Virus record (IMG/VR): IMGVR_UViG_3300020171_000003
Location: 16,533-80,532 of that record
Length of the DNA: 64,000 bases
Source of the DNA: a virus
Reading direction: 5' to 3' (one strand)
Shown piece by piece: positions 1-64,000 of the stretch (position 1 is the first letter of the stretch; every line of letters begins with the position of its first letter). A model generated the notes under the pieces. That model saw only the letters and a program-made list of their open reading frames with translations, did no database searches and was not told where the DNA came from. A program made the translations under genes and the position numbers.

Positions 1-78
1 TCCGGTTCTTTACTGTTAAAGAAAACCTTTGTTTTCTTTTCAAGAAATTCTTTGGAAAAAAGTTCCATGAGTGTTCCT

Positions 79-1158
79 TTATTTAAATGGTAGTATATGT
101 TGGAATTTAGATCCGGAAGTGAATAAAGCTTTTTTTATCTCTGTGTCAATTTCAACAGAAGAAGAGGTTGAAAGAATTTCTTTAAGAAAATCAGGATTAA
201 GAGTGATTTCCATTTTCTCATCCTTTTGCAGAACAGTATCACAAGTGATTTCATAAGATGATTCACCTTTTGCTTTCTTTCCAAAGCAAGTGATTTTCTT
301 ATCTTCAAAAATAATCCGAATTAATTTCTCCTTTGCTACTTCTGATTCCGACATAATAGAAGTAACATTTATTGCTTTAATGAAATCATCAGCAGGTAAA
401 TTGAATTTCTTACCTTTTACTTTTTCCATTAATCCAACAACATCATCAACAGGATATTCACCTTCTGTATTTCTTGCACTTAATACAGCTTGATTATCAT
501 CCATAAAATGCAACCAATTATCTTTTAATAGATAAGCAACTGGTTTAAATTTAGCAACTTCTTTAACCGCTTTGTTTTTGATCATGAAATAATCGGAAGT
601 AATTTCCTCATCCATTTCATAAAAAGAAGCTCGTCTACCGTCACAAGAAATAACAGAACATCCGGTAACATAAAGATTTGTGAGTGTGTTTTGAAGTTCA
701 TCACCTCCAACACTAAATTGGCAAAGAGCTAAACCGTTTACAAAGTCTTTCGGCAAAGGTAACCATTCTGCTTCTTGATCAAAAATACTATCCTCAATCT
801 TGTCTAAGGCTTCTCCTAAATCATTTGATACAACAACATTGAAAGACGCTTTAGCTTTACCACTCTTTACATTAATAATACCTTCGGCTGTTTTGATCAG
901 TTGGATATCTTCTTCACTTGCAGACACAAAAGACAGGAACTCTTTTGCTGGTACAGAAAATGGAAAATCAGTTTTAAAAGGATAGTGATAACTGATTCTA
1001 TCATTATAGGTTATTACATCTTCACCGGTGAAAATGAAATGAGTCATTTGCTCGATGACCTCTTTTGCGGCTAAGCCTGGCGAAACCTTCCTCAAAGCTG
1101 ATTCGAGGAGACTCTTTTGGAACTGTGTTGACTGAATTTCTTTTTGTAATTTTGGCAT
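79..1158 (-). CDS. dnaN: DNA polymerase III beta-like sliding clamp
   Basis: 359 aa; clamp-like motifs (SCDGRR, GEYP, ITLNPDFLKEIL, terminal HILP); replication context. Confidence 0.8.
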   Translation of the reverse strand: MPKLQKEIQSTQFQKSLLESALRKVSPGLAAKEVIEQMTHFIFTGEDVITYNDRISYHYPFKTDFPFSVPAKEFLSFVSASEEDIQLIKTAEGIINVKSGKAKASFNVVVSNDLGEALDKIEDSIFDQEAEWLPLPKDFVNGLALCQFSVGGDELQNTLTNLYVTGCSVISCDGRRASFYEMDEEITSDYFMIKNKAVKEVAKFKPVAYLLKDNWLHFMDDNQAVLSARNTEGEYPVDDVVGLMEKVKGKKFNLPADDFIKAINVTSIMSESEVAKEKLIRIIFEDKKITCFGKKAKGESSYEITCDTVLQKDEKMEITLNPDFLKEILSTSSSVEIDTEIKKALFTSGSKFQHILPFK

Positions 1159-2152
1159 CTGGTCTTTCTCCTTTTTTCAAACATAAAATGTTTTCAGAAT
1201 TGTTTTCAAACCAATATGAAATTAATCTACGATATGTACCATCTATTTCTATAACTTTTCCGGACACCTCCACTTCTCTGTCATAGTTTAACATTTGAGG
1301 AAAGTTTCCTGCAAAAAACAAATTTAAATCCATTTGTTTTCCTGCTTCAAGATAAAAAAGCATATTAATGAAATCTCGCTGACTACCATCATTACATACT
1401 CCTGGTTCTATTATTTCTTCTTTACCGTTATTCATTACAGAAGAACCAACTTTAAATCCTAAACTTTCAATGTATTCTTTAAAATATCTTTTTTCTATTT
1501 TTGAGGAAGTTTGATAGTGTTTATTTTGTTCATTTCTTCTTGGACTTCTTTCTGACATTGTTACTATCCAAGGGATCTCATTAAACACATATTTATTTTT
1601 TCGTGTTTTCGGAATAATAATGAGGCCGTATCTTGAGAACTGGACCCAAGAACTTGAATCAACAGAGTACCAAGGATATCTATTCATAAGAGGTAAAGAA
1701 GTCATGGCAAAACCGTGAGTATTCTTTTTGCCAATCATACTGAAAACTTTGTCACCGAAAGATATGTAATCTTTTTTTGACATATCTTGACCGAGTCCTC
1801 CTATACCGATATATTCATAATTATCAATATAGTGTTTCAAGTATTTAAAATCTTCTTTAGGGTGAAAGACAGGTAAAGGGTTTAAATGATGTTTTTCTTC
1901 CAAATACTTCTGAACTTTTAAGGTTCCTTCTGCATTAAAGATTACGTCAATATTAACATATAATTCTAACAAGTCAACATTTTTCTTTACATATTCCGCA
2001 TAGTTATCAACGTAGGTCCAAAACTCTTCGGAGTCATAAAAGGAAAAATCAAGTGTAGAAACATCTTTCCTTTCTTTTTGTTTGTTAATAACATGTTCGG
2101 TGTAAAGGGAATGCGCTCCTGAATCAAGAAATACTTTTATATTTGGATTCAT
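1022..2152 (-). CDS. dpdA: DpdA-like DNA-guanine transglycosylase (TGT fold)
   Basis: FLDSGAHS, NIDVI, PLPVFH, YIGIGGL, HGFAMT, PWYSVDSSSW motifs; beside folE/queD/queE; start taken at ATG 2152 (MNPNIK), not the ORF-track start. Confidence 0.8.
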   Translation of the reverse strand: MNPNIKVFLDSGAHSLYTEHVINKQKERKDVSTLDFSFYDSEEFWTYVDNYAEYVKKNVDLLELYVNIDVIFNAEGTLKVQKYLEEKHHLNPLPVFHPKEDFKYLKHYIDNYEYIGIGGLGQDMSKKDYISFGDKVFSMIGKKNTHGFAMTSLPLMNRYPWYSVDSSSWVQFSRYGLIIIPKTRKNKYVFNEIPWIVTMSERSPRRNEQNKHYQTSSKIEKRYFKEYIESLGFKVGSSVMNNGKEEIIEPGVCNDGSQRDFINMLFYLEAGKQMDLNLFFAGNFPQMLNYDREVEVSGKVIEIDGTYRRLISYWFENNSENILCLKKGERPDAKITKRNSVNTVPKESPRISFEEGFARLSRKRGHRANDSFHFHR

Positions 2153-2153
2153 T

Positions 2154-3245
2154 TTATTTCTTTTTATAAAGTGGGTTCTCTGTTTTTCCTGTAAACATGA
2201 TATCCAAGCATCTTTCAAAAGATTGATCAAAAGATGTATAAAGATAATCCCACTTTCTTGGGATTTCATCAATATGCCGCATTATCATTTTTGCTGCCGA
2301 TCTTACATCTTTTTTAACATAAAGAAATTCTTGGGGTAAACATTCCGGAAACGATCTGAAATAAGGATAAACAGGACGACAATCACAAGTAAGTGCTTCA
2401 AGTAAGGTCCAAGAAACCCAATCCTGATCTGCACAATTGAATTGAATTTTAGATTCCAATAAATTGAAATAGTATTCTTCTTTGGTTAAATTTGTTTTGA
2501 CTTCAATATAATCTTTTAAATAAGAAGGTATAGAAGGCTCTTTACTGCTTGAAGTTGTGACAAGAAACTTTGGCGGATCCTGATACATTTGATTCATATA
2601 AGATACCACATTGAGAAAAAACTTAGGATCTTTTTCAGTATCCCATCTACTTGTAAAGATAACTTGTCTTTTCTTTTTCGGCAATACTTCTGGAAAGTGT
2701 GTTTTCACTTCTAAAGATTGATAAGGAAGACCTGTTAGATAAACTTTTGGTCCTATATTATTCATTTTACAAAGGTCTTGAAGTTCAGTACTTGTTACAA
2801 ATATTCCGTTAAATATTTTACCATACCCTACTTCTAAAGGACGCATCCAACTTCTCATGCTGTAAGTGAAATCAAAAATATCAACGGATTGAGCATGAAG
2901 CATGGAAAAATATTTTAAATTTAAATCGGTTAGTTCATCTGCATATTTAATCGCTTCAATTCCTGGAGTCCAGAAATCATCGAAATAAAGAATATCGCCA
3001 CGCCTTACTATACCGTTATGCATTGCTTCAAGAAAATAAGCTACTTGGGTTAAAGACCAGATACCTCTGCCGTGTGCATCAAGAACAGAACCTTGTTTAA
3101 TTTCATCAGTAAAACGCTTACCCTCTACTCTTGTATAAGCAATATCTCTTTTTTTAAGAACAGATTCAATCCAACCATCATCTTTTCTTGATAGTTGCAT
3201 AGTGTATCTTTCTTTATACGGTTCTAACGGAAAGTACCAGAGCAT
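2154..3245 (-). CDS. GT-B (GT4-like) glycosyltransferase within the DNA-modification cluster
   Basis: VIFTSRWDTEKDP and QDWVSWTLLEA...PVYPYFRSFPE motifs; abuts dpdA. Confidence 0.75.
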   Translation of the reverse strand: MLWYFPLEPYKERYTMQLSRKDDGWIESVLKKRDIAYTRVEGKRFTDEIKQGSVLDAHGRGIWSLTQVAYFLEAMHNGIVRRGDILYFDDFWTPGIEAIKYADELTDLNLKYFSMLHAQSVDIFDFTYSMRSWMRPLEVGYGKIFNGIFVTSTELQDLCKMNNIGPKVYLTGLPYQSLEVKTHFPEVLPKKKRQVIFTSRWDTEKDPKFFLNVVSYMNQMYQDPPKFLVTTSSSKEPSIPSYLKDYIEVKTNLTKEEYYFNLLESKIQFNCADQDWVSWTLLEALTCDCRPVYPYFRSFPECLPQEFLYVKKDVRSAAKMIMRHIDEIPRKWDYLYTSFDQSFERCLDIMFTGKTENPLYKKK

Positions 3246-3256
3246 AACTTTTCTCC

Positions 3257-3751
3257 TTATAAGATTGTTTTATCTTGTTTATATAACGGATCATCCAAGC
3301 GGGTAACTTTACCTTTTAGGTGATGAACACTCCACCATTTCAATCTGTCTTTAAATACCAATTTAAAATCTGTGATATACAAAGTTTGGGATTTAGATTT
3401 ATAAGTATAAGGTAAAGCAAGAACTACCCGCATGAATGTCCTATCAAAAAACTTTTCAGGAATAAAATCTAATTGTTTGGGATATTCTATTTCAATTACA
3501 ATTTCATATTCATGGTCTTTCAAAAAAGAAAAAATTTCCTCAGCATTGTAAGGAGGCCCTGGATTATTATCAGCCCCAAAATAAATTCTTCTAATATCCC
3601 GGTTATCTTCTAATGCTTTAATTATCTCCAAAAGTTTTATATATCTATCACCAACAAAAAGAGTTTTTGTCTTTCTTTTTGGACCTTCTACTTCTATTCC
3701 TGTGAAAAGTCGTCTCTTAATCATAAAACACCTCAGCTCCGTTCTCACCAT
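3257..3751 (-). CDS. Hypothetical protein of the deazaguanine cluster
   Basis: FTGIEVEG...TLFV and IYFGA motifs; tightly packed in the operon; true start may be slightly downstream. Confidence 0.6.
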   Translation of the reverse strand: MVRTELRCFMIKRRLFTGIEVEGPKRKTKTLFVGDRYIKLLEIIKALEDNRDIRRIYFGADNNPGPPYNAEEIFSFLKDHEYEIVIEIEYPKQLDFIPEKFFDRTFMRVVLALPYTYKSKSQTLYITDFKLVFKDRLKWWSVHHLKGKVTRLDDPLYKQDKTIL

Positions 3752-4064
3752 CCTCCATTACACAAACGTAAACAACATGATATCCAATGCCTTCTTTCAT
3801 ATCTGCATAAAGTTCATTACATAAATGCTCACAAGATAAGCCGGAATAATTTCTATTCACATAACTTTCTCCGATAATACTATCCAGATCATTTTTAGCT
3901 GTTATAAATTCCACATCTCTATTTTCATGCTCTACTCTGATTTTCATTGTTACATGAAACTCATGTCGGTGAATGCTTCTAAGATAATGTACTTCTTGAG
4001 GAGCATCAGGCCAATTATGAAATGCAGGGAATCTTGTGTTAATAATTACGTTTGTTGGATTCAT
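3717..4064 (-). CDS. dpdL: QueD-paralogous T-fold protein, DpdL-like (candidate CDG decarboxylase)
   Basis: LRSIHRHEF fits the LxxxHRHxF signature recalled for DpdL; RDVEF, SCE and EDGENGA motifs; a canonical QueD is present separately. Confidence 0.6.
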   Translation of the reverse strand: MNPTNVIINTRFPAFHNWPDAPQEVHYLRSIHRHEFHVTMKIRVEHENRDVEFITAKNDLDSIIGESYVNRNYSGLSCEHLCNELYADMKEGIGYHVVYVCVMEDGENGAEVFYD

Positions 4065-4067
4065 TGT

Positions 4068-4667
4068 TTACTCCTTATGAAGCAAAGAAATTTTAATAAG
4101 TTCATAACCTTTCATTTCTAAATGGCTATGTTGTTTGAAAATACCACGTACAGCAGAAGTGCTAAATCCGTTTCCACTTTGTTTTATTCCTCGAGACTGC
4201 ATACAATCATGATGACCACGAATAACAATCATTACACCCTTAGGTTTAACATGAGTCACAAAGTTTTCTATGATCTGATGGCAAAGTCTTTCTTGTGTTT
4301 GCGGTCTTCTTGAATAATGATCAATCAATCGGGCGAATTTAGAAGCCCCGATAATCTCTTTGCTTGGAATATACATCATCCAAGCAAGAAATTTAAAAGG
4401 AAGTAAATGATGAGAACACATGGAAACGAGTTCAATTTTATCAGAACAAATAATTTCATCATAACCTTCTATATTCGGTTGTAAGGAGTATTCTTCTTTG
4501 GTAAATTCAGAATTGATATTTTTGAAAAACTCCCGAGAGTACATTTTTGCCACACGCTCGGGAGTTTCCCTTAAATGAGTATCGTTCAAGTCTAAACCTA
4601 ACTCGTAAAGAAGTTCTCCTATGTGATGAGCCACGCTGAGTTCATTCTCTGTTAGATCCGGAGTCAT
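4068..4667 (-). CDS. folE: GTP cyclohydrolase I
   Basis: ETPERVAKMY, SMCSHHLLPF, GASKFAR, RPQTQERL, HDCMQSRG. Confidence 0.95.
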   Translation of the reverse strand: MTPDLTENELSVAHHIGELLYELGLDLNDTHLRETPERVAKMYSREFFKNINSEFTKEEYSLQPNIEGYDEIICSDKIELVSMCSHHLLPFKFLAWMMYIPSKEIIGASKFARLIDHYSRRPQTQERLCHQIIENFVTHVKPKGVMIVIRGHHDCMQSRGIKQSGNGFSTSAVRGIFKQHSHLEMKGYELIKISLLHKE

Positions 4668-4678
4668 TAAACTTATCC

Positions 4679-5311
4679 TTATTTTACGAGCTTATATACA
4701 CCATCTTTAGAAGGAATACTGAAACCTTTAGTAATCAAATGTTTAATGTGGCTATGAACTCTTGAAGGTGTAGTATCCAATTTTGCTGCCGCATCTTTCA
4801 GAGTAAGACCAGTAACTACCATAAGGTCAATATCGTATGCTTGAGAACCTTTTCTTGAACCCAACGGAGACAATTCATACTCTTTTTTGGGCTTATCTAC
4901 TTTCTCTTTTACTACTTTCTCTTTCTTGGGCTTAGGTTCTTTTGCAGGTCCTTTTGGGCGTCCTTTTCCTTTTTTACCTTCAGGAGGAACATCCGTCACT
5001 TCTTCCTTTTCAACTTCATCCTTGGAATCGTCTGTCGGGTTTCCATAATCGTTTTCGTCAAGTCCGTCCTCATTTTCTTCTTCTTCTACTTCATTCTTAA
5101 TCAAACCGTCATTGTAAAAAGCAATGATAGCTTCATCAAGAACAATACCATCTTCATCCAACTTTTCTACAGTTGCAATAAACCATTCACAGATAGCATC
5201 TTTCTTTGTTCCGATCAGTTTAATTTGTTCGGTTACTTCTTCCATTTCGTTCAACATTGTGCATACTTTTTTCAACTCTTTAAAATCGGTTTTATCGTAC
5301 ATTTTTAACAC
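4679..5311 (-). CDS. Acidic/Lys-rich protein with C-terminal winged-HTH-like domain
   Basis: C-terminal GSQAYDID...TLKDAAAKLDTTPSRVHSHIKHL; similar to the product of 24754-25290. Confidence 0.6.
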   Translation of the reverse strand: MLKMYDKTDFKELKKVCTMLNEMEEVTEQIKLIGTKKDAICEWFIATVEKLDEDGIVLDEAIIAFYNDGLIKNEVEEEENEDGLDENDYGNPTDDSKDEVEKEEVTDVPPEGKKGKGRPKGPAKEPKPKKEKVVKEKVDKPKKEYELSPLGSRKGSQAYDIDLMVVTGLTLKDAAAKLDTTPSRVHSHIKHLITKGFSIPSKDGVYKLVK

Positions 5312-5319
5312 CTTTCCGG

Positions 5320-5979
5320 CTATTTACAGCCAATTAGTTTGTGAATCTGATAATTAAATTTGACATGAAATAATGAATCTTTTTCCATTTTATTATATAA
5401 CATGGATGCCTGCATTACATTTTTTTCTATATCTTCGGACAAACACGGACTGAATACATGATTGAATTGTTTATACACTATAGCTTTTTCTTTGGCAAAT
5501 TGGTAATCTCCTTCATTTAAAATTACATGTTTGATTAAATCTTTCTCCCTTAGACAATTTAAATTTTTATAATTAAAAACATCTTCACTTATTGCGCTCG
5601 GACCTTTCCAATCAACAATGAAACAATCTACATTAGGAATTAAATTCTCAACACAATGTGTACCGTTAGTTTCTACTGAAATAAAATAACCTGAATCTTT
5701 TAGTAATCTACATAGTAAAGACAAATCGCCTTCTTGTTCAAATGGTTCACCTCCTGTGATTAAAATATTTTGACAATGTAACTGCTGGACTGCTTTATGA
5801 ATTTCTTTAGAAGAACACTCTGAACCCAATTCTCCATCTTGAGCTTGCTTGGTGTCACAATAAGAGCATCCACCTATACCTAAAGTGCATCCTTGCATTC
5901 GGATAAAAGTAGCCCAACTTCCTTGACCAAATAAGTTCCACTCACCATTAATGCTTCTGAAAATTTCATTGATTTTCAT
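5320..5979 (-). CDS. queE: 7-carboxy-7-deazaguanine synthase (radical SAM)
   Basis: INEIFRSINGE, FIRMQGC, CSYCDT, ITGGEP, VETNGT, terminal QIHK. Confidence 0.92.
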   Translation of the reverse strand: MKINEIFRSINGEWNLFGQGSWATFIRMQGCTLGIGGCSYCDTKQAQDGELGSECSSKEIHKAVQQLHCQNILITGGEPFEQEGDLSLLCRLLKDSGYFISVETNGTHCVENLIPNVDCFIVDWKGPSAISEDVFNYKNLNCLREKDLIKHVILNEGDYQFAKEKAIVYKQFNHVFSPCLSEDIEKNVMQASMLYNKMEKDSLFHVKFNYQIHKLIGCK

Positions 5980-6313
5980 AACCGTTCTCCCTTAAGAAAT
6001 CAAAAACCTCTTTTTTTGGAACAGTACAGTTTGCCCAACTGTTAATTGTTCCCCCGCAAATACACATATCACCTGTTTTTATATTATTTTTTAAAAGATC
6101 AGAAATGTAATAACTTTCATATCCAGTAGGTCCGCCTTCAAATTTTAATATATCCTTATTCTTTTCTTTTGCTTTTATAATAATCATTTCCAATTCTCTA
6201 TTTGATATGAGCAAAAATTTTCTGTTAATATATTTATTTGTGGCCTTGTCCCAATTACCTGTTTCTTGTGTCCATTTACTTTTGATTTTCATGCTGTTAG
6301 CTCCGCATAACAT
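5966..6313 (-). CDS. Hypothetical protein
   Basis: ORF packed between queD and queE. Confidence 0.5.
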   Translation of the reverse strand: MLCGANSMKIKSKWTQETGNWDKATNKYINRKFLLISNRELEMIIIKAKEKNKDILKFEGGPTGYESYYISDLLKNNIKTGDMCICGGTINSWANCTVPKKEVFDFLRENGYENQ

Positions 6314-6672
6314 TTATCGGTTTCATATAATCTTACTTTTTCTAAAACAATGTGTTTCGGAAATTTATTTAAAAGAAGATAATAAATCCATCTACACATA
6401 TTTTCGGCTGTAGGGTTATCAAAAAGATCATTTAAATGGGTGTGGTCTAATTTATTAATTATCCAGGTATTAACTACTTCTGACATTCTTTGAAAATCAA
6501 GAATCATTCCAAACTCAGGATCATTCACATCTTGAACAGTATTCTCCTTATCTGAAACAGTTATTTCTAACCGAAAATTATGGCCATGCGGATTTTTACA
6601 CCTTCCCTGATGATTCGGTAAAAAATGTGAAGCCGCAAAGTCAAAGCTTTTACAAACAGTCATTGTTGGCAT
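6289..6672 (-). CDS. queD: 6-carboxytetrahydropterin synthase
   Basis: FAASHFL, CKNPHGHNF, GMILDF, LDHTHLND, NPTAEN, LYET. Confidence 0.95.
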   Translation of the reverse strand: MPTMTVCKSFDFAASHFLPNHQGRCKNPHGHNFRLEITVSDKENTVQDVNDPEFGMILDFQRMSEVVNTWIINKLDHTHLNDLFDNPTAENMCRWIYYLLLNKFPKHIVLEKVRLYETDKCYAELTA

Positions 6673-6681
6673 ATTTCCTCC

Positions 6682-6867
6682 TTATTCTTGTTTCAATAAT
6701 TTTAATCTGATTCCGAAAGGTGTAATTTCTTTCACCTTAAACTTGCTACCTTTGATTTCCAACAGTTCACCAATAGTGAAAATTCCTTTAGATTTAGGAT
6801 ACTTTTTACGCATAATTGCTTCTTCTGGAGGTACTAAATATTCAAAACGTCCTTCGCCTGTATCCAT
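6682..6867 (-). CDS. Small hypothetical protein
   Basis: GGAGGA RBS; operon packing. Confidence 0.55.
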   Translation of the reverse strand: MDTGEGRFEYLVPPEEAIMRKKYPKSKGIFTIGELLEIKGSKFKVKEITPFGIRLKLLKQE

Positions 6868-6876
6868 ACTTCCTCC

Positions 6877-7311
6877 TTAAAATTCTATATTATTTAATTT
6901 ATGCAATGTGAAAGTGAGATTCTCAATACCTTGGGTAACATCATCAACATCCTCCCATAAAGAAGAATTACCATTTTCAATCGCTTCTAAAATAGCTTCT
7001 AAAATATTAATGGCATTACGGACTTTGTCTTTTCTGGATATAATGGGTTTTTGATTTTGAGAATATTTAATTTTGGGGAAGTGGACAAAGAGTTCGTTTA
7101 TTAAATCATCTATTTCGGATAGTTCACAAAGAGCATCATCAACTTCACCTAAAGCATCTTCTACCTTTTCTGCTTTTGCTCCTGAAGCTAACTTTGTTGA
7201 TTGAACAGAACCTAACCATTCGTCTAACTCATCCTTCAAGTTTTCTAAGATTTCTTCTGCATCACTAAAAGCTGTTTCCATATTGTTTGTTACTGAATTG
7301 AATTTAGGCAT
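6877..7311 (-). CDS. Acidic helical hypothetical protein
   Basis: ORF directly below a sigma70-like promoter (TTGACA at 7379-7384, minus strand). Confidence 0.6.
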   Translation of the reverse strand: MPKFNSVTNNMETAFSDAEEILENLKDELDEWLGSVQSTKLASGAKAEKVEDALGEVDDALCELSEIDDLINELFVHFPKIKYSQNQKPIISRKDKVRNAINILEAILEAIENGNSSLWEDVDDVTQGIENLTFTLHKLNNIEF

Positions 7312-7401
7312 AAAGTCTCACTTTCTTTTACAAGATTGAAAAACAAGTTGATTTCATAATAAACATAATTATGAGGGCTGTCAATAGTTTTTTTAGGTTA
7401 T

Positions 7402-8958
7402 TTAATCTTTTTTTACTATTTTTATGAGGGAATCTAAATGTGTTTGTCCAACGTGAATATTCTGGAGAATAGTGACTTGCTTGTTTTCATCAAAGTACTT
7501 ATGTCGATGGGCGATCAAACCAACTCGCATCCGGCCTGCTTTCTTTTCTTCATTACTTTGGTTCAATCCAAATAGCACATCGACATGACCAAGCTTACCA
7601 ATCCATCTTGCTGAATGCTTTGATTTAATGCTTTCAGCTTCTAAGCCTTCTCTTGTTACTTGAGTAGGAGTAATAACGGTCATTTTTTTATCTTGACCTA
7701 AAGAAGACAAAGCCATCCAAGATTGATCTTCTTTTTCTACACCAACAAGATTGTCTCGTTCTGCTTTTAAAATATCTACATAATCAATAATGAGAATATC
7801 CGGAATAAAGTTTTCATACTTTTCAAGTTGGGATAGCGATTGATATATATCCTTCACATTTGCAGTAAATTTAGGAAAAGACATGAACCGTATTCTATTA
7901 CCGTATATTTTATTAATTTGCTCTATTTTCTTAGCTACCGTAGGGTAAAGAAAATCATCCCATTCTTTTTCTATGAACCAAGAATCAAGTTCAAATTCAT
8001 TTTTATATTCTGGATGATCTTTACAAAAAGTACAAGGCTCATACGTTGAGGAACCAAAATTGAATTTCTCAACATCTGGTTTAATACTATCGACCAATAA
8101 AGAAACTCTACTGAATCTACCCGGCTTTATACAAGATCCTATTTGGTTCTTAGCACAATCCCACACAGGCATCAAATTCATTTCTTTTTTTATTTTTAAA
8201 ACAGGATCAATAGAAGGAGAAAGTCTTTTTATTAAACGTCCGGTCATTTCTGTAGGAGACATTTCAAGCGATATGAAAGCAACACGTTTGCCGGATAGTA
8301 ATCCTATTACACCCAAATCTAACGCAAAGAATGTTTTGCCTCTTTTAAATGGAGCAGATATACCAACTAACCAACCTCTTTTAATATTCCCAAGAAACTC
8401 ACCAAGATCACCAGGCATTAATAAAAATTCGTCTTTATCTTCTTCAAACACTTTGAAAACTTCATCATCAGACAAAGGGTTTATCCATCTGTTCGTTAAT
8501 TTTACAATAGGTTTGATATTCAAGAATACTGCTTCTGCTTCTTTAACTCGGTCTTGCTCTAATAAATAGCTGATTTCTTTCATGCGCTGTTCCATCTCCT
8601 GCTTTGTGAAATATTCAATAGCAGTATCAATGGCTGAAGGAGCGTTAATTGCTTTACCAGAAGCTTCATATAATTCATTTAGTTCTAATAGGATTGTTTC
8701 AATTGCTTCCACATCTTCTGATTTTAATTGGGTACTTTTTTTAATAAACACATTGTTCATATCATTTTCAGGAACTTCTCCATAAAGTTCATAATATGAT
8801 TTAACCCATTTAGCAATTGTTTTCAAGTGAGGGTTTAAAAAATAATTTATATTGAAACTTTCGTATATACCAGTGAAAAATTCTTTTGATACAATCATGC
8901 TTAGGATTATCCGCTTCTCTATAACAACATCTATCTTTTTCCGTTGAATAAGGGCCAT
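7402..8958 (-). CDS. dnaB: DnaB-like replicative helicase
   Basis: Walker A APFKRGKT, FISLEMS, IIDYVD, TPTQVTR; Cys-rich insertion. Confidence 0.85.
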   Translation of the reverse strand: MALIQRKKIDVVIEKRIILSMIVSKEFFTGIYESFNINYFLNPHLKTIAKWVKSYYELYGEVPENDMNNVFIKKSTQLKSEDVEAIETILLELNELYEASGKAINAPSAIDTAIEYFTKQEMEQRMKEISYLLEQDRVKEAEAVFLNIKPIVKLTNRWINPLSDDEVFKVFEEDKDEFLLMPGDLGEFLGNIKRGWLVGISAPFKRGKTFFALDLGVIGLLSGKRVAFISLEMSPTEMTGRLIKRLSPSIDPVLKIKKEMNLMPVWDCAKNQIGSCIKPGRFSRVSLLVDSIKPDVEKFNFGSSTYEPCTFCKDHPEYKNEFELDSWFIEKEWDDFLYPTVAKKIEQINKIYGNRIRFMSFPKFTANVKDIYQSLSQLEKYENFIPDILIIDYVDILKAERDNLVGVEKEDQSWMALSSLGQDKKMTVITPTQVTREGLEAESIKSKHSARWIGKLGHVDVLFGLNQSNEEKKAGRMRVGLIAHRHKYFDENKQVTILQNIHVGQTHLDSLIKIVKKD

Positions 8959-8969
8959 TGAGTATCTTT

Positions 8970-10322
8970 CTATGCTGTTTTATGATAGGAACTGTCATAC
9001 CAATCCTGATTCTCCAATATAAGTCTTTGTCTTTCTTTTTCTTCTCTTTCCATATCTTGCTTGATAACTTCCGGATCTATTTTTTGTGTTGGTACTGCTT
9101 TACTCAATAGTCCACGCTTTTCACAGAAATCAGGGAAGACTCTTTTCCAGGTTCTTTCTGAACATAGATGGCCAGGAGAAGGTTTAACTGTATCAGGCAA
9201 GCTTTCTGCTATAGAAAGAAAATATAATTCTGCCATTTCATATAAATTACGAGTAGTTATGAATCTGTTTTGATTTTCATTATACCAACGATGGAATTGA
9301 TTTGAAGCTAAACGGAGTTTTTCTTCTTCTGTTGCAAGGAAGATATGATTTTTAGTCCATTGATTTTCTTTTATAAGTAATTCAGTAAGATAGGCTGTTA
9401 ATTTAGGATTAATATCTGTATAAAGTTTCTCAATCGGCTTTGGTTTATACTGTAAGTATCGAATGAATGGACATTTTAGTGAAGTAGCATTCCAATTCCA
9501 TAGAAAGGACAATAATGTATATTTAATGGGTTTTCTATCAGGAGAAGCACCGTGATCTATTTGCATTGCTAATTTATAATTATCTACTGACGTTTGGAAA
9601 TCTTCTAAAGACAATGTATATCCTGGCATTACATTTTTATTATCAAAGAATGAGCCGGAAATCATTGTACGCAATGTTTGAGTGATTTGATCAAATGTTT
9701 TTGAGACCCTTCTTGTTTTACTATAATGTTCTTCCCAATAATTTACATATGGAGCAATATCTTCTGGACAAGAATCTACTGTATTATTATTTAAATAATC
9801 ATCCCGGGATTCTTTTAGACAATGTGTTAATTTTGTTTCACAAGAAGGCTCGCTTTGCGTACTCTTTTCTTTAGAAAAGACTATGCAGTCTTTTAGATTT
9901 TGATTAAGTCTTTTTCTAGTATACGAGGGAGCAAGTTGCGAGGTGATTTCAGTTTTAGAAGTAGCAGGATGCGAGGTGATTTCTTCACAGTCTTCTAATA
10001 TCGGATGAGCTAAAATATAATATCTGTTTGTTACATGAAGTCTATGGTTAGATCCTTCTGCTTTTTCTTTCCATATAAAATCTTGTTCTTCTAATCTTTT
10101 AATGCATCGAATTACTTGATCGGTACTTAATCCTACTGTATCAGCAATTGTTATTTGTTTAGGCCAAGCTATACCTTTATCATTTGAAAAGTTGTAAAGA
10201 CAAGCCCAGACTAATTTATCACTACTGTTTAATTCTTTATAGGCTGATAAAGATTTAGGTAATCTAAGAAAATGACGCATTGTTTTTTTATTAATATTAG
10301 GATATTTGGGTTCTGTTTTCAT
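8970..10322 (-). CDS. Replication initiator-like protein with N-terminal HTH
   Basis: LNSSDKLVWACL...AWPKQITIADTVGLSTDQVIRCIKRLEEQDFI (HTH_36-like); upstream of the helicase. Confidence 0.7.
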   Translation of the reverse strand: MKTEPKYPNINKKTMRHFLRLPKSLSAYKELNSSDKLVWACLYNFSNDKGIAWPKQITIADTVGLSTDQVIRCIKRLEEQDFIWKEKAEGSNHRLHVTNRYYILAHPILEDCEEITSHPATSKTEITSQLAPSYTRKRLNQNLKDCIVFSKEKSTQSEPSCETKLTHCLKESRDDYLNNNTVDSCPEDIAPYVNYWEEHYSKTRRVSKTFDQITQTLRTMISGSFFDNKNVMPGYTLSLEDFQTSVDNYKLAMQIDHGASPDRKPIKYTLLSFLWNWNATSLKCPFIRYLQYKPKPIEKLYTDINPKLTAYLTELLIKENQWTKNHIFLATEEEKLRLASNQFHRWYNENQNRFITTRNLYEMAELYFLSIAESLPDTVKPSPGHLCSERTWKRVFPDFCEKRGLLSKAVPTQKIDPEVIKQDMEREEKERQRLILENQDWYDSSYHKTA

Positions 10323-10681
10323 TTTGTCCTTTCTATAGAGTTATTCGGGTCTATTCCGTCAGGCCATCCTCCTTTATAAATATCATGATCATAAAAGTCA
10401 AAATGGATTTTAGAATTATTTTCAAGACAGGGTTCGGTAGTAATAAATAATTTATCTTCTAAAACAGAAATACATTTGAGGATTGTTGTTACAGGAAGAC
10501 CAGAAAATTTACTAATTTCCTCTAAGGACAGATCTAAAGATTCTTGCAGGTAAAGGGCAACTAATACAAATTTTTCATCACTGGTTAAAATATTGGTTTG
10601 GAATAAAGCTTTGGGAAAATCGACACAAAACATAATATCATTTGGGGGAATAATTGGATATTTCGGACCTTGTTTTGCCAT
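10319..10681 (-). CDS. Winged-HTH protein related to the initiator N-terminus
   Basis: LTSDEKFVLVAL...LEEISKFSGLPVTTILKCISVLEDKLFI. Confidence 0.6.
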   Translation of the reverse strand: MAKQGPKYPIIPPNDIMFCVDFPKALFQTNILTSDEKFVLVALYLQESLDLSLEEISKFSGLPVTTILKCISVLEDKLFITTEPCLENNSKIHFDFYDHDIYKGGWPDGIDPNNSIERTK

Positions 10682-10758
10682 TTTTATCTCCTTTTTTATT
10701 TATTTGTTACTGTGACTATACTTTAAAAAATAAACTTTTGTCAAGATAAAAAAAGTTC

Positions 10759-10870
10759 TTGACAAACCAATTTAGTTTTTGTAATATGTAATCACATTTT
10801 GTTTCTTTTTATTTATTTGTTCCATTCATCCTAAGAGGGTCTGTGTCAAAGCAGGCCCTCTCCTCTTTTT
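10759..10870 (+). ncRNA. Putative small RNA: promoter plus intrinsic terminator, opposite to the replication operon
   Basis: TTGACA-17-TAATAT, then hairpin GAGGGTCTG/CAGGCCCTC (U-G pair only on + strand) and a T tract. Confidence 0.4.
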
Positions 10871-11804
10871 AATAGATTTTTCCAAATATCATTTTTCTTA
10901 AACTCTTTACATCTTCTAATGAAAGTTCACCTGGATCGCCTTCTGATAATAAAAGTAGTTCAACATCTGTTATAGCATTAATTTGGTGAAGTAGATTGGT
11001 AGCTGGAATTTCTGCATCTTTATCAAACAAAATAAAGACCTTTTTATGTTTTCTTATTAATGAAACTTGATAATCAGTAAATTTTGTTCCAAAAGTACAA
11101 ACAAATCCGTCTCCTGTATTCCATACATCACCAGGTCCTTCTGTAACAATTATTATTTCTTTTGCTGTATCATAATTATAAAGTAATTCTTTAATATCTT
11201 GGACACTATATTCTACCGGAGCATTTTTGTATGGTAATTTAGGATTTTTGTTTGTTGCCCTTGTTGTATAAGAAAGTATTTTACCTCTTTGTATAACTGG
11301 AATGTATAAACGATTTGACCAGTCTCTTTCACCAGGTCCTATACAATTCAATTTAAATTTATTATAGATATATTCTGCATCAAGATTTCTGGATTCTAAA
11401 TATCGTTTATGGATTGTTTGTAATTCTGAAATAAGCTTGAAGTCATGCTTCAAATTCCTCACAAGGACCGCATCTGTCCTGTCATAGTTCTTTAGATTTT
11501 CAAGTGAAAGAGTGTTTGCATACGTTTTCACTAGACTAATGATTTGGGAAAAAGATTTACGCTCAATTTTCATTATATACTTAGTGATACTTCCCTTGGC
11601 AGGACACCTCCAACAGTTAATTCCTTTTGAATATAGGTTTATTCCCAAATGCTGTGAGGGATCTCCATCAGGACAAAAAGGACAGTTAACACCAATCCAT
11701 CCCTCAGCAATATTCTTCTCACCCTCTTGTTGATAAAGAATATGTTTATCATCAAGGTATTTTTCTACATCAAATTTCTCTATGTCAAAAGGAGTGAGTT
11801 CCAT
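10869..11804 (-). CDS. dnaG: DNA primase (Zn finger + TOPRIM)
   Basis: CPFC...H...CWRC zinc finger; VTEGPGD and FDKD TOPRIM motifs. Confidence 0.88.
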   Translation of the reverse strand: MELTPFDIEKFDVEKYLDDKHILYQQEGEKNIAEGWIGVNCPFCPDGDPSQHLGINLYSKGINCWRCPAKGSITKYIMKIERKSFSQIISLVKTYANTLSLENLKNYDRTDAVLVRNLKHDFKLISELQTIHKRYLESRNLDAEYIYNKFKLNCIGPGERDWSNRLYIPVIQRGKILSYTTRATNKNPKLPYKNAPVEYSVQDIKELLYNYDTAKEIIIVTEGPGDVWNTGDGFVCTFGTKFTDYQVSLIRKHKKVFILFDKDAEIPATNLLHQINAITDVELLLLSEGDPGELSLEDVKSLRKMIFGKIY

Positions 11805-12169
11805 TAGATTTCAATTTTCAACAACATGTTTAAAATATTTCTGGCGGCTCTTTTAGTTTCCTCTTCCTCGCTTGCGTTCATCCATTTTCTAAAAAGATTT
11901 GTTGAACCGTGTTGACATCTAATCCTTTGATTTTTATCTCCAGGCCATAAGCATTCTTGGCAACCCGCTATATCTGCTTCATCATCTTCATTTCTTAGAT
12001 ATTCACAAAAAGGACATTTATAGTTATAGACATGTTTCCATAATTTACCTTCTACCCAAAGATCGTTTATTATCCATCCTTTACTAGAAGAACCCGTCTC
12101 AGCAAGTCTATCCCACAAAATACAGCATTCAGTTAACGCCAAAATCTTTGTTTCTTCATTGATTTTCAT
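11804..12169 (-). CDS. Cys-rich hypothetical protein
   Basis: CPFC and CQEC motifs; RBS. Confidence 0.6.
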   Translation of the reverse strand: MKINEETKILALTECCILWDRLAETGSSSKGWIINDLWVEGKLWKHVYNYKCPFCEYLRNEDDEADIAGCQECLWPGDKNQRIRCQHGSTNLFRKWMNASEEEETKRAARNILNMLLKIEI

Positions 12170-12181
12170 TTCATTTCTCCT

Positions 12182-13552
12182 TTACATCCATCCCATGTTA
12201 AAGTAAGTTGTTAAACGATTGCCAAAATGCTCCACAAAAAATCTATGTGAGTTATCAAAAAAGTCCACAACAGTAAAAGACTTCTTTGTTTCCGTGACTC
12301 TAAATCCTCTTCCTATAAACTGAATAGTTTGAATTTCACTCTTACCTCCAGCTGCATTTATAACAACATCAAGAGAAGGCATATCAACTCCTTCTTTCCA
12401 AATAACAGAAGATACCACACAAAGATTATCCTTATTTTGTAAACTGTCTTTGATTTCATCCCTAACTTTTTCAGTAGAAGAACCCCAGACAAAAGGACAA
12501 CCAATCATCCGACTTAAAATTTCTCCATGTTCAACTCTTGTAACAAGAATGAGAACTGATTCTTTTTTAGCCATAAACTCTTTGGTTACAGAAACAATTA
12601 AATTATTTCTGATTTCGTTATTCACAATTCCAGAATTGTAAATTTCTGCATACTTTCCAAATGAAGCACTTATTTTATGATCGTAAGGAACTTTATACAA
12701 TTTTATGTACGGTTTTGCTATAATACCTTTTTCTATAGCTTCTTTGTTGGTAAGTTCTCCTAATATCGGTCCTAATAGTCCTTCACAACTCAATTCTTTT
12801 TCTCTTTCAGAAGGCTTTGTAGCTGTGAAACCAATCTTCATAGGAGCATCTAATTGTAATAGCAACTTACCATATTCACTATTAACAGAATTTACATGGT
12901 GAGCCTCATCAATTATTATTACATCAAACCAGTCTTCAAGTTCCTTTAGATTTTGCTTTTCAAAAGTCTGTATAGTAGAAACAGTTAACCGATAATCTTT
13001 ACTAAAAGCAGAATCACCTCCACCAAGAACTTGAATTTTATCTTTAAAAAATGGAATTTCTTTTACAATCTTTTTACTCGTTTGTTTCACAATATCTATG
13101 GTATGAGCCAACAATAAAATATTGTAATATTTCATTGCACTTATTACCCCCATAGTTATGATAGTTTTGCCTGAACCAGTAGGACTAATTATGACTCCTT
13201 GTTTTTCTTCAAGACCTTTTCGTATCAACCGGATTTGGTCTTCCCGAGGCAATAGCGTTTCAAGTTCAACTTTCGTTTCTTCAAAGTCGCAGATCTCTTC
13301 CTCAAACTCGCAAGGGATTTTCTTTTCTATCAGATAAGAAAGGACTCTATTCATATTACCGGATAAGATATATTTATTATTAGCATCTCCTGGGAACATA
13401 AAAGGTATTTCGGAAACTCTTTTCTCTTTTCGGAACGGTCCTTTAACCCAGAAGGCTTTTTGATACATCAAAACCGGTGCAACTAAAACAGAGTCTTTTC
13501 TGTCCACTGAGTAGTAGTTATTGTTTACTTTTTTAAATTTTATGGTTCTCAT
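12182..13552 (-). CDS. Superfamily 2 DEAH helicase (UvsW/XPB-like)
   Basis: SPTGSGKT, IIIDEAHH, GFTAT, EGVDMP, QFIGRGFR. Confidence 0.92.
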   Translation of the reverse strand: MRTIKFKKVNNNYYSVDRKDSVLVAPVLMYQKAFWVKGPFRKEKRVSEIPFMFPGDANNKYILSGNMNRVLSYLIEKKIPCEFEEEICDFEETKVELETLLPREDQIRLIRKGLEEKQGVIISPTGSGKTIITMGVISAMKYYNILLLAHTIDIVKQTSKKIVKEIPFFKDKIQVLGGGDSAFSKDYRLTVSTIQTFEKQNLKELEDWFDVIIIDEAHHVNSVNSEYGKLLLQLDAPMKIGFTATKPSEREKELSCEGLLGPILGELTNKEAIEKGIIAKPYIKLYKVPYDHKISASFGKYAEIYNSGIVNNEIRNNLIVSVTKEFMAKKESVLILVTRVEHGEILSRMIGCPFVWGSSTEKVRDEIKDSLQNKDNLCVVSSVIWKEGVDMPSLDVVINAAGGKSEIQTIQFIGRGFRVTETKKSFTVVDFFDNSHRFFVEHFGNRLTTYFNMGWM

Positions 13553-13872
13553 GCTCTCCTTTTTAATTGGGATTTAACTATAATCCCATTGGTAGATCGT
13601 CTTCTTGCGGATTGAATTAAATCCTTTCCTTGTTTACATTTACATTGTCCTTTATTCTGTCTATGCAAGCAAACAGAAACATCTAACCAAGCATTGTCTG
13701 TATTGCACCAGAAGTTTTTTGATACACTAAACATGTCACAAATAGAATTATCACCGGTAATATACTTTGTTTTTATATCACAAAATCTTTCCGAATAAAC
13801 CGTTTTATCATTTTGTTTTACCAACTTTCTATCTACTGCTTTTTGAAAGGCAGTACAATATTGGCATTTCAT
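13549..13872 (-). CDS. Cys-rich hypothetical protein
   Basis: AGGAGG RBS; eight Cys. Confidence 0.6.
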   Translation of the reverse strand: MKCQYCTAFQKAVDRKLVKQNDKTVYSERFCDIKTKYITGDNSICDMFSVSKNFWCNTDNAWLDVSVCLHRQNKGQCKCKQGKDLIQSARRRSTNGIIVKSQLKRRA

Positions 13873-14039
13873 TGATAAGACCTCCTTACTAAAACCTCAA
13901 TGAATTTTGACATGCTTCGATTATCCAATTTTGATTCTTTTCTAATAATTTGGGCAACTTCTTTGGTAAGATAAAATGTAAGTCGCTCCGTTGTTTCTTG
14001 ATAACCAGGCTTCTTTATTACAATATTGTTTTTCAGCAT
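13869..14039 (-). CDS. Small ribbon-helix-helix-like regulator (not in ORF track)
   Basis: Hand translation MLKNNIVIKKPGYQETTERLTFYLTKEVAQIIRKESKLDNRSMSKFIEVLVRRSYQ; AAGGAG RBS; first gene after a promoter. Confidence 0.65.
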   Translation of the reverse strand: MLKNNIVIKKPGYQETTERLTFYLTKEVAQIIRKESKLDNRSMSKFIEVLVRRSYQ

Positions 14040-14082
14040 ATTTTTCTCCTTTAGTTAGTTTGTTTTTTTTTCTATCATATTG

Positions 14083-14121
14083 ATACTACACGATAATCAT
14101 AGGTTTGTCAACAGTTATTTT
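14083..14121 (-). promoter_or_regulatory. sigma70-like promoter of the AAAATAACTG-TTGACA family
   Basis: TTGACA-17-TAGTAT; same 16-mer at 16715, 18989 and 20619. Confidence 0.75.
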
Positions 14122-14160
14122 CAGTCTATAGAATTTCTATAAAAATCAGATATTTCCTAT

Positions 14161-14197
14161 TAAAACCGACTCTCTACAATCGAGGAGAATCGACGGT
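14161..14197. repeat. 37-bp direct repeat, copy 1
   Basis: TAAAACCGACTCTCTACAATCGAGGAGAATCGACGGT, identical at 22035-22071. Confidence 0.9.
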
Positions 14198-14249
14198 AAG
14201 CACTTGACGCATATCAAGACATGCATGTTTTTCTGACCGTGCTTTTTCA

Positions 14250-15022
14250 TTAATCATTCTCCTGTTCGTATAAATCATATAATATTTGAATTTCTTCGGA
14301 ATTTTTTTTAATAAACTCCCTGGCTTCTTTTTCTGTGTTACATCGTTTTTTTAGTTCTATCCATCTAAAAGGAGCAGGTTCTTCTTTTGTTATTTCTTTT
14401 TTAATTTGAAAGTGGATACGGTATCTTTCTTCCCATAATCCTTTCCTTGATTCTCCTATAAAACCTACTACTTTCTTATTCCTTTTAATATCTGTGTGAT
14501 CTAATTCAAAGGATCTATATCTTCCTTCCGGTATATGTTTTTTAAAAGTAAAATTCTTCATTAATCCTCCTTCTCTATCCAACCATCTTTAATTAGTAAC
14601 TCCTCTACTTTATCAAAAGCTTTATCACCATAGATATGACAAGGACACTCAAAGAGTTTTAATTCAGGAAATAAAATACCACAAAATTCTTCACAAGGCA
14701 GTCCTAAATCATCCGGACAACAGTTTTCCATATCCTTTTTTATTGTTTTTATTAAAATGAATATAAAAAGTAGCAAACAATTCCTTTTTTTCTTCACTTA
14801 ATCCGTTCCAGTTTGTTTTCATAATCATTCTCCTACCAATTCTTTATACTCTGTTTTAGATAAACTTTTATCTATAGCCATATTTATTTCAATTAATTCT
14901 TCTTCTATTGAATCTGGACCTTCTTCTGAAGTAGAAAAACAAAAGGAACAACCGTAATATTTTTTAGAATGAATATATCTTGTTTCACATTCACAATCCC
15001 AAAAATTAGGATTTGTAATCAT
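14250..15022 (-). CDS. Three small hypothetical genes (14250-14582, 14561-14797, 14825-15022)
   Basis: Packed ORFs, mostly with RBS; no recognisable domains. Confidence 0.5.
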
Positions 15023-15030
15023 AATTCCTC

Positions 15031-15489
15031 CTATTTTCCTAAGTAGATAACAGTTTCTTCTTGTTTTCCAAAGTTTTTAGCATAAACATGATCACCAGTA
15101 TAAATATCAATTGCCTTTTTAAATCTAGAGTTCATCAAGTCATTAACTCTCCGAACACCTACTCCTTTAATATAAACTCTACCGCCGAGCCAATGCATTA
15201 GATCTTCACTAACTGCACAAGTCCATCCTGATACAGGTTTCTCCATGATAGCAGTATTATCAGGATCATTGTTTGTTTCAGCTATACGGTTAGTATAAGC
15301 TGTTACTTTACATTGCTCTTTAATGGTATTTTTATTAATACCTTGTAAAATAACTGTTTGTTCCGGTTGTCTATTTTCTAAATAGATTATTCTATCTTCC
15401 AATTTATTAATTTTTGTATTCAAAATTCCTGTGATTATTGTTACATATATGGTTAATATCAAAATTGTAAAAACAGTAACCTCTTTCAT
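15031..15489 (-). CDS. Membrane-anchored 3D-domain (cell-wall-related) protein
   Basis: N-terminal TM; VTAY, AVSED, RRVNDLM, IDIY motifs. Confidence 0.75.
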   Translation of the reverse strand: MKEVTVFTILILTIYVTIITGILNTKINKLEDRIIYLENRQPEQTVILQGINKNTIKEQCKVTAYTNRIAETNNDPDNTAIMEKPVSGWTCAVSEDLMHWLGGRVYIKGVGVRRVNDLMNSRFKKAIDIYTGDHVYAKNFGKQEETVIYLGK

Positions 15490-15510
15490 TTCGGTATTCC
15501 TCCTTTATGA

Positions 15511-15534
15511 GAAAAGGACCCGAAGGCCCCTTTC
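15511..15534 (-). terminator. Intrinsic terminator with C(UUCG)G loop
   Basis: Minus strand AAAGGGGCC-TTCG-GGTCCTTTT. Confidence 0.75.
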
Positions 15535-15538
15535 CTGA

Positions 15539-16393
15539 TTAAGCTGCCATTTTATGAAAAATATTACTGACTTCTTTTCCTTTTTCAATCTTCACTAATT
15601 CACTTTCTACTTCATGGCTCAGGAACTGTGTGTGAATATTGTAGAACTTCCAATAATTTACCTTATTGTTTTCAATCCATTGTGATAAAGTTTCACCTGT
15701 TCCTGTCTCCGGCAAACTCAAAATCTTTTCTTTGTGTTTCTCACCGAAAGGTAATGCTTCCATCATTTCAAATGTTCTTTTTCTGTCAATGTTTAAGTTC
15801 GTCCATTTCTTCCATTCTGTTAATTGATCTCCCATCATAGATGCTCCAGTTAACAGAGCGTCTTTCTGTTTGTCTAAATCTAAAGTTTGAACATGCCTAT
15901 GGGACATATATTTTTCAATAACACCAGAAGTCATTCCGTTTGTGCATACTAATCTTAATGCACCGAAGAAAGGAGTATGTTCCCAACCCATATCATACGA
16001 GGATTGAAAACCCAAAGAAGTGATTATATCATCTCCTTTTTTTACAGGCTTTTTATCTGTCTTGAACTCTGACCAAGTCCTTAAACGTGAACCATTTTTT
16101 AATAAAGAAATGTGAACTTCATAAGGACCGTTTTTCTGTTCAACTTCATCCGAAGCTTCGATAAGCTTTTTAACTGTGATTTCAAAAGGAGTAAGACTGT
16201 AGGAATCAGTACAGATTGCACTAACGAATGGATTAGAACCTTCAAACTCAATAACTATTGCTTTCTTGTCTGGAATTTGAAACACTTCTCTTCTTCCAAA
16301 TTGTAAGGGTTGAATAGAAACATTAGGGAATTTTACATCTGGAAATCTTTCCCTGATCTCTGTCTGAATATCTTGAATTTCATTGTGTTCCAT
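15539..16393 (-). CDS. DUF932/DUF945-like protein
   Basis: SSYDMG...GALRLVCTNGM motif. Confidence 0.7.
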   Translation of the reverse strand: MEHNEIQDIQTEIRERFPDVKFPNVSIQPLQFGRREVFQIPDKKAIVIEFEGSNPFVSAICTDSYSLTPFEITVKKLIEASDEVEQKNGPYEVHISLLKNGSRLRTWSEFKTDKKPVKKGDDIITSLGFQSSYDMGWEHTPFFGALRLVCTNGMTSGVIEKYMSHRHVQTLDLDKQKDALLTGASMMGDQLTEWKKWTNLNIDRKRTFEMMEALPFGEKHKEKILSLPETGTGETLSQWIENNKVNYWKFYNIHTQFLSHEVESELVKIEKGKEVSNIFHKMAA

Positions 16394-16410
16394 TTTCTTT
16401 CTCCTTTTGT

Positions 16411-18192
16411 TTATCTTTCTATTTTTATATTTTTAACAGGTGTTCCTATTGGGTCACCATCAAAGTCTCTTCCAAAGTAAGTTAAATCTTTTTCAGATAT
16501 AGAATCAAGAACTTCCTTTGGAGAAACATTGCTATTAAATAAAATATCAGTTGAACCGTAAAAGTTTTGATTTTTATCTACAAACACCGGTCTATTCCAA
16601 TAATCAATCCCATAAAATTTAACTGTTATTTTTTCCCCTGTCATGTTCTTTCTCCTTTTTTTAAAGTTCGTGTTAAAATCAATTAAATAGATAATAACAC
16701 GAACCTCATATATCTGTCAACAGTTATTTTAAAGACCCTTAAGATTATTTATTATACTGTCAAAAAATTCTATTAATTCCTCTTTATCACCGTTCATTTC
16801 AATAATCTTCCTTGGATTTGCTCTTGACGGGTCAATTTGAACAAAAGCTATTTTTGGATCTATGCTTGAAACATCAAGAAATCCTCCCTTAGTATTCCGA
16901 TCAATAAACCATTCTTCCTTATTGATTCTTATCTGAATCATTCTATTGCCTCCGTTCCTTTAAATCTATTGTGAAAATAGCATTTTCCATTAATTATTCT
17001 TGTTCTGAAAAAGTGTCCAATATAAGTTCCTTCCTTATACTTTCTATTATCCGGAAAATCATTTTTATGAAAAGTCTGTTTTTTGGCTTTCAATCTGTCT
17101 TCTCTTTCCGTTTCTGCTCTTTGATAGCATCCCATATGAGTGCATGTTCCCATAATAGTTCTCCTTTTGTTTATTCTGCCATTTCTAAGATTTTACCTGT
17201 AGCAAGGTCTTCAACTTCCCACCAAGTAATTGACGTACTTCTTCTTACATTACCTGTTTTTACCAATCCTTTAGGGTATGCTACTTTTGATAGATCAGTA
17301 ATCTTTTTTCCTTTTTCCTTTTCGTCAAATTCTGTTTTCATACTTTCTCCTTTTCAATTTTATTAGAAGTTATTTTTATTTTAACCACACTACCTAAGTA
17401 CTCAAAAGATATTTCTCCTTTAGAAGCTTCAACAAATTGCTCCTCTATGTCTTTAATTAAAATTTGAGGAAACAATTTGTTTTTTAATAGCGTATCATAA
17501 ATCCTATTTGTTATTTCTTTATTATCCACTTCTTTCATAACTCCTCCTATGTATCGTCTTCGCTTATATATTGATTGATGAAATCCCAATGGGCATCCAT
17601 GGCTGCGGATATAGATTTCTTGGCTAAAACAATTTTCTCTTTATGTGGGCAATTACGGAATGAGGTTATAGAGTTCATTACCTCATGCGCTGCTTTTAAT
17701 TGGCCCAACATCTCAATATAGTGTAACTCAGATTCTTTTATCATGGCTTATCCTTTAGTAAGTGTGTTTCGTAATAAGCAAGTCCATCCATTAATCCTCT
17801 TAAATATGAACTGAACTCCGGTCCTGAAATGTGAGATTCATGAGGCAGAGTTCTTATCAATTGACCTTTTTCATCAAGGATTTCAATTTGATACCTTTTT
17901 TGATCTCCAGGATTATAAGAGTCAAGAACAATTTCTCCTTCCTTAATATAGATTTTTAGTATTTTAACCCTTTGCAGAAAATTTGCTGCTGTGTTTCTCA
18001 TATCTCCTCCACTATTGTAAAAAGGACGTTTAAAGTATTAGTAAATTTCCAGATAAAAGAATCTTTTTCTCCATTCGGATTTATACAATGGAGTATATCT
18101 GGAAATTTACTATTAAATCCGGTAACAGTATAATATTCTTTTTCTTCTTTGAATTTTAGTTTTTCACCAATTTTAGGTTTTCTTGTTAACAT
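16411..18192 (-). CDS. Run of small early hypothetical genes (16411, 16729, 16938, 17171-17341, 17338, 17547, 17741, 17998)
   Basis: Head-to-tail ORFs of 56-86 aa, most with GGAG RBS. Confidence 0.5.
16646..16730 (-). repeat. 85-bp promoter+RBS cassette, copy 1
   Basis: Identical to 18920-19004; TTGACA-18-TATTAT, internal 10-bp inverted repeat, AAGGAG RBS. Confidence 0.92.
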
Positions 18193-18201
18193 TATTCCTC
18201 C

Positions 18202-18918
18202 TTACCCAAGTTGTGCTGACTGTCTATTGTTGTTTGAAATCGGACGAGAAATATTTATATCATGTCCGTCCTTTGTTCCTTTCTGATAAGCATTCCAATT
18301 TTTTGCATGTGCGTTTAAATTTTTTAGTCTAAGATTCGGAAACATTTGATTCATTTTTAGATCCACAGCTCCTTTTTTAGTTACTACTAAAGCTGTGCAA
18401 GTAGAATCCATCATTTGTTGTTTCTTTTTATACATTTCTTCTAACCGTTCTTTCAATGTATCAACAATTCCATAACAGTAACTATCCTGATCCTTTTTCT
18501 TAGAAAAAGTTGTTCTTGCCATTCCCCATGTGTGTCTTCTTAAAAATTTATGAAAGTAAACACATAATTCCACATCGTTCTTATGACCGATAAAACAAAT
18601 CTGCCATTGTTTTGTATATCCTTCATATCTTGAGGTCATAATAATTTGGGAATCAAAAGCATTTGAAATTGCCAATCCTAATAAATCTTCCCATGTTCTT
18701 CTTGTTTCTCCAATTCCGTCAATAGTGATGCTTTCAATTTCACTATTTATGGATTTACCTGACGCTTCTCTGATTTCAGCAATAGAGATTTCATACTTTG
18801 CCATCAACTCTCCTGCCTTATCCATTGCTAATTTAGCTTCTGCTTCGACTGGACTTGCTGATAAAGCGATTAGCTTTTGGATCTTATCAATGATTTTGTC
18901 AAGTTCTAATTGGGTCAT
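18202..18918 (-). CDS. DUF2786-family protein
   Basis: KIQKLIALSASPVEAEAKLAMDKAGELMAKY N-terminus. Confidence 0.8.
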   Translation of the reverse strand: MTQLELDKIIDKIQKLIALSASPVEAEAKLAMDKAGELMAKYEISIAEIREASGKSINSEIESITIDGIGETRRTWEDLLGLAISNAFDSQIIMTSRYEGYTKQWQICFIGHKNDVELCVYFHKFLRRHTWGMARTTFSKKKDQDSYCYGIVDTLKERLEEMYKKKQQMMDSTCTALVVTKKGAVDLKMNQMFPNLRLKNLNAHAKNWNAYQKGTKDGHDINISRPISNNNRQSAQLG

Positions 18919-18919
18919 T

Positions 18920-19004
18920 TTCTTTCTCCTTTTTTTAAAGTTCGTGTTAAAATCAATTAAATAGATAATAACACGAACCTCATATATCTGTCAACAGTTA
19001 TTTT
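18920..19004 (-). repeat. 85-bp promoter+RBS cassette, copy 2
   Basis: Identical to 16646-16730. Confidence 0.92.
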
Positions 19005-20574
19005 TAATTACCTTTTAATTCTTTTCTGTATAGTTCTTCTGCCATGTGTGTAAAATTTCTTGAACCAATATCTAATCGTCTTAACAATCTTTTTTGTGCA
19101 TCAATCACCGTGAAAGGACCTAAAGCATACGGTAATCCTGAACATCTTGCAAACAAATAAACAATCTCACCAAATATAATATCTTCCCATTTACATTTGT
19201 AAACAGTTTGTTTACCACTTGCTGTTTTTAATTGTAAAGGTAACTTTATTTTATTGGCTCTTTTTCTAAACAGTTCCATATTGTTCTCCCTCCACATTCC
19301 GGACAAAGTGGACATTCCGGACAAGTATTAAATTTACCAAATGACCAACAGTCTTTATAATGGTTAGTTTTAATCAGTTTTATATAACCACACTCTTTAC
19401 ATTTATACTTTTTTTCTTTTGATGGATATGTTGCTGTTATTGTCATTTCTCCTCTCCTTTTTTAGATTTCTCTGAAATATTTGATAATATCTTGCCATTT
19501 GCCTTGAAGTAACGGTTTTTCAAACTCATTTTCTTTTCCCCAAATATAAGCTAATCCTTTTAATGAAGTATGACCAGAAGCCGGCGTTATTGTGTAAATT
19601 ACTTCTCTTGTTTTTAGATCACAAATTCTAAAATCATCATACAGACTACCGTTCATCGGACAATTGTTCTTGAAAAATACATAGGTTTTATCTATGTCAA
19701 ATTTATAAGTTGGAATAATCTGTAATAGTTTATTATAGAGCTTTTCGGTTTTTCCTGCTAAGTGTGTATCTTTACAGAACCAATCATACCATCCAGCATC
19801 ACATTGAGTACCTGTATCTTTAGCATAGTATTTACCAGATAAAAACTCTTTAATCATTTCCCTTGTTGTTTTCTGATTATTCATAATTTTTATCTCCTTT
19901 AAGTAAAATATTTTTTCCAATATTTCTTTGCTGTTTCTATTTCTTTATCCGTTAGTCTTGGAGATACCATACAAAGGGCTTCTCCCATTAACATATCTTC
20001 ATCTTCCTTGGAAAACTCCTTTTCACCACTGCTCATCATTTCTGCTCCTTCTTCTCCCCATATTTGCTGTGCATATTCATAACAAATATCACCATAAAAA
20101 TTCAGAGCAGAAAGGACAATCTTTTCACTATTATCTTTCATTTTTTTCCCTCCTCCATTGACTTTTAATTGATCGAGTATAGTTTTCCAAAATTTCTACA
20201 CTTTGACCTTTATCTACTTTCTTAAATTTATTACCATCAAAGTAAAGAGCCTCTTTTGTATCATAGTTCTTCCACACATATTCTAATGTGAGCATCTTAT
20301 CCCGGAGTATTTTATTCTTGTCTGCATGACCAAATAGATAAGGAACTTGTCCTACTGGATACCATTCTGCTTCATAAAAACAGATTATTGTAGTACCAGT
20401 AGGGCGTGTGAAGTGAAGAAAAGGACGATCAGGATTATCTGCAATGGCAAGATAATCCCATTTATTTAAATCCTGATGATAATGGGTTATGTGCTTCATG
20501 CTTCTTGAATGTAAATCCTGATATACTCTTGATAGTTTGGTTTGCATAATCTTTCTCCTTTGTTTAAAGTTCAT
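19004..20574 (-). CDS. Run of early hypothetical genes (19004, 19246, 19462, 19899, 20131)
   Basis: Packed ORFs; 19246-19446 is a CxxC Zn-ribbon; 19462 gene has a conserved-looking FFKNNCPMNGSLYDDFRICD motif. Confidence 0.55.
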
Positions 20575-20784
20575 TCATTTTTAAATCTGAATTGACAGTA
20601 CAATATACCTCTTATATATGTCAACAGTTATTTTCATGCCCAACAAAAATACTTTTTAAATTTCTGAATCCAAAATTTCTACATGAAATTTCTACATCCG
20701 AATGACTATCCGTTTGACTTTTGTTTTTGCATCTATTATATAATGAAGTAACAGATCATAAAACATAATTTTAAACGAAAGGAT

Positions 20785-21153
20785 ATGCAAATGGACGAAC
20801 GGTTTATACAGCAAGAGTCAAAGAGCATCATTTCTATTTTAGGAGATGAAATTTCATACGAGAAGGCTCTTGACGAAACAACGGTTTCTATAGTTGGTTT
20901 TCAAATTCTTTTAGGTCAAGTATATTCAAAAAAAGTAAAAGAAATTGAAATGGTAGGAGGAACAACAAAAGAAAAGGTTAAAACACTCCTATTTAAATTA
21001 AATGATAAAATTATTGCTAAAATGGAAATAAAAATAAATATTGATTTAAAAACAAAGGTAGTTACCCGAAAACTTGATTACTTTTTAACAGAGGAAACAA
21101 ATGAAGCAACAAAGGATCTTATATCTACTTTAGGAAAAGGAAAGATTAAATAA
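20785..21153 (+). CDS. Hypothetical protein, lone plus-strand gene
   Basis: Own promoter-like TTGACT at 20714 and AAGGA RBS. Confidence 0.55.
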   Translation: MQMDERFIQQESKSIISILGDEISYEKALDETTVSIVGFQILLGQVYSKKVKEIEMVGGTTKEKVKTLLFKLNDKIIAKMEIKINIDLKTKVVTRKLDYFLTEETNEATKDLISTLGKGKIK

Positions 21154-21379
21154 GGAAACAGAGAATACTTTGTTTAAGGAATATTGATTTGTTTTAGATT
21201 CAGGATTTGTTGTCTGTTTCATGCAGATGGTAGCAGAGATAGATATTTGAATAGGTATTTAGTTCAACACCACCGGAGGTATTTCACTTTCCCATATGAA
21301 AAAAGTTCTTTGTAACCTTCTATCGTACCTTCCTACAGGAGTTTCCTTCGATTGTGTTTGACCGTCCTGATGAAATAGA

Positions 21380-21413
21380 AAAACAGATAGATTATTCCTA
21401 ACCTATCTGTTTT
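21380..21413. terminator. Bidirectional hairpin between convergent genes
   Basis: AAAACAGATAG...CTATCTGTTTT. Confidence 0.6.
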
Positions 21414-21427
21414 CCTTTTCCTTTTAT

Positions 21428-21580
21428 TTATAATTCCGAAAGTTTTTCGTCTACCACTTTCCTCAATTCTATTAAATCCTCTTTCTTTAGATCCAATTCA
21501 AAGATCATTTCCTCAAGACTTTCTTTCCAAGTAAAATCCCATTTTGTTTTTTCTATTGCTTGTGTGTCAGTCATGATCAT
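21428..21580 (-). CDS. 50-aa paralogue of the adjacent gene (not in ORF track)
   Basis: MIMTDTQAIEK...VVDEKLSEL; AAGGAG RBS. Confidence 0.65.
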   Translation of the reverse strand: MIMTDTQAIEKTKWDFTWKESLEEMIFELDLKKEDLIELRKVVDEKLSEL

Positions 21581-21591
21581 TCTCCTTTTAT

Positions 21592-21924
21592 TTATAATTC
21601 CGAAAGTTTTTCGTCTACCGCATCCTTAAATGATGCAAGATCATCCTTATCCATTTTTAGTTTTTTAATTAATACTTCTGTAATTTCTTTCCAATTAATT
21701 TGTTCTTTGACAAGGCTTTCCTTTTCCTTAAAGTTATGAATATACTTCCTTGCTTCATCACATTCCTCTTCAGTTGTTTCCTTATATAAATTTCTATACC
21801 TTACTCCTTCAACATATCCGGCATACCATGCTGTATAGATAACCTCTTGTGTTATTTTTTCCTTTTCATCAACTTCTAATCCTTCTTTAATATCTTCTAA
21901 CAATTTTTTGTCAGTCATAATCAT
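21592..21924 (-). CDS. Hypothetical protein
   Basis: MIMTD...AVDEKLSEL; promoter TTGACA-18-TATAGT at 21972-22001. Confidence 0.65.
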   Translation of the reverse strand: MIMTDKKLLEDIKEGLEVDEKEKITQEVIYTAWYAGYVEGVRYRNLYKETTEEECDEARKYIHNFKEKESLVKEQINWKEITEVLIKKLKMDKDDLASFKDAVDEKLSEL

Positions 21925-21971
21925 TCTCCCTTTTTCTATTTATTAAACTATTAATATAATTGAACAAATTG

Positions 21972-22186
21972 ACTATACAATAATCCTAATAGTACTGTCA
22001 AGCGAAAAAAAGACTATTTTACAGATAACCTCACTAAAACCGACTCTCTACAATCGAGGAGAATCGACGGTCGTTGATCAAGACATAGCAAGACAAGCGT
22101 TCATATATAGATAAAAGAGTGACCAAAAATAACTTAAAATTACCTTAAAATATATCTTGACAAGTGTATGAGGTATAGTGTATAGT
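21972..22186. promoter_or_regulatory. Divergent sigma70-like promoter pair flanking copy 2 of the 37-bp repeat
   Basis: TTGACA-18-TATAGT on both strands (21972-22001 minus; 22157-22186 plus). Confidence 0.8.
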
Positions 22187-22223
22187 CAAAATAAAACAGT
22201 AAATCAAACAAAGGAGAAGCAGA

Positions 22224-23010
22224 ATGGTAATCGTAAAAAACATTGAAACAGGCAAAGTGACACGTTGTGCCGGGGTTTACAGAAATTCGCAAGGTTACAT
22301 GATTGATGTTTTAAACACACACGAATATCCAGAAATCTTTAAGAAATCCGGAGATGTTTTCAAAGAACTGTTTCAAGAACAGTTCATGCCAAGATTTTTG
22401 TCAAGTAACTACAAAGTGATTGCGGTGTAAAGGAGAATTAAAATGGAACATTGGACAGAGTATAGAGCAGAGGAAATTGACAGTAATGATTTATCATTAT
22501 ATTTTACTTGTTCTCGTAGATTGTGGAAAGCTTTGCTGAAAAACAGATTTGTTGGTTATCAAAAATTTTATAAAGGAGAATGAAATGAATAAGGCAGAAA
22601 AATTAGTAAAAAGGATCGCGGAAGAAAACAAAAATTTAAATAGAGGAGAAATTATGCATCAAGTATATGATGCGGTACAAAAAAAGATAGGCAAAACAGA
22701 AGATGGATTTTATCACTATCCTCCGGAGTATGACAAAGCACTTCGGGAATTGGAATATAAATTAGGATTCTAAAAAAGGAGAAGAATAATGGAAAATCAA
22801 GAAATAATTGACAGGATTGTGTTTGCATACAAAATGGAAGAAGGGTCAGATTTAGAGCATGAAGGTTTTGTCTTCAAGGAAGAAGAGTTCAAAAATTTCT
22901 TTCAAGGATTTCTTGTTGCTCATGAGGAAATGGGTTCTATTACAGCAGATCAGTATAAGGAATTGACGGATTTTGTCAAGGAAGCAAAATACAAAGTGAT
23001 TTCGGTGTAA
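22224..23010 (+). CDS. Small early hypothetical genes (22224-22430, ~22585-22773, 22789-23010)
   Basis: AAGGAG RBS before each. Confidence 0.6.
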
Positions 23011-23016
23011 AGGAGA

Positions 23017-23655
23017 ATGAAAATGGAATTAGAAAACAATTATTGGGTGGACAGTAATAACAATAGCTGGAATAAAAGTTTATACTCAAAAGAAGAGGCA
23101 GAGAAATATAGCAATACTTTACGGAATTGTCGGTATTGTCAGGGTTGTCAGGATTGTCAGGATTGTCAGGATTGTCAGAATTGTCAGGGTTGTCAGGATT
23201 GTCGGAATTGTCGGTATTGTCTGGATTGTCAGAATTGTCAGGGTTGTCAGGATTGTCTGGATTGTCAGAATTGTCAGGGTTGTCAGGATTGTCGGAATTG
23301 TCAGGATTGTCGGAATTGTCTGGATTGTCAGAATTGTCAGGATTGTCAGGATTGTCAGGATTGTCAGAATTGTCAGGGTTGTCAGGATTGTCGGTATTGT
23401 CAGGGTTGTCAGGATTGTCAGAACTTTAAAACAAATCCCCAAAGGATCTTTTCAGAAAAACAAGGCTCCCGAAAAGATCAAACAGAAATTTATTGGGACG
23501 ATTTACACACACAAGTTAATTGCGGATGTTTTCATGGAAACTTAGCGGAATTTGAAAACAGAGTTATTGAGGTTCATGGGGATAATAAATTTGGAATAGA
23601 GTATTTAGCATGGATTAAACGAGTAAAACTATATATTGGAATTAAAAATTTCTGA
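23017..23655 (+). CDS. (Cys-x-x)33 repeat protein with conserved C-terminal GSR...CGCF domain
   Basis: 33 tandem 9-bp units at 23128-23424; C-terminus resembles that of phage repeat-solenoid proteins. Confidence 0.8.
   Translation: MKMELENNYWVDSNNNSWNKSLYSKEEAEKYSNTLRNCRYCQGCQDCQDCQDCQNCQGCQDCRNCRYCLDCQNCQGCQDCLDCQNCQGCQDCRNCQDCRNCLDCQNCQDCQDCQDCQNCQGCQDCRYCQGCQDCQNFKTNPQRIFSEKQGSRKDQTEIYWDDLHTQVNCGCFHGNLAEFENRVIEVHGDNKFGIEYLAWIKRVKLYIGIKNF
23128..23424 (+). repeat. 9-bp tandem repeat TGTCNGNNT x33
   Basis: Read directly; last unit ends AAC. Confidence 0.97.
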
Positions 23656-23776
23656 ATTGAAAATTTCTACATGGAATTTCTACAAAGAAGGGAGGTGATA
23701 AGTAAACAGATACAAAAGGAATAAAAACTTAAAATAAGATCAATCATAAACTGAAAATAAAGAAGGGATAATAAAC

Positions 23777-24121
23777 ATGAAAAGGACAGAAATAGAATAT
23801 GTGAAGAAAAATGACGGTAAGATCTATGTAGTAGGTTTTAAGAATGTTGCCACAAGGAAGGATTTGTTTTTAGAAGTTGGTTTAGCAATATATAATGAGT
23901 ATATAAATTCAGGTGAGTATTATTTTTTAAGTGGCTCGGATAAAGATCAAATAATAGTAAGACATCCTCATTCCTGTTATCTGTATTTTATTTATAAGGA
24001 TTGTTCTTATGAACCAAAGGAATTTTATAATAGAATACAATGGATAAAGAATGCAGGTGAGAATCTAAAGAAGATAAAGGATAACATTGCTAATAGAAAG
24101 GTTCAGACAATCATTATCTAA
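23777..24121 (+). CDS. Hypothetical protein
   Basis: RBS; followed by hairpin terminator 24148-24188. Confidence 0.6.
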   Translation: MKRTEIEYVKKNDGKIYVVGFKNVATRKDLFLEVGLAIYNEYINSGEYYFLSGSDKDQIIVRHPHSCYLYFIYKDCSYEPKEFYNRIQWIKNAGENLKKIKDNIANRKVQTIII

Positions 24122-24331
24122 ACCAAGCAATAAACAGAGAAAAGAACAAGGAATTAAATAATAACCAAAATTAATTCCTTTTCTTTTTCATATTTTAAAC
24201 CATTTATTAGAATTCCATAACCTGGTTAAGAAAATTAATATAGGAATATTACAAAAACACCGGAGGTATTTCACTTTCCCATATGACCAAAACTACTTCC
24301 TGATCCTCATTATCGAATAGTATTTAAACAT

Positions 24332-24602
24332 TGAATAAGCTTCAGTTAATGAATACCATTCAGAAAATGAATAAGCCTCAGAAAATGAATAAGCCTCAGA
24401 AAATGAATACCATTCAGAAAATGAATAATCCTCGAAAATATTCAGAAAATAAATACCGTTCATTTAATTATCACCATTCAGAAAATGAATTGCCTTTAGT
24501 AAACACCATTTATTCATTAAATATCATAAATATAATAAATGAACTTCATTCATTAAATAAGCCAAAGATAATGAATGACATTCAACTAATGAATATCATT
24601 CA
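24332..24602. repeat. 18-bp-period repeats and TGAAT-N3-ATTCA palindromes
   Basis: CAGAAAATGAATAAGCCT-type units; perfect palindromes at 24350, 24404, 24572, 24590. Confidence 0.85.
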
Positions 24603-24611
24603 TTTTTACTT

Positions 24612-24686
24612 CTACATGCAAAAAACTATAATCATTTCCAGATATAAAATAGAAGTGATTAAAACAGCATAAAAAAACATTTTCAT
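24612..24686 (-). CDS. 24-aa hydrophobic peptide (not in ORF track)
   Basis: MKMFFYAVLITSILYLEMIIVFCM; same AGAAAGTGAGA leader as the upstream gene. Confidence 0.45.
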   Translation of the reverse strand: MKMFFYAVLITSILYLEMIIVFCM

Positions 24687-24707
24687 AGTATCTCACTTTC
24701 TGTTTGA

Positions 24708-25356
24708 AGTTTATTTTTAAATAGTCTCTTGCTTGATAATTAATAAAAACAATTTACTTACTTTCATTCACTTTCAATGCTGTAAAATAATCATTGAATT
24801 TCTTTTCATGTTCTGTTCTCAGAACAACAAACACTTTTTTATTTTCTTTCAAGACTCGCATTTTGTGTGACTGTTTGCTTTTGAGATAAGACAAATGTGA
24901 ATTGACACGACTTTCTTTTGTAGCAGCTTTTTCTGCTATTTCTTTTATTGTCAAACGACTGAAAAGCAAGCAATCATTGATAACATGTGCATTGCTCGTC
25001 AAGCTGTTATCAAAAAAATCAATCTCACGACTTGACGTTTTTGACGCTTTTTCTTTTACTTTTTCAGCTTGCTTAATATCGAAAAAATACTTACATGCTG
25101 TTTTCATTTCAATGTTATCGCACGTTGAACATTGACTATCTTTTTCATCAAAAAAAGAAAATGCTTTACAATAATTTATAGCATTTTCAAACGTAAAATC
25201 TTGAACGTCTGTTACTTTTTCAACGTCTTTTTCAACTTCAATATTCTTATCTTTATTCTTATCTTTTTTTGCTATATTTTTTGGATTCATAATAGTCTCA
25301 CTTTCTATGCTGTTAAGCACGTTTAAATGAAGCAAGAGACTATTTAAAAATAAACT
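24708..25356. repeat. Perfect 27-bp inverted repeats (24708-24734 and 25330-25356) flanking one gene
   Basis: AGTTTATTTTTAAATAGTCTCTTGCTT and its exact reverse complement. Confidence 0.92.
24754..25290 (-). CDS. Zn-binding/winged-HTH protein with no Gly or Trp
   Basis: Start MNPKNIAKK at ATG 25290; C..CSTC..C; LTIKEIAEKAATKESRVNSHLSYL. Confidence 0.75.
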   Translation of the reverse strand: MNPKNIAKKDKNKDKNIEVEKDVEKVTDVQDFTFENAINYCKAFSFFDEKDSQCSTCDNIEMKTACKYFFDIKQAEKVKEKASKTSSREIDFFDNSLTSNAHVINDCLLFSRLTIKEIAEKAATKESRVNSHLSYLKSKQSHKMRVLKENKKVFVVLRTEHEKKFNDYFTALKVNESK

Positions 25357-26175
25357 GATATGTCAAAGAACAAATTTTCTAACAAGAGTCAAAAGCAGCT
25401 AATTTCTGTTTTGTTGCTTTTTTCATCATGTTAGTAATCTAAAAGATCATATAAATAACTTGATTACAGAACTATCATACTTTTATCAACAGAGTCAAGA
25501 CTTTTTTTTAATTAATATCACTTTTTTTTTAATTAATATCATTTTTCTGCATTCACTCAATGAATACAAGCTTAATCAATCAAATAACACTAAAAAAATG
25601 TAATAAAATCAATAACAACTTATTCAGATGAACGACATGACACGATAATCACATAGTCAATACTAACACAAGCATAATTTCTATGCCCGAAATAACTATC
25701 TATAATCATAGTACTATTAATCATACGTTTATCAATCATTCTCATATATCGTCAATTCTCGTTCATTAAAATATAATTAATAATAATAAACTAAATAAAA
25801 CAAATTAATAAACTATTAATCAATCATTGAATATAATTCATTCTATTACTCATTCATTATTACTTAACTCATTCTATATTGCTTCATGCATTGTCTAACA
25901 CTCTGTTCATTTATTAATTGAATGATATTCATTATTGCTTTCTACATAGATTAATACTTTCTATATTATCTGAATGTCATTCATTTGTTCGTGCGGTTTA
26001 CGGGCGGTAGGATAAGAGAAGGTGAGTTGGTAGTGGAGCGCGGATAGTAATATGATATGACTATCATGTATCATGACTATCATGCATCATCTGATTGACT
26101 CATTCAATCAGTTGTCTCAGGTTGTTATACGAGACGGTATTGTCTCAATATGATACAGTTTTTTTTATCTAATAA

Positions 26176-26188
26176 TATCAATAGGTTA
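26176..26188 (+). promoter_or_regulatory. IHF consensus site
   Basis: TATCAA-TAGG-TTA matches WATCAANNNNTTR. Confidence 0.5.
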
Positions 26189-26195
26189 TGAAAGT

Positions 26196-26223
26196 AGTTT
26201 ACATAATACTCGTTATCAGACGT
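26196..26223 (-). other. dif-like XerCD recombination site
   Basis: Minus strand ACGTCTGATAA-CGAGTA-TTATGTAAACT, 11-6-11 architecture with a XerD-type arm. Confidence 0.65.
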
Positions 26224-26620
26224 ACAAAAAAACAGTCAAAACCCCCCTGGTTTCATCTCAAAAAGTTCGGAAAATAGTGATTTGGGGACCACGCCGAAAT
26301 ATTTATACCAGATGCAAAAGTGAAGCATAGCCGTGACGAATAGCAGCAGACCATTATCATTTTAAAACGAATCCTGTTAAACCATTAATTAAAAATAACG
26401 AATATAGAAAAACAGGGATTTAATAAAAGGAAACCTGAAAAAATGCAATCCGGATGAGTAAAAGTGAAGCATAGACCATCCAAACATGAAAAACCATGAA
26501 AACAATTCAAAAACACAAAGTTTCCTATGCTCTGAGTCTTTTTTACATGCCAACCGAAACTATTTCTTGACATTTATAGATGAATATCATAGAATAATAG
26601 ATATGAAAGGAGTACAAAAG

Positions 26621-27226
26621 ATGGCAATAAAAGCAATGCAAAGCGTAACCAGAGTACCAACCACATACGATTCACTCATATCCGGATTAGCCGTGAATGA
26701 AGAAAAGCAATCCGTAGTCCGTCCGTTATACACTTGGGATTACGTCCAAGAATGCACGGAACGCTGTCCGGCTTATGAAGGAACCACATGTCATTTCAAT
26801 AAGGATGTCCGGACGAATAAGCGGTGTAAGGTGATGGACATGTATTTGAAAGGTGTAGCGGATACGGTGATGTTAGCATACCCGAAGGATGAGATAATTG
26901 ACCCAAGAACATTGTGGAGAGTCGGAATGCATCTCATGCCGTTGTACCAGATGTTAGGACGGATGAAGATAGAGGAGGCCACGTTTCATACTGTTATATT
27001 TACGGATGATAAAGGCCGAAGGAAAGCCAACCCAATATATAAGGAGATACGGGAGACATTGAAACAGATTGAAAGTGCTTGGAGGGACTTGAATCTCGGA
27101 GGAAGTTTGGGGGAAGGTTATCTGGACTTCGGAGATAAGAGTCCGTCGGGCAGAGGTGCTAATTTAACTGATCCGGATGATTATTATACCCGGATGCAGA
27201 AAGGCGGGAGGCAGGTGAAGACATGA
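26621..27226 (+). CDS. terS: Probable terminase small subunit
   Basis: KANPIYKEIRETLKQIESAWRDLNL (P27-like NP motif); first gene of the late arm; AGGAG RBS before ATG 26621. Confidence 0.6.
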   Translation: MAIKAMQSVTRVPTTYDSLISGLAVNEEKQSVVRPLYTWDYVQECTERCPAYEGTTCHFNKDVRTNKRCKVMDMYLKGVADTVMLAYPKDEIIDPRTLWRVGMHLMPLYQMLGRMKIEEATFHTVIFTDDKGRRKANPIYKEIRETLKQIESAWRDLNLGGSLGEGYLDFGDKSPSGRGANLTDPDDYYTRMQKGGRQVKT

Positions 27227-27741
27227 GAAATCCTTGTTTGAAGTGTAAACGGCATTTGAAGGGTTTGGATAAGAATGGACCGGAGTGTACGGAGTGTTTG
27301 CTTCGGCTTCAATATGCCCATAGTATTGAAGTGAAGGATGAGGATGAGACCCTTCAAGTACGGAATTGGAGAAAGTGTAAGGTGTGCGGTACGGAAAAGA
27401 TATTGGAAGAGGAATATAATCGGAAGGGTAGAAAGAAAGGTGAGTATGTTGACACCTGTAAGGAGTGTATGGGTGAATCAATTATGCGGGCACGGGAAGA
27501 AAAAGCCGTAGCGAAGGTTACTATTATGATTAAGGATAAAGGACTGCATACATGGTTGAAAGAAAGAGCGGGTAAGGAATTCCGAACAGTAGAGAACCAG
27601 ATATTGTTCTTTCTTACTATGGTGAAGGACTTAGAGAATACGACCGTGATTGAAAAGAAAACTTTGTTTGAAGACGGACGGAAGCCCCAGCCTGTGTATA
27701 GAAGTTTTGACGAGATTGGTAAAATAGATAAGGAGGAGTAG
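27223..27741 (+). CDS. Zn-finger protein with Arc-like C-terminal segment
   Basis: Four CxxC pairs; LHTWLKERAGKEFRTVENQILFFL. Confidence 0.55.
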   Translation: MRNPCLKCKRHLKGLDKNGPECTECLLRLQYAHSIEVKDEDETLQVRNWRKCKVCGTEKILEEEYNRKGRKKGEYVDTCKECMGESIMRAREEKAVAKVTIMIKDKGLHTWLKERAGKEFRTVENQILFFLTMVKDLENTTVIEKKTLFEDGRKPQPVYRSFDEIGKIDKEE

Positions 27742-27745
27742 AAAA

Positions 27746-28693
27746 ATGATTAGAGGACAAAAATATTTAGTGACTACGGAAGAATATTTTGTAACCCCAA
27801 ACGGGAAACAATATAAAGCTGCTTTTGGTGAATATAAAGGTAAGGCGGCTTTCGGTGTTGATTTTACTTACATCGGAAATATTGCTTTAAAAACGGATAA
27901 AATTTATTCTGCGGTAAAGACGGATGAAGTTGATTTTGGAAATAAGCAAGATGAATGGAGTGAAAAAGGAGAAATGCGAGATACTTGGATTTATAATGCA
28001 GAATAATTAGTTTCCTCCGACTTGTAAAAGGGTAATGGTAAAAAGCCCAGGTGATAGTTCGGGAGTGCTAAAGCACAAGTCGGAGGATTTTTTAAAGGAA
28101 TATAAATGATTAAACTGTGCCCAAAATGTAGAGGAACACTCATATTAGAAGATCGTGTCCTTTTTTGCATAGATTGTTTGTATGTAGTTGATCGCTTTTT
28201 AAAAAGGGAAAAGCTTGACGATGATATCCGTTCGCTAAGGAGTAAAGGATTATCGTGGGCCTCAATAGGAAAACGAGTAAACAGAACAGCAATGGCAGTT
28301 AGACGACGGTTCATCATTGCTTTTGGTAAAGATCATGAGTTAATGCAGGATATTCAGAAAGTGAAGGATCAGAAAGAAACAACATTGCTTTCTTATCTAA
28401 TGAAAGAAGATGGGTTATCCTATTCTTTTATTTCAAAGGAACTTGGCATAAGTATAAATGCTTGTAAGCAGAAGGTCAGGAGAGAAAGGATGAAATTATA
28501 AATTATGGATTGGAAAACAAAAGAAACAGCAAAGGCAATTATAACGTCACTTAATGTAGGTGATAAATTAAAAGACCTCACAAATAAGCATTTAGCAGAC
28601 CTTCTTTTAAAACACATTTGGTCGAAATATGATGTTTTCAGCCATGAAAGTGATTTGTTAGAGGAAGTTATTGAAAGATTAAGGAAAGGATGA
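27746..28693 (+). CDS. Three small genes (27746-28006; 28106-28501 Zn-ribbon + double HTH; 28505-28693)
   Basis: CPKC/CIDC and GLSWASIGK/GLSYSFISKELGIS helices in the middle gene. Confidence 0.55.
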
Positions 28694-28697
28694 AAGA

Positions 28698-30575
28698 ATG
28701 TCGGTAAACGGTTTACGGAAGGCTGTTAAAGAAGTAGAAGAAATTACATATAGATCAGGCGGAGAGGGAATGATTGCTTGGTGTGATGATAAGGTTAGGT
28801 TACCTATTTACCCGACTGAATCAGAAATAGCAATTTGGTGGCCGTTAGGTGATTTACCCCAAGAGAAGAATCCTAAGACAGGAAGGAGTTATCAAGACCT
28901 CTGGGACTTTCATAAGATGGTTCTTAAAGAAGCTTTGCAGATGGATGATCATCATAGATTTCTTTATAGACTTATTGTTTTTTGTTGGATGCGTGGTGAA
29001 GGTAAATCAATTCTTGCGGTTCTTATTCAATTATGGAAATTCTTTAACTGGCCAAGACAATTAATAACTCTTGGTGCAAATAGTAAGGATCAGATCAAGT
29101 TTGTCCATTTTGAATGGATGAGAGATATTATTTTAAACTCACCAGAACTTTTAAACGATATTGGTGGGAAAATGAATATTAAGGAGAAATATATTCAGAT
29201 GAAAGATAGTAGAGGACGTATCCAGTCAACAATTCGTCCTATCTCAACTGCTACAGGTATTGTGTCAAACATTACTGGGTACACTTTCTCTGAAATCTTT
29301 GCTATGAAGAAACCAGACTTCTTCACCCAGTTAGATGGTTCCATTCGTAATATTCCAAATGCTTTAGGTGTTATTGATTCTACTGTTTCCTCAAAAAAGC
29401 ATGTTCTCTATCAGTTATATAGTAATGTTCTTTTAGGTAAAACAAAGAATGTTTATTTTTCTTATCGGTGTTCCCCTGCTGGTAATTATGAAGATTTTTC
29501 TCATCCACATATGGATCAAGATCAGTTAGATGATTATGAAATCAAGTTTCCTTTTGGTGAGTTTGATAAATACTTTAAGAATACTTGGTCAGCAGGTTCT
29601 CATAAAGTTTTTTCCCATACGATGGTTGAAGAAATGAGTATTATTTCAGCAAAAGGTTCTTTTTATGATCATGCTCAAATTAAAGAGTTATTGGATAAGA
29701 AAGAACATTTGATTGATATGCGGACGAGTGTTGAGCAGAAAACATTTAGTAATGAAAGAAGTTTAGAAGGCATTGCGAAACGATTAGGAGATATAATTGA
29801 TTGTTTTGAACCAGTTGATACTTTATACACCCTTTCAGATGGACAAGGAAGACCTAAAGCAGCTACTTTAGATGATTTAATGTTTTTAGGAGAAAGATTT
29901 GATACTGATTGGGTTATTCTTGCAGGAACAGACTTTGGAGATCCTTACTCAACTGCGAGTAATGCAAGAACCATTGGAGTAGTCCTTGCAAAAGGTTTAC
30001 CTGGTTCTAAATCTGATCCTTCTCTTTATTTGAGAACACCTACAGCACCTCAATATATTTATTTTTTATTAGTCCTTTCTGTTTCTTCTGAGCATTCTAT
30101 TAATACTATAAAGGAAAGTATGGAATATGCTCACAATGAGTTCTTAGGAATTGATTCTTTATGTAGTGAGCATTACGGAGCTTGGGATATAGGACAATGG
30201 TCTGAAGATAGAGAAATACCGTTTACTCCTATTCATCCTAATTATGAAAAACAAAAAGATTGTTTTAAAGCTTTGCTTGAATGCGGGAAAGAAGGACGAA
30301 TTAAATTTCCATCTAAGATAGGTATTCCTGGTTCTAAATCAAACAATATATTAATAGAAGAACTTGAAGAATTTGATCATGATGTAGATTTAAAATGGTT
30401 CGGAAGTACAGAAAAGAGTGAAAGATATGGTATTCAGGATGATGTTGTTTATGCAATAGGGTGGGGTTTATATGGCGGAAGAATGCTCGGGGTTGATGAT
30501 TTTAGAATACGAGTTCGTAAAAGAAGTTTCGGTGAAATGTCAGTTCCTTCAGGGTTGTTAGGTAGATATACCTAG
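28698..30575 (+). CDS. terL: Terminase large subunit
   Basis: RGEGKS Walker A, GANSKDQ, nuclease GTDFG and QDDVVYA; precedes portal. Confidence 0.88.
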   Translation: MSVNGLRKAVKEVEEITYRSGGEGMIAWCDDKVRLPIYPTESEIAIWWPLGDLPQEKNPKTGRSYQDLWDFHKMVLKEALQMDDHHRFLYRLIVFCWMRGEGKSILAVLIQLWKFFNWPRQLITLGANSKDQIKFVHFEWMRDIILNSPELLNDIGGKMNIKEKYIQMKDSRGRIQSTIRPISTATGIVSNITGYTFSEIFAMKKPDFFTQLDGSIRNIPNALGVIDSTVSSKKHVLYQLYSNVLLGKTKNVYFSYRCSPAGNYEDFSHPHMDQDQLDDYEIKFPFGEFDKYFKNTWSAGSHKVFSHTMVEEMSIISAKGSFYDHAQIKELLDKKEHLIDMRTSVEQKTFSNERSLEGIAKRLGDIIDCFEPVDTLYTLSDGQGRPKAATLDDLMFLGERFDTDWVILAGTDFGDPYSTASNARTIGVVLAKGLPGSKSDPSLYLRTPTAPQYIYFLLVLSVSSEHSINTIKESMEYAHNEFLGIDSLCSEHYGAWDIGQWSEDREIPFTPIHPNYEKQKDCFKALLECGKEGRIKFPSKIGIPGSKSNNILIEELEEFDHDVDLKWFGSTEKSERYGIQDDVVYAIGWGLYGGRMLGVDDFRIRVRKRSFGEMSVPSGLLGRYT

Positions 30576-30636
30576 TTTTTTACCTTTGAGTTTTTCTGTT
30601 GTAGTATCAGGTCACTTTAAATTTTAAAAGGATACT

Positions 30637-32271
30637 ATGGCTGAAAAACTTTTACCAGATGAAATCCAAACTTATTTAAGAGACATTCCGGAAGAAGTTC
30701 TGGAAAAAATATCCTTCGCTGTTCCTTGGCAATATTATTCAGATTCAAGACCTGCTACTGATGCTGATGGGTTTTCTCTTGCAACCACAAAAGAAGTTGA
30801 TGCCAATAGAGAAGCCCTTCAGAAAGAATGTTGGAATAAATTTCATGAGAATCCTCAAGTTAATACAGCTATTCGAGGATTACAAGGTCGTTTAACAGGT
30901 TTTGGTTTTGATATTTTTTCTGAGATTCCTGAAATTCAGGATGTTTTAGATGAAATTATTTATGATAAAAGAAATAGATTATACCATTTTTTACCTAAAT
31001 ATGTTGGAAGAACTTTTATTGAAGGAGAACTTTTCCTTAGTTTGACTTTACATAAAGACGGTTTTGTTGAAGTTGATTTTGTTGGTCCGGAAGTTATTGC
31101 AAATGGTGGGGATGATGGATCGGGGATAATCTATCACCCCACTAAACCTTCTTTTCCTCTTTATTTTAATGTTGGGACAGAAACAAATAAGTATGATCAA
31201 GTCCCAAGTGTTAATCTTGCCTTTTATCCAGAACTCCGTAATGTATCCGGTTTAAATGATTTTAGTCTTTCTTTTCAAAAAAGTAGTAAATCTGCTGTTC
31301 CTATATTTAAACAGTTCGGTGGATTTAGAAGATTTATTCTTTATTGGGACAGGGGATTTTTAACCAAGCGTTCTATTTCTTATTTAAGAACTGTTTTAGA
31401 ATGGTTGAATCATTATGAAAATTTGAAAAAATATGAAATAGATCATAAGAAGTCAGCTGGAGCTTATTTGTGGACATTCTCTATTGAAGATGCTCGTTCT
31501 TTTAAATTATGGATGAGTTTAACAGATGAGGAGAAAAAGAAGACAGGTATAATGGCTCCTAAAGTACCTGGTGGAAGTTTAGTACTACCTCCGGGGATGA
31601 AGTTAGAAGTTCATAATCCTAAATTAAATACTATTTCAAATCAAGATACAGATATTCTTGAAATGGTGGGGAGTGGATTGAATGAGCCTTCTGATATTAT
31701 GACAGGTTCAGCAAAAGGAACATTTGCTTCTGTAAAAGCTTCTAGAGGACCTATGTCAGATCGTGTTTCGGATGAAGTTGCTTTTTTTGATAGATTTTTG
31801 AAACATGATTTTTGGTCAGCTATTTTCTTTTTTAAAAGTCGATTAACATCCTTTCCTAAAACTTTTCCTGTTAGAAGAGCCGTTGGATGGAAAAAAGTAG
31901 GAGAAGAAAAAGAACCTATCTTTAAGGAGGTTCAAGTCCTTCCTGAATTTTTAATTGATATTGATTTTCCTATATCAGAAACTTTAGATTTAGAAGCAAG
32001 AGCAAAAGGTTTACTTGGAACAAAACATGGACCGTTAAATGCGAGTTTAGGTATTCCGAATAAAACTATTGCTAAGAAAATAGGTATTTCTGGTTATGGA
32101 ACTGCTCGTTTACGAAAAGCAGAGGAAGATGATAAGTATCCGCCTTTGCAAGTAGAAACGGATGCACTTGCGGCAGAATCCAGACAAGAAATTATAGAAG
32201 GTGAAAAACCCAAGTCAGGTGTTAATAAATTGAAAAAGAAAGGAGGTAATAGTGATAGTTCCGATAAATAA
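30637..32271 (+). CDS. Portal protein
   Basis: 544 aa after TerL; IEGELFL, LVLPPGMKL, GTFASVK motifs. Confidence 0.8.
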   Translation: MAEKLLPDEIQTYLRDIPEEVLEKISFAVPWQYYSDSRPATDADGFSLATTKEVDANREALQKECWNKFHENPQVNTAIRGLQGRLTGFGFDIFSEIPEIQDVLDEIIYDKRNRLYHFLPKYVGRTFIEGELFLSLTLHKDGFVEVDFVGPEVIANGGDDGSGIIYHPTKPSFPLYFNVGTETNKYDQVPSVNLAFYPELRNVSGLNDFSLSFQKSSKSAVPIFKQFGGFRRFILYWDRGFLTKRSISYLRTVLEWLNHYENLKKYEIDHKKSAGAYLWTFSIEDARSFKLWMSLTDEEKKKTGIMAPKVPGGSLVLPPGMKLEVHNPKLNTISNQDTDILEMVGSGLNEPSDIMTGSAKGTFASVKASRGPMSDRVSDEVAFFDRFLKHDFWSAIFFFKSRLTSFPKTFPVRRAVGWKKVGEEKEPIFKEVQVLPEFLIDIDFPISETLDLEARAKGLLGTKHGPLNASLGIPNKTIAKKIGISGYGTARLRKAEEDDKYPPLQVETDALAAESRQEIIEGEKPKSGVNKLKKKGGNSDSSDK

Positions 32272-33682
32272 AGCTCTTTCTTTAGAACGTGTTTCAAACA
32301 AATTGATGGACATGCTTCCTGAAAGTCTATCCTTGCTTGTAAACCGTTTTGTTAAAGAGTTTGCTGTTGCTGAAATTAAAGAAGATGTTGTTATTTTAAA
32401 CGGTCAATCTTTTAGTATCGGTTCAGATTCTAATTTTAAACCAAGATTAGAAGTTAGAGAATCAGTAGGAATTATTCCTGTTGAAGGTCCTATTTTTAAT
32501 AAATCAGCCGGATGGTTTGATCAGCGTTTTGGTTTTTCTTCTTATGAAGAAATGAAGATGGCTTTTATTGAAGCGAATACTGATCCTAATATTCAAGCAA
32601 TTGTTTTTCAAGCAAATAGTCCAGGTGGTGAAGCAGCCGGGATGGTTGATTTTGTTGATTATATTCATGAAAATAAAAGTAAGCCGGTTTATGCTATTAT
32701 TGATGATGCGGCTTATTCTGCCGCATATGGTGTTGTTTCTTCGGCAGATGAGATTTTTACAACAAGATCAGGAGGAGTTGGTTCTGTTGGTACTATAATT
32801 CAGCATGTTGATTTTTCAAAAGCTGATGAGAAAAATGGATATACTGTAACGGAGGTTTATGCAGGTGCAGAGAAAACATTATTTTCCCCGAATAAACCAT
32901 TGTCGGAGAAAGCTAAAGAACGACTTCAAGAGATGGTGGATTCACATTACCTTGATTTCGTTGGAGCAGTGGCTAAGGGTAGACGAATGGAAAGCGGAGA
33001 TGTTGTTAAAACACAGGCTAGAACATTTAAAGGGCAGGAAGGAGTAACCGCAGGATTTGCAGATAAAGTAATGTCTGTGGATGATGCGTTTTTATATATA
33101 AAATCTAAGTTAACAAAAAAGGAGGTGAAAACAACTATGGATCTTAAAGAAATGCAGGACAAACACCCGGAACTATACGCTCAGATTGTAGAAAGTTCTA
33201 AAGTTGCCGCAGAAGCCGAGAAACAAATTGCGGTAGATGCTGCGAAAAAAGAACTGGAAGATAAGATTACGTCTCTTGAAAAAGAGAATCTTATGAAAGA
33301 AGCGGCAGTTAAGGGAATGGATGTAAGGATGCAGACTTTAGAAAAAACTCAAATTGAAACTTTGTCGAAGTCAATCTGGAAAGAAGTTTTGAATGATAGC
33401 GAACTTCCGGATGATGATTTCAAATCAAAGGTTCAGGGTATTTCTAAAATTGATGCAAAGACTTTCATTATTGAAGGTGTATTTAATGAAAGTGGTTTTA
33501 AAGAAGCGGTAAAAGCAGAAGTTTCGGATTGGGAAGCCCATACAGGAAAATTTAAAGTATTGGGTATGGGAAAAACTGGTAGAAATGAATCAGAAGGAGA
33601 AGCAACGGATGAAGCATGGTTGAGTTCTATGTGGAATCTTTCTAATCCGCCTGATTATGAAAAAACAGCTTATAAAGTATAA
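32252..33682 (+). CDS. S49 prohead protease fused to scaffold
   Basis: NSPGGEAAG, AYSAAY, GSVG; coiled-coil C-terminus with an internal RBS+ATG near 33137. Confidence 0.88.
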   Translation: MIVPINKALSLERVSNKLMDMLPESLSLLVNRFVKEFAVAEIKEDVVILNGQSFSIGSDSNFKPRLEVRESVGIIPVEGPIFNKSAGWFDQRFGFSSYEEMKMAFIEANTDPNIQAIVFQANSPGGEAAGMVDFVDYIHENKSKPVYAIIDDAAYSAAYGVVSSADEIFTTRSGGVGSVGTIIQHVDFSKADEKNGYTVTEVYAGAEKTLFSPNKPLSEKAKERLQEMVDSHYLDFVGAVAKGRRMESGDVVKTQARTFKGQEGVTAGFADKVMSVDDAFLYIKSKLTKKEVKTTMDLKEMQDKHPELYAQIVESSKVAAEAEKQIAVDAAKKELEDKITSLEKENLMKEAAVKGMDVRMQTLEKTQIETLSKSIWKEVLNDSELPDDDFKSKVQGISKIDAKTFIIEGVFNESGFKEAVKAEVSDWEAHTGKFKVLGMGKTGRNESEGEATDEAWLSSMWNLSNPPDYEKTAYKV

Positions 33683-33701
33683 TGAAGGGAGGTGAAATAA
33701 T

Positions 33702-34370
33702 ATGAGTCGAGGAGATGCTCCGCATGTTTATCATAATGACCAGGTAGATTACCAGGCATTATTTTTCAGTAACCCTGAAGCTTGTCTTGAAATTCCTATG
33801 ACAATGCAAAGAGGTTATGGTCTTATTAAAGTAGGGACAGTTGTTGGTGTTAACACCAGTGCCAGTAGCACAAATAAAGGAAAGTACATTCCGTATGATC
33901 CTCATGCTACTATTACTGGAGCAGAAGACGCTCCGGGCAGAGCTTATATAGTGTCTAATCATACATCCGGTGCTTATACTGTTATTGTTACTATGGAGGA
34001 CAGTTATAAGTTTATTGTTGGTGATGATCTGTTGCTACAAGGTTCTGGAGAGGCTGTTGAGAATGTGGGTGCAATTACCACTATTGATAGAACAACTTAC
34101 GGTCATATTGCAACTATTACTTTCACAGTTGCTTCTGGTAAGAATTACACTACGGCAAATTTTGCTTATGCATGTGTAGAAGGTTCTGAAACTGCTGTAG
34201 GTGTTTTAAAAGCGGCAAGAGATACTGGAGTAGGTACTGATTCAGTCGGTGCTCTGGGCAATCTGGTTATTGGTAATGCTCTGTTTTATACTGGAGTATT
34301 GCTCAATATGGATTCTAATGCAAGAACGGATGTTAGTGCGTCCTTAATTAGTCAATACACTAAAATTTAA
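33702..34370 (+). CDS. Head decoration protein
   Basis: GYGLIKVGTVVG...GKYIPY...AVGVL pattern; between protease and capsid genes. Confidence 0.7.
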   Translation: MSRGDAPHVYHNDQVDYQALFFSNPEACLEIPMTMQRGYGLIKVGTVVGVNTSASSTNKGKYIPYDPHATITGAEDAPGRAYIVSNHTSGAYTVIVTMEDSYKFIVGDDLLLQGSGEAVENVGAITTIDRTTYGHIATITFTVASGKNYTTANFAYACVEGSETAVGVLKAARDTGVGTDSVGALGNLVIGNALFYTGVLLNMDSNARTDVSASLISQYTKI

Positions 34371-34388
34371 GAAGGGAGGTGATTTAGT

Positions 34389-35630
34389 ATGCCTAGAGGT
34401 GCAAGTGATATACCTGATCTAAGATTGTCGAGGATTAATAAACTTATCCAAAAGTTTATGACACCCCCTTCAATGCTTTTTTCTAATTTGTTTGGTACGG
34501 ATAATGCTGATTCTGATACGATTAAATGGGAAAGTCAAATAGGAAATAGAGGTGTTACTCCTATGAAGGCTCCTGGTTCTCCTTCACAAGTTACCGCTCC
34601 GGTTGGTGTTTCTCAGAATGAAGCGGTTGCTGCTTTTTGGGGAGAAAAAGAGTATCATGACGAGGAATTTTTGAATAACCTTAGAGAGGAAGGAACTGCT
34701 TCTACTTATCTTTCCGCCAAAAGACGTATTGCAAGAGAGTTTAGAAGTATGCGTAATAGGTGTGATAGGCGTCTTGAACTTTTGTTTGCTCAGATGCTTA
34801 TTAATGGTGAAATTACTTATAGCGATAAAGGCGGGGTAAAACTATCTATTGATTATGCAATTCCTTCTGAAAATCAAGTTACTTTGGGTGCTAATTACTA
34901 TTGGACAAACGGGACTCAACGGAATATTGTTGGGGATATTATGGATGCTAAAATCGTAGTGTCTGACTCTTGTACTGGTATTATTGATCACATGGTGATT
35001 AATAGCAATACGCTTAAAGTGATGGCAATGGATTCTTCTATTCAGACTTTGCTTTCTAAATCTAATTTTGGGAACGGTGATCTTTTCGGAAAATCAGCCG
35101 GAGGTATTATTGGAGTTCGTCCTAGGGTTCTTGGCGAATTGCTTGGTATTCCTAATATTGTTGTTTATGATGAGAAGTATGTTATTGAGCAGACTTTGAC
35201 AGCCGCGGTTGCTGCGGGTGGGACAACGGTTTATGTTGGTAATGCCGCTGATTTTACCACTGGTACTGCTGTTCTTCATGATATTTCTGCTGGTACTTCT
35301 GAATCAGTTACAGTTTCAGCGGTTAGTACAGAAGCAGGTACTCTTACTATTGGAGCAACCACTGCTGCGTTTAGGGCTGGAGAAGATAAGATTACGCAAA
35401 CCCTACCGTTTATGCCTAATAACAAAACTCTGTTGATGGCTTCTACAGTAGAAGGTTCTAAGATTGCGGAATTTATTCAAGCTCCCTACGGGTTAAATAG
35501 AGCATATGGTCTTTTTGCTGATACAAAAGAAAACTGGGATCCTGATGGAATCTGGCTGCGTGTGCAGAATAAAGGTCTTCCCGTCTTGTATCATCGGGAT
35601 GCTATTTATTCATTAACATTTGCAGCCTAA
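34389..35630 (+). CDS. Major capsid protein (lambda E-like) with inserted beta domain
   Basis: RRLELLFAQML.NG.I, IDYAIP, VVYDEKY, WDPDGIWLRV..KGLPVL. Confidence 0.85.
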   Translation: MPRGASDIPDLRLSRINKLIQKFMTPPSMLFSNLFGTDNADSDTIKWESQIGNRGVTPMKAPGSPSQVTAPVGVSQNEAVAAFWGEKEYHDEEFLNNLREEGTASTYLSAKRRIAREFRSMRNRCDRRLELLFAQMLINGEITYSDKGGVKLSIDYAIPSENQVTLGANYYWTNGTQRNIVGDIMDAKIVVSDSCTGIIDHMVINSNTLKVMAMDSSIQTLLSKSNFGNGDLFGKSAGGIIGVRPRVLGELLGIPNIVVYDEKYVIEQTLTAAVAAGGTTVYVGNAADFTTGTAVLHDISAGTSESVTVSAVSTEAGTLTIGATTAAFRAGEDKITQTLPFMPNNKTLLMASTVEGSKIAEFIQAPYGLNRAYGLFADTKENWDPDGIWLRVQNKGLPVLYHRDAIYSLTFAA

Positions 35631-35645
35631 AAAGGAGGTGGATAG

Positions 35646-36119
35646 ATGAATAGACCAAATCCTTCAGTGGCTTTTGTGGAAGATGTTTCTTTATACAATG
35701 AACCTCCCTTGATGGCTGTTGTCTCAGGGGAGCTTCTTGTATCGAGAATGAATCATGTTTTAGGAACCGCACATTTTCCTGGTAGGGTTAGAAATATTTG
35801 GTTGTCTGTTGGTAATTGTGGAACAGACAAAACAGATGCTTTGAATATAAGCGGGGAAGTTTATATTAATGGATCAAGTTGTTTGACAACTACTCCAAAA
35901 ATTGCAGGTGTATCAGGAGAAGCAGGAGCACAAAAAACTACTAAAGTTATCGGTGATACTGCTATTGTCCAAGCGGTTGTGAACGCTTCTGCTAATTCAT
36001 ACAATGCAGGTGATATTTTTACTTGTAATTTCAAAATTCAGAGAACTACTCCGGAAGACGAAATTGAATCAATTGTTCTTGTGGTTGATCTTTTTCCGAA
36101 CACACCGGTATCAGTTTAA
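35646..36119 (+). CDS. Probable minor virion protein (3 SGE motifs)
   Basis: Beta-rich; directly after the capsid gene; strong RBS. Confidence 0.55.
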   Translation: MNRPNPSVAFVEDVSLYNEPPLMAVVSGELLVSRMNHVLGTAHFPGRVRNIWLSVGNCGTDKTDALNISGEVYINGSSCLTTTPKIAGVSGEAGAQKTTKVIGDTAIVQAVVNASANSYNAGDIFTCNFKIQRTTPEDEIESIVLVVDLFPNTPVSV

Positions 36120-36132
36120 AAGGAGGGCAATC

Positions 36133-36603
36133 GTGATTATCGAAAAGCTTAAATTACATGGAACACTTAAATGCGGGGATACTGTTTTTCATCCAGGTGA
36201 ATACAGTATCCCTAATATTCCTAAAGAGCTTGTTTTAGAAGCCCGGATGGGAGCAAAAATTATAACGATTCTTGCTCCCATTATAGGGACAATTGATTTT
36301 ACAAAACAAGCAGAAGAACGAAAGAAAGAAGCGGATGATTTTAGTGCCTCTTGGAAAGCTATGGAACCAGATGCTTTTAAATCTTTTGTTTCTCAAGTAG
36401 AAAATAGAACAATTTTAGTAGCGCATGGACAGTATGATAAAGTCCTTGCAAAATGGTTTAGATACTTTCCTACTGATCCTTTTCCTGGAACAGAAAAGAA
36501 AGAAGAACCGTCTGCACCTGCCGCAGAAAGTGAGAAGGCAGGAAAAGCGAAAACAAAAATTGAGAAAAAACCTAAATCTAGATTAGTAAAGAGAAAGGTA
36601 TAA
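36133..36603 (+). CDS. Hypothetical head-region protein
   Basis: AGGAGG RBS before GTG 36133. Confidence 0.55.
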   Translation: MIIEKLKLHGTLKCGDTVFHPGEYSIPNIPKELVLEARMGAKIITILAPIIGTIDFTKQAEERKKEADDFSASWKAMEPDAFKSFVSQVENRTILVAHGQYDKVLAKWFRYFPTDPFPGTEKKEEPSAPAAESEKAGKAKTKIEKKPKSRLVKRKV

Positions 36604-36604
36604 A

Positions 36605-37054
36605 ATGGATGATTCTGCATTAAAAGTACTTTTATATTCAGAAATGAAAGGTTTATCGGATAGATTTATTGATTCTGATTATGATAATGCTATTGATGAT
36701 GCAGAGCGTGAAACTTGGAGTTTGCCTGTAACCACTAATTTTAGAATTTTTTGGTTAAAACGTCGAGCGAAACGCCATTTACTTTCATATCTTCAAAATG
36801 AGTATATTGATAAGATACAGCACGGGGAAACTAAATTTCAACAAAGATTTGACCATCTTGTTGCTGTTTTAAAAAGTGAGGATGATGCGTTTACCGCTGT
36901 TCAAGATGAAAGACCTGATGAGTTTGCTAATGTATCAGCTACTCATTTATTTGGTACATATATAAAAACAGGTTTTCAATATGATTCTGTGGGAAACGAT
37001 TTGACTTATGAAGAAAGCAACGAACCGGAGTTTTCTCCTTCTGATGAGGACTAA
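36605..37054 (+). CDS. Probable head-tail adaptor
   Basis: Helical 149 aa; position in gene order. Confidence 0.55.
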   Translation: MDDSALKVLLYSEMKGLSDRFIDSDYDNAIDDAERETWSLPVTTNFRIFWLKRRAKRHLLSYLQNEYIDKIQHGETKFQQRFDHLVAVLKSEDDAFTAVQDERPDEFANVSATHLFGTYIKTGFQYDSVGNDLTYEESNEPEFSPSDED

Positions 37055-37058
37055 TTAA

Positions 37059-37676
37059 TTGTCCATTGCTTTAGACATAAAAGGTATTTTAAATGAGACC
37101 GGATACTCTTTGTCTATTATTAGAGATAAAGAAATCTCCGGAGAAAAGGGTGAATTTAAATCCAATTCTCAGATTACAAAACCTTTTGTAAGACAGCATT
37201 TTTTAGAAGGTGTTTTACCTTATGATACAAAGATTATTCCTGGTGATGTTGTTAAAACAGTAGTAAATTCTGAATTTTTTCTTGCAATGAATGTTACGGA
37301 TGTAGTTTTAGAAAATACCTGTATAAAGAAAGAAACTGTTTTTTATAGATGCAATGTGAGCGGTGAAGTTTTGCGAGTTAGCGGGGAAGAAAGAAACTTG
37401 CAGACATACGCTTTACAGCCCATATATCAATCAATAAGCAATTTATGTTATGCTGTGATTGCAGATACAGACGCAGGTACAGATATTTTGCAAGAAGAAA
37501 GAATTGGACAGATAGAAACGAATAAATTGTTTTTATTTATTCCGCATTCTGTAGGAATACGTCCTTTAGATATTTATATTCCTTATTCAGGAGAGTATTA
37601 TAAAGTTGAGTCTGTTGAAAAGTTTCGTTTTCCGGCTGTAGATTATTGTATTTTATCTGAAAATACCATAGACTAA
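37059..37676 (+). CDS. Probable head-closure protein (4 SGE motifs)
   Basis: Two repeated beta-barrel-like halves (IIPGDVV, IRPLDIY...YYKVESVE); position. Confidence 0.55.
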   Translation: MSIALDIKGILNETGYSLSIIRDKEISGEKGEFKSNSQITKPFVRQHFLEGVLPYDTKIIPGDVVKTVVNSEFFLAMNVTDVVLENTCIKKETVFYRCNVSGEVLRVSGEERNLQTYALQPIYQSISNLCYAVIADTDAGTDILQEERIGQIETNKLFLFIPHSVGIRPLDIYIPYSGEYYKVESVEKFRFPAVDYCILSENTID

Positions 37677-37695
37677 ACTATTTAATCAACTGAGG

Positions 37696-39762
37696 TTGAA
37701 AATGAAAAAAAAGATATTATTTGTAGGTGAAGCACCTTACGCATTTACTGGTAATTCTAATATGATGAATGCTTTACTTTCATCTGTTGATACTGATAAA
37801 TACGAGGTGTGTTGTTTTGGTTCAGGTGAGTCTCAAATAAAAGGAGATTCTATATTTCATTCTATGCCTTTTACTATTATCCCTTCTTTCAAACACGGTG
37901 ATTTTTGGGGTAATGTCCATTTGTTAGAAGTTATTAATTCAAGTTCTTTTGATGTATTATTTATGGTAGGAATAGATTTGTGGAGATATGCTTCTATTTT
38001 TCCTGAAATAGTGAAATTAAGACAAGTTAAAAAATTTAAATGGGTATTTCTTTTTCCTTACGATTTTGAAAATTACAGACGAGAATGGGCAGGTTGGATT
38101 AATGCAATAGATATTCCGTTAGTTTATTCCCAGTATGGAGAAGATCTTTTAAAAGAATATCATCCTAATATTACTTACTTTAGACCACCTTTGTTTGGCT
38201 CAGAGATTTTTACTTCTTTCCCTGTTGAGCAAAAGAAGATGGAAAAAAGTAAAATATTTTCTCAAGTAGCAAACAAGTTTATTTTTGGTTTTATTGGTCA
38301 GAATCAATTACGAAAAGATCCTTTAAGAGTTTTAGAAGCTTTCTCTTTGTTCCATAAAAAGAATCCAAATACTGCTTTATATCTTCATACAGAAAATCAA
38401 GGTCCAAAAGGGGTTTATAATATAAATCAAGCTGTGTTTGATCTTGATTTTCCTCCACATACAATTTTACTTAAAAAAGAAGGTCAAATTTACAGTCAAT
38501 TGGATATGATCCGAATTTATAATGCAATTGATTGTTTAGTGAATGCTTCTTTTCAAGAAGGTTTATCTTGGACAGTTTTAGAAGCAATGTTATCAGGATG
38601 TCCTGTTATTGCTTCGGATACAACCGCTCATCCTGAGTTATTATGGGATGCAGGCATTCTTGTTAAAAGAACGGATCGAGTTCTTTTACCAATAGGAGGT
38701 ATTACTGAAGGTGTTGTTTATGCTTCTACTCATGCGTGTAATACTGAAAAATTAGCGGAAGCAATGGCTACTATGTATTTAAATGATGAATATAGATTAG
38801 AATGTTCTGAACAAGGTTTACTTAGAGGAAAAGAATGGTTAGCAAGTGTTTCTAATGTGAATGATGTTTTAGATGTTGTTTCTATAGAGAAACCGGTTCA
38901 AAGAGTAGAAAGAATAAAAGGTGTTTTATTTGGTCAAAAAGCAAGTGCTGGTGACATTCTAATGACTACACAATGTTTGAAAGGACTGAAAGAACTTCAT
39001 CCGGATTTGCCTTTAAATTACATGACTTCTCAAAAATATATGAATATTTTAGAAGGGAATCCGTATATTGAAAATATTTATTCTTGGGATGATTCTTTGC
39101 CTGCTCGTTTTGATTTTTATTACAATCCACATGAGCAACGTATTTTACCAGGACATTGGGGTAGAAACTCAAATTCCCTATTGTCGGACTTTTATTGGAA
39201 AATTTTAAAAGTAGAACCTGGTTCGTTTTTTATTTATCCTCAAGAAATTCCTTCTGAATTTTCAGTTAAAATTCTTTCAGTAGATAGACCCATTGCTGTT
39301 GTTTATTCCGCAGGAGCAGATAGACCTTTTAGAGAATACCAATATTTTGGAATAGTATGCAATGAGATTAAAGATAGATATGTTACAATTCAATTAGGAG
39401 GACATGATGATTATCCTGCAGGAGCAGAAATTGATCTAAGAGGACAACTAACTTATAGACAAGAAGCTTGGGTAGTCCAGAGAGCTTCACTTGGTTTAAC
39501 TGTGGATACTTTTGGAGCACATTTAGTAGGTGCTTTAGGTGTTTCTCAAGTTACTTTACCAGGTTCAAGTAATAGCAGGGTAGTTCAACCAAAACAAACA
39601 GCAGGTGATCTTATTATATTAGATCCTGATTATGTAAAAGTGTGTCCTGGTTTAGGGCCTTGTTCTGCAAGTGTTAGAGATTGTCCTTTGCCTTGTATTG
39701 GTTCTATTTCTCCTAAAAAAATTATAGAGTCAATTGATTTTATAGAAAGGAAGGGTTTATGA
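37696..39762 (+). CDS. Two-domain glycosyltransferase (GT4-like + GT9 heptosyltransferase-like)
   Basis: GQNQLRKD, EGLSWTVLEAMLSGCPVIASD; then SAGDILMTT, NPYIE, IDLRGQLT, VDTFGAHLVGALG. Confidence 0.88.
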   Translation: MKMKKKILFVGEAPYAFTGNSNMMNALLSSVDTDKYEVCCFGSGESQIKGDSIFHSMPFTIIPSFKHGDFWGNVHLLEVINSSSFDVLFMVGIDLWRYASIFPEIVKLRQVKKFKWVFLFPYDFENYRREWAGWINAIDIPLVYSQYGEDLLKEYHPNITYFRPPLFGSEIFTSFPVEQKKMEKSKIFSQVANKFIFGFIGQNQLRKDPLRVLEAFSLFHKKNPNTALYLHTENQGPKGVYNINQAVFDLDFPPHTILLKKEGQIYSQLDMIRIYNAIDCLVNASFQEGLSWTVLEAMLSGCPVIASDTTAHPELLWDAGILVKRTDRVLLPIGGITEGVVYASTHACNTEKLAEAMATMYLNDEYRLECSEQGLLRGKEWLASVSNVNDVLDVVSIEKPVQRVERIKGVLFGQKASAGDILMTTQCLKGLKELHPDLPLNYMTSQKYMNILEGNPYIENIYSWDDSLPARFDFYYNPHEQRILPGHWGRNSNSLLSDFYWKILKVEPGSFFIYPQEIPSEFSVKILSVDRPIAVVYSAGADRPFREYQYFGIVCNEIKDRYVTIQLGGHDDYPAGAEIDLRGQLTYRQEAWVVQRASLGLTVDTFGAHLVGALGVSQVTLPGSSNSRVVQPKQTAGDLIILDPDYVKVCPGLGPCSASVRDCPLPCIGSISPKKIIESIDFIERKGL

Positions 39763-40454
39763 GACCTTTAGTAATTGCTTCAAATATGTTAATGGAAGCG
39801 AACAATGATTTAGAAGGTTGGATTGAGAATATGCAACAAGTTACTGATTTGGGCATTCTTGTTGTGGACGGCGGTTCTACTGACGGAACAAAAGAGATTT
39901 TAGAGGCTGCTGGAGTTATTGTTATTACAGATAATATAATTCAAAGAGAAGGATACGGACCTGCAAGAAATCAATTAAGAAAACTTTGTAAAGAGAACTT
40001 TCCAGAAGCTCATTGGATGGCTTATTTTGATGCTGATGAAAGAATCAATGAAAAAGACATTCATTTTTTGAAATGGGTTCAAAACTATTTAAATGAAAGC
40101 GTTTCTGATGTTGTTGCTTTTCCAAGAATTGATTGGTTTGATAAAGAGAAAACTAAATCAAATAATGATATACGGATAGTTCCGGATTTTCAAGCAAGAA
40201 TGACAAGATTAAATGCTCCTTTGGAATATATAAGAATTTGTCATGAACAGATTGTAACAACTAAAGGCATTTTTTGTAATATAGATGTTTGTCCGCCTAT
40301 TCATCATTTTCATAGGTCAGCAAGTAAAGATAAGCGTGATTACATTGGTAAGGTCTGTGCTATGCTTCATTCTAAAGATCCATATGGACATACTTATCCG
40401 AAACACCATAAAGAAGATTATTATTTTGATTTGTATCAGAAAGAAGGTTTATGA
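39759..40454 (+). CDS. GT2 (GT-A) glycosyltransferase
   Basis: VVDGGSTDGTKEI, ARN, FDADE, PDFQAR, HEQI. Confidence 0.88.
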   Translation: MRPLVIASNMLMEANNDLEGWIENMQQVTDLGILVVDGGSTDGTKEILEAAGVIVITDNIIQREGYGPARNQLRKLCKENFPEAHWMAYFDADERINEKDIHFLKWVQNYLNESVSDVVAFPRIDWFDKEKTKSNNDIRIVPDFQARMTRLNAPLEYIRICHEQIVTTKGIFCNIDVCPPIHHFHRSASKDKRDYIGKVCAMLHSKDPYGHTYPKHHKEDYYFDLYQKEGL

Positions 40455-41083
40455 AGGAAGAAATTTTTATTTTTGGAAATTCTATGTGCTGTACTCCTTC
40501 TAAGGAATCTTATCTTGATTTACTGAAACAAGATTATGATGTTAACGGTATGTGGATGAGAGGAATGACAATTTGGCATGTTAATAAATATCTAAGAAAT
40601 ATTGTTAGAGGAGATAATTCTTGGATAATTATTAATGTAGGAATAGTTGAGGCTGTTACTAGAAAATCCTATCATGTTTTATACTATTGGTTAAATGAAT
40701 TACTTTCACATGATGCTGATGAACTGTTTAAAGAAACTATTTTACCATACTTGCAAAATATTTCTTTAAGTATGGATAAAGAAGATGTTTCTTTTTGGAA
40801 TATAATTCCATCCGGTTGTTTTTTACGGTTGTTTGAACTTTGTTTAAAAAAATTAGAAAGTTATAGAATCATTGTGGTAGGACCTGCTTATCCAAAACCT
40901 TTAGAAAATACTTCAAGATTTTCTATTTGTATTAATTATGCTTCTATTCTAAAAAATTTAGAAAAAATTTATTTTATTGATACTTGGAACAAGTGTAAAG
41001 AGGATTCTATTGATGATGCTCATTTGAATGCAAATGGACATAAAAAGATTTACAATCTCATAAAGGAGAAAATTAATGGATAA
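40451..41083 (+). CDS. SGNH/GDSL-fold esterase or acyltransferase
   Basis: IFGNS, NVGIVE, DDAHLNANGHKKI. Confidence 0.7.
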   Translation: MKEEIFIFGNSMCCTPSKESYLDLLKQDYDVNGMWMRGMTIWHVNKYLRNIVRGDNSWIIINVGIVEAVTRKSYHVLYYWLNELLSHDADELFKETILPYLQNISLSMDKEDVSFWNIIPSGCFLRLFELCLKKLESYRIIVVGPAYPKPLENTSRFSICINYASILKNLEKIYFIDTWNKCKEDSIDDAHLNANGHKKIYNLIKEKING

Positions 41084-42026
41084 AAGAAATGTGTTTACCT
41101 CTACAGGAATAAAATTATTACAACATCCGGAAGTCATACATTTTTTACAGAGAGGACGATTTATTCCTGTTTCATTACAAGTTGCCCCTACTTCAAGATG
41201 TAATTTGAATTGTTCCTTTTGTTCTAACAGCAAAAGGAGTAAACATGAAGATTTGGATAGAAATGAATTGTTTTATTTTATTGATGTTTTACAAAGAACA
41301 GGACTTAAAACAGTAGAAATCACTGGTGGCGGTGATCCTACAATGTATCATAGCATTAATGAGTTGATAGAGTGTATTTATGAATCTGATCTGGAAGTCG
41401 GATTAATTTCAAATGGTATTTTACTTAAAGAGAAAATTAGTCCTAGAAATTTAAATTCATTAACTTGGTTAAGAGTCTCTTTAAACTCGTTGGAGTATTG
41501 TGACGATATTGATTTACCTAAAATTAATGGTACACTGGGATTCAGTTTTGTAATTCATTCTAAAAATATAAATAACATATTAAAATATGGTAAAAGAATA
41601 AGAAAATTGGTGGATAAGTACCATGCTTCTTATGTCCGCATTGTTCCGGATTGTTTACCTGGAGAAGATGAAAAAAGATTGAATGTAATCTGTGAAGCTT
41701 TTGTTCGTGAATTTGGGGAACCGTTTTTCTTTCAAGAGAAGATTTTTAGGAAACCAGATAACTGTTGGTGGGGATATTTAAAACCGTTTCTTCTTCATGA
41801 TAAGTTTGTTTATCCTTGTAGTTCTGTTGTTCTTAATTCAGGATCTGAAGGAGTATTTCATGAAAAATTTAGAGTAGCTACTATGGATGATTTTCTTTTA
41901 AATTATAGACAAGGTTTTAAAGTAAATTCTTTTCCTACAGCTAATTGTGATAGGTGTGTTTTTGCAAATCAGAATGATATGGTAGATTCAATTTTGAATC
42001 CTAATAAAATGAGGAATTTTTTATAA
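41076..42026 (+). CDS. Radical SAM enzyme with C-terminal Cys-rich (SPASM/twitch-like) domain
   Basis: CNLNCSFC, ITGGGDP, ISNG, VYPC, CDRC. Confidence 0.9.
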   Translation: MDKRNVFTSTGIKLLQHPEVIHFLQRGRFIPVSLQVAPTSRCNLNCSFCSNSKRSKHEDLDRNELFYFIDVLQRTGLKTVEITGGGDPTMYHSINELIECIYESDLEVGLISNGILLKEKISPRNLNSLTWLRVSLNSLEYCDDIDLPKINGTLGFSFVIHSKNINNILKYGKRIRKLVDKYHASYVRIVPDCLPGEDEKRLNVICEAFVREFGEPFFFQEKIFRKPDNCWWGYLKPFLLHDKFVYPCSSVVLNSGSEGVFHEKFRVATMDDFLLNYRQGFKVNSFPTANCDRCVFANQNDMVDSILNPNKMRNFL

Positions 42027-42556
42027 TGAGAAAATTACAAATAGGTCCAGGAAAAGCTTATTTCCCCGGATGGGACAATGTGGATATATTTTCAAATGTT
42101 CGGGCAGATCTTTATGCCTCTGCTCTTGCTTTACCTTACGAACCTGAAACTTTTGATTTGTTATATAGTTCACATGTCCTTGAGCATATAAATAGAAACA
42201 TGACAGTAGCAGCATTGAGTCATTGGCATTCGTTGTTACGCAAAGGAGGGGTGCTTCGTTTAGCGGTTCCCAGTTTCTCTGCTGTTGTTGAGTACTATAA
42301 TAAAGAAAAAGATTTGGTTCCTTTACTTGGTCTTCTATTTGGAGGACAAAGGTTTATTTTAGATTCTCATTGTTGTGTCTTTGATGAAATGTTTTTAACC
42401 AAGTTATTAAAACAAGTAGGATTTACTGAAATAAGAAAATGGGATTGGAGAAAGACGGAACATGCTCAATTTGATGATTATTCCCAAGCGTATCTTCCCC
42501 ATATGGATAAAGAAGAAGGTCTTCTAATGTCTTTGAATATGGAGGCCGTAAAATGA
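42026..42556 (+). CDS. Class I SAM-dependent methyltransferase
   Basis: LQIGPG, SSHVLEH, LRKGGVLRLAVP. Confidence 0.88.
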   Translation: MRKLQIGPGKAYFPGWDNVDIFSNVRADLYASALALPYEPETFDLLYSSHVLEHINRNMTVAALSHWHSLLRKGGVLRLAVPSFSAVVEYYNKEKDLVPLLGLLFGGQRFILDSHCCVFDEMFLTKLLKQVGFTEIRKWDWRKTEHAQFDDYSQAYLPHMDKEEGLLMSLNMEAVK

Positions 42557-43830
42557 AAAATATTTATATTTATGATCCAGAACCTTTTCTTCATGATTAT
42601 GTTTCTCATAAATTTTTAACTCCTTTATTGAAGTATGGTACTACTAAAGGAATGACTATTAAAAAGATAAACTCTTTTGATGAAGCGAAAAACGGAATAG
42701 TTTTATCTTTCAGTGGACATTTAAAATCAGATGTTATTAAGAAATTAAAAGAGGATAATAACTTTATTGGTTCTTTTGATATTACAGATAGCACATGGTT
42801 AAGTGAAGCTTATAGATGGGATCATGAAGCTTGTTCTTCTTTAGATGCTATTTTTAAATTTAGCGGAATTCCAAAGTATCAATATTCACAAGAACTCCAG
42901 ATAGGTGAAGATTTAACTTATTATAAACATGATTATCCTTACATGGAAGATAAAGAATGGCAGTATTTTTGTAACTTGAAAGAAAACAATAAAATTATAC
43001 CTATGCCTCATATTCCGTGGCAGCAATATAATATTGTTCCTATTCACTATTTAAAGAAAAGAGACGTTCTTGTAAGGGGAGGAAATCATTATTTACGTTT
43101 TCATTTGTTTCTTAATTTTTTAAAATTTGGATTAACAAGTAAATGGTCCGGTTTCTTTATGGCTGATTATCATAAATCTAAAATGGATGCAGATCATAGA
43201 TTTTGTGATAATTGTTGTGAAATATGGAACAGAAATAATAATAGATTTCCTTATGAAGAATACTTAAATATTCCTATTTATGAGAAATGTAATAATGGTC
43301 ATATTCCTTGGCCTATTACGGATGAAACCACTTTTCAGAATAAGAACAATCATAGATGGAATAATAAATGTATTCCTATTTATTATTGGTTAACAGAAAC
43401 TTTTGTTAATAAACACGGATATGTGGACATGAAGAAAGTAGAGGATTGTTTCTCTATTTTTTATCTTCATCCGGATGATTTAGGGAATGTTTTAGCTCAC
43501 CATTTATTTACAGCAGATTATAAATGGATTTATAGCATTGATATTCCTCCAAGATTTTGGGAATGTAGTGCGGCGAAAACAGTAAGCTTAATGCCAAGAT
43601 GGACAAGAAATCAAACTCATTTTCCAAATTTGATTGAGAATGAGCATTATATTACTTTTGATGAGGCTTTTGAAGACCTTGAATTAGTAATGGACACAAA
43701 ACAAGAACAATATGACCATATAACAAATAATTGTTATAATTTATATCAAAAATGGATTAAAGGTGAAGAATACGGAATATCAATTAATTTGATGAATCAT
43801 ATATTTAATCAGATTGAAGAAAGGATATAA
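42553..43830 (+). CDS. Probable GT-B glycosyltransferase (Glyco_trans_1_2-like C-terminus)
   Basis: DVLVRGG, PRFWECSAAKT, LIENEHYI, ITNNCYNLY. Confidence 0.6.
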   Translation: MKNIYIYDPEPFLHDYVSHKFLTPLLKYGTTKGMTIKKINSFDEAKNGIVLSFSGHLKSDVIKKLKEDNNFIGSFDITDSTWLSEAYRWDHEACSSLDAIFKFSGIPKYQYSQELQIGEDLTYYKHDYPYMEDKEWQYFCNLKENNKIIPMPHIPWQQYNIVPIHYLKKRDVLVRGGNHYLRFHLFLNFLKFGLTSKWSGFFMADYHKSKMDADHRFCDNCCEIWNRNNNRFPYEEYLNIPIYEKCNNGHIPWPITDETTFQNKNNHRWNNKCIPIYYWLTETFVNKHGYVDMKKVEDCFSIFYLHPDDLGNVLAHHLFTADYKWIYSIDIPPRFWECSAAKTVSLMPRWTRNQTHFPNLIENEHYITFDEAFEDLELVMDTKQEQYDHITNNCYNLYQKWIKGEEYGISINLMNHIFNQIEERI

Positions 43831-44430
43831 ATGCATTACGATATTGATTACTTTGAAAACGGATTAGAAACAGGTAAAAGTTGCTATCAGAATTACCGTT
43901 GGTTACCTGAAGAAACTCTTTCCTTAGCTATGCGTTTCATTGATCATTTTAATTTAACTCCTGAGGATACTATCTTGGATTACGGATGTTCCAAAGGATA
44001 TTTAGTGAAAGCTTTTCGTTTACTTCATAGAAAAGCTTTTGGTTATGATATAAGTCCTTATGCTTTATCTTGTGCTCCTCCGGAAGTAAAAGATTTTTGT
44101 TTTGATTATCTACCAAGAAGACCTTTTAATTTTTGCATTGCTAAAGATGTTTTTGAACATATTTCTTTACCAGATTTGCAAAGACTTTTAACAGGAAATT
44201 TAAATACAAATACTCTCTTTGCAATTATTCCTCTTGGTGATAATAAAATTTATAGATCTTCAATAAATAATCTTGATCCCTCTCACATTGTCTGTTATAG
44301 TGAGGTAGAATGGATGAAATTTTTCGGAAAATGTGGTTGGATTGTGAAAGATTTTACTTTTAGTTTTCCAGGATTAAAAGAACATCATCCTGAAAGATCA
44401 CACGGTTTTTTTACTTTGGTGGAAGTATGA
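43831..44430 (+). CDS. Class I SAM-dependent methyltransferase
   Basis: ILDYGCSKG, GYDISPYA, KDVFEHI. Confidence 0.9.
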   Translation: MHYDIDYFENGLETGKSCYQNYRWLPEETLSLAMRFIDHFNLTPEDTILDYGCSKGYLVKAFRLLHRKAFGYDISPYALSCAPPEVKDFCFDYLPRRPFNFCIAKDVFEHISLPDLQRLLTGNLNTNTLFAIIPLGDNKIYRSSINNLDPSHIVCYSEVEWMKFFGKCGWIVKDFTFSFPGLKEHHPERSHGFFTLVEV

Positions 44431-44825
44431 ATGAATTTAAATTAGATTTATTTGTTCTTAATTCGGAAAGAAATCTTAACCAACCTTTTATTTGGGAAGA
44501 TTTTTCAAAACACCATATATTAGGTGATGTATATTTAGTCAATAATAATTTACAGATAAATAGTACCAAGAAGTATAGTCCTTACTTCTTTTTGATTTAT
44601 GATGATGAGATGATAGAAGAACAAGCGACCGTAGCTCTCCGTTCATTTGCTGATGCGGAGTATGATGTTGTAAAGCTATATAAGAAAGAGAAAGATGATA
44701 AAATAAGTATACAACCGAGATTTTTTAAATCAAGTATAGTTTTACCTGAATTTGGGTTATTACCAAATAATTGGAAAGAATTAAATATGGAGACTTGTTT
44801 AAATGGCTTTCTCTTTACAGTTTGA
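44427..44825 (+). CDS. Small degenerate GT-A-like protein
   Basis: FFLIYDDE and QPRFFK echo the DADE and QAR motifs of the GT2 at 39759. Confidence 0.4.
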   Translation: MNEFKLDLFVLNSERNLNQPFIWEDFSKHHILGDVYLVNNNLQINSTKKYSPYFFLIYDDEMIEEQATVALRSFADAEYDVVKLYKKEKDDKISIQPRFFKSSIVLPEFGLLPNNWKELNMETCLNGFLFTV

Positions 44826-45357
44826 GTTAAATCCGAATGATAAAAGGAAGTTTCTTACCGCTTGTGATAGATTGATGGCTAATATACCACACGCAAGCAG
44901 AAAGATTAATCAGGATTCAGCTTATGCTTTGCAACAAAATTTGATTTCCAATATTTCAAGTCAAAAGTTTTCTTATCCGGCTCATAATGAGCGTTACTCA
45001 GAATGGAAACAACAATACGGTAAAGGTAAAGGTAAATCAGATTTCTGGAATTTATATGGTGATTTATTAAAAGCTATTCAAGTGAAAATAGTACAATGGA
45101 AAGATCAGTCTGAATTTTTTGTAGGGATTCCTCCTAAGATTCAAGATTCTGGAGGGAAATCTTGGTTTGGTGTAGGGGAAAAAGGAGCAACAAAAGAAAT
45201 TTTAAGTTATGCACTTATTATGGAAAAAGGCGGTCAGAATGGGAAACAACCGCCCAGACCTTTATTCGAACCTACAGAAGGAGAATTTGGAGCTTCTGAT
45301 AGAAGATCAAGAATTGCTAACCAAGGACTAATAAGGATTTTACAATCATGGAGATAA
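44803..45357 (+). CDS. Neck/tail-completion protein (HK97 gp10-like)
   Basis: GDLLKAI, YALIMEKG, QPPRPLFEP. Confidence 0.7.
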   Translation: MAFSLQFELNPNDKRKFLTACDRLMANIPHASRKINQDSAYALQQNLISNISSQKFSYPAHNERYSEWKQQYGKGKGKSDFWNLYGDLLKAIQVKIVQWKDQSEFFVGIPPKIQDSGGKSWFGVGEKGATKEILSYALIMEKGGQNGKQPPRPLFEPTEGEFGASDRRSRIANQGLIRILQSWR

Positions 45358-45928
45358 ATATTGAAGAAGCTGAAAAGTATTTAGATTTTATTGATGTAAA
45401 GTATTTTGAAGCAAAGAAGAATGGTATGTCCAGATTTGATGTAAAATGGGGTGTTTGGTCTGTTGTCATGAATAGAGAACTCCGAAATAAAGAGAAAGAA
45501 AATCCTTTATTAGTTTCTGTTTTTATGTATTGGGTAGCAGCCTCTCAATTATTGCAGTTATGTTTTAAACATAAGGTTTTAAAGAATTTAGCAAAAAAGA
45601 AATTGAGACAAGAGATGGAGAGTCTTAAAAATAGGATAAAAGAAGGTATTGCACCTGAGGAATCTATTCAAGAATTTGTTATTAAAGGAATTAAGAAATA
45701 ATGGAACTTATTGATAAGAAAATAATAAAGATGGATTTTCTTATTGGATTATCTTCTGATGATATAGAAAATCTTTTCTATATTTTACAGAGGACAGAAG
45801 TACTTTTGGACGAAAAAGATCCTTTAAGTGTAAAAGCTCATCACTTTTTTGTCCATACATTTTTTAAATTTATTTTAGATTTGAAAGAGGAGATTGATTC
45901 TAATGGCATTGGATCCGACCGCTCGTAA
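45348..45928 (+). CDS. Two hypothetical genes (45348-45701, 45701-45928)
   Basis: Packed ORFs. Confidence 0.5.
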
Positions 45929-46364
45929 AGCAAATGTGAAGGATTCTATAAAGAAGTATTTTATAGATACAGTTCAAACCATAGAAGGTGTACCTGTTTC
46001 TTTTGATACTTCGGCAAGAACGCCTAAATTGACAGGGCAACCTAAAGAAGTCTTACAATGGGTCGGGATTGATCTTGGTTCTTTTTCAATATCAGATTGG
46101 ACAGAATTTTATATTATGATCTTTTGTTGTACGAGAAAAGATTATGAAGGTTTTAAATTAGCACAATTAAGAGATAAGGTGGTTGGATATTTAACAGCGA
46201 ATAGTGGAAGTATTCCTTTTTATAGAAGCTATTCAGATCAAGCTTGGACATTACTTGGCGGTATGACAGTTTTAAATGTATTAGAATCAGAAGAAATGCA
46301 AGCTCCGGACGAAACCAAGTATGTAATGCTAACCTGTAGAATAGGATTTGTGAGCAAATTATGA
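45903..46364 (+). CDS. Probable tail terminator
   Basis: GAGGAG RBS before ATG 45903; position before the tail tube gene. Confidence 0.6.
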   Translation: MALDPTARKANVKDSIKKYFIDTVQTIEGVPVSFDTSARTPKLTGQPKEVLQWVGIDLGSFSISDWTEFYIMIFCCTRKDYEGFKLAQLRDKVVGYLTANSGSIPFYRSYSDQAWTLLGGMTVLNVLESEEMQAPDETKYVMLTCRIGFVSKL

Positions 46365-46630
46365 GCAATCAAAAAGTTTTTTTACAATGTGATGTGTGTG
46401 GTAAAAATATTATTGAAAGATTGCCAAACGGTCTTTTTAGATTTATGTTTGGAAAAAAAGGAGAGGAAGATTTTCCTCCTGTAGAAATTTTGATTCATGG
46501 AAATATTAAAATGAGATGTTTAAGGAGAAGTTGCAAAGAATGGAATGTTTTCAACTTTTTACCTTTTGCCGAAATCCAATCGGAAACGAAGTTCTCCGTA
46601 GATAATTCAAAAAGAAGGGAGGTGAAATAA
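46361..46630 (+). CDS. Small Zn-ribbon protein (Com-like)
   Basis: CDVC...CLRRSC. Confidence 0.5.
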   Translation: MSNQKVFLQCDVCGKNIIERLPNGLFRFMFGKKGEEDFPPVEILIHGNIKMRCLRRSCKEWNVFNFLPFAEIQSETKFSVDNSKRREVK

Positions 46631-46631
46631 T

Positions 46632-47225
46632 ATGGCTATTACTGGACCTGTTACAAAAAATACAACCACTCCTGTTATAGGATTGGCGCAAATTCGTTTA
46701 GGATCGTCTGGAACCAATATTGCAAGTGTTGCTCCTGTTTTGACTGCTAGCAATTCAATTGGTTCTGTGGCAAGTACTAAATTTGTATCTGCTATTGACT
46801 TTTTCAGATTGGAGTCTGGTTATCCTTTAATGGAGGATGCTGCTTATCCGATTCGTGAGAAAGCTTCAATGGAAGTTGCTTTTAAAGAAATTACCCCGGC
46901 TAACATTGCTTATGCTCTTGGTTTAGATGGTGCTTCTGGAGAATATTCTGCGGCTCATTCTGGTGAAATTTCTTTAGGAACTGTCAAAACTCCAGCTTTT
47001 ATTCGTTTGGAGTCTGTTTATACTTATCCTGATGGAAGTAATAAAATGCAGATCATTTTCCCCAGGGCTCAGATTTTGTCTAATGTTGAGTTAGATCATA
47101 ATGCAGAGGAGCCTTTGGCTACTCCTATGATGATTGAAGCAAAACGGGCAGATTCTAATGTTGATGGTGGGAATGCTGTTTGGGATAATAAACCTTATGG
47201 ACGAATTTTTTGGTCCGTTTCATAA
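46632..47225 (+). CDS. Major tail tube protein (2 SGE motifs)
   Basis: Beta-rich 197 aa; FKEITPANIAYALG, IIFPRAQI; strong RBS; precedes chaperones and tape measure. Confidence 0.75.
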   Translation: MAITGPVTKNTTTPVIGLAQIRLGSSGTNIASVAPVLTASNSIGSVASTKFVSAIDFFRLESGYPLMEDAAYPIREKASMEVAFKEITPANIAYALGLDGASGEYSAAHSGEISLGTVKTPAFIRLESVYTYPDGSNKMQIIFPRAQILSNVELDHNAEEPLATPMMIEAKRADSNVDGGNAVWDNKPYGRIFWSVS

Positions 47226-47245
47226 GTAAGTAGAAGGAGTTTAAA

Positions 47246-48012
47246 ATGAAAACCGTGGAGAACGAGTTAAATCAACTTAATCCGAGGATTTTGAATGTCA
47301 CAGTAGGCATAAGAAATCCTCGGAAAATTAAAATGTATCCTTTATCATTGAAGGATGAAACAGACTTATTAGATTTGATTAAAGAAGGGATGGAAGGTTT
47401 AGCAAAGTTAGGTGAAGCAGAAACCGATACCCTTGAAGTAGTAGATTTTGTTTCATTTCTTATTCAGTATATTGTAACAAATATAGGAACAGTTTTAACA
47501 AAGGTTATTGATGAGTATTCGGATGATTTGCTTTCTGAAATTGATAATGAGCAAGCTATGGATATTGCGACACAATTTTTGACGCAAAATTTCGGGGGGA
47601 TAGCAAAAAAAGCACAGAGCTTCCTGGGGCTGGAGGGGGAAGGTCTATCTCTCCTGTGGAAGCAATTTGCACAGTCCTCTCCGGATATCCCCAATTCGGT
47701 TTCGAACATTTTTTCCGATATAGTTTCAAAGAAGGAGGACTTACAAGAAGCCAGTTAAAAGTATTGTATAATGAGTGGGAAAAAAGGGAAAATGAGAAAG
47801 TAAAAATCCAAGTTGCACTACATGGAGGAAAAATAGACGATACTTTCCCAACCGAAACAGCGCATAATTCAACAACAAAAGAACAATCTTTTGTTTTCCG
47901 ATCACCTGAAGATTATGAAAAAATGTCTTTAGAAGATCGCAAAGAATTAACGGAAAAGATGTTAAGAGCGCATAAATCAGCACTTGCTGAGTCTAAGACC
48001 TCTCTTGTTTAA
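47246..48012 (+). CDS. Tail assembly chaperone pair with predicted -1 frameshift
   Basis: ORF 47246-47758 overlaps ORF ending 48012 in the -1 frame; A AAA AAA at 47605-47611 plus downstream hairpin. Confidence 0.75.
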
Positions 48013-48026
48013 TGAAAGGTAAATAA

Positions 48027-51000
48027 ATGGCAATAGCAAATAGAGAAATAGGTCTAGGTACAATATTTTATGCGAAGGGTATTGACGAGCTTATCCGTAA
48101 GATCAAACTACTCCGTCAGGTAGTTATCCAGCTATCTGACGGACCTACCAAAGTAGCAAAATCTTTAAATACACTTACAACGGCATCCAATAAAGCCACT
48201 GCGGCAATGAAGAAGCAAGGGGATGTTTCCCAAACTTTTAATAAGCAGATAGGTAAAGTTGAAGGCGGTATAAAGAGAATGGCGCAAGCTATTAAAGTAA
48301 CTGCTGCTTATTCTCTTGCTGCCAAAACTTTATGGGGATTCACTTCTGGTATTCAACAAGGAATAAAAGAGATAATAGATTTTGATCAAGCTTTAAAGAA
48401 TATTCAAGCGGTATCAGGATCTACTACAGCCCAGCTTTCTGTAATGGAAGATGTGATGCTGAAAATTGCAAGAACGACTAAATTTTCAGCTACAGAAATT
48501 GGCGAGGGCATGGTGTATATTGCACAAGCCGGTTTTGATGCAGGAGAGGCTGTGGATGTTGTTTCTGCTTCGGCAGCATTAGCTTCTGGTACTTTAAGTA
48601 GTTTGCAACAAACTTCTGACCTTTTAACAACTACTCTCCGTGCTTTTCAAATGGAATCACAAAGAGCAGGTGAGGCAGCGGATATTATGGCTGTTGCAAT
48701 CAACTACTCTAAATTGGACGTGGAGAAATTAAGAACAGCTTTTAACTATGTTGGTGCAGCAGGTTATCAAGTAGGATTAACTTTAAATGAAGTAGCCGCT
48801 TCTATGATGGTTGTTGCTAATAATGGTATGAGAGCAAGTACCATAGGTACCGGTTTACGCCAGATGTTTTCAAGGATGATTGCTCCTTCTGGTAAGTTAA
48901 AAGAAGCTTTTGAAAAGTATGGAATATCTTTAGATAGTATTAATCCAAAAACGGTAGGTTATCAAAAAGCTTTAGGAAATTTATCAAAAGTTATTATGAA
49001 GGCAGATGGTGTTACTGTTGACATGACAAAAGCTTTTGAGTTATTTGGATTAAGAGGTGCCCAATCCGTTGCAATTTTAGCAGAAGCATTTGCTAGCGGT
49101 AAATTTCAAAAAGCTTTAAAATCAACGTATGAAGTAGGTGTTGCTGCGGAGATGGCAGCAAAACAGTCAGAAGGTTTGGCTTTTAAATTAAAGAATTTAT
49201 CAGATAATTTCGGGGCATTAGCAATCACTTTAGGTAAAGGAGGATTTACTGATCTTTTAAAAATGGTAGTAGATGGATTTCAAAGTCTTTTAAAAGTTAT
49301 AATTGATATATCTGGTTCATCTATAGGTAATTTAATTTTACAAATTGTCACTCTTACTACTGCTTTGACCAGTCTAGGCATTGCTTTAACATTATTAGGT
49401 AAAATTTTACAGTTAACTATTTTACCTTCTTTGAAAGTATTTTTTGGTTTAATAGCGTCACATCCTTATGTTGCGGCTTTTACAGTGGCTATTTCGGCTC
49501 TTATTGTTGTTTACAAACATTTTGCAGGAGCAACGGAAAAAGCAACGGAAGCAATGAAGAAACAGTATGAAGAAACTAAAAGAACAGCTGGAGTTTTAAA
49601 TTTTTATGGTCGATTAATGACAGACCAAGTAGAGAAAATGAAAAAGACCTCAGAATTAACAGAGGAACATTTAGCTACTTTACAGAGATTGAAAGAAGAT
49701 TATCCTAAATTATCCGGTTTAATTGATAATATGAAATTGTCTTATGAAGGTTATTTAGGAGTTTTAAAAGCTATAAATGATGAGGAAAGAGTTAAATCTG
49801 TAAATAATATCCAAGAATCTGTTAATATTTATAAAAAGTATTTGGATGAAATGAAAAAGTATGAAGCAGATTTTTATTCAATGGGAGAATTTACTGGTAA
49901 AGGAGTAGCAATTACTCCGGAACTTCAAAAAAGAAAAGATATGTATGTTCAAGCGGCTAAGGATGCTAAAAAAGCTTTTGAAGTTATAGAGAGTACTTTT
50001 TATAATTATTCATCGAAAAGAACTGGTAAATCGGCTGAAAATGCAAAACTGATGTTGAAGGGTTTTGGGTTGGATGCAGATGATATAGCCAAACTTTCTA
50101 CTACTCTTATTCCGCAATTAGAAAGCCTAGATGCTACCATTGCAGCAAAAAAGAAATCGGCGTTAGAAGGATCTGCTGAGGATGAAGTGAATTTAACTCG
50201 CCAAACTCAAAAAAAGATACTTGATTTAAAAGTTAGATCAGCGGCTACAGAAAGAGACCGCTTAATTGCTACTCATAATAAAAATTTAGCTGATATTGCA
50301 GAAGAAGAAAAAGCAGCCTTAGTAAAGAATACTAGTTATAATGAAAAAGAAAAAGCAGCCATTGCTTCTGAATATAATAAAATTCGATTGGAAGAGAATA
50401 GAAAATTTGCTATTCAAATGGCAGGTGTAGAAGTAGATATTGCGGAGAGAGCAATAAAGATAGAAGAACTCCAAACTAAAATTATGTACGAAGGTAAAGT
50501 AGTAGAAGCTTTAAAAGCAGGAGTAAAATTAAATACTATTCGTGAGATGGAAAAACAATCTGAAATTGATTTGGCAGTAAAGATTTTAGAGATAAGAAAA
50601 ACTTTATATGAAAATGTAAAAAATCTTTATAAAGGCGGAAAAGGCGGGGAAGAGGATCAATCTAAAGCTTTAAATCAGGTTCTTCAAGCTGAATTAGCAA
50701 TAGCTACAGGAAAAAAAGAACTTGCAGAACTTACCGCAAAAGAAATAACAAAGAGTGAAGATAAAGAACTAAAAGCCCGTTTAAAATTAGTAGCTAAATA
50801 TTCAGATGAATGGATGGCTATTTATAAACAAATGCGGGACCAAAATCTTATTACAGAAACAGAGTATGAAGAAGCTTTAAGAAGAAAGACAGCAGCTACA
50901 GGAACTTGGTTAGAACAATTAAAATACGGAATAAATGAAAGCAGAAAAAATATCCAATCTTGGGGTGAATATATGATCCAGATTGGAGAAGAAATCGGAG

Positions 51001-51563
51001 TTAAACTTGCTGATGGAATAGGTACTGCGGTAGCTGATTGGGTCACTGGTGCAAAGACAATGCAAGAAGCTTTTGCAGCTTTAGCACAGGATACATTAGC
51101 TTGGTTAACTAAGATGATTGTGCGTATGCTTGTTTTAAAAGCAATTGAAGCAGGAGTAAATGCTATATTTCCGGGAGCAGGCACTGCTTTTTCTGCTTTT
51201 GTTAAACATGGAGGTGTTCGTTCTTCTAATGTAACTAGAAGTGTTCCTTCTGAAATGTTTGTAGGTGCTCCGAGATTACATTCTGGTTTAATTCGTTCTG
51301 ATGAAATGCCTGCTATATTGAAAAAGAATGAATCAGTATTAACACCAGAGCAAATGAAAGCAATGGGCGGGGGAAAACAAATTCAGATAACAAACAGTTT
51401 TGCTGGAGCTACATTTTTAGATCAAGAGCAGATGAGAAGGACAATGGCGCAGGTTTCTACTATAACAGCCCAAGTAGTTGTAAAAGCAATGGGTCCAGAT
51501 ACTGTAATAAATGCAATTCAGAATGATCATCCTTTAAGACAAGTTATTCAGAGAGGTTATTAA
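48027..51563 (+). CDS. Tape measure protein (TP901-type core)
   Basis: 1178 aa; FDQALKNIQAVSG, TKFSATEI, IGTGLRQMFSRM. Confidence 0.92.
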   Translation: MAIANREIGLGTIFYAKGIDELIRKIKLLRQVVIQLSDGPTKVAKSLNTLTTASNKATAAMKKQGDVSQTFNKQIGKVEGGIKRMAQAIKVTAAYSLAAKTLWGFTSGIQQGIKEIIDFDQALKNIQAVSGSTTAQLSVMEDVMLKIARTTKFSATEIGEGMVYIAQAGFDAGEAVDVVSASAALASGTLSSLQQTSDLLTTTLRAFQMESQRAGEAADIMAVAINYSKLDVEKLRTAFNYVGAAGYQVGLTLNEVAASMMVVANNGMRASTIGTGLRQMFSRMIAPSGKLKEAFEKYGISLDSINPKTVGYQKALGNLSKVIMKADGVTVDMTKAFELFGLRGAQSVAILAEAFASGKFQKALKSTYEVGVAAEMAAKQSEGLAFKLKNLSDNFGALAITLGKGGFTDLLKMVVDGFQSLLKVIIDISGSSIGNLILQIVTLTTALTSLGIALTLLGKILQLTILPSLKVFFGLIASHPYVAAFTVAISALIVVYKHFAGATEKATEAMKKQYEETKRTAGVLNFYGRLMTDQVEKMKKTSELTEEHLATLQRLKEDYPKLSGLIDNMKLSYEGYLGVLKAINDEERVKSVNNIQESVNIYKKYLDEMKKYEADFYSMGEFTGKGVAITPELQKRKDMYVQAAKDAKKAFEVIESTFYNYSSKRTGKSAENAKLMLKGFGLDADDIAKLSTTLIPQLESLDATIAAKKKSALEGSAEDEVNLTRQTQKKILDLKVRSAATERDRLIATHNKNLADIAEEEKAALVKNTSYNEKEKAAIASEYNKIRLEENRKFAIQMAGVEVDIAERAIKIEELQTKIMYEGKVVEALKAGVKLNTIREMEKQSEIDLAVKILEIRKTLYENVKNLYKGGKGGEEDQSKALNQVLQAELAIATGKKELAELTAKEITKSEDKELKARLKLVAKYSDEWMAIYKQMRDQNLITETEYEEALRRKTAATGTWLEQLKYGINESRKNIQSWGEYMIQIGEEIGVKLADGIGTAVADWVTGAKTMQEAFAALAQDTLAWLTKMIVRMLVLKAIEAGVNAIFPGAGTAFSAFVKHGGVRSSNVTRSVPSEMFVGAPRLHSGLIRSDEMPAILKKNESVLTPEQMKAMGGGKQIQITNSFAGATFLDQEQMRRTMAQVSTITAQVVVKAMGPDTVINAIQNDHPLRQVIQRGY

Positions 51564-52019
51564 ATGGCTGATTTCTCTTATGAACCAAACTATGTTCATG
51601 CACCTTCTCCAGTGATGCCTGTAGAAGTAACTTATAGTAAGAATTTCACTAGGAGAGTGTATAGAACTGGAATAGAATTTATTCGTAAATTTGAACTTGT
51701 GTTTGGTAATGTTAATTTAGAAAAAAGAAATTTATTAAGAAGTCATTTTGAAGGTCAATTTGGTCCACATTTATCTTTTACATGGACTACTCCTCCAGAA
51801 TATGTTTCTGATTATGAGTTCACAGTAAATTATGATGAAGAAGCTTCTGGTATGGGTTATTATGAAGAAACACCTGAAGTCGGTGGAAATGTTTTTAATA
51901 TTAGTGTTTATTTTAAGGCTTTAGGATCAGCTCCTGTTTTTAAAGAAAGTCTTATTGTCTTTCAAGATACGGAAGATGTTATTTTTCAAGATACAACTGA
52001 TGTTATTTTTCAGGATTAG
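51564..52019 (+). CDS. Distal-tail (Dit)-like protein, copy 1
   Basis: Follows tape measure; paralogue of 60217-60672. Confidence 0.65.
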   Translation: MADFSYEPNYVHAPSPVMPVEVTYSKNFTRRVYRTGIEFIRKFELVFGNVNLEKRNLLRSHFEGQFGPHLSFTWTTPPEYVSDYEFTVNYDEEASGMGYYEETPEVGGNVFNISVYFKALGSAPVFKESLIVFQDTEDVIFQDTTDVIFQD

Positions 52020-52028
52020 GAGAAAAAA

Positions 52029-54077
52029 ATGAAAAAATTTATTATTTTTATCATATTATTTATATTCAGTAGTTTATCTGTATTTGGTGCAGATGATACA
52101 AAAATTAGAATTTACACTGGTAACGCATTAAATACAGGTGCAAAAGGATCATTAGATAATCTTGATGGATCAGATGGAGTAGGGGATGGTTCAGGAAAAA
52201 CTTTAAAAGACGGTGATATAGCAATAATTATTGTTCCTGGAGATCAGACTTATTTTTATTCTTTGGATTCTGATTCTGGAGCTACTGAAAGTATTCCTGA
52301 TGTTATTTCTCCTAATTATAATGCAGGCACGAAACGATGGATTTTAGTTTCCGTAAATCAAAAAGGTGAAGTCCCTTTCTCAAAGTTCCATACGAATTTA
52401 ACAGCGATTATCACAGCTATAGGAGCAATAAAAACTACTTTGGTTATTGATGAATCTACTACATTAATAGATAATGCTACTCCACCCTCCACCCTGGCCC
52501 TGAAAGTGCAGAACGGGGCGGTGATTACGCTTGTGGCTTACGCCTTGAATCTTAGCCTTTGCCCTAAATTTGAAGGGTCGCCAGGATGTTTTAATCAGGC
52601 TTCAACGGGTTCAGTAACAGGTTTAAAGGAATCAAGACCCGAATGGTTTGGACTTGACGGGGTTGCTGACCAGGTAGCAATAAATAAGTCCCTTGCTGCC
52701 GGTCCAACGAAACTATCAAAACATGATTACCTTACTAATGGTGCTGTGCTTATAGATGACGACGATTATTCCCTTAAAGGACTTGGGCCAGGGTTGTCAA
52801 GGATCATATCTTCTGAATCAGGCGGGACTATATTAAAAGTCGGTGATGGCACAGCAGTTTACAGGACTGAAATTGAAGGTGTTGGTTTACGCACAAACAC
52901 TACAGGTAGCCGGGCGGCGATTGGTCTTGACATAAACGGTATGCGAGAGGGCAAGATTAAAAACGTAAGGTCGAGCTTCGCAACCGGAAAGTTAATGACC
53001 TTAATCGGTGAATCTTGGTTAAATTCTTTTGAAGACGTTGAGCTATATGGTTACGCTTCCGCAACTGCTTTAGAAACAGGCGGGGTAAATATTAATTCCA
53101 ATCAGTTTAAAAATCTTACCATTACTGATGCTTCAACAGGATTAACGAGTGGGGTCAAATTTGTTGATGGTGTGAGGGGATTATTTTTTGACGGGATTTC
53201 AATCGAAGCTTGCGCCAGCGGGATCGACCTTTGTCCTTCCACAAAAGTGTTAAGTCTTACCAAGATTGGGTTTGAAAATGTTTATTCTGAGATCCCTGCA
53301 ACAGGATACTTTTTAAAAGCGGATGATACATCATATTACGTCAATGTAGAAAATATCTCATTTGACGGTGTGAGCTTAAACCAACTTGGGGCAGCGGCAA
53401 GGGATTCCGCTTTTGACTTTTCTAGATTAACCAACCAAGCGGATTCACTTATAAAGATTAACGTGTCGAATCTAAACCACCATGCAGTAAACATAACCAC
53501 GTTGACCCGCGCTGTCTTTGATCTTACGTCGAAAGTAAGATTGAATATGATCAATTCTACCAAAACCGTGTCGGCAACTCCCTGGACAATCGGTGGTAAT
53601 AATTACAACATAATCGAAACAGGTTACGAGCAAAGCAAAATAACCTCCTACGACTTGAACTTCCCGATTGGAAAGACCTCTTTTGGCACAGCAGCGACCA
53701 CCACACTCAACAGGCTGACAAATGGTGGGTTGCAGGCTACGCCAGGGATTGGGCAGAAGTGGCAAGCTCCTTTATCGGCTACCGCTGCGGTCGCTATAAA
53801 TTGCGCCAGCGGAATGAATATCTATCACACGTTGACTGAAAGCACGACAATAGGCGCACCCACAAACACTATTGACGGGGCAGTTTTATACTTTGTCTTT
53901 CATCAACCAGCAGGGGCAACGTGGACGGTTTCCTTTAACGCTATTTTTAAACTGGTAGGCGGGGCATACAGTATGACAGGTTCAGGAGGAGCGGTTGTGA
54001 GGGACACGATCTGTTTTATGTACAGCGCAACGGCTGATAAATGGATCGAAATCAGTAGGGCACAAAATATAAGTTAA
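52029..54077 (+). CDS. Tail spike/fibre 1 (beta-helix-like) with signal-peptide-like N-terminus
   Basis: RPEWFG, AINKSL, LKGLG pectin-lyase-like motifs; GC-richer from ~52480. Confidence 0.7.
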   Translation: MKKFIIFIILFIFSSLSVFGADDTKIRIYTGNALNTGAKGSLDNLDGSDGVGDGSGKTLKDGDIAIIIVPGDQTYFYSLDSDSGATESIPDVISPNYNAGTKRWILVSVNQKGEVPFSKFHTNLTAIITAIGAIKTTLVIDESTTLIDNATPPSTLALKVQNGAVITLVAYALNLSLCPKFEGSPGCFNQASTGSVTGLKESRPEWFGLDGVADQVAINKSLAAGPTKLSKHDYLTNGAVLIDDDDYSLKGLGPGLSRIISSESGGTILKVGDGTAVYRTEIEGVGLRTNTTGSRAAIGLDINGMREGKIKNVRSSFATGKLMTLIGESWLNSFEDVELYGYASATALETGGVNINSNQFKNLTITDASTGLTSGVKFVDGVRGLFFDGISIEACASGIDLCPSTKVLSLTKIGFENVYSEIPATGYFLKADDTSYYVNVENISFDGVSLNQLGAAARDSAFDFSRLTNQADSLIKINVSNLNHHAVNITTLTRAVFDLTSKVRLNMINSTKTVSATPWTIGGNNYNIIETGYEQSKITSYDLNFPIGKTSFGTAATTTLNRLTNGGLQATPGIGQKWQAPLSATAAVAINCASGMNIYHTLTESTTIGAPTNTIDGAVLYFVFHQPAGATWTVSFNAIFKLVGGAYSMTGSGGAVVRDTICFMYSATADKWIEISRAQNIS

Positions 54078-54149
54078 CTTCAACCAGCGGAGAGGACGGG
54101 ATGAAATGGTAGCAAGCTTAATTGTTAACCTAAGATTTAGGAAACCATA

Positions 54150-55019
54150 ATGAAAGAACTTGATAATAATATTATTACAGAAATTGATGCTTCACAAAAG
54201 ACGCCTATTATTTTAGTAGAGCAATATTTAGATGGAGCTACTTTAAGATGGGCTTTAGCAAAAGAGAATATTATTTTTGGCGGATTCACTTATTTTGCCA
54301 AAACTTTTACAGTAGATGATGTGGATTTTTCTTTTGAAGGTCAATTGGATAAAGTTTCTTTAAATTTTGATAATATAGATTCTGCTTTTGATGCTTATAT
54401 AGAGGCTTTTGATTTTGAAAGCAGACCTATGTTTATAAAAAGAATTTATCTTTCTGGTGAATTAGAAGAAATACCATCTAATCCTGAAATGTATAATGAA
54501 GTATTTTATGGAGAGATGGAACAACCTACAGATTCAGATGGTAGAAATATTAATATTACTGCTGTTTCTGGATATTCTTTGGATAAAGGAATGTTAAATC
54601 AGTATTACGGATCTTTTTGTCAAAGAAAGTTTGGGGATAGACTTTGTACTGTAAATTTAGCGGATGAGAATTACTATTTTAAAAAAGGTATAGTAAGTGG
54701 CGAAGGAACAACTTCTAAATTTAAAACAAATTCTTTGCTTGAAGCAGATAATTTTTGGAAACATGGTAATGTAAAACTTAATATAGATGGGTCTATTTAT
54801 AATAGAAAAGTAAAATCTTTTTCCAGTAATGGAGCATCCGGGGAAGTTACTTTGGATATTGGAATTATTGAAACAATAGACCTTGGTTCTACTTTTGAAA
54901 TAAAGAAAGGTTGTGATTTTACATGGGAAACTTGTTCTGGAAATAATACATGGGGCCCCTCAGGTGAAAATACTTTAAATTTCTTTGGATTTATCCATAT
55001 AGGTATTAATAAGGAATAA
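54150..55019 (+). CDS. Baseplate hub/tail-tip protein (BR0599/gpL-like, 4 SGE motifs)
   Basis: CQRKFGDRLC, KGCDFTWETC, NFFGF. Confidence 0.8.
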   Translation: MKELDNNIITEIDASQKTPIILVEQYLDGATLRWALAKENIIFGGFTYFAKTFTVDDVDFSFEGQLDKVSLNFDNIDSAFDAYIEAFDFESRPMFIKRIYLSGELEEIPSNPEMYNEVFYGEMEQPTDSDGRNINITAVSGYSLDKGMLNQYYGSFCQRKFGDRLCTVNLADENYYFKKGIVSGEGTTSKFKTNSLLEADNFWKHGNVKLNIDGSIYNRKVKSFSSNGASGEVTLDIGIIETIDLGSTFEIKKGCDFTWETCSGNNTWGPSGENTLNFFGFIHIGINKE

Positions 55020-55021
55020 TA

Positions 55022-55399
55022 ATGATAAAACGAATTACAGAACCTTCAGAAATGAAATTTATTCTTTTACTTAATGATGATATTGAGGAGTATATTGAGT
55101 ATGACCGATCAAGTTGGATTCAGTGGCTTGTATCAAATGTTAAGAATCCTTTATTTGGTATATTTGGAGATGAAGAAAATAAAAGTTATATAGTAGCTTT
55201 GTGTATTAAATCTTCTCCGTTATTTAATTGTGTTCAAATTATCTATTCATATAATCAGTTTGATGGTTTATTAGAAAAAGTAAAAGAGTGGACAAAAGAA
55301 TTGAATTTAACAAAAATCCTTTGTTCTTTTGACAATTTAAATGAAGGAGAAAAAAACGGTTTTATTGTTAAAAATTATCTTATGGAACTTGAGGTTTAA
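55022..55399 (+). CDS. Hypothetical protein, possibly degenerate GNAT-like fold
   Basis: Position between hub and tip genes; KVKEWTKELNLTKI. Confidence 0.45.
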   Translation: MIKRITEPSEMKFILLLNDDIEEYIEYDRSSWIQWLVSNVKNPLFGIFGDEENKSYIVALCIKSSPLFNCVQIIYSYNQFDGLLEKVKEWTKELNLTKILCSFDNLNEGEKNGFIVKNYLMELEV

Positions 55400-55401
55400 T
55401 T

Positions 55402-58400
55402 ATGAGTTTACTCGGAAAAATAGGAGCACTGGTTGGAGCAGTTGTAGGTGTAGCTTTAGTTGCCACAGGAGTAGGTGCGCCTTTAGGCGGTGCTTTACTT
55501 GGAGCTGCAATAGGAATACCTACCGCATTAGGGGCGGCTCTTACTTATGGAGCAATAGGTTTTGTAGCAGGAACTGTTTTGGATTATGCTTTAGGAGCAG
55601 TAGTTCCAGATATTCCTTCACCTACTTATGATGGAACTTTTCCTGTACCTATATTAGAATCTGGAGCAATTATTTCAGAAGCATACGGAGGTCCTCTTTA
55701 TATAGCTGGAAATATTTTGAGAATGAATGACCCAGATGCAGAAGATAAATTAAAAATAATTGTAGGACATTGTTTAGGACCGGTAGAAGAATTTTTAGGA
55801 ACTTATGTTAATAAAAAAGAATGGAATACTTTAGATAAAGTTCATCATATGGTTCATAGTTATGGAGAAGAATATCAGGTTCCTATTAAAATAACAACTT
55901 CTATAGCGATTGATCAACCTTACTCTAGTAAAACTTTATTTGGCATGTTGACCCTTGTAGTTAATGCATATAAAAGTTTATCTGTTGTTGATAATTTTTT
56001 TACTGATAAAATATGTTCTTTTAGAGGATTAGCCCATAGTGCTTACCTATTTGATAAAAGTTCTTCGGATATAGGAACAAATACTCCGTCTGTGGTAGAA
56101 GTGATAAAAGGAAGAAGATTAATTCCCATTGCTTTGAATGGTGTAGAAGGAGAATTAGAATGGAGTAGAAATATTGGAGATATTCTTTGGGATTATTATA
56201 GAAGGTATGATGTAGCCAGTATAATTGATGAACAACAAATAGGATTTTGGGCTTTTAATGAATCCATAGGAAGTATTGCTGTAGACAGTAGTAAATATGA
56301 TAATAATGGTACTTTACATAATTTTACAGGCACATATTGGGTAGAAGGTCAATTCGGAAACGGTTTACAATTTAACGGTTCAAATTCTTATGTTGATTGT
56401 GGAAATTTAATTCCTTTATCTTTAATAGGTAAGCAGAGTTTTTCTTTATCTTTTATGATTAGTTTTGATTCTGTTACAGGTATTATTTGGCAAAAATATG
56501 AAGATTCTTCCAATTATATTAAAGTTTTTATAAGCGGAGGATATCTAAAAATTGAAGCAAAAAGTTTAGGGTCTTATATTATTAATGAATCTTTTAATTT
56601 TTATCCAATAGCAAATATTGAATATAGAATAGTTCTTTGTTTTGATAAAACAAATCTTGTTTGTTCCTTATATGTGAATAAATTAAAAGATACAATAGAA
56701 GTGGGTTGGAATACTGATACAGATATTTCTAACACTGGTAATGTATTTTGGGGGAGTACTTCTTCCTCTTTTGCTGGTGTTTTAGATCAAGCTCGTATTT
56801 ATAATAAAGTTTTGGATTTTAGAGAAGTTTTTGCTTGTTATGAAGATGGTATTTTAGATGAAAATTCTTTTCGATCTTTAAAAGAGTATTCGGATGAATT
56901 TTTAGAAGATTCAGAAGGTTCTCCGATGAGACCTATTGGCCCAAGTAATTATACAGTAATAGCTTCGAGTCAATTCGGTCAAACTATAAATAGAAATAAT
57001 ATTGCTTCTATTGCTACAAAATTATTTGCAATTATAGGAGAACCAAGGAAAAGTCTTATTGTTACAGGAACTTCTCCTGTAACACATACAAGTGATTATG
57101 GTATATATTCTCCTATTTATGCTTTCGATGTTACAAAAAGTCTTACTTCTGCACCAGAAAATAACTCTTGGAGAAGCGGGAATTTTAGTTATTTTATAGC
57201 TTCAAGAATAAGTTGTGATTTAAGTTTGCCGGTAAAATTAAGAAAAGTAGAGATTATACCAGAAGCAGATATTGGTTTAAAAACTTTTTATGTTCAAGGT
57301 AGCAATAGTGTTTTAGATTTTTTACAATATGAATATAATGATATTGGAACAACTTGGACAGTATTAGGGTCATTACAAACAGCCGTTCCTTATGATTCAA
57401 CTAATCCGGTTCAGAAATTTTATATAAATTCAGATGTTGCTTATAGATACTATTCTTTAAAAATTATGTCTTCTTATGGTATTACTACAGGAATTAGAGA
57501 CATTTGTTTTTGGGGAATACATCCTAGGTTTCCTTTTGATCATGTTTTTGATAATAATATTAGAAAAAATGATGTTAAGAAATTATTAAACTCTTGTTTT
57601 TTTGGAAGAACTTTTAGAACTCAAGGAAAAATAAAAGTAGGATGGGAAGGAAACAAAGAACCAGACGGATTAGGGAGTTTACAAGATAAGAGCGTAAAAC
57701 ATATTTTTACTTTAAATAATGTTATTTCTTTAACTAGGAAAAAACATACTAGGTATAATAAAATAAAAATTAATTATATAAATTTTACAGAAGAAGGTAA
57801 AAAAGATTATATAGAAGATTCTGATGAAATTGATATTGAAAAAAGAGGTGAACAATTATTTGAAGAATCTTGTGATTTTATTTACCATCAGCAAATAGCA
57901 AGAGCCCGAGCAAGAAGGCATTTGAAAAAATCAATGTATTGTGATTGGGATTGTGTAATTGAGTCAACTGATGAAGCTAATAGAGTAGAATTATTTGATG
58001 TTATTTCCGTAATTTGGTCTAAATTTGGTTGGAACGAAAAACAATTTATTGTAATGAAGAAGACAGAAGATTGGTTAGGAAGAGTTACTTTTTATTGTGA
58101 AGCTTATTATTCTGGAATTTATGATGATGAAGAAACACCTGTTCCAGAATCTTATTTTTCTAAACTTTCTAAAGTACTTGGAACTCCGTCTCCAGTAACC
58201 AATTTACAAGCTTTGGATGATTCTTATTTTGATGAACAAGGTAGTTATATTACTCAGGTAGAGATTTCTTATACTCCTCCGAATAATAGAAATTATTTTT
58301 CTCATATAAAATATCAATACGGTTTCAAACTTACAGGAGAAAATTTAATTACTTCAGGAGAATCTCCTGTGGTTTATATGCAACCATCATACTATGCAAA

Positions 58401-59811
58401 TATAAATGTAGGTGATATTCTTTTTGTTTCTGGAGAAGAAGTTACTGTAGGAGAAAAATTAGGAGATTCTTCTTCTGTTCTTGTTGGTAAATCTTTACTT
58501 TTATCTGGAGAAGTTTTTTCTTCTGATTATGTTTCTTTTTTTGACTATCCAGGAAAAGATACAGGTGTAGGTTATTTTACTTTAGACGGAAGAAATATGA
58601 ATTTGGAAATAGGAGATGATCTTTATGTAAAAGCTATTTCGGTAAATACATTTGGAATAGAATCTGGATTATTTTCTCCTTATACTTCTTTATATAAAGG
58701 AGAAGTTACTTTATTAGGATTACAAGAAGCTTTAGCCTCAGGTAAAAAAAGAATACTTTTACCTGACGGTATTTATAGCGGAGAATTTACTTTACCAGAT
58801 CAAGATGTTATAATAGAAGGTGTTTCTAAATCCGGTGTTATTTTTACTAATATGCCTAGCCAAAATTTATTTATTCTCCATAATTTAAATAGTAATTATG
58901 CTTTTAAAAATTTTACTTTACAAAGTAATGTAGATGGTACTTATCCTAAATTATTTAATATTACCGGTGATACTGAGGCTCAAAATTTAGCTAATATATC
59001 TTTTGATAATCTTTCTTTTATTGGAAAAGCTTCCAGAAGAGACAGAGCTATTTATGGATATAAAGGCAAAGGAAATATTGCTATTACAAATTGTCATTCC
59101 ATAAGTGGAGAGATTAATTTTGTTGATTATACTACTTCCAAATTTAATATAAGTAAAAATATAATGGAAAGTAACATATTTTATGCTTTCCAAATTTATT
59201 GTGATACGATTAATATGGAAGAAAATCAATGTTTAAATTATACAGGTGTAGGTATGCTTATTTATCCTACAAATACTGCTAATGTAAATAAAAATTATTT
59301 ATATACAAGAACAGGTTGTGCTTCTATTACAGGTATTAATATTTTTACTACCACAGGTGACATTAAAGCTGTTCAAAATAAAATTGATTTGGATACTTCT
59401 AGTTATTCAAATTCATCTACTAATACAGGTTTAAAAATTAGTAATGATTCTACCGGTATTTCTTTTATTTCAGATAATAATATAAATTTAAAAGCTCATA
59501 GCAATAGTGCTACTAAAGGTCTTTATTTTTATTCTTCTACTGGCATTGGTGGTTCTGTTATAGGAAATACTGTTGTTGTTAACAATATAAATACTCCTTC
59601 AGATAATAATTTGGGTATAGAACTTTTAAGTAATAATGCAACTATTACTGGAAATAGTATTAATTTGGTAAATAATTCAGCTAAAGATATTGGTATTTCT
59701 TTACATGCTGCTTACGGTTATAATAAAGGTACAGATAATATTACTTACAATGTCGGCACTTCAATTTTGGATGCGGGAACAAGTAATGATGTTTTAGCAA
59801 AGGATGTTTAA
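55402..59811 (+). CDS. Central tail tip protein (gpJ-like) with LamG, discoidin-like and beta-helix domains (5 SGE motifs)
   Basis: FRGLA, WSRNIG, WAFNE..G..AVDSS..NNGTL LamG, VELFDVISV, Asn-rich C-terminal beta-helix. Confidence 0.82.
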   Translation: MSLLGKIGALVGAVVGVALVATGVGAPLGGALLGAAIGIPTALGAALTYGAIGFVAGTVLDYALGAVVPDIPSPTYDGTFPVPILESGAIISEAYGGPLYIAGNILRMNDPDAEDKLKIIVGHCLGPVEEFLGTYVNKKEWNTLDKVHHMVHSYGEEYQVPIKITTSIAIDQPYSSKTLFGMLTLVVNAYKSLSVVDNFFTDKICSFRGLAHSAYLFDKSSSDIGTNTPSVVEVIKGRRLIPIALNGVEGELEWSRNIGDILWDYYRRYDVASIIDEQQIGFWAFNESIGSIAVDSSKYDNNGTLHNFTGTYWVEGQFGNGLQFNGSNSYVDCGNLIPLSLIGKQSFSLSFMISFDSVTGIIWQKYEDSSNYIKVFISGGYLKIEAKSLGSYIINESFNFYPIANIEYRIVLCFDKTNLVCSLYVNKLKDTIEVGWNTDTDISNTGNVFWGSTSSSFAGVLDQARIYNKVLDFREVFACYEDGILDENSFRSLKEYSDEFLEDSEGSPMRPIGPSNYTVIASSQFGQTINRNNIASIATKLFAIIGEPRKSLIVTGTSPVTHTSDYGIYSPIYAFDVTKSLTSAPENNSWRSGNFSYFIASRISCDLSLPVKLRKVEIIPEADIGLKTFYVQGSNSVLDFLQYEYNDIGTTWTVLGSLQTAVPYDSTNPVQKFYINSDVAYRYYSLKIMSSYGITTGIRDICFWGIHPRFPFDHVFDNNIRKNDVKKLLNSCFFGRTFRTQGKIKVGWEGNKEPDGLGSLQDKSVKHIFTLNNVISLTRKKHTRYNKIKINYINFTEEGKKDYIEDSDEIDIEKRGEQLFEESCDFIYHQQIARARARRHLKKSMYCDWDCVIESTDEANRVELFDVISVIWSKFGWNEKQFIVMKKTEDWLGRVTFYCEAYYSGIYDDEETPVPESYFSKLSKVLGTPSPVTNLQALDDSYFDEQGSYITQVEISYTPPNNRNYFSHIKYQYGFKLTGENLITSGESPVVYMQPSYYANINVGDILFVSGEEVTVGEKLGDSSSVLVGKSLLLSGEVFSSDYVSFFDYPGKDTGVGYFTLDGRNMNLEIGDDLYVKAISVNTFGIESGLFSPYTSLYKGEVTLLGLQEALASGKKRILLPDGIYSGEFTLPDQDVIIEGVSKSGVIFTNMPSQNLFILHNLNSNYAFKNFTLQSNVDGTYPKLFNITGDTEAQNLANISFDNLSFIGKASRRDRAIYGYKGKGNIAITNCHSISGEINFVDYTTSKFNISKNIMESNIFYAFQIYCDTINMEENQCLNYTGVGMLIYPTNTANVNKNYLYTRTGCASITGINIFTTTGDIKAVQNKIDLDTSSYSNSSTNTGLKISNDSTGISFISDNNINLKAHSNSATKGLYFYSSTGIGGSVIGNTVVVNNINTPSDNNLGIELLSNNATITGNSINLVNNSAKDIGISLHAAYGYNKGTDNITYNVGTSILDAGTSNDVLAKDV

Positions 59812-59813
59812 TT

Positions 59814-60215
59814 ATGAATGCTATTCTATATCAAAAAGGATCAAATGAGATTGTTTATTTTGTGAAAGATTGTGTTAAGCACGGTAATGATTTTATTGGT
59901 TCTAATATGAAACTTTATGGATGTAAATCTTTTGAAGTTCTTTGGACAGAAGATGAAGAAGTAAAAGGACAAAAACTTAATAAAATAAAAAGTTCTGTTA
60001 GTAAGACAGAAAGACGTTCGATTAATGTTCAAGAGTATCAGGCGTCCGTAAAAATTATTCAATTGCTTGATGATATAACATTTACCAATTTAGAAAAGCA
60101 TATCGACACAAGCATTACAGATTTGGAAACAGCTAAGAGCTTCATAAAATTGATGGCTGCTACATTAAAAGCTGTAATTGAGATTCAAAACTATGATTCT
60201 AAGAAAGGAAAATAA
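59814..60215 (+). CDS. Hypothetical tail-associated protein
   Basis: Position after the tip gene. Confidence 0.5.
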   Translation: MNAILYQKGSNEIVYFVKDCVKHGNDFIGSNMKLYGCKSFEVLWTEDEEVKGQKLNKIKSSVSKTERRSINVQEYQASVKIIQLLDDITFTNLEKHIDTSITDLETAKSFIKLMAATLKAVIEIQNYDSKKGK

Positions 60216-60216
60216 T

Positions 60217-60672
60217 ATGGCTGATTTTTCGTATCAACCAAATGTAGTTCATTCTTTTCCTGCTATACCTAATATTGATGTTACTCAAGGACAGAAGTAT
60301 ATGCAGAGTTCTTATAAATGGTCTGATAGATTTTTAAGAAAATATGAACTTAGATTTGGATATGTGAATAGGGCAAAAAGAAATTTATTAAGAAGTCATT
60401 TTGAAGGTCAATTTGGTCCATATAAAGCTTTTAATTGGATAAATATTCCTTCTTATGTTTTTGGTATTATAGAAGGTTCTCAAGTAAATTATGATGAAGG
60501 ATCAGAAGGACAAGGTTATTATGAAGAAACACCTGAAGTCGGTGGAAATGTTTTTGCTGTAAGAATAACTTTTATTTATAGTTCTTCTGCTTCATTTTTT
60601 ACAATTGATTCGGAAGATGATTTGGTTATTCTAGATGAATCAGGAATACCTATTTATTCGGAGGAGTATTAA
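60217..60672 (+). CDS. Dit-like protein, copy 2
   Basis: MADFSYQPNVVH vs MADFSYEPNYVH; shared KRNLLRSHFEGQFGP and GYYEETPEVGGNVF. Confidence 0.7.
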   Translation: MADFSYQPNVVHSFPAIPNIDVTQGQKYMQSSYKWSDRFLRKYELRFGYVNRAKRNLLRSHFEGQFGPYKAFNWINIPSYVFGIIEGSQVNYDEGSEGQGYYEETPEVGGNVFAVRITFIYSSSASFFTIDSEDDLVILDESGIPIYSEEY

Positions 60673-60673
60673 A

Positions 60674-62743
60674 ATGAAAAAATTATGTGGTGCTATTCTT
60701 TTCTTATTTGTTAGTGCTGGAATTCTAATAGGAGCAAAAGGTTCTGATTATATTTTAGTAACTTCTATTACAGGTTCTGATTATGTTATTGGAGTAGATA
60801 TTTCTAACACAAGTATGGCTACAACAGGAACTACGAGCAGATTTAAATTTGAGAATTTTCCTATTTCAATTTTAGTTCAAGCGGCATTAGATTTAAAACA
60901 AAATTTATTGCATAATGTAGAATTTGTTTCTGAATATGGAAATAGTGTAAATACAGCAGTAGCCGCCATCGGGGCAACCGAAACCACCCTAATTATCGAC
61001 GAGTCCACCGCCCTAACCGCCAGCGTAACCTGGCCCTCCACCCTGGCCCTGAAAGTACAGAACGGGGCGGTGATCAGTGGGGCCTATACCTTGGCATTGG
61101 CAAACTGCTCAAAGTTCGAGGGTGCGCCTGGGTGCTTTGGGAGTGACATAACCGTCACAGGGCTACAGGAGGCTTATCCTGATTACTGGACCCAAAACGT
61201 ATTACCGGGAACCACAAACATGTCGGTTGCTATTGGAAAAGCCCATGTCGCCTCGGCAAATGGGGCTGTCCTATGGAAATCAGCAACATACGCAATGTCA
61301 GCAGGGGAGAGTATAACCCTCACCGGATCATGCACTTGGATGAGTGAAGGAATCACAACTATAAAATATACCGGGGCTTCAGCGGCTACCATGATTTACC
61401 TTGCCCTTGGTGGTGATTTTACGATTTCCGGGGGGAAGGTTATTCTTGACGGAAATAGCACAGTAGGGACCGGGCTTAGAGTTGACAACGATAAAGCAAC
61501 AATGGCCGATGCCGTTGATATGACTATCCGGGACTTGGAAGCTAAGAATTTCTACTCAGACGCAAACAGCCGGAATGCCATGGGGTTTTATGCTTATGGT
61601 GCGTTTAACAAAATTATGTTCGATAATTGCAAGGCAAAGAACATCAGTCGTGCCGCTGTCCTCACAGGAAGCCCGGCCTGCATAGGTTATGGTTATGGGC
61701 ATGGAGGGATAGTTAATTACGCAAAGAGTGTCACGTTTATAAACCCGGTCATTGATACGGTAACAAACGCAGACGCAACAGGGGCGGAAACTGAAGTCGA
61801 TATGGACGGCATTAACATCACCGGCCCTGATGCAAACGCAAACGCCGGGGTGAAAATGCCCACTTCGCTTGTAGTTCTTGGGGGTACTTTTAGAAACTGC
61901 ACTGGTCGATCAATTAAAAGCCAGATGGAAAGCAACCTTGTTGACGGGCCTACTTTTATTAAAGATTCGGATATGCTGAAAAAAGCAGCCGCATCTATCC
62001 AAGAAGTTGATTTTCAGTACGGGTCTGGTGTGCTTACAAACTTTAAGTGCCGATACGGTTTAAACGCAGGTGGAACAACCCCCTTCCCGACCTCTTGGGC
62101 AATCTGCAATGCCTCTGTAAGAGGTTTTGCCGTAGAAGAAGGGGCATTGGTAGTGACCAATGGAGAAATCACAAATGATATCCCGCAGGCAACCGACCTA
62201 ATGCCATACTTGGTCACACTTGTCAGAACAGCCGGAAACTTCCAATCAGTAATAGTAAGCAACAATACTTTCCTCGGAGTCGGGGCCGTTGATACGTTTA
62301 TTTTAAACAATTCTGATTATGTTAAAAAAATTGTGGCAAACGACAATTACATAAACGACCTTGGAGTATCTTTAATTTACGGCACTTCCTATCCAAGCGC
62401 AATCGTTCAGGCTAGCGGAAACTATCTCTCAGGAACTTCTAGACTTATATGTGACGGTGGGACTTATCCTTTCTGGTATGGAGAAGGGAACTATGGCTTT
62501 TCAACTTTAGGTAAATCTCGTAGAAAAGGAGCCGCTACGGCCATTTCAGATGGTGGAACGATAACACATTACATGGGCGCTGCTCCTAATTCAGTTCGCA
62601 TAACCGGGTCAGTAGCGGACGAAATAGTAGCCGTTACGGCTATATCTGCGACAACCTTTACGGTATCAATTAAAAAAAGAACTGACGGATCAGCAGGCAC
62701 AGCCCAAACGATTTATTGGGATGCTGACATGGGGATGTTATAA
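60674..62743 (+). CDS. Tail spike/fibre 2 (beta-helix-like) with signal-peptide-like N-terminus
   Basis: GAGGAG RBS before ATG 60674; shares PSTLALKVQNGAVI with spike 1; GC-richer from ~60960. Confidence 0.7.
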   Translation: MKKLCGAILFLFVSAGILIGAKGSDYILVTSITGSDYVIGVDISNTSMATTGTTSRFKFENFPISILVQAALDLKQNLLHNVEFVSEYGNSVNTAVAAIGATETTLIIDESTALTASVTWPSTLALKVQNGAVISGAYTLALANCSKFEGAPGCFGSDITVTGLQEAYPDYWTQNVLPGTTNMSVAIGKAHVASANGAVLWKSATYAMSAGESITLTGSCTWMSEGITTIKYTGASAATMIYLALGGDFTISGGKVILDGNSTVGTGLRVDNDKATMADAVDMTIRDLEAKNFYSDANSRNAMGFYAYGAFNKIMFDNCKAKNISRAAVLTGSPACIGYGYGHGGIVNYAKSVTFINPVIDTVTNADATGAETEVDMDGINITGPDANANAGVKMPTSLVVLGGTFRNCTGRSIKSQMESNLVDGPTFIKDSDMLKKAAASIQEVDFQYGSGVLTNFKCRYGLNAGGTTPFPTSWAICNASVRGFAVEEGALVVTNGEITNDIPQATDLMPYLVTLVRTAGNFQSVIVSNNTFLGVGAVDTFILNNSDYVKKIVANDNYINDLGVSLIYGTSYPSAIVQASGNYLSGTSRLICDGGTYPFWYGEGNYGFSTLGKSRRKGAATAISDGGTITHYMGAAPNSVRITGSVADEIVAVTAISATTFTVSIKKRTDGSAGTAQTIYWDADMGML

Positions 62744-63080
62744 CTTCAACCAGCGGAGAGGACTGATGACCCCGAACCAATTAAAGAAAAAGCTCCGAAA
62801 GGTTTTTGAGCAAATTGTGAAGAAGCAAATTGATGACTTACTAAACCCAAAGAATCACAAATAAAACCGGAGGCCAGCGAATGCCTGAATGTTTACCCAA
62901 CCATTGGTTCAAACTAAGAAGCGGAGTTGAAACAGTATAAAAGAAAAATTAAAATAAAAAAGGTTGACAGAATAAAAAAAAGAGTTTATAAAAAATTAAA
63001 ACAATCAATCTCCTTAAAGAGAACCTTAAAACCATACCCGAGCGAATGCTCATAACTTTTAATTATTGGGAGGTTCTATA

Positions 63081-63410
63081 ATGAGTGAGATTGGAAATTA
63101 CCTTCGTCTTTTAGTCAATGGAGATAAAACAGCTAAAATTACTGTTTTAAAAGTCGTGACAGCTCCGCAAGAATTTACTACTAGTTTTAACACTTCTTTA
63201 AATTATCGAAAAAAACTTTTTGCTTATAATAATTCACCTTCTGCTTCCGGAGAACTTTATATGGGTTTTTCAGGTGATCTTTCTCCTGCTTCTGGATATC
63301 CTATTCCTTCTGGAGCTGAAATAAAAATTCCTGTAGCTCAAAATATTTCTATATTCTTTTGCAGTACTTCTGGTGAAGTCGGAGATATGAGGATTTTTGA
63401 AATTGCATAA
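63081..63410 (+). CDS. Small beta-rich probable virion protein (2 SGE motifs)
   Basis: GGAGG RBS; RKKLFAYNN..LYMG...SGYPIPSG pattern. Confidence 0.55.
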   Translation: MSEIGNYLRLLVNGDKTAKITVLKVVTAPQEFTTSFNTSLNYRKKLFAYNNSPSASGELYMGFSGDLSPASGYPIPSGAEIKIPVAQNISIFFCSTSGEVGDMRIFEIA

Positions 63411-63437
63411 TTTAAAAAAAGAAGCGGAGGCCAACTA

Positions 63438-63689
63438 ATGCCTGAAAAAGATGTTCCTTTATGGATTAAACTGTTTTCTGCTGTAGCTGTTATGGCAACA
63501 GGTGCTATGGCAAGTTTACGTGGAGTTTTTGTTACTCATTCTAAATTTGAAACAGAACAAAATAAATGTCAAATAGCTATTCGGAGAGATTTACAAGAAA
63601 TTAAAGAGGAACAAGAAAGTCATAAATCATACTTAATAGTAATTGCAGAAAGACTTGGAATTAAAAACGGGGATATTCCAAAAATATAA
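63438..63689 (+). CDS. Holin-like protein
   Basis: One TM helix then coiled coil; directly before the endolysin. Confidence 0.55.
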   Translation: MPEKDVPLWIKLFSAVAVMATGAMASLRGVFVTHSKFETEQNKCQIAIRRDLQEIKEEQESHKSYLIVIAERLGIKNGDIPKI

Positions 63690-63699
63690 AGGATAAATA

Positions 63700-64000
63700 A
63701 TGCCGTCATTTAGTAAATCATCTTTAAGTAAACTAAATACCTGTGAATATGCTATTCAAGAATGGTTAAAAAATGTAATAATGAAGTATGACATTATTGT
63801 TATATGTGGGTATAGAACTGCACAAGAGCAAGACAAAGCTTTTAATGAAGGTTTTTCAAAAGTAAAATGGCCGAATAGTAAACATAATATTTATCTTTCT
63901 AGAGCAGTAGATATTGCTCCATATCCTTATAATAAATATAAAAATGATGTAGCAAAACATTATGAAATGGCAGCGTATGCTTTAGAGGTGGCTTCTGAAA
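63700..64000 (+). CDS. Endolysin, peptidase M15 family (truncated by window end)
   Basis: MPSFSKSSLSKL...CGYRTAQEQ...SKH...AVDIAPYP. Confidence 0.88.
   Translation, partial: MPSFSKSSLSKLNTCEYAIQEWLKNVIMKYDIIVICGYRTAQEQDKAFNEGFSKVKWPNSKHNIYLSRAVDIAPYPYNKYKNDVAKHYEMAAYALEVASE

What the first reader, a model, noticed from the sequence alone, without database searches (positions are those of the whole stretch)
24640..25994. A 1.35-kb island almost free of GG/CC in a phage with guanine-replacement machinery
Seen: line-by-line reading finds one GG (25283) and one CCC (25686) in 1355 bp, where base composition predicts several tens, while CG and GC remain common. The depletion is staggered: plus-strand GG is missing from ~24270 to 25994 and CC from 24640 to 26241 (one exception each). 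It spans coding and non-coding DNA, and the ribosome-binding sites read AGAAAGTGAG rather than AGGAG. Inference: DpdA modifies G in GG context, and this stretch is selected to stay unmodified so that host RNA polymerase, or packaging or replication proteins, can read it. It lies just upstream of terS, where genome ends often map, so it may be the first DNA to enter the cell.
Basis: partly seen in the sequence, partly recalled or inferred. Interest (0 to 1): 0.9.

Follow-up and report, generated by a model that had tools for sequence, protein, structure and literature searches.

The report
GG/CC-free control island in deazaguanine phage
An uncultured groundwater phage that swaps some of its guanines for a modified base keeps one 1.36-kb control cassette, protein and ribosome-binding site included, almost free of the DNA steps GG and CC; relatives do the same with their own banned words, so this stretch is most likely the one part of the genome kept out of reach of the phage's own DNA modification.

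Summary
Window 24638-25995 holds 1 GG and one CCC where about 49 GG/CC are expected (P about 1e-17). The largest GG/CC-free gap elsewhere in the 80.5-kb genome is 88 bp.

It is a selected trait, not chance. Eight further phages carry equally sharp islands beside their packaging genes. Their banned words differ by lineage: all GG/CC; GG/CC plus GAT and GAG; or only GGA/GGT.

The island holds one complete gene unit: a promoter-like site, a GG-free Shine-Dalgarno surrogate, and a winged-helix gene with no Gly or Trp and one Pro. Binding-site arrays flank it. A normally composed paralogue of this gene sits inside the phage's QueC-less 7-deazaguanine operon.

Clean islands occur only in phages with DpdA or Que genes, or in fragments of unknown status. 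Two complete DpdA-less relatives have none. Two pairs of sister DpdAs share their banned words.

Best reading (about 0.55): the cassette is purged of the target words of the phage's own guanine modification and so stays canonical DNA. The motif, the modification and the reason are all unmeasured. Nothing here supports the idea that this DNA enters the cell first.

This scan has already noted the same phenomenon in other genomes. I found no published description.

The parts
24638..25995 (.). Core island: 1358 bp with 1 GG and one CCC; sharply bounded, with 13 GG in the 500-bp window that starts at 25751
24300..24640 (.). Left array of about 8 iteron-like repeats with an 18-bp period (TCAGAAAATGAATA..), containing TGAAT-N3-ATTCA palindromes. 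It is GG-free but not CC-free. The 107-aa ORF over it is a repeat artefact
24612..24686 (-). Candidate 24-aa hydrophobic ORF, preceded by a second copy of the GG-free Shine-Dalgarno surrogate (CAGAAAGTGAGATACT-ATG)
   Evidence: read from the sequence; not tested
24708..24737 (.). Left arm of a 30-nt inverted repeat (97% complementary) enclosing the island gene
24754..25290 (-). Island gene: 178-aa protein with a C-terminal winged helix-turn-helix and a Lys-rich N-terminus. 0 Gly, 1 Pro, 0 Trp. No hit in the word-seeded search of 5.8 billion proteins; homology is detectable only by local tblastn and by alignment with the island genes of relatives
25296..25306 (-). GG-free Shine-Dalgarno surrogate AGAAAGTGAGA (AAAGGAGA with a T between the two G). 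The same device is seen in L066 (GAGAAAGTGAAAG) and L034 (GAAAGYGAGAACGAA)
25327..25356 (.). Right arm of the 30-nt inverted repeat
25339..25366 (-). Sigma-70-like promoter match (TTGACA, 16 nt, AATAGT) pointing into the island gene; its -10 hexamer lies inside the right repeat arm
   Evidence: consensus match only
25502..25986 (.). AT-rich non-coding right half: a 21-nt tandem repeat (25502-25543) and TGAAT-N3-ATTCA palindromes (25828, 25916, 25971) that mirror the left array
4679..5302 (-). p207, a normally composed paralogue of the island protein (14 Gly, 11 Pro, 1 Trp), lying between folE and queE in the deazaguanine operon. It has the same wHTH, with SRVxSH[LI] in the recognition helix
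1022..2269 (-). DpdA-like DNA guanine transglycosylase (phrog_887). Its closest cultured relatives are the DpdA of 9g, CAjan and BRET, at about 35% identity
2154..6672 (-). Rest of the QueC-less 7-deazaguanine cluster: GT-B-like p363 (2154-3245), a 164-aa unknown (3257-3751), DpdL-like p115b with LRSIHRHEF (3717-4064), FolE (4068-4667), QueE (5320-5979), a 115-aa unknown (5966-6313) and QueD with CKNPHGH (6289-6672)
26486..30575 (+). Start of the packaging module: a conserved 246-aa protein that sits next to terL in relatives (small-terminase candidate), an HNH-like protein, an HTH/sigma-r4 protein (28106-28501) and TerL (28698-30575)

Best explanation
The island is a selection-maintained zone from which the recognition words of the phage's own guanine-modification machinery have been removed. 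That machinery is a DpdA-type insertion of a 7-deazaguanine base made by a QueC-less FolE-QueD-QueE-DpdL pathway, possibly tailored by a GT-B-like enzyme. Here the banned word is GG on either strand. As a result, one self-contained control cassette stays ordinary, unmodified DNA in every virion.

The cassette comprises a promoter-like site, a GG-free Shine-Dalgarno surrogate, a winged-helix DNA-binding gene, and arrays of palindromic binding sites on both sides.

Shown:
- the purge and its sharp bounds;
- its override of protein sequence and of the ribosome-binding site;
- its conservation, with lineage-specific banned words, in relatives and in a second phage family;
- its restriction to phages with DpdA or Que genes;
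- the paralogue inside the deazaguanine operon.

Inferred:
- that the island is unmodified in virions;
- the purpose. My preferred purpose (about 0.3 of the total) is a 'boot' copy. The incoming chromosome is fully modified, so a DNA-binding regulator and its operators are kept on unmodifiable DNA, where host RNA polymerase and the regulator can read them at once. The normally composed paralogue in the operon would serve once replication supplies unmodified template.
- An equally allowed purpose is a protein-binding platform (packaging recognition, origin, or a loading site) that must bind the same whether or not the DNA is modified.
For: 1. The purge is extreme and unique in the genome.

2. 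It is conserved under sequence divergence. Among 80 loci of TerL relatives, many carry an island 1-5 kb upstream of terL. Examples are L035 (2 GG/CC against 139 expected in 1668 bp at 41% G+C), L066 (2 against 84), L010 (a 1186-bp gap) and L034 (2.3 kb).

3. G+C is largely kept and moved into GC, CG, CA and TG steps: GC observed/expected is 1.71 inside against 0.89 outside. This points to selection rather than mutational decay.

4. The banned words differ by lineage and are all short and G-led. G000, G004, G009 and G010 ban all GG/CC. G005 and G034 ban GG/CC plus GAT and GAG. G002, G026 and G027 ban only GGA and GGT, with GGC and GGG normal or enriched. Measured DpdA motifs are GA (iggy, PMC10484667) and GA plus GGC (CAjan, PMC7544227).

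5. On the DpdA tree, G005+G034 and G026+G027 are sister pairs, and each pair shares one banned set. G026 and G027 have a different terminase from the window's family.

6. Within the TerL family every member with DpdA or Que genes shows depletion: G000, G002, G005, G034 and G009 cleanly, G006 partly. The two complete DpdA-less genomes, G001 and G003, show none.

7. In a 40-genome survey, 700-bp windows with zero GGW occur only in nine genomes, and every other genome has a minimum ratio of 0.25 or more. Islands occur in 6 of 19 QueC-less genomes and 0 of 14 QueC-positive DpdA genomes (Fisher P about 0.025, not corrected for relatedness).

8. The island protein's wHTH is paralogous to p207 inside the deazaguanine operon (E = 3.6e-5; alignment A4). 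Conserved glycines of the family are replaced in the island copies.

9. G007 carries an N6/N4 DNA methyltransferase at the site where relatives have dpdA. It has a syntenic island with yet another banned set: GGT, GGC and GGG, but not GGA. This fits a rule that the island avoids whatever the phage's own modification enzyme reads.
Against: No modification data exist. The motif of this DpdA and the chemical nature of the base are unknown.

The trait is absent from half of the near-complete QueC-less, GT-B-positive genomes (G015, G016, G017, G018, G022, G037). It is also absent from CAjan, whose motif is known, so DpdA alone does not demand an island.

The closest biochemical analogue of the pathway (Cellulophaga phage phiST, DpdL) replaces all guanines (PMC10516641), which would leave no role for a GG motif. 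However, this DpdA is nearer by BLAST to the 9g and CAjan DpdAs, phages in which only part of the guanines are replaced.

A binding site needs only itself to be motif-free. Why 1-2 kb, coding DNA included, must be clean is not explained by any known effect of 7-deazaguanines on transcription or replication.

G007 shows that an island can exist without DpdA. G008 carries the same methyltransferase and is ambiguous.

The association counts are small and phylogenetically non-independent.
Confidence: 0.55

Rival explanations
1. Avoidance of a host-encoded reader. The island is an exposed or first-acting segment, such as a leading end. It must escape host restriction enzymes, a CRISPR PAM (NGG or CC types) or another defence that reads GG, independently of the phage's own modification.
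For: The islands sit beside packaging genes, where ends often lie. The ban is on both strands, as for a DNA-level reader. The banned words vary between phages, as host systems would. T7 and T5 show that leading segments can be specially organised (own knowledge).
Against: Two complete DpdA-less relatives with the same architecture have no island. Sister DpdAs share banned sets in genomes of 44% and 55% G+C. The island gene has a paralogue in the deazaguanine operon. Protecting 1.4 kb out of 80 kb from a nuclease or from Cas interference would not save the genome. No restriction enzyme has a 2-nt site. No end was mapped here.
Confidence: 0.13
2. A shielded zone rather than a sensitive zone. The island is covered by protein (terminase, the wHTH arrays) or is processed when DpdA acts, so it cannot be modified. 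Every word that elsewhere depends on modification for protection has therefore been purged, leaving nothing unprotected.
For: The same comparative evidence as for the main reading. In addition, dense arrays of repeated binding sites bracket the islands in G000, L010, L066, L034, G026 and G027.
Against: Protection from restriction would need only the specific 4-6-bp sites to be removed, not every GG. GG-free 4-bp palindromes such as GCGC, GATC and TGCA remain in the islands. Nothing shows that DpdA is excluded from the island.
Confidence: 0.12
3. RNA-level selection. Transcripts of the cassette must lack GG and CC (or GGW) to escape a sequence-specific endoribonuclease. T4 RegB, which cuts GGAG, is the model; a toxin RNase is another candidate. 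Alternatively the transcripts must stay unstructured.
For: The Shine-Dalgarno is rewritten without GG. The island is about the size of one gene unit in G000, G002, G026 and G027.
Against: Both strands are purged equally, including long non-coding flanks and repeat arrays. An RNase explains neither the link to DpdA nor the paralogue in the operon. No RNA data are available.
Confidence: 0.05
4. Local hypermutation. A context-specific cytosine deaminase acting on a segment that is often single-stranded erased CC on both strands.
For: The islands have lower G+C than their genomes (26% against 33% here).
Against: TC/CT steps are not enriched. G and C are kept and moved into GC, CG, CA and TG steps. 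L035 keeps 41% G+C with 2 GG/CC against 139 expected. The gene stays open, and the wHTH family is conserved. Banned sets such as GAT and GAG are not deaminase products.
Confidence: 0.03

Closest known systems
Motif-specific 7-deazaguanine insertion by phage DpdA (CAjan: GA and GGC, PMC7544227; iggy: GA, PMC10484667; 9g)
   Same: This phage has a DpdA homologue (about 35% identity to the 9g and CAjan DpdA) next to a polymerase and clamp, as in Queuovirinae. It also has the FolE, QueD and QueE genes. The banned words are 2-3 nt and G-led, like the measured DpdA motifs.
   Different: No motif-free island has been reported for those phages, and I found none in CAjan. This cluster lacks QueC and has DpdL-like and GT-B-like genes. 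The motif and the base here are unmeasured.
Cellulophaga phage phiST pathway (FolE, QueD, QueE, DpdL giving 7-deazaguanine; PMC10516641)
   Same: QueC-less gene set, with a QueD paralogue carrying the DpdL signature LxxxHRHxF (LRSIHRHEF here).
   Different: phiST uses DpdA3 and replaces all guanines. The DpdA here is closest by BLAST to the 9g and CAjan DpdAs, and the island implies a motif-limited reaction. A GT-B-like gene is added.
Restriction-site (palindrome) avoidance in phage genomes
   Same: Selection removes short words that an enzyme reads on DNA.
   Different: That avoidance is genome-wide, concerns 4-6-bp sites and is statistical. Here a 2-3-nt word is almost absolutely banned, but only within 1-2 kb with sharp edges, at the cost of three amino acids and the Shine-Dalgarno.
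Leading-end or first-step-transfer regions of T7 and T5 (own knowledge)
   Same: A small, specially organised segment next to a genome end that acts first after infection would be a functional analogue of the 'boot' reading.
   Different: No end is mapped here. Those regions are not defined by a banned dinucleotide. They encode anti-restriction or host shut-off proteins, not a single wHTH gene flanked by site arrays.
Iteron replicons such as the P1 incC-repA-incA or F incB-repE-incC arrangement (own knowledge)
   Same: A small winged-helix gene flanked on both sides by arrays of short repeats (18-bp period on the left).
   Different: There is no Rep-family match. The protein has one wHTH in 178 aa. 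The phage has its own DnaD-like initiator beside DnaB elsewhere. Word-banning is not a feature of replicons.

Membership tests
Phage DpdA / 7-deazaguanine DNA modification system | DpdA (TGT-fold DNA transglycosylase) encoded in the genome | tested here: met
   phrog_887 at E = 1.4e-38. The LDSGA and DS.SW motifs are conserved in alignment A2. About 35% identity to the 9g and CAjan DpdA. Pfam PF01702 itself did not match.
Phage DpdA / 7-deazaguanine DNA modification system | Precursor pathway FolE, QueD, QueE (and QueC for preQ0) | tested here: met
   FolE matches PF01227 at 1.8e-51. QueE and QueD match by PHROG. QueC is absent by tblastn with the CAjan QueC. A DpdL-like protein with LRSIHRHEF is present, so this is a QueC-less variant.
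Phage DpdA / 7-deazaguanine DNA modification system | Modified base present in virion DNA at a defined motif | not testable with these tools
   Only Logan contigs of groundwater metagenomes are held; there are no signal-level or mass-spectrometry data.
Leading-end / first-step-transfer region (T7, T5) | Lies at a physical genome end and enters the cell first | tested here: inconclusive
   The record's 127-bp terminal repeat is about 41 kb from the island and may be an assembly artefact. Contigs give no molecule ends.
Leading-end / first-step-transfer region (T7, T5) | Encodes anti-restriction or host take-over proteins | tested here: not met
   The only clear gene is a wHTH DNA-binding protein.
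Iteron-regulated replicon | Rep-family initiator between iteron arrays | tested here: inconclusive
   Arrays flank the gene, but there is no Rep family match in Pfam, PHROGs or NCBIfam. Only a generic wHTH fold is seen.
Invertible DNA segment (Gin/Hin/Cin type) | Inverted repeats flanking the segment | tested here: met
   A 30-nt inverted repeat, 97% complementary, encloses the gene. Similar repeats occur in L066 and L010, and the gene's orientation differs between phages.
Invertible DNA segment (Gin/Hin/Cin type) | Both orientations present in a population | tested here: not met
   No strand-switch joint at the repeat arms in the contigs of the source run X1. Contigs drop rare variants, so this is weak. 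No search for an invertase gene was made.
Restriction-site avoidance | Genome-wide under-representation of specific 4-6-bp palindromes | tested here: not met
   GG/CC is over-represented genome-wide (observed/expected 1.2) and banned only locally. GG-free palindromes persist inside the islands.

The most novel reading that the evidence does not exclude
Phages with motif-limited guanine modification carry a dedicated 'modification-exempt' cassette. It is a winged-helix regulator, written without the enzyme's target words, together with its binding-site arrays.

Two versions are open. In the first, the cassette boots the infection from the fully modified incoming chromosome, and its product licenses reading of the rest. 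In the second, it acts as the cis-acting loading or nucleation site, parS-like, from which the DpdA machinery is directed, with the operon-encoded paralogue p207 as its partner.

If either is true, the banned words of such islands read out the specificity of uncharacterised DNA-modifying enzymes directly from sequence. The wHTH family would then be a new class of modification-linked regulators.
Probability: 0.2. Interest if true: 0.92.

Novelty: categorically new. Interest (0 to 1): 0.86.

Why it matters
If the reading holds, a phage genome marks out in plain sequence the one stretch that must not carry its own base modification. That gives three things.

1. A sequence-only way to predict the target motif of uncharacterised DpdA enzymes, and perhaps of other modification enzymes. 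Here the predictions are GG; GG plus GAK; GGW; and GGB for a methyltransferase-bearing relative.

2. The first sign that 7-deazaguanine-type modification has a functional cost for some DNA transaction, strong enough to recode a protein without Gly, Pro or Trp and to rewrite a Shine-Dalgarno.

3. A new regulatory module, a wHTH gene with site arrays, tied to the modification operon.

It also makes an open question testable: what do hypermodified bases block inside the phage's own life cycle? I found no description of such islands in the DpdA literature I read or in the full-text searches.

Tried and rejected
- **No close annotated relative.** megablast of 10 kb and tblastn of TerL against the phage collection found nothing. 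Single-sequence locus searches with the island protein and with TerL found nothing.
- **Island protein.** It has no relative in the word-seeded search of 5.8 billion proteins. The Atlas feature hit scored 0.76 and was uninformative.
- **RNA features.** Rfam and tRNA scans of the island and its flanks were empty. Promoter-like sites were no more frequent than in shuffles.
- **Sequencing runs.** No RNA holder is listed; all runs are kept as contigs. Low-depth contigs of three other groundwater samples cover the flanks but not the island. This is a hole at 2-4x depth and proves nothing. No inversion joint was seen at the 30-nt repeat arms.
- **Cultured DpdA phages.** CAjan and Sulfitobacter phage M39 show no motif-free island.
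- **Palindrome avoidance.** Comparing 4-mer palindromes with and without GG gave no clear contrast.
- **Population-level test.** L009 and L010 differ at only 7 positions inside the island, too few for a test.
- **Excluded regions.** Regions in G001, G003 and G008 that lack many 3-mers at once (ATA, TAA, GCC, CCC) are biased or repetitive segments elsewhere in those genomes, not the same phenomenon.
- **Rejected readings.** Chance or composition (P about 1e-17, conserved in relatives). Deaminase decay (G+C is kept and redistributed). G-quadruplex avoidance (GGG is allowed in the GGW-type islands). Easy melting (GC and CG steps are enriched).
Full report
**1. The observation**

The window is bases 16533-80532 of an 80,532-bp IMG/VR virus record with a 127-bp direct terminal repeat. 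The record comes from groundwater metagenomes.

In window 24640-25994 there is one GG (25283) and one CCC (25686). Local base composition predicts 12.9 GG and 35.7 CC. CG and GC are at or above expectation. A 500-bp sliding count shows no other window in the 64 kb with four or fewer GG+CC.

In the whole genome GG/CC recurs every 15 bp on average. The three longest gaps (645, 403 and 308 bp) are adjacent, at 24638-25995. The next longest gap is 88 bp. The Poisson tail is 1.6e-17, and homogeneous Markov simulations never approach the observed gap statistic.

**2. Anatomy of the island**

Read from left to right, the island contains:

- an array of about eight iteron-like repeats with an 18-bp period, holding TGAAT-N3-ATTCA palindromes (24300-24640);
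- a possible 24-codon hydrophobic ORF;
- a 30-nt inverted repeat (24708-24737 and 25327-25356) that encloses one minus-strand gene (24754-25290);
- the sequence AGAAAGTGAGA in front of that gene's ATG;
- a sigma-70-like promoter match (25366-25339);
- 640 bp of AT-rich non-coding DNA with a 21-nt tandem repeat and three more TGAAT-N3-ATTCA palindromes that mirror the left array.

The GG-rich boundary at 25995 is abrupt.

88 of 112 genes in the genome carry an AAGGAG-type Shine-Dalgarno, so the island gene's version is that element with a T between the two G. The same device appears in relatives L066 and L034.

The 178-aa product has 0 Gly, 1 Pro and 0 Trp, against 11% for these residues in the proteome. 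It is the most extreme protein in the genome. Its C-terminal half is a winged helix-turn-helix:

- weak hits to HTH_40, to the Sar family and to sigma region 4;
- ArsR/MarR-like structural neighbours of the Atlas model over residues 84-178.

**3. Genomic context**

Upstream, on the minus strand, lie a DNA polymerase and its clamp, followed by a guanine-modification cluster:

- a DpdA-like transglycosylase (phrog_887);
- a 363-aa protein with weak GT-B/GT4 matches in the PDB;
- a 164-aa unknown;
- a QueD paralogue with the DpdL signature LxxxHRHxF;
- FolE;
- a 207-aa protein (p207);
- QueE;
- a 115-aa unknown;
- QueD.

No QueC is present. PMC10516641 gives the DpdL signature and links the pathway to 7-deazaguanine. 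This DpdA is closest, at about 35% identity, to the DpdA of 9g, CAjan and BRET, phages in which only part of the guanines are replaced.

Downstream of the island the packaging and structural module begins. It opens with a conserved 246-aa protein that abuts terL in relatives, followed by TerL at 28698-30575.

**4. Conservation in relatives**

TerL has hundreds of metagenomic relatives at 50-80% identity and no cultured one. A profile search of IMG/VR returned 80 loci. Scanning them showed that many have an island 1-5 kb upstream of terL:

| Locus | GG/CC seen | Expected | Size |
|---|---|---|---|
| L035 | 2 | 139 | 1668 bp at 41% G+C |
| L066 | 2 | 84 | 1149 bp |
| L010 / L009 | none in the gap | - | 1186-bp gap |
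| L034 | 16 | 157 | 2271 bp |

L058, L074 and L079 also carry islands.

The islands are not alignable with each other, so the purge is maintained while the sequence diverges. Pooled over eight islands (11.3 kb), observed/expected for GG/CC is 0.07 inside and 1.17 outside. GC rises from 0.89 to 1.71, and CG and CA/TG also rise. G and C are therefore retained and re-placed. This argues for selection and against deaminase-type decay.

**5. The banned words differ by lineage**

Whole genomes were fetched for 38 viral records, and two cultured phages were added. Gap scans over all 2- and 3-mers, together with window statistics, give four kinds of island.

| Genomes | Banned words |
|---|---|
| G000, G004, G009, G010 | every GG/CC-containing 3-mer |
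| G005, G034 | GG/CC plus GAT/ATC (3 of 40; 5 of 58 expected) plus GAG/CTC |
| G002, G026, G027 | only GGA and GGT (1-4 against 25-31 expected); GGC and GGG normal or enriched |
| G007 | GGT, GGC and GGG (1, 2, 3 against 51, 37, 37); GGA doubled |

G026 and G027 have a different terminase. Their islands also lie near packaging genes and also hold one small gene flanked by repeat arrays.

In the 40-genome survey the minimum GGW ratio in 700-bp windows is bimodal. It is 0.03 or less in nine genomes and 0.25 or more in all others.

**6. Link to the modification genes**

Within the TerL family, every member with DpdA or Que genes shows depletion at the syntenic place. G000, G002, G005 and G034 do so cleanly, as does G009, which carries QueD; G006 does so partly. 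The two complete DpdA-less genomes, G001 and G003, show none.

On a DpdA tree, G005+G034 (support 100/99) and G026+G027 (94/87) are sister pairs, and each pair shares a banned set.

All island bearers of known status lack QueC. Islands occur in 6 of 19 QueC-less and 0 of 14 QueC-positive DpdA genomes (Fisher P about 0.025, uncorrected for relatedness).

The banned words (GG, GGW, GAK) have the same form as the measured DpdA motifs, GA and GGC (PMC7544227, PMC10484667).

G007 has an N6/N4 DNA methyltransferase exactly where its relatives have dpdA, and its island bans a different set. This suggests that the rule concerns the phage's own modification enzyme in general.

A lead from another note of this scan proved correct when tested. 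The island protein's wHTH is paralogous to p207, encoded between folE and queE (tblastn E = 3.6e-5). An alignment was made of the island proteins of G000, L066, L010, L058, G002 and G026 with p207 and its four database relatives. It shows a common Lys-rich linker plus a wHTH with an invariant His and the motif SRVxSH[LI]. Family glycines are replaced in the island copies. p207 has 14 Gly, 11 Pro and 1 Trp.

**7. Interpretation**

It has 2-3-nt specificity, varies with the DpdA lineage, and is tied to the deazaguanine operon. The phage's own guanine-modification enzyme is the simplest candidate, and the island is then the one stretch that stays canonical DNA.

Why that is needed is inferred, not shown. 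The island is about one gene unit plus its control and binding sites. That fits a regulator that must be made from, and act on, the fully modified incoming chromosome: a 'boot' copy, with p207 as the later copy. It fits equally a nucleoprotein platform for packaging, for an origin or for enzyme loading.

The difficulties are as follows.

- Half of the near-complete QueC-less genomes, and CAjan, have no island.
- The phiST-type pathway is known for complete guanine replacement.
- No known effect of 7-deazaguanines explains why whole coding regions must be clean.
- No modification data exist.

**8. Rivals**

- **Host-defence or PAM avoidance** is disfavoured by the DpdA-less relatives, by the sister-DpdA pattern and by the paralogue. 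Protecting 2% of a genome would also be futile.
- **A shielded zone that DpdA cannot reach** shares all the comparative evidence and can be separated only by experiment.
- **RNA-level selection** does not explain the symmetric purge of non-coding arrays.
- **Hypermutation** is contradicted by the composition data.
- **An invertible segment** is suggested by the flanking inverted repeats and by the gene's differing orientation among phages. No inverted form was seen in the source run's contigs, and inversion would not explain the purge.

**9. Novelty**

The DpdA papers I read do not mention motif-free regions, and full-text searches for related terms found nothing.

This scan has already recorded the same phenomenon in several other uncultured phages, with similar readings. 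Those are unchecked AI notes and not independent evidence. Here I re-derived the GGW-only and the GG+GAT+GAG sets independently on G002, G026 and G027, and on G005 and G034.

Noticed in passing
window 1022-6672: QueC-less 7-deazaguanine cluster: a DpdA-like protein, a GT-B-like 363-aa protein (weak GT4 hits in the PDB), a DpdL-like T-fold protein with LRSIHRHEF, FolE, the wHTH protein p207, QueE and QueD. The GT-B-like and DpdL-like genes recur next to dpdA in many unrelated viral contigs that lack QueC. This suggests an uncharacterised, possibly glycosylated, 7-deazaguanine derivative.
   Followed up: partly
G007 (locus L110:13724-14722 and L110:3761-4531; island at G007:30031-32011): A TerL-family relative without dpdA or que genes has two N6/N4 DNA methyltransferases, one at the position where relatives have dpdA. 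It also has a syntenic 2-kb island that bans GGT, GGC and GGG but not GGA. Genome-wide GGS observed/expected is only 0.48.
   Followed up: partly
window 24612-24686 (minus strand): A 24-codon hydrophobic ORF (MKMFFYAVLITSILYLEMIIVFCM), preceded by a second copy of the GG-free Shine-Dalgarno surrogate, just outside the left repeat arm.
   Followed up: no
window 24708-24737 and 25327-25356; L066:5889-5905 and 6433-6449; L010:7563-7614 and 7989-8040: The island gene is enclosed by an inverted repeat in three phages, and its orientation relative to terL differs between phages (minus in G000 and L010, plus in L066 and L079). In L066 the whole island is also bracketed by a 19-nt inverted repeat with GTGTCTCA motifs.
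   Followed up: partly
whole genomes G000, G001, G002, G003: CTAG is strongly avoided genome-wide: 36 seen of 141 expected in G000, 0 of 98 in G002, 28 of 146 in G001 and 24 of 144 in G003. This is independent of the island.
   Followed up: no
window 26486-27226: A 246-aa protein with no family match, whose C-terminal 160 residues are conserved in all TerL-family genomes. In most of them it lies directly upstream of terL, so it is a likely small-terminase candidate. In G000 four small genes (HNH-like, HTH/sigma-r4 and others) are inserted between it and terL.
   Followed up: partly
whole genomes G000, G002, G005, G034 against G001, G003: Outside the islands, GGW is over-represented in the DpdA-positive family members (observed/expected 1.25-1.44) and slightly under-represented in the DpdA-less ones (0.88-0.92).
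   Followed up: no
G001:26-33 kb, G003:86-88 kb, G008:33.5-35 kb: Segments in the DpdA-less relatives that lack many 3-mers at once (ATA, TAA, AAT, GCC, CCC, CGC). They are strongly biased or repetitive DNA, far from terL, and of unknown nature.
   Followed up: no
window 26567-26595: The best sigma-70-type promoter match of the region (TTGACA, 17 nt, TAGAAT; 11 of 12). It lies just inside the called start of the 246-aa gene, so the true start of that gene or of the late operon may lie downstream.
   Followed up: no

What the first reader, a model, noticed from the sequence alone, without database searches (positions are those of the whole stretch)
24754..25290. Gly/Trp-free paralogue of a gene sitting inside the deazaguanine operon
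Seen: the 178-aa protein has no Gly, no Trp and one Pro, the residues whose codons require GG or CC. Its C-terminal domain aligns by eye with the 4679-5311 product between folE and queE (FDNSLTSNAHVIN...LTIKEIAEKAATKESRVNSHLSYLKSK vs LGSRKGSQAYDID...LTLKDAAAKLDTTPSRVHSHIKHLITKG), with the Gly and Pro positions substituted. Inference: a DNA-binding protein recoded at amino-acid cost so it can be expressed from unmodified DNA, possibly a factor enabling transcription or protection of modified DNA; the second copy would serve later.
Basis: partly seen in the sequence, partly recalled or inferred. Interest (0 to 1): 0.82.

Follow-up and report, generated by a model that had tools for sequence, protein, structure and literature searches.

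The report
Regulator gene in GG/CC-free phage cassette
A small DNA-binding regulator of an uncultured groundwater phage has almost no glycine, proline or tryptophan because its whole 1.36-kb gene cassette is kept free of the DNA step GG/CC; relatives do the same with their own banned words, including two that lack the guanine-modifying genes.

Summary
ORF 24754-25290 (-) encodes 178 aa with 0 Gly, 0 Trp and 1 Pro. Its C-terminal winged-helix domain is homologous to the 4679-5311 product.

The composition follows from a nucleotide-level ban. The stretch 24638-25995 holds three GG/CC positions, against about 46 expected. Synonymous sites and non-coding DNA obey the ban too.

The cassette is the gene, 30-nt flanking inverted repeats and seven TGAAT-N3-ATTCA palindromes. 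It recurs upstream of the terminase in many relatives (TerL about 50% identical). At least three other lineages hold a Gly/Pro/Trp-free gene of the same family there.

Banned words differ by lineage: all GGN, GGW, GGB, GGD, CGG, GAT or GAG. Two complete relatives without DpdA have GGA-poor islands. Five other phages with the same DpdA-GT-DpdL module have no GG/CC-free island. So the proposed link to deazaguanine is at best partial.

The "operon paralogue" is a conserved clade gene beside the helicase, also present where there is no deazaguanine operon.

I favour the logic of phage T5 first-entering DNA: a small earliest-acting unit that must escape a short-word reader such as a CRISPR PAM reader.

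This scan has reported similar GG/CC-free early cassettes in at least 21 other genomes.

The parts
24754..25290 (-). Island gene: 178-aa Cys4 + winged-helix DNA-binding protein with 0 Gly, 0 Trp, 1 Pro
   Evidence: ORF. Composition. AlphaFold2 model with pLDDT above 90 over residues 100-140 and H-H-H-wing topology. MarR/ArsR-like fold matches. Family alignment.
24638..25995 (.). GG/CC-free island (1.36 kb): 3 GG/CC positions against about 46 expected; other dinucleotides near expectation, GC enriched 1.5-fold
24708..24737 (.). Left arm of the 30-nt inverted repeat, just downstream of the stop codon
   Evidence: 97% complementary, 589 nt between arms. It closes the predicted mRNA fold. Gene-flanking inverted repeats also occur in L007, L063 and L055.
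25327..25356 (.). Right arm of the inverted repeat, 37-66 nt upstream of the ATG
24350..24602 (.). Four TGAAT-N3-ATTCA palindromes, partly inside 18-bp tandem repeats (24321-24440); candidate operator sites left of the island
   Evidence: 7 in the window against 0.34 expected, all within 24350-25983. (family D1).
25828..25983 (.). Three TGAAT-N3-ATTCA palindromes at the right edge of the island
25995..26042 (.). Sharp right boundary: 9 GG in 48 bp immediately after the island
4679..5311 (-). Normal-composition family member (N-domain + acidic/basic linker + winged helix) between folE and queE; a conserved clade gene next to the helicase
1022..2152 (-). DpdA (DNA guanine transglycosylase), DpdA1-like; context only
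   Evidence: phrog_887 at E 2e-38. About 35% identity to the phage 9g/BRET enzymes.
3717..4064 (-). DpdL-like QueD paralogue (proposed CDG decarboxylase); context only
   Evidence: It carries the LxxxHRHxF signature described in PMC10516641. 37% identity to the Cellulophaga phage phiST gene.
26486..27226 (+). Conserved Cys-rich protein directly upstream of TerL in relatives, possibly the small terminase subunit (position only, not tested); marks the start of the packaging module right of the island
   Evidence: tblastn hits in G001-G008 and G010.

Best explanation
The ORF is a real gene for a small DNA-binding regulator, with an N-terminal four-cysteine module and a C-terminal winged helix. 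It is the cargo of a self-contained, conserved cassette that lies between the leftward early/replication genes and the rightward packaging genes. The cassette is the gene, inverted repeats directly flanking it, and clusters of a 13-bp palindrome on both sides.

The whole cassette is under a strand-symmetric, nucleotide-level ban on the step GG/CC. Gly (GGN), Pro (CCN) and Trp (TGG) codons are therefore excluded, and the protein has been rewritten. The composition is a by-product, not a property selected in the protein. Those steps are shown.

The next steps are inferred. The ban exists because a factor that reads a 2-3-nt word on double-stranded DNA must not act on this unit. The word differs between related phages (GGN, GGW, GGB, GGD, CGG, GAT, GAG).

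The logic I think most likely is that of phage T5 first-step-transfer DNA. The cassette would be the first-entering or earliest-acting DNA, next to the packaging end. It would be the one part of the genome exposed to a host nuclease system before protection is in place. The short GG-type words fit CRISPR PAMs best. Its regulator, probably autoregulated through the palindromes, would then start the programme.
For: Gene and fold:
- Searches support the ORF, the family and the winged-helix fold.

The ban is at DNA level:
- The island has 3 GG/CC against about 46 expected, with all other dinucleotides at 0.7-1.5 of expectation.
- Synonymous and codon-junction positions obey it, with 1 observed against 12.5 +/- 3.4 expected.
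- About 640 bp of non-coding DNA obey it too.

Conservation:
- Word-free islands lie 1-8 kb upstream of TerL in many relatives with TerL 50-57% identical and GC 0.29-0.41 inside the islands. Examples are 0/49, 0/43, 2/139 and 2/83 GG/CC.
- On the TerL tree the 11 strongest cases (G000 and 10 loci) need 10 changes, so the trait is scattered.
- Island genes of the same family with 0 G/P/W occur in L063, L007 and as P0122.
- Inverted repeats flank the gene in four lineages.

Lineage-specific words, with the allowed GGN codon enriched 2-3 fold:
- G004 and G012: GGA 1/25 and 0/27, GGT 4/25 and 3/27, GGC 56/17 and 52/25.
- G006: GGC 0/50, GGA 134/69.
- L231: GGA 1/48, GGC 97/40.
- L005: CGG 1/36. 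L229: GAG 1/22. G002: GAT 4/47.

Not tied to DpdA:
- G003 and G005 are complete, have no DpdA, and have GGA at 1/24, or 2-7 where 14-26 are expected.

Not general restriction-site avoidance:
- 4-nt palindromes are near expectation across 9.9 kb of pooled islands.

Precedent:
- T5 resists R-M, CRISPR and Ssp systems provided their sites are absent from the first-step-transfer region (PMC10644984).
- Free ends of injected DNA have been described as a favoured substrate for type II spacer capture, and early genes are favoured by type III systems (PMC13575424).

Candidate operators:
- The window has 7 palindromes against 0.34 expected, all framing the island.
Against: - The physical genome ends, the order of DNA entry and the timing of transcription are all unknown. 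Only assembled contigs were available.
- The island here holds a regulator only, not an anti-defence or host-takeover gene as in T5.
- In G003 and G005 the depleted region lies 7-10 kb from TerL, not next to it.
- The virion DNA is probably already modified, which should by itself protect incoming DNA.
- Sigma-70-type promoter matches are no more frequent than in shuffled sequence.
- Hosts and their CRISPR or restriction types are unknown.
- The two complete genomes whose islands ban the most words (G000, G002) both carry DpdA-GT-DpdL. A link to self-modification in these lineages is therefore not excluded.
Confidence: 0.45

Rival explanations
1. First reader's version. The banned word is the target of the phage's own guanine-modifying enzyme, a DpdA1-like enzyme with a 2-3-nt motif. 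The cassette would then be the one stretch of unmodified DNA, so that its regulator gene and its protein-binding sites work on ordinary DNA.
For: - DpdA here is DpdA1-like.
- Characterised DpdA1 enzymes have 2-3-nt motifs: GA and GGC in CAjan (PMC7544227) and GA in iggy (PMC10484667), as listed.
- The banned words are 2-3 nt, begin with G and differ by lineage.
- G000 and G002, the complete genomes whose islands ban the most words, both carry DpdA-GT-DpdL.
- The unrelated phages G012 and G015 carry the same module and have GGA-free stretches.
- G006, which has an island but no DpdA, has two N6/N4 DNA methylases in the same genomic slot. 'Own marking enzyme' in a wider sense survives.
Against: - The complete DpdA-less G003 and G005 still have GGA-poor islands.
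- G011, G013 and G014 have the module but no island was found.
- DpdA sequences do not group by banned word. G004 and G012 both ban GGW, yet their DpdAs are only 32% identical, no closer than any other pair.
- Host RNA polymerase must transcribe the rest of the modified genome anyway, since no phage RNA polymerase was noticed in the ORF and family scans (no dedicated search).
- Earlier notes of this scan report GG/CC-free cassettes in phage-plasmids and Pseudomonas phages. These are leads only, and whether those genomes carry DpdA was not checked here.
Confidence: 0.22
2. The reader is another function conserved in the phage clade whose short specificity drifts. One candidate is the DnaG-type primase, which recognises a trinucleotide; the cassette would then be a zone without priming. 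The other is the conserved histone-H1-like winged-helix protein (the 'paralogue') that coats DNA at GG-type words, with the island copy acting as its early, uncoated counterpart.
For: - A DnaG-type primase (identified by Pfam in G006) and the N-domain/basic-linker/winged-helix protein are found in clade genomes whatever their modification genes.
- Primases are known to use trinucleotide sites that differ between enzymes (my own knowledge).
- The island gene is a paralogue of the conserved winged-helix protein.
Against: - There is no direct evidence for either specificity.
- This does not explain similar cassettes reported in unrelated phages (leads only).
- No benefit of a priming-free zone around one regulator gene is evident.
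Confidence: 0.12
3. Nothing functional is involved. On this view the island is an AT-rich intergenic or foreign segment, the ORF is spurious, and the missing GG/CC is a by-product of composition.
For: - The island is AT-rich here (GC 0.26).
- The protein has no match above a curated Pfam cut-off.
Against: - Relatives' islands at GC 0.38-0.41 have 0-12 GG/CC where 43-139 are expected.
- GC and CG dinucleotides are not depleted.
- The ORF has a 47%-identical homologue and family members in several phages.
- The fold of the C-terminal domain is predicted with confidence.
Confidence: 0.02

Closest known systems
First-step-transfer (pre-early) DNA of phage T5/BF23
   Same: A small piece of the genome acts first and must itself lack the recognition sites of host nuclease systems. 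T5 resists R-M, CRISPR-Cas and Ssp provided their sites are absent from this region (PMC10644984). As in T5, the cassette here lies in a region rich in repeats and palindromes.
   Different: Here the banned word is only 2-3 nt and is purged completely, at the cost of three amino acids. The unit is 1-2 kb, not about 10 kb. It carries a regulator rather than host-takeover genes. Two-step entry, terminal position and early expression are not shown.
Motif-specific 7-deazaguanine modification by phage DpdA (CAjan: GA and GGC, PMC7544227; iggy: GA, PMC10484667; pathway genes including DpdL, PMC10516641)
   Same: The phage encodes a DpdA1-like enzyme with FolE, QueD, QueE and DpdL. Known DpdA1 motifs are 2-3 nt and begin with G, like the banned words.
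   Different: The papers consulted here do not mention a motif-free island. DpdA-less relatives also have word-poor islands. The motif of this DpdA is unknown.
MarR/ArsR-SmtB-type winged-helix transcription regulators
   Same: The predicted fold is three helices plus a beta-hairpin wing followed by a C-terminal helix. The best structural matches are MepR, ZitR, SmtB and NolR.
   Different: Sequence matches are below the curated cut-offs. An N-terminal four-cysteine module and a Lys-rich tail are added. Dimerisation and DNA binding were not tested.
Genome-wide motif avoidance in phages (restriction-site avoidance; PAM depletion, PMC4246573)
   Same: Selection removes a short word read by a defence system, on both strands.
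   Different: Here the purge is confined to one 1-2 kb unit, is essentially total, and overrides protein composition. The rest of the genome has GG/CC at or above expectation.
Earlier reports of this scan (GG/CC-free early cassettes in at least 21 other genomes)
   Same: Cassettes of about 1-1.5 kb, usually beside the packaging genes, encoding Gly/Pro/Trp-free proteins. Some relatives have other banned words.
   Different: Those are unchecked AI notes on other DNA. The one cultured example I tried, Salmonella phage SSU5 (bases 50001-59999 not fetched), shows no strict GG/CC-free island.

Membership tests
Winged-helix (MarR/ArsR-like) DNA-binding regulators | Three-helix bundle with a recognition helix followed by a beta-hairpin wing | tested here: met
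   The AlphaFold2 model has H100-110, H115-121, H126-139, E143-147 and E152-156, with pLDDT 90-97 over residues 100-140. Foldseek finds MepR, ZitR and SmtB at probability 0.98-1.0, though E is only 3e-3. The Atlas structure search finds ArsR/MarR clusters.
Winged-helix (MarR/ArsR-like) DNA-binding regulators | Sequence match to a curated HTH model above its cut-off | tested here: not met
   The best Pfam match is HTH_40 at 17.2 bits against a cut-off of 27. The family profile against PDB gives NarL/GerE HTH at E 2.7e-4.
Winged-helix (MarR/ArsR-like) DNA-binding regulators | Dimer binding to a palindromic operator | not tested
   Seven TGAAT-N3-ATTCA palindromes frame the cassette. No binding or dimer prediction was run.
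Phage Cys4 + winged-helix family (island gene, 4679-5311 product, P0122-P0125, copies in L063/L007/L071) | C-terminal motif FGHRIxSQAxxIDxxLLxG...T..EIA...RVxSHxxHL | tested here: met
   12-sequence alignment with R128 and H132 invariant. HMM hits in relatives at E 8e-15 to 1e-6. BLASTP of the island protein against the paralogue gives E 2e-6.
Phage Cys4 + winged-helix family (island gene, 4679-5311 product, P0122-P0125, copies in L063/L007/L071) | N-terminal C...C-x2-C...C module | tested here: met
   Present in the island protein, P0122-P0125 and the normal copies in L063, L071 and L007. Absent from the 4679-5311 product, which has a different N-terminal domain.
T5-type first-step-transfer (pre-early) region | Lacks the sites of nuclease-type defences | tested here: inconclusive
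   GG/CC, and so every GG-containing site or PAM, is absent. Other 4-nt palindromes are not depleted. The host's defences are unknown.
T5-type first-step-transfer (pre-early) region | Lies at the genome end that enters first; entry pauses there | not testable with these tools
   The record is a circular assembly with a 127-bp overlap. Only contigs were available and no read-end pile-ups could be seen.
T5-type first-step-transfer (pre-early) region | Encodes host-takeover or anti-defence functions | tested here: not met
   The only convincing gene in this island is a winged-helix regulator. Some relatives' islands hold two or three further small ORFs of unknown function.
Self-modification-free zone of a DpdA phage | The phage encodes DpdA and a deazaguanine pathway | tested here: met
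   DpdA, FolE, QueD, QueE and DpdL are present. No QueC turned up among the operon ORFs scanned or in the genome's ORF list; no dedicated search was made.
Self-modification-free zone of a DpdA phage | The island occurs only where the modifying enzyme occurs | tested here: not met
   G003 and G005 are complete and lack DpdA, yet have GGA-poor islands. G006 has no DpdA but has a GGB-free island. G011, G013 and G014 have the module and no island.
Self-modification-free zone of a DpdA phage | The banned word equals the enzyme's target motif, and the island DNA is unmodified | not testable with these tools
   This needs modification mapping of virion DNA. DpdA relatedness does not follow the banned word.
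DpdL (proposed CDG decarboxylase; product of 3717-4064) | QueD-like T-fold with LxxxHRHxF in place of CxxxHGH, in a phage with FolE, QueD and QueE but no QueC | tested here: met
   The motif is present in the translation, as defined in PMC10516641. There is a weak PTPS match and 37% identity to phiST DpdL.

The most novel reading that the evidence does not exclude
Many unrelated tailed phages may keep a 1-2 kb 'leader' cassette (a regulator gene closed by flanking inverted repeats, plus operator palindromes) entirely free of a lineage-specific 2-3-nt word, rewriting its proteins without Gly, Pro or Trp where needed. The reason would be an as yet undescribed reader of that word, either a host defence or a phage enzyme, that acts on this DNA before anything else.
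Probability: 0.4. Interest if true: 0.85.

Novelty: new variant of a known kind. Interest (0 to 1): 0.74.

Why it matters
The case shows a constraint on DNA sequence strong enough to remove three amino acids from a conserved protein family, including its conserved glycines. That is unusual and easy to score in any genome.

Because the banned word differs between close relatives, the island is a natural read-out of the specificity of some factor that acts at the very start of infection. If that factor is a host defence, such as a CRISPR PAM or a short-site nuclease, the island predicts host defence types for uncultured phages. It also marks the first-entering DNA.

If the factor is the phage's own modifying enzyme, the island gives the enzyme's target motif without any biochemistry.

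For the deazaguanine field the result is a caution. The island and the gene between folE and queE are features of the phage clade, not of the modification operon.

Tried and rejected
Searches that found nothing:
- Megablast of 22000-28000 and tblastn of TerL against the 50,697 phage records gave no match.
- The island protein had no relative through the word index of 5.8 billion proteins.
- Back-translated scans of viral contigs found nothing. One alignment was too divergent to scan with.

The DNA around P0122 and around the longest TerL relatives could not be fetched.

Sequencing runs:
- No RNA holder is listed.
- The laid runs are contigs only. They show no inverted form of the repeat-flanked segment and no read ends.
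- Low-depth runs do not cover the island, and I draw nothing from that.

Tests without a clear answer:
- Sigma-70 promoter matches are no more frequent than in shuffles.
- DpdA relatedness against banned word shows no pattern.
- FolE was not found in five island-bearing fragments, but they are 14-26% complete and so uninformative.
- The phrog_887 family search was empty everywhere, controls included. I rely on tblastn, which did find DpdA in eight genomes.
- The domain bit-score matrix is too weak to decide between one origin and several for the island copies.

Artefacts and failed examples:
- The apparent 'GC-free island' in G013 is a (GAGACC)n hexamer repeat.
- General restriction-palindrome avoidance is rejected.
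- A purely compositional (AT-rich) explanation is rejected.

Not run:
- No complex-prediction job was sent, because no binding claim rests on it.
Full report
**1. What is there**

The window is bases 16533-80532 of an 80,532-bp IMG/VR phage record. The record closes on itself through a 127-bp overlap. It comes from a groundwater metagenome.

Genes left of about 22 kb run leftward. They include a DNA polymerase, clamp, helicase, primase-like protein and a deazaguanine operon. Genes right of about 26.5 kb run rightward. They include a conserved Cys-rich protein that may be the small terminase, TerL at 28698-30575, portal and capsid.

The finding's ORF lies between the two blocks on the minus strand. 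It is 178 aa from the ATG at 25290.

**2.

- The protein has 0 Gly, 0 Trp and 1 Pro.
- Its G+P+W fraction of 0.006 is far below every other ORF of 100 aa or more in the genome. The next lowest is 0.045 and the median is 0.108.
- BLASTP against the 4679-5311 product gives 14/34 identities at E 2e-6 over the helix-turn-helix.
Its consensus is FGHRIxSQAxxIDxxLLxG..T..EIA....T..RVxSHxxHL.

**3. The composition is dictated by the DNA**

From 24638 to 25995 there is one GG (in the single Pro codon) and one CCC. The gaps of 645, 403 and 308 bp compare with a maximum of 88 bp elsewhere in the genome.

All other dinucleotides are within 0.7-1.5 of expectation. GC is enriched and CG is normal.

About 640 bp of the island is non-coding. 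Inside the ORF, codons such as GCC, ACC, TCC, AGG and CGG are never used, and neither are GG/CC junctions. With the amino-acid sequence fixed, 12.5 +/- 3.4 GG/CC are expected and 1 is found, with 0 of 5000 simulations as low.

The ban covers both GG and CC. It therefore acts on the duplex, or on both strands, and not on one mRNA.

**4. What the protein is**

- An AlphaFold2 model built on the family alignment gives a confident winged helix over residues 100-156, with pLDDT above 90 for 100-140. A terminal helix follows. Upstream lie a four-cysteine segment and a disordered Lys-rich tail.
- Fold searches return MarR, ArsR/SmtB and ZitR-type regulators.
- The family profile finds NarL/GerE-type HTH domains in the PDB at E 3e-4.
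- Pfam matches stay below the curated cut-offs.

I call it a winged-helix DNA-binding regulator and go no further than that.

**5. Homologues and the amino-acid cost**

A full HMMER search of 1.84 billion representatives found four relatives.
- The closest, P0122 (47% identical), also has 0 G/P/W.
- The three distant ones have 7-13 Gly and 1-15 Pro.

In related phages found through TerL, L063/G001 and L007 each have two copies. The normal copy has 14-17 Gly and 11 Pro. A second copy inside a GG/CC-free island has 0 G/P/W.

The conserved Gly of 'FGH' and of 'LxxG' is replaced in all four island copies.

Island copies do not resemble each other more than they resemble normal copies. L063's island copy scores best with L063's own normal copy. 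This hints at repeated recruitment, but the signal is weak.

**6. The cassette is conserved**

Of 80 viral loci with a TerL 49-57% identical, about ten have a 0.5-2 kb stretch upstream of TerL with GG/CC at 0.2 of expectation or less. Several of these have island GC of 0.38-0.41, for example 0/43, 2/83, 2/139 and 12/139. A MAG contig shows the same (L234).

On a TerL tree the 11 strongest cases (G000 and 10 loci) are scattered and need 10 changes.

Inverted repeats directly flank the island gene in four lineages, with unrelated sequences:
- this phage: 30 nt, 97% complementary;
- L007: 52 nt;
- L063: 17 nt, perfect;
- L055: 24 nt.

In RNA the two arms would close the whole message in one stem.

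Seven TGAAT-N3-ATTCA palindromes, against 0.34 expected in the window, all lie at the two edges of the island. These are likely operators. Binding was not tested.

**7. The banned word differs between relatives**

A note from an earlier report of this scan prompted me to scan all strand-symmetric 2- and 3-mers. At the equivalent place I found:

| Genome or locus | Banned word(s), observed/expected | Word left in use |
|---|---|---|
| G000, G001, L007, L031, L032, L055, L071, L234 | all GGN | none |
| G004, L049, unrelated G012 | GGA 1/25 and 0/27; GGT 4/25 and 3/27 (G004, G012) | GGC 56/17 and 52/25 |
| G006, L022 | GGC 0/50, GGG 7/51, GGT 8/68 (G006) | GGA 134/69 |
| L231 | GGA 1/48, GGT 4/46, GGG 6/41 | GGC 97/40 |
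| L005 | CGG 1/36 | not applicable |
| L229 | GAG 1/22 | not applicable |
| G002 | GAT 4/47, and GG-poor | not applicable |

The surviving GGN codon is over-used 2-3 fold, as expected if glycine codons are rerouted.

Four-base palindromes are not depleted across 9.9 kb of pooled GG-free islands. This is therefore not general restriction-site avoidance.

**8. The link to deazaguanine**

The operon encodes the following:
- DpdA, which is DpdA1-like and 35% identical to the 9g/BRET enzymes;
- a GT-B-like protein;
- DpdL, with the LxxxHRHxF signature of PMC10516641 and 37% identity to phiST;
- FolE, QueE and QueD.

No QueC turned up in the ORFs scanned; I made no dedicated search. A 7-deazaguanine or 7-carboxy-deazaguanine base is the likely product. 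That is an inference from PMC10516641.

- DpdA1 enzymes have 2-3-nt motifs: GA and GGC in PMC7544227, GA in PMC10484667.
- The two complete genomes whose islands ban the most words (G000, G002) share DpdA-GT-DpdL.

Against it:
- G003 and G005 are complete and lack DpdA, yet have GGA-poor stretches. G003 has 1/24 over 1,060 bp. G005 has 2-7 where 14-26 are expected, over about 3 kb. A family winged-helix gene lies in or next to each stretch.
- G006 has a 2-2.6 kb GGB-free island and no deazaguanine genes. It has two N6/N4 methylases in the same slot.
- Five phages of other TerL types carry the same module but no GG/CC-free island. Two of them, G012 and G015, have a GGA-free stretch.
- DpdA relatedness does not follow the banned word.

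**9. The 'operon paralogue'**

The N-terminal domain of the 4679-5311 product matches the gene in the same position next to the helicase in three relatives:
- G002, E 2e-6;
- G008, which lacks DpdA, E 2e-5;
- G003, which lacks DpdA, E 0.03, with the same domain order.

The slot between helicase and clamp holds different modification genes in different relatives:
- a deazaguanine operon;
- methylases;
- a thymidylate-synthase-like protein (by eye) plus a radical-SAM/methylase fusion;
- a radical-SAM protein (by eye).

This gene is constant throughout. It is a clade gene around which the operon was assembled. In G003 and G005 it is 387-389 aa, with long acidic and Lys/Pro/Ala-rich stretches before the winged helix.

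**10. How it most likely works**

Shown:
- a real regulator gene;
- a duplex-level, word-specific ban that overrides protein composition;
- a conserved cassette architecture;
- lineage-specific words;
- independence from DpdA in at least two complete genomes.

Inferred:
- Some factor with 2-3-nt specificity must be kept off this unit.

The best precedent is T5. Its first-step-transfer DNA is the only part that must lack R-M, CRISPR and Ssp sites (PMC10644984). Free ends of injected DNA and early genes have also been described as favoured sources of CRISPR spacers (PMC13575424).

The cassette's place just upstream of the packaging genes is where the last-packaged, first-ejected DNA of a rightward-packaging phage would lie. 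That rests on my own knowledge of lambda-type packaging and was not tested here.

GG-type 2-3-nt words fit PAMs better than restriction sites. I therefore rank 'earliest-acting DNA that escapes a host short-word reader' first (0.45). 'Escape from the phage's own marking enzyme' comes second (0.22). 'Another clade-encoded reader such as the primase or the H1-like paralogue' comes third (0.12). The remaining probability is for readers I have not thought of.

**11. Limits**

- There are no raw reads, no RNA and no host.
- Most relatives are fragments, so 'no island' is firm only for whole genomes.
- Earlier reports of this scan describe the same kind of cassette in at least 21 other genomes. I treated them as leads. 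One of them led to the word scan in section 7, which I verified. One cultured example I tried, SSU5, did not show a strict island.

Noticed in passing
window 2154-3245 (-): A 363-aa protein that looks GT-B glycosyltransferase-like by eye, with no Pfam or PHROG match. It sits next to DpdA and has 113 relatives in viral contigs. In all five whole records fetched through it, it lies in the deazaguanine module (FolE-QueE-QueD-DpdL), with DpdA found in four. It may add a further group to the deazaguanine base.
   Followed up: partly
window 3717-4064 (-): QueD paralogue with the DpdL signature LxxxHRHxF. No QueC turned up in the ORFs scanned, which points to dDG or dCDG rather than preQ0-type DNA. 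The co-encoded DpdA is DpdA1-like, not DpdA3 as in phiST.
   Followed up: partly
window 20658-21299 and 23646-24286: Two cassettes of about 640 bp, each with one gene. They share ends (36/39 and 29/29 identical) but carry unrelated cargo ORFs. A contig of the source run joins the two ends around other letters.
   Followed up: partly
window 26500-28000: CCG/CGG is enriched (14-23 per 500 bp, against 2-6 nearby) and GC is higher across the conserved Cys-rich gene and the HNH/EndoVII-like gene, just right of the island.
   Followed up: no
slot between helicase and clamp: window 79-7311; G006 53.7-54.7 kb; G008 3.9-6.9 kb; G003 5.8-7.0 kb: Related phages hold different DNA-modification gene sets at the same place: a deazaguanine operon, N6/N4 methylases, a thymidylate-synthase-like protein (by eye) plus a radical-SAM/methylase fusion, or a radical-SAM-like protein (by eye). 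It looks like an exchangeable 'modification slot'.
   Followed up: partly
G003 4159-5322 (L086) and G005 23633-24802: The conserved winged-helix protein is 387-389 aa here, with long acidic and Lys/Pro/Ala-rich stretches before the winged helix. The layout recalls linker histones.
   Followed up: no
G013 28709-29602 (L215): About 900 bp of (GAGACC)n-type hexamer repeats, interrupted by a repeated 60-bp unit, lie between QueE and QueD of another DpdA-GT-DpdL phage.
   Followed up: no
L102 6486-7847 (G002): The G002 deazaguanine operon has an extra 453-aa protein between the GT-like gene and DpdL. It looks radical-SAM-like by eye (not scanned against Pfam) and is absent from this window. A weaker relative is present in G015.
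   Followed up: no
G001 39108-39896 and G006 40456-41250: A 262-264-aa protein of unknown family is shared by two island-bearing relatives in which no DpdA was found (37% identical, no Pfam match for the G006 copy). It is not found in the other genomes examined.
   Followed up: no
window 25952-25983: Contigs of two low-depth groundwater runs fold back on themselves at the palindrome TGAAT-GTC-ATTCA. This is most likely an assembly artefact of the palindrome.
   Followed up: no

What the first reader, a model, noticed from the sequence alone, without database searches (positions are those of the whole stretch)
33702..63410. Ser-Gly-Glu (SGE): a candidate glycosylation sequon on surface virion proteins
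Seen: SGE occurs 21 times in seven structural proteins totalling ~2650 aa: head decoration 1, 35646 gene 3, head closure 4, tail tube 2, hub 4, tail tip 5, 63081 gene 2. Typical residue frequencies predict roughly one. The DNA differs each time (TCA/TCC/TCT/AGC/AGT; all four Gly codons), so this is protein-level selection rather than a DNA repeat. I found none in the terminases, portal, protease, major capsid, tape measure or the two GC-rich spikes, and only three elsewhere in the window. Inference: SGE is the acceptor site (O-linkage on Ser, recalling the Ser-Gly-acidic acceptor of proteoglycans) for the glycosyltransferases encoded among the neck genes. Virion glycosylation is known from mycobacteriophages, but I know of no defined phage sequon paired with a multi-step glycan pathway.
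Basis: partly seen in the sequence, partly recalled or inferred. Interest (0 to 1): 0.93.

Follow-up and report, generated by a model that had tools for sequence, protein, structure and literature searches.

The report
Ser-Gly-Glu sugar-attachment tag on phage particles
In this uncultured 80-kb phage and its relatives, the tripeptide Ser-Gly-Glu is kept on neck, head-decoration and tail proteins only where one fused double glycosyltransferase gene is present, so it is very probably that enzyme's sugar-attachment signal, though no chemistry has been done.

Summary
SGE occurs 21 times in the seven named proteins (about 1.1 expected) and 24 times in the window (5.8 expected). TGE, AGE, SGD and SAE are not enriched.

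The motif is selected at protein level. In homologues only 27-40% identical, the four SGE of the 205-aa neck (stopper) protein persist. All six Ser codons, all four Gly codons and both Glu codons are used.

- In about 150 related IMG/VR loci, SGE travels with a 688-aa fused GT4+GT9 glycosyltransferase gene placed right after the stopper gene. With the gene, stoppers carry 152 SGE in 42 proteins. In a clade nested among them that lacks it, they carry 6 in 45.
- Whole genomes with the gene show 14-49 SGE (5.5-9.5 expected). Five without it show 4-12 (about 7 expected).
- The nested clade has other glycosyltransferases. It carries poly-Ser/Thr C-terminal tails on the stopper and tail tube, the proteins that carry SGE elsewhere, and on the major capsid protein.

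Best reading (about 0.65): SGE is a Ser-specific O-glycosylation sequon read by the fused enzyme. Chemistry, the sugar and site exposure are untested.

This scan has noted analogous candidate sequons, with other motifs, in other phages. I found no described phage sequon in the literature searched.

The parts
37059..37676 (+). 205-aa neck protein: a tandem double 'stopper/head-closure' fold. Four SGE at aa 27, 101, 108 and 177 (nt 37137-37145, 37359-37367, 37380-37388, 37587-37595).
   Evidence: The AF2 model has pLDDT 92.7. Residues 1-100 and 96-205 each align to phage stopper proteins at Z 9-10: Chi 8vhx_F, T1 9l0e_A, Douge 8zdj_M, SPP1 gp16 7z4w_1. SGE is conserved in 28-38 of 43 distinct homologues from neck-GT loci and in 0-3 of 44 from the clade without that gene.
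35646..36119 (+). 157-aa jelly-roll protein encoded just after the major capsid gene; a probable capsid decoration or fibre base. SGE at aa 27, 69 and 90.
   Evidence: The AF2 model has pLDDT 89.2. Fold matches are weak and TNF/C1q/STMV-coat-like. S27, G28 and S90-G91-E92 are at least 90% conserved over 40 sequences; site 69 varies. The gene was found only in neck-GT loci, with 60 SGE in 29 proteins.
37696..39762 (+). 688-aa fused glycosyltransferase: a GT4-type module (about aa 170-400), a GT9 heptosyltransferase-type module (about aa 410-650), and a conserved C-terminal four-Cys cluster (C650, C656, C663, C667). Candidate reader of SGE.
   Evidence: Family matches: Pfam PF13692/PF00534 over cut-off; PF01075 over cut-off in relatives; NCBIfam heptosyltransferase III 2e-10, below cut-off. 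PDB profile hits are PBCV-1 B736L 3oy2 at 2e-12 for the GT4 part and GT9 3tov, WaaF 1psw and WaaC 2gt1 for the C-terminal part. It is the only cluster gene present in every SGE-rich locus.
39759..40454 (+). 231-aa GT2-family glycosyltransferase; a variable member of the cluster.
   Evidence: Pfam PF00535 and PF13704 over cut-off. Present in only part of the neck-GT loci.
40451..41083 (+). 210-aa protein of unknown function in the cluster.
   Evidence: No Pfam or NCBIfam match. Homologues occur in a few related clusters.
41076..42026 (+). 316-aa radical SAM enzyme; a variable member. Probably tailors the sugar.
   Evidence: Pfam PF04055 over cut-off. NCBIfam matches (MoaA, viperin-like and others) are all far below their cut-offs. 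A homologue (1e-16) also sits in the different GT cluster of genome G004.
42026..42556 (+). 176-aa SAM methyltransferase.
   Evidence: Pfam PF13489 and PF08241 over cut-off. In loci L024-L030 the cluster is only the fused GT plus this methyltransferase.
42553..43830 (+). 425-aa protein; a possible further GT-B glycosyltransferase (lead only).
   Evidence: No Pfam or NCBIfam match. ESM Atlas neighbours are CgeB/Glyco_trans_1_2 and Glycos_transf_1 clusters, with feature score 0.94-0.95 and TM 0.54-0.58.
43831..44430 (+). 199-aa SAM methyltransferase-like protein.
   Evidence: The Pfam methyltransferase families match just under their cut-offs.
46632..47225 (+). 197-aa tail tube protein. SGE at aa 102 and 110; site 110 is the conserved H-S-G-E.
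   Evidence: The function is assigned from gene order, upstream of the chaperone pair and the tape measure. HSGE is found in 8 of 8 distinct neck-GT tubes. In the nested clade H-x-G stays but S and E vary (HLGS, HTGR, HAGA and others; SGE in 3 of 24), and a poly-Thr/Ser C-terminal tail appears in 23 of 24.
54150..55019 (+). 289-aa tail hub protein (lambda gpL / GTA-hub-like). SGE at aa 102, 183, 230 and 271.
   Evidence: phrog_778 tail assembly protein 6e-18. Pfam PF09356 Phage_BR0599 over cut-off, with a weak baseplate-hub N-domain match. Counts. Conservation in relatives was not tested because the loci did not reach this gene.
55402..59811 (+). 1469-aa tail-tip / central fibre protein. SGE at aa 985, 1010, 1035 (25-aa period), 1126 and 1235.
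   Evidence: Counts. Position after the hub gene. Weak Laminin_G_3 match below cut-off. No homologues were compared.
63066..63410 (+). 114-aa protein of unknown role after the second spike. SGE at aa 61 and 102.
   Evidence: Counts. No family match.
33702..34370 (+). 222-aa gpD-like head decoration candidate with one SGE at aa 115. This site is probably chance and not part of the system.
   Evidence: Weak matches to lambda gpD (PF02924, 27.4 bits against a 29.1 cut-off) and phrog_49. The SGE is absent at this column in five homologues. Across the family there are 3 SGE in 43 proteins.

Best explanation
SGE is the acceptor sequon of a phage-encoded protein O-glycosylation system.

Proposed mechanism (inferred): the 688-aa fused GT4+GT9 enzyme, encoded right after the stopper gene, works in the host cytoplasm with nucleotide sugars. 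It recognises Ser-Gly-Glu, usually flanked by hydrophobic residues at the edge of a beta strand, on folded or assembling virion proteins. It puts the first sugar on the Ser. Its second module and the variable neighbours (GT2, a possible further GT-B, radical SAM, methyltransferases) extend and tailor the glycan.

Carriers are the stopper, the 157-aa jelly-roll protein after the capsid gene, the tail tube, the hub, the tail tip and, in relatives, the tail fibres.

Shown here:
- the excess and its three-position specificity;
- protein-level conservation;
- coupling to this one gene across a large phage family;
- loss of the sites when the gene is lost;
- poly-Ser/Thr tails in that clade on the stopper and tail tube, proteins that carry SGE elsewhere, and on the major capsid protein.

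Inferred, not shown: that sugar is attached at all, that Ser is the attachment atom, which module starts, which sugar is used (the GT9 likeness suggests a heptose), and what the coat does (shielding, stability or adhesion).
For: (a) Excess and specificity.

(b) Conservation beyond background.
- All four stopper sites are kept at 37% identity.
- 150 representatives are bimodal: about 70 have 3-5 SGE and about 65 have none.
- Both Ser codon families occur at each site.

(c) Coupling to the fused GT gene.
- 48 loci with the gene have 1-6 SGE in the stopper (median 4); 8 without have 0-1.
- After a second scan, 152 SGE in 42 proteins against 6 in 45.
- A scan started from the GT gene itself finds it next to an SGE-rich stopper in nearly every locus.

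(d) On the capsid tree the clade without the gene (51 rows, support 100) is nested inside the grade with it. The sites were therefore lost together with the gene.

(e) Whole genomes.
- With the gene: 24/7.2, 20/6.9, 49/9.5 (top tripeptide) and 14/5.5 observed/expected.
- Without it: 10/7.2, 8/7.4, 4/7.6, 12/7.2 and 4/6.9.

(f) Non-homologous carriers.
- G002 tail fibres carry 7, 9, 7 and 11 SGE.
- In G012 the GT gene lies elsewhere, yet a 243-aa tail-region protein has 6 SGE.

(g) New SGE sites arise at 10 further alignment columns of the stopper, only in loci with the gene or of undetermined status.

(h) Ser is the coupled residue: SGE against TGE at stopper site 27, and S and E are freed in the tube motif.

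(i) Reciprocal marking.
- In the clade lacking the gene, 43/45 stoppers, 45/46 capsid proteins and 23/24 tubes have [ST] runs of 6 or more, mostly as C-terminal tails.
- In the other clade the figures are 0/42, 0/41 and 0/7.
- Adaptor, terminator, portal and others carry neither mark in either clade.
- Phage glycosyltransferases that modify capsids and tail tubes are known in mycobacteriophages (PMC10877033 and PMC12363180, both citing Freeman 2023).

(j) A GT-B heptosyltransferase-like enzyme that glycosylates Ser but not Thr, for example in 'QNSGG', is known: TibC (PMC4358343).
Against: - No mass spectrometry, no cultured phage and no enzyme assay exist.
- The gene's presence or absence changes only twice on the tree. 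The family-level correlation therefore rests on few independent events. The replication comes from the many unrelated proteins.
- Exceptions exist. L010 and L225 have the gene but only 1 SGE in the stopper. The L219 stopper has none, although a 186-aa protein after its capsid gene has 4.
- Several sites lie inside predicted beta strands, and exposure could not be computed.
- Part of the excess sits in tandem repeats: the 25-aa period in the tail tip and the 48-aa repeats in G002 fibres.
- HSGE of the tube is also present in the outgroup L005, which lacks the gene.
- No sequence link to a proven protein O-glycosyltransferase was found. The nearest solved relatives are LPS heptosyltransferases and a chlorovirus GT4.
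Confidence: 0.65

Rival explanations
1. SGE is a structural or assembly motif, such as a beta-bulge or turn, or a contact for a partner protein. It would be peculiar to this lineage and unmodified. Its link with the GT gene would be a coincidence of shared ancestry.
For: - The gene's presence or absence changes only twice on the tree.
- Flanks are mostly hydrophobic and several sites lie in predicted strands.
- G-E at stopper site 27 and H-x-G in the tube are kept in both clades.
- HSGE is present in the outgroup L005.
Against: - A fold-specific motif would not recur in at least six unrelated folds and in the non-homologous fibres of G002 and G012.
- It would not be specific at all three positions, with T, D and A excluded.
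- It would not vanish from every site at once in a nested clade whose folds are unchanged.
- New sites appear at other positions almost only where the gene is present.
Confidence: 0.15
2. SGE is the recognition site for another reaction. Candidates are proteolytic processing after Glu (the S/A/G-x-E rule of phiKZ-type prohead proteases, from my own knowledge), Ser phosphorylation of the S-x-E type, or methylation or another change on Glu by the cluster's methyltransferases or radical SAM enzyme.
For: - S-x-E resembles both known rules (my own knowledge).
- Methyltransferases and a radical SAM enzyme sit in the cluster.
- The smallest clusters, L024-L030, keep one methyltransferase beside the fused GT.
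Against: - The prohead protease here is an S49 lambda-gpC type (PF01343, phrog_53).
- Four cuts in a 205-aa stopper, and cuts in tube, hub and tip, would destroy them.
- AGE and GGE are not enriched (4 and 3 observed against 4.6 and 5.1 expected). S-x-E is enriched only for x = Gly.
- No kinase domain was found in the cluster.
- Radical SAM and the second methyltransferase are absent from many SGE-rich loci.
Confidence: 0.1
3. The neck GT cluster serves something other than virion proteins, such as DNA, a host surface glycan or a capsule-like layer. SGE would be unrelated to it or only indirectly linked.
For: - Phage GT-B enzymes that glucosylate DNA are well known (my own knowledge: T4 alpha- and beta-glucosyltransferases).
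- In related fragments G011, G014 and G015 the cluster sits after the replication module, not in the neck.
Against:
- The coupling of SGE to this gene would be left unexplained.
- G012 has the cluster outside the neck and still shows 14 SGE against 5.6 expected, concentrated in tail-region proteins.
Confidence: 0.07

Closest known systems
Mycobacteriophage virion glycosylation (Che8, Corndog, Myrna; Freeman et al. 2023, Cell Host Microbe). The paper is not held; I know it here through PMC12363180 and PMC10877033.
   Same: Phage-encoded glycosyltransferases modify the phage's own particle proteins, including the tail tube. The sister clade in this family, with poly-Ser/Thr tails on capsid, stopper and tube, looks like this type.
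   Different: - The acceptor here is a discrete three-residue motif scattered inside folded domains, not a terminal tract.
- The major capsid protein is not marked (3 SGE in 41 proteins).
- The enzyme is a fused GT4+GT9 protein encoded in the neck module.
- Hosts and phage family are unrelated. No isolate is known: no match among 50,697 phage records.
Bacterial autotransporter heptosyltransferases (BAHT: TibC/TibA, AAH/AIDA-I; PMC4358343)
   Same: A soluble GT-B enzyme resembling LPS heptosyltransferase WaaC O-glycosylates Ser, not Thr, at many sites of a beta-rich surface protein, for example Ser in 'QNSGG'. It has a Cys4 metal finger; the phage enzyme has a conserved C-terminal Cys4 cluster.
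   Different: - No sequence match to TibC appeared among the best 60 PDB hits of the family profile.
- The Cys spacing differs.
- There is no evidence for the N-terminal beta-barrel or the dodecamer.
- The substrates are virion proteins of many folds.
- An extra GT4 module is fused on.
Chlorovirus PBCV-1 capsid glycosylation by virus-encoded glycosyltransferases (PMC9614988; B736L, PDB 3oy2)
   Same: The virus encodes its own cytoplasmic glycosylation machinery, including methylated sugars, and uses non-canonical acceptor motifs. The best solved relative of the GT4 module is PBCV-1 B736L (2e-12).
   Different: It is a eukaryotic giant virus. The linkage is N-linked to Asn of the major capsid protein (my own knowledge). 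No SGE motif is involved.
Proteoglycan xylosyltransferase acceptor (Ser-Gly with nearby acidic residues)
   Same: A Ser-Gly-acidic flavour of the acceptor, with Ser preferred over Thr (my own knowledge).
   Different: It is a eukaryotic Golgi enzyme of an unrelated family. None is encoded here. The resemblance is of motif only.

Membership tests
GT4 (Glycos_transf_1) glycosyltransferases | Match to the family profile over the curated cut-off | tested here: met
   PF13692 at 46.2 bits (cut-off 27) and PF00534 at 41.8 bits (cut-off 26.4) for aa 187-338 of the 688-aa protein. PDB profile hit to PBCV-1 B736L at 2e-12.
GT9 (heptosyltransferase) family | Match of the C-terminal module to the family profile | tested here: met
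   PF01075 at 26.8 bits (cut-off 22) in the L002 orthologue, and precomputed PF01075 in most of 120 family members. In the window protein itself the match is below cut-off only: TIGR02201 at 2e-10 and 40 bits against a 170 cut-off. PDB profile hits: 3tov 1.7e-8, WaaF 1psw 6e-7, WaaC 2gt1 7e-7.
GT9 (heptosyltransferase) family | Use of ADP-heptose as donor | not testable with these tools
   No assay is possible. No heptose-synthesis genes were seen in the cluster.
BAHT (TibC/AAH) protein O-heptosyltransferases | Detectable sequence relationship to TibC/AAH | tested here: inconclusive
   TibC is not among the 60 best PDB matches of the family profile (85 matched at E up to 10). No structure of the enzyme was predicted.
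BAHT (TibC/AAH) protein O-heptosyltransferases | Ser, not Thr, as acceptor | tested here: inconclusive
   The pattern fits but is inferred only. SGE 22 against TGE 1 in late proteins. SGE against TGE at stopper site 27 in clades with and without the gene.
BAHT (TibC/AAH) protein O-heptosyltransferases | Cys4 iron finger, N-terminal beta-barrel, dodecameric ring | tested here: inconclusive
   A conserved Cys4 cluster is present (C650, C656 and C663 invariant or at least 90% conserved, C667 at least 90%). Its spacing differs from the C339/C342/C358/C370 reported for TibC. The barrel and oligomer were not tested.
Mycobacteriophage-type virion glycosylation | Phage-encoded glycosyltransferases together with modified capsid and tail tube subunits | tested here: inconclusive
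   Glycosyltransferases are present. The tube carries the conserved motif. The capsid protein does not. Modification itself is untested.
Mycobacteriophage-type virion glycosylation | Acceptor in a Ser/Thr-rich terminal extension (my own recollection of Freeman 2023; paper not held) | tested here: not met
   No [ST] run of 6 or more occurs in capsid, stopper or tube of the neck-GT clade (0/41, 0/42, 0/7). Such runs are present in the sister clade (45/46, 43/45, 23/24).
phiKZ/T4-type prohead protease cleavage motif (x-x-Glu) | The matching protease family is present, sites are confined to head proteins, and the first position is degenerate (S/A/G) | tested here: not met
   The protease is S49 gpC-like. 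Sites lie in tube, hub, tip and fibres. AGE and GGE are not enriched.
Bacteroidota general O-glycosylation (D-S/T-A/I/L/V/M/T) | An Asp before the acceptor and export of the substrates | tested here: not met
   Position -1 of the 107 sites is mostly V/I/A/Y. The carriers are cytoplasmically assembled virion proteins.

The most novel reading that the evidence does not exclude
This would be the first defined O-glycosylation sequon of a tailed phage. Ser-Gly-Glu would be read on folded virion proteins by a fused GT4+GT9 enzyme, possibly starting with a heptose as in the BAHT enzymes. One phage family would show enzyme and acceptor co-evolving. A nested clade dropped the fused enzyme, erased the SGE sites, and put poly-Ser/Thr tails on the same neck and tail proteins and on the capsid, next to a different set of glycosyltransferases.
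Probability: 0.55. Interest if true: 0.85.

Novelty: new variant of a known kind. Interest (0 to 1): 0.76.

Why it matters
Sugar coats on phage particles are known from a few mycobacteriophages, where they blunt antibody binding. How a phage enzyme chooses its sites is not defined. A three-residue tag read by one soluble enzyme would be:
- a rule for predicting glycosylated virions from sequence alone;
- a portable tag-and-enzyme pair for glyco-engineering proteins in bacterial cytoplasm;
- a natural case of enzyme and acceptor changing together.

The family is large. There are hundreds of IMG/VR contigs and more than 160 clusters of the fused enzyme. None is cultured, so the finding points to an unstudied and apparently common trait of environmental phages.

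Tried and rejected
- **Isolated phages.** tblastn of the capsid protein, the stopper and P0020 against 50,697 phage records found no match.
The contexts of the 150 HMMER representatives, for example the SGE-free P0020 and P0031, could not be read.
- **The search for related loci.** It failed with broad stopper alignments because no conserved stretch was available. The single GT protein found nothing. Profiles of the capsid protein and of the GT worked.
- **Exposure of the serines.** The structure tool returns no coordinates, so only secondary-structure context is available.
- **DNA-level repeat or motif: rejected.** Codons are saturated at every site.
- **Generic beta-turn preference: rejected.** T/A/N at position 1 and D/Q at position 3 are not enriched.
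- **Protease and kinase rules: rejected** (see rivals).
- **BAHT membership: not shown**.
- **Fragments G011, G014 and G015.** They carry the GT cluster but lack virion modules, so their lack of SGE excess is uninformative.
- **Freeman 2023** could not be read.
Full report
**What the window is.** It is bases 16533-80532 of an 80,532-bp IMG/VR phage record with direct terminal repeats. GC is about 33%. No cultured relative was found.

The late operon has lambda-like order:
- terminase, portal, S49 prohead protease (PF01343, phrog_53);
- a weakly gpD-like 222-aa protein;
- the major capsid protein (phrog_29);
- a 157-aa protein, a 149-aa protein and a 205-aa protein;
- a seven-gene sugar cluster, then neck and tail-completion genes (phrog_26);
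- tube, chaperone pair and tape measure;
- a GC-rich spike, a hub (phrog_778, PF09356), a 1469-aa tip, a second GC-rich spike and small genes.

- 21 SGE occur in the seven named proteins (2653 aa; 1.1 expected).
- None occurs in terminase, portal, protease, capsid, tape measure or either spike, and three occur elsewhere.
- For the whole window the count is 24 against 5.8 expected by composition. For the late region it is 22 against about 3.9 by composition, or 6.6-8.9 when dipeptide frequencies are respected.
- SGE is the most over-represented tripeptide apart from three that come from one Cys-Gln-Asp repeat protein.
- Every position is specific in late proteins. TGE 1, AGE 4, GGE 3, SGD 2 and SGQ 0 are at or below expectation, and no other S-x-E reaches more than 6.
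- Flanks are mostly hydrophobic. V/I/A/Y come before and I/V/L/Y after in 107 sites from four genomes.
- Some sites are repeats of one another, for example 985/1010/1035 in the tip. The number of independent events is therefore lower than 21.

**Selection acts on the protein.**
- In the orthologue from L002 (37-38% identical) all four SGE of the 205-aa protein are kept. Two of three are kept in the 157-aa protein and one of two in the tube.
- An exhaustive HMMER search gave 261 relatives of the 205-aa protein. Among the 150 best, which are mutually under 50% identical, the count of SGE is bimodal: about 70 have 3-5 and about 65 have none.
- At each of the four core sites the Ser is encoded by both TCN and AGY codons across homologues. 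All Gly and both Glu codons occur.

**What the carriers are.**
- *The 205-aa protein.* It models with pLDDT 92.7. It is a tandem pair of stopper/head-closure barrels. Residues 1-100 and 96-205 each align to stopper proteins of phages Chi, T1, Douge, SPP1, lambda and others at Z 9-10. That is only a little above the background level the tool quotes.
- *The 157-aa protein.* It models at pLDDT 89 as a jelly-roll sandwich, with weak TNF/C1q/satellite-virus-coat-like matches. It is encoded just after the capsid gene, so a capsid decoration is my guess.
- *Site context.* In the models the SGE sites sit at the start or end of strands next to loops (stopper 27 and 101; 157-aa protein 27), in loops (stopper 177; 157-aa protein 90) or inside strands (stopper 108; 157-aa protein 69).
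- No coordinates are returned, so accessibility could not be computed.

**The sugar cluster.**
- The first gene (688 aa) is a fusion. A GT4-type module matches PF13692 and PF00534 over cut-off. A GT9 heptosyltransferase-type module matches PF01075 over cut-off in orthologues. In the window protein itself TIGR02201 scores 2e-10, below its cut-off.
- A profile of 22 orthologues hits PBCV-1 B736L (3oy2, 2e-12) with the first module. It hits GT9 3tov, WaaF and WaaC (1.7e-8 to 7e-7) with the second.
- The C-terminus carries a conserved four-Cys cluster.
- The other genes are a GT2, an unknown 210-aa protein, a radical SAM enzyme, a methyltransferase, a 425-aa protein whose ESM Atlas neighbours are CgeB-like and GT1-like (lead only), and a second methyltransferase-like protein.
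- More than 160 clusters of the fused enzyme exist in public data. All are 670-730 aa and lie on contigs of at most about 92 kb. JGI names them 'ADP-heptose:LPS heptosyltransferase/glycosyltransferase'.

Capsid-profile scans of IMG/VR returned about 150 related loci with flanks.
- In 48 loci the fused GT gene follows the stopper gene, and the stopper has 1-6 SGE (median 4).
- In loci where the stopper gene is followed directly by neck genes it has 0-1.
- Over distinct sequences the totals are 152 SGE in 42 stoppers against 6 in 45.
- Only the fused GT is constant. GT2, radical SAM and the methyltransferases vary, and L024-L030 have just the fused GT plus one methyltransferase.
- A scan started from the GT gene (189 relatives, 80 kept) finds it beside an SGE-rich stopper in nearly every case.

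**Phylogeny.** On a capsid tree L005/L006 fall outside; L005 lacks the gene, and the L006 contig ends too soon after the stopper gene to tell. The lineages with the gene form a grade. The 51 rows without it form one clade with support 100, nested inside that grade. The simplest history is a loss of the gene in a lineage that had it, and all stopper SGE sites went with it. The label changes only twice on the tree, so this correlation alone is thin. The weight comes from what happens in many unrelated proteins at once.

**Whole genomes.**

| Group | SGE observed / expected | Rank among tripeptides |
|---|---|---|
| With the gene | 24/7.2, 20/6.9, 49/9.5, 14/5.5 | 1 to 14 |
| Nested clade, without it | 10/7.2, 8/7.4, 4/7.6, 12/7.2, 4/6.9 | 381 to about 6200 |

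- In G002 the excess lies in tail-fibre proteins with no detectable similarity to any window protein (7, 9, 7 and 11 sites). Part of it is in 48-aa His-rich repeats.
- In G012 the cluster lies away from the neck and no capsid homologue is on the contig. It still has 14 SGE against 5.6 expected, six of them in one 243-aa tail-region protein.
- Fragments G011, G014 and G015 carry the cluster after the replication genes. They lack virion modules and say nothing either way.

**Which residue is coupled.**
- At stopper site 27 both clades keep Gly-Glu. The clade with the gene has Ser (SGE 28/43) and the other has Thr (TGE 29/44).
- At sites 101 and 108 the other clade has unrelated residues.
- In the tube, H-S-G-E is invariant in eight distinct sequences with the gene. 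Without it H-x-G remains but S and E drift (HLGS, HVGS, HTGR, HAGA and others).
- New SGE sites at ten other columns of the stopper occur only in loci with the gene or of undetermined status.

**An unexpected reciprocal mark.** The clade without the fused gene is not free of glycosyltransferases.
- Four of five complete or near-complete genomes have GT4-like genes of 380-430 aa. All five have a GT2.
- In G004 these genes lie in a cluster with a homologue of the window's radical SAM enzyme, among giant Ser/Thr-rich tail proteins.
- In that clade 45/46 capsid proteins, 43/45 stoppers and 23/24 tubes carry [ST] runs of six or more, mostly as C-terminal poly-Thr/Ser tails.
- In the clade with the fused gene the numbers are 0/41, 0/42 and 0/7.
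- Adaptor, terminator-like, portal and other proteins carry neither mark in either clade.
- The 157-aa protein is found only with the fused gene.

So the stopper and tail tube are marked in both clades, by SGE in one and by Ser/Thr tails in the other, and the enzyme set differs accordingly. On the capsid the mark shifts: the tail sits on the major capsid protein itself, whereas in the SGE clade the 157-aa protein carries the motif. Ser/Thr-rich terminal extensions as phage O-glycosylation sites are what I recall from Freeman et al. 2023. That paper is not held. Two held papers confirm only that mycobacteriophage glycosyltransferases modify capsids and tail tubes.

**Reading.** The best explanation is that SGE is the acceptor sequon of the fused GT4+GT9 enzyme, with Ser as the attachment point and the rest of the cluster building the glycan.

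The closest mechanistic parallel is the BAHT family (TibC/AAH). These are heptosyltransferase-like GT-B enzymes. They put heptose on Ser but not Thr at many sites of beta-rich surface proteins, for example Ser313 in 'QNSGG', and they carry a Cys4 finger. Membership in that family is not shown.

**Exceptions.** L010 and L225 have the gene but only 1 SGE in the stopper. In L219 the stopper has lost SGE while a 186-aa protein after the capsid gene has four. The single SGE of the 222-aa gpD-like protein in the window is not conserved.

**Literature and earlier notes.** Full-text searches found no defined acceptor motif for a tailed phage. This scan's own notebook holds several analogous, unproven candidates in other phage lineages with other motifs ([S/T]-G, G-S-P, [S/T]-G-S, G-x-T-G and others). 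The general idea has therefore been met before on other DNA. This case adds a strictly three-residue, Ser-only motif, a single identifiable enzyme, and the swap to Ser/Thr tails in a nested clade.

**Verdict.** I class it as a new variant of a known kind, phage virion glycosylation.

Noticed in passing
window 23017-23655 (+): A 212-aa protein whose middle third is about 30 tandem triplets C-Q/R/L-D/N/G (CQDCQDCQNCQGCQDCRNC...), with a Cys at every third residue. It accounts for the three most over-represented tripeptides of the window.
   Followed up: no
G004:C1:25143-51171 (loci L164-L165); G006, G009 likewise: Genomes of the nested clade lack the fused neck GT. They carry a different cluster (GT2, two GT4-like genes, a radical SAM homologue of window 41076) set among giant tail proteins full of Ser/Thr runs. 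Their capsid, stopper and tube proteins end in poly-Thr/Ser tails.
   Followed up: partly
window 39643-39699 (aa 650-667 of the 688-aa GT): A conserved C-terminal cluster, C-x5-C-x6-C-x3-C (CPGLGPCSASVRDCPLPC), in all 22 aligned orthologues. It may be a metal finger, reminiscent of the TibC iron finger but with different spacing.
   Followed up: partly
G002:C1:22700-28056 (locus L159): Two tail-fibre proteins (910 and 872 aa) hold 42-51-aa repeats of the form YDGH-x-x-SGEIHFTE-x-SIDH. They are His-rich and may bind metal. Each repeat carries one SGE.
   Followed up: no
window 37059-37676: The neck protein is an internal duplication of the stopper fold: two barrels in one chain. Most solved stoppers are single barrels of about 110 aa.
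   Followed up: partly
window 4068-4667 and 5320-5979 (-): GTP cyclohydrolase I (PF01227, 1.8e-51) and a QueE-like radical SAM protein. These fit the 7-deazaguanine DNA-modification module noted earlier for this genome. The neighbouring putative GT-B and DpdA gave no Pfam match.
   Followed up: partly
window 52029-54077 and 60635-62743: The two spike genes are GC-rich (about 0.40-0.42 against 0.28-0.32 around them), have no SGE and no family match. They look recently acquired, which would fit their lack of the motif.
   Followed up: no
L219:8030-8590 and 9339-9944: In this relative the stopper has no SGE although the fused GT follows it. A 186-aa protein after the capsid gene has four. The motif load can move between carriers.
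   Followed up: partly
G011, G014, G015 (loci L278-L290): Related phage fragments share the replication module of the window genome. They carry the fused GT cluster downstream of that module, not in the neck, so the cluster is mobile within the family.
   Followed up: partly
L109/L110, ORF after the stopper gene: In two loci of the nested clade an unknown 729-aa ORF occupies the slot where the fused GT sits in other lineages. It has no similarity to window proteins and was not identified.
   Followed up: no
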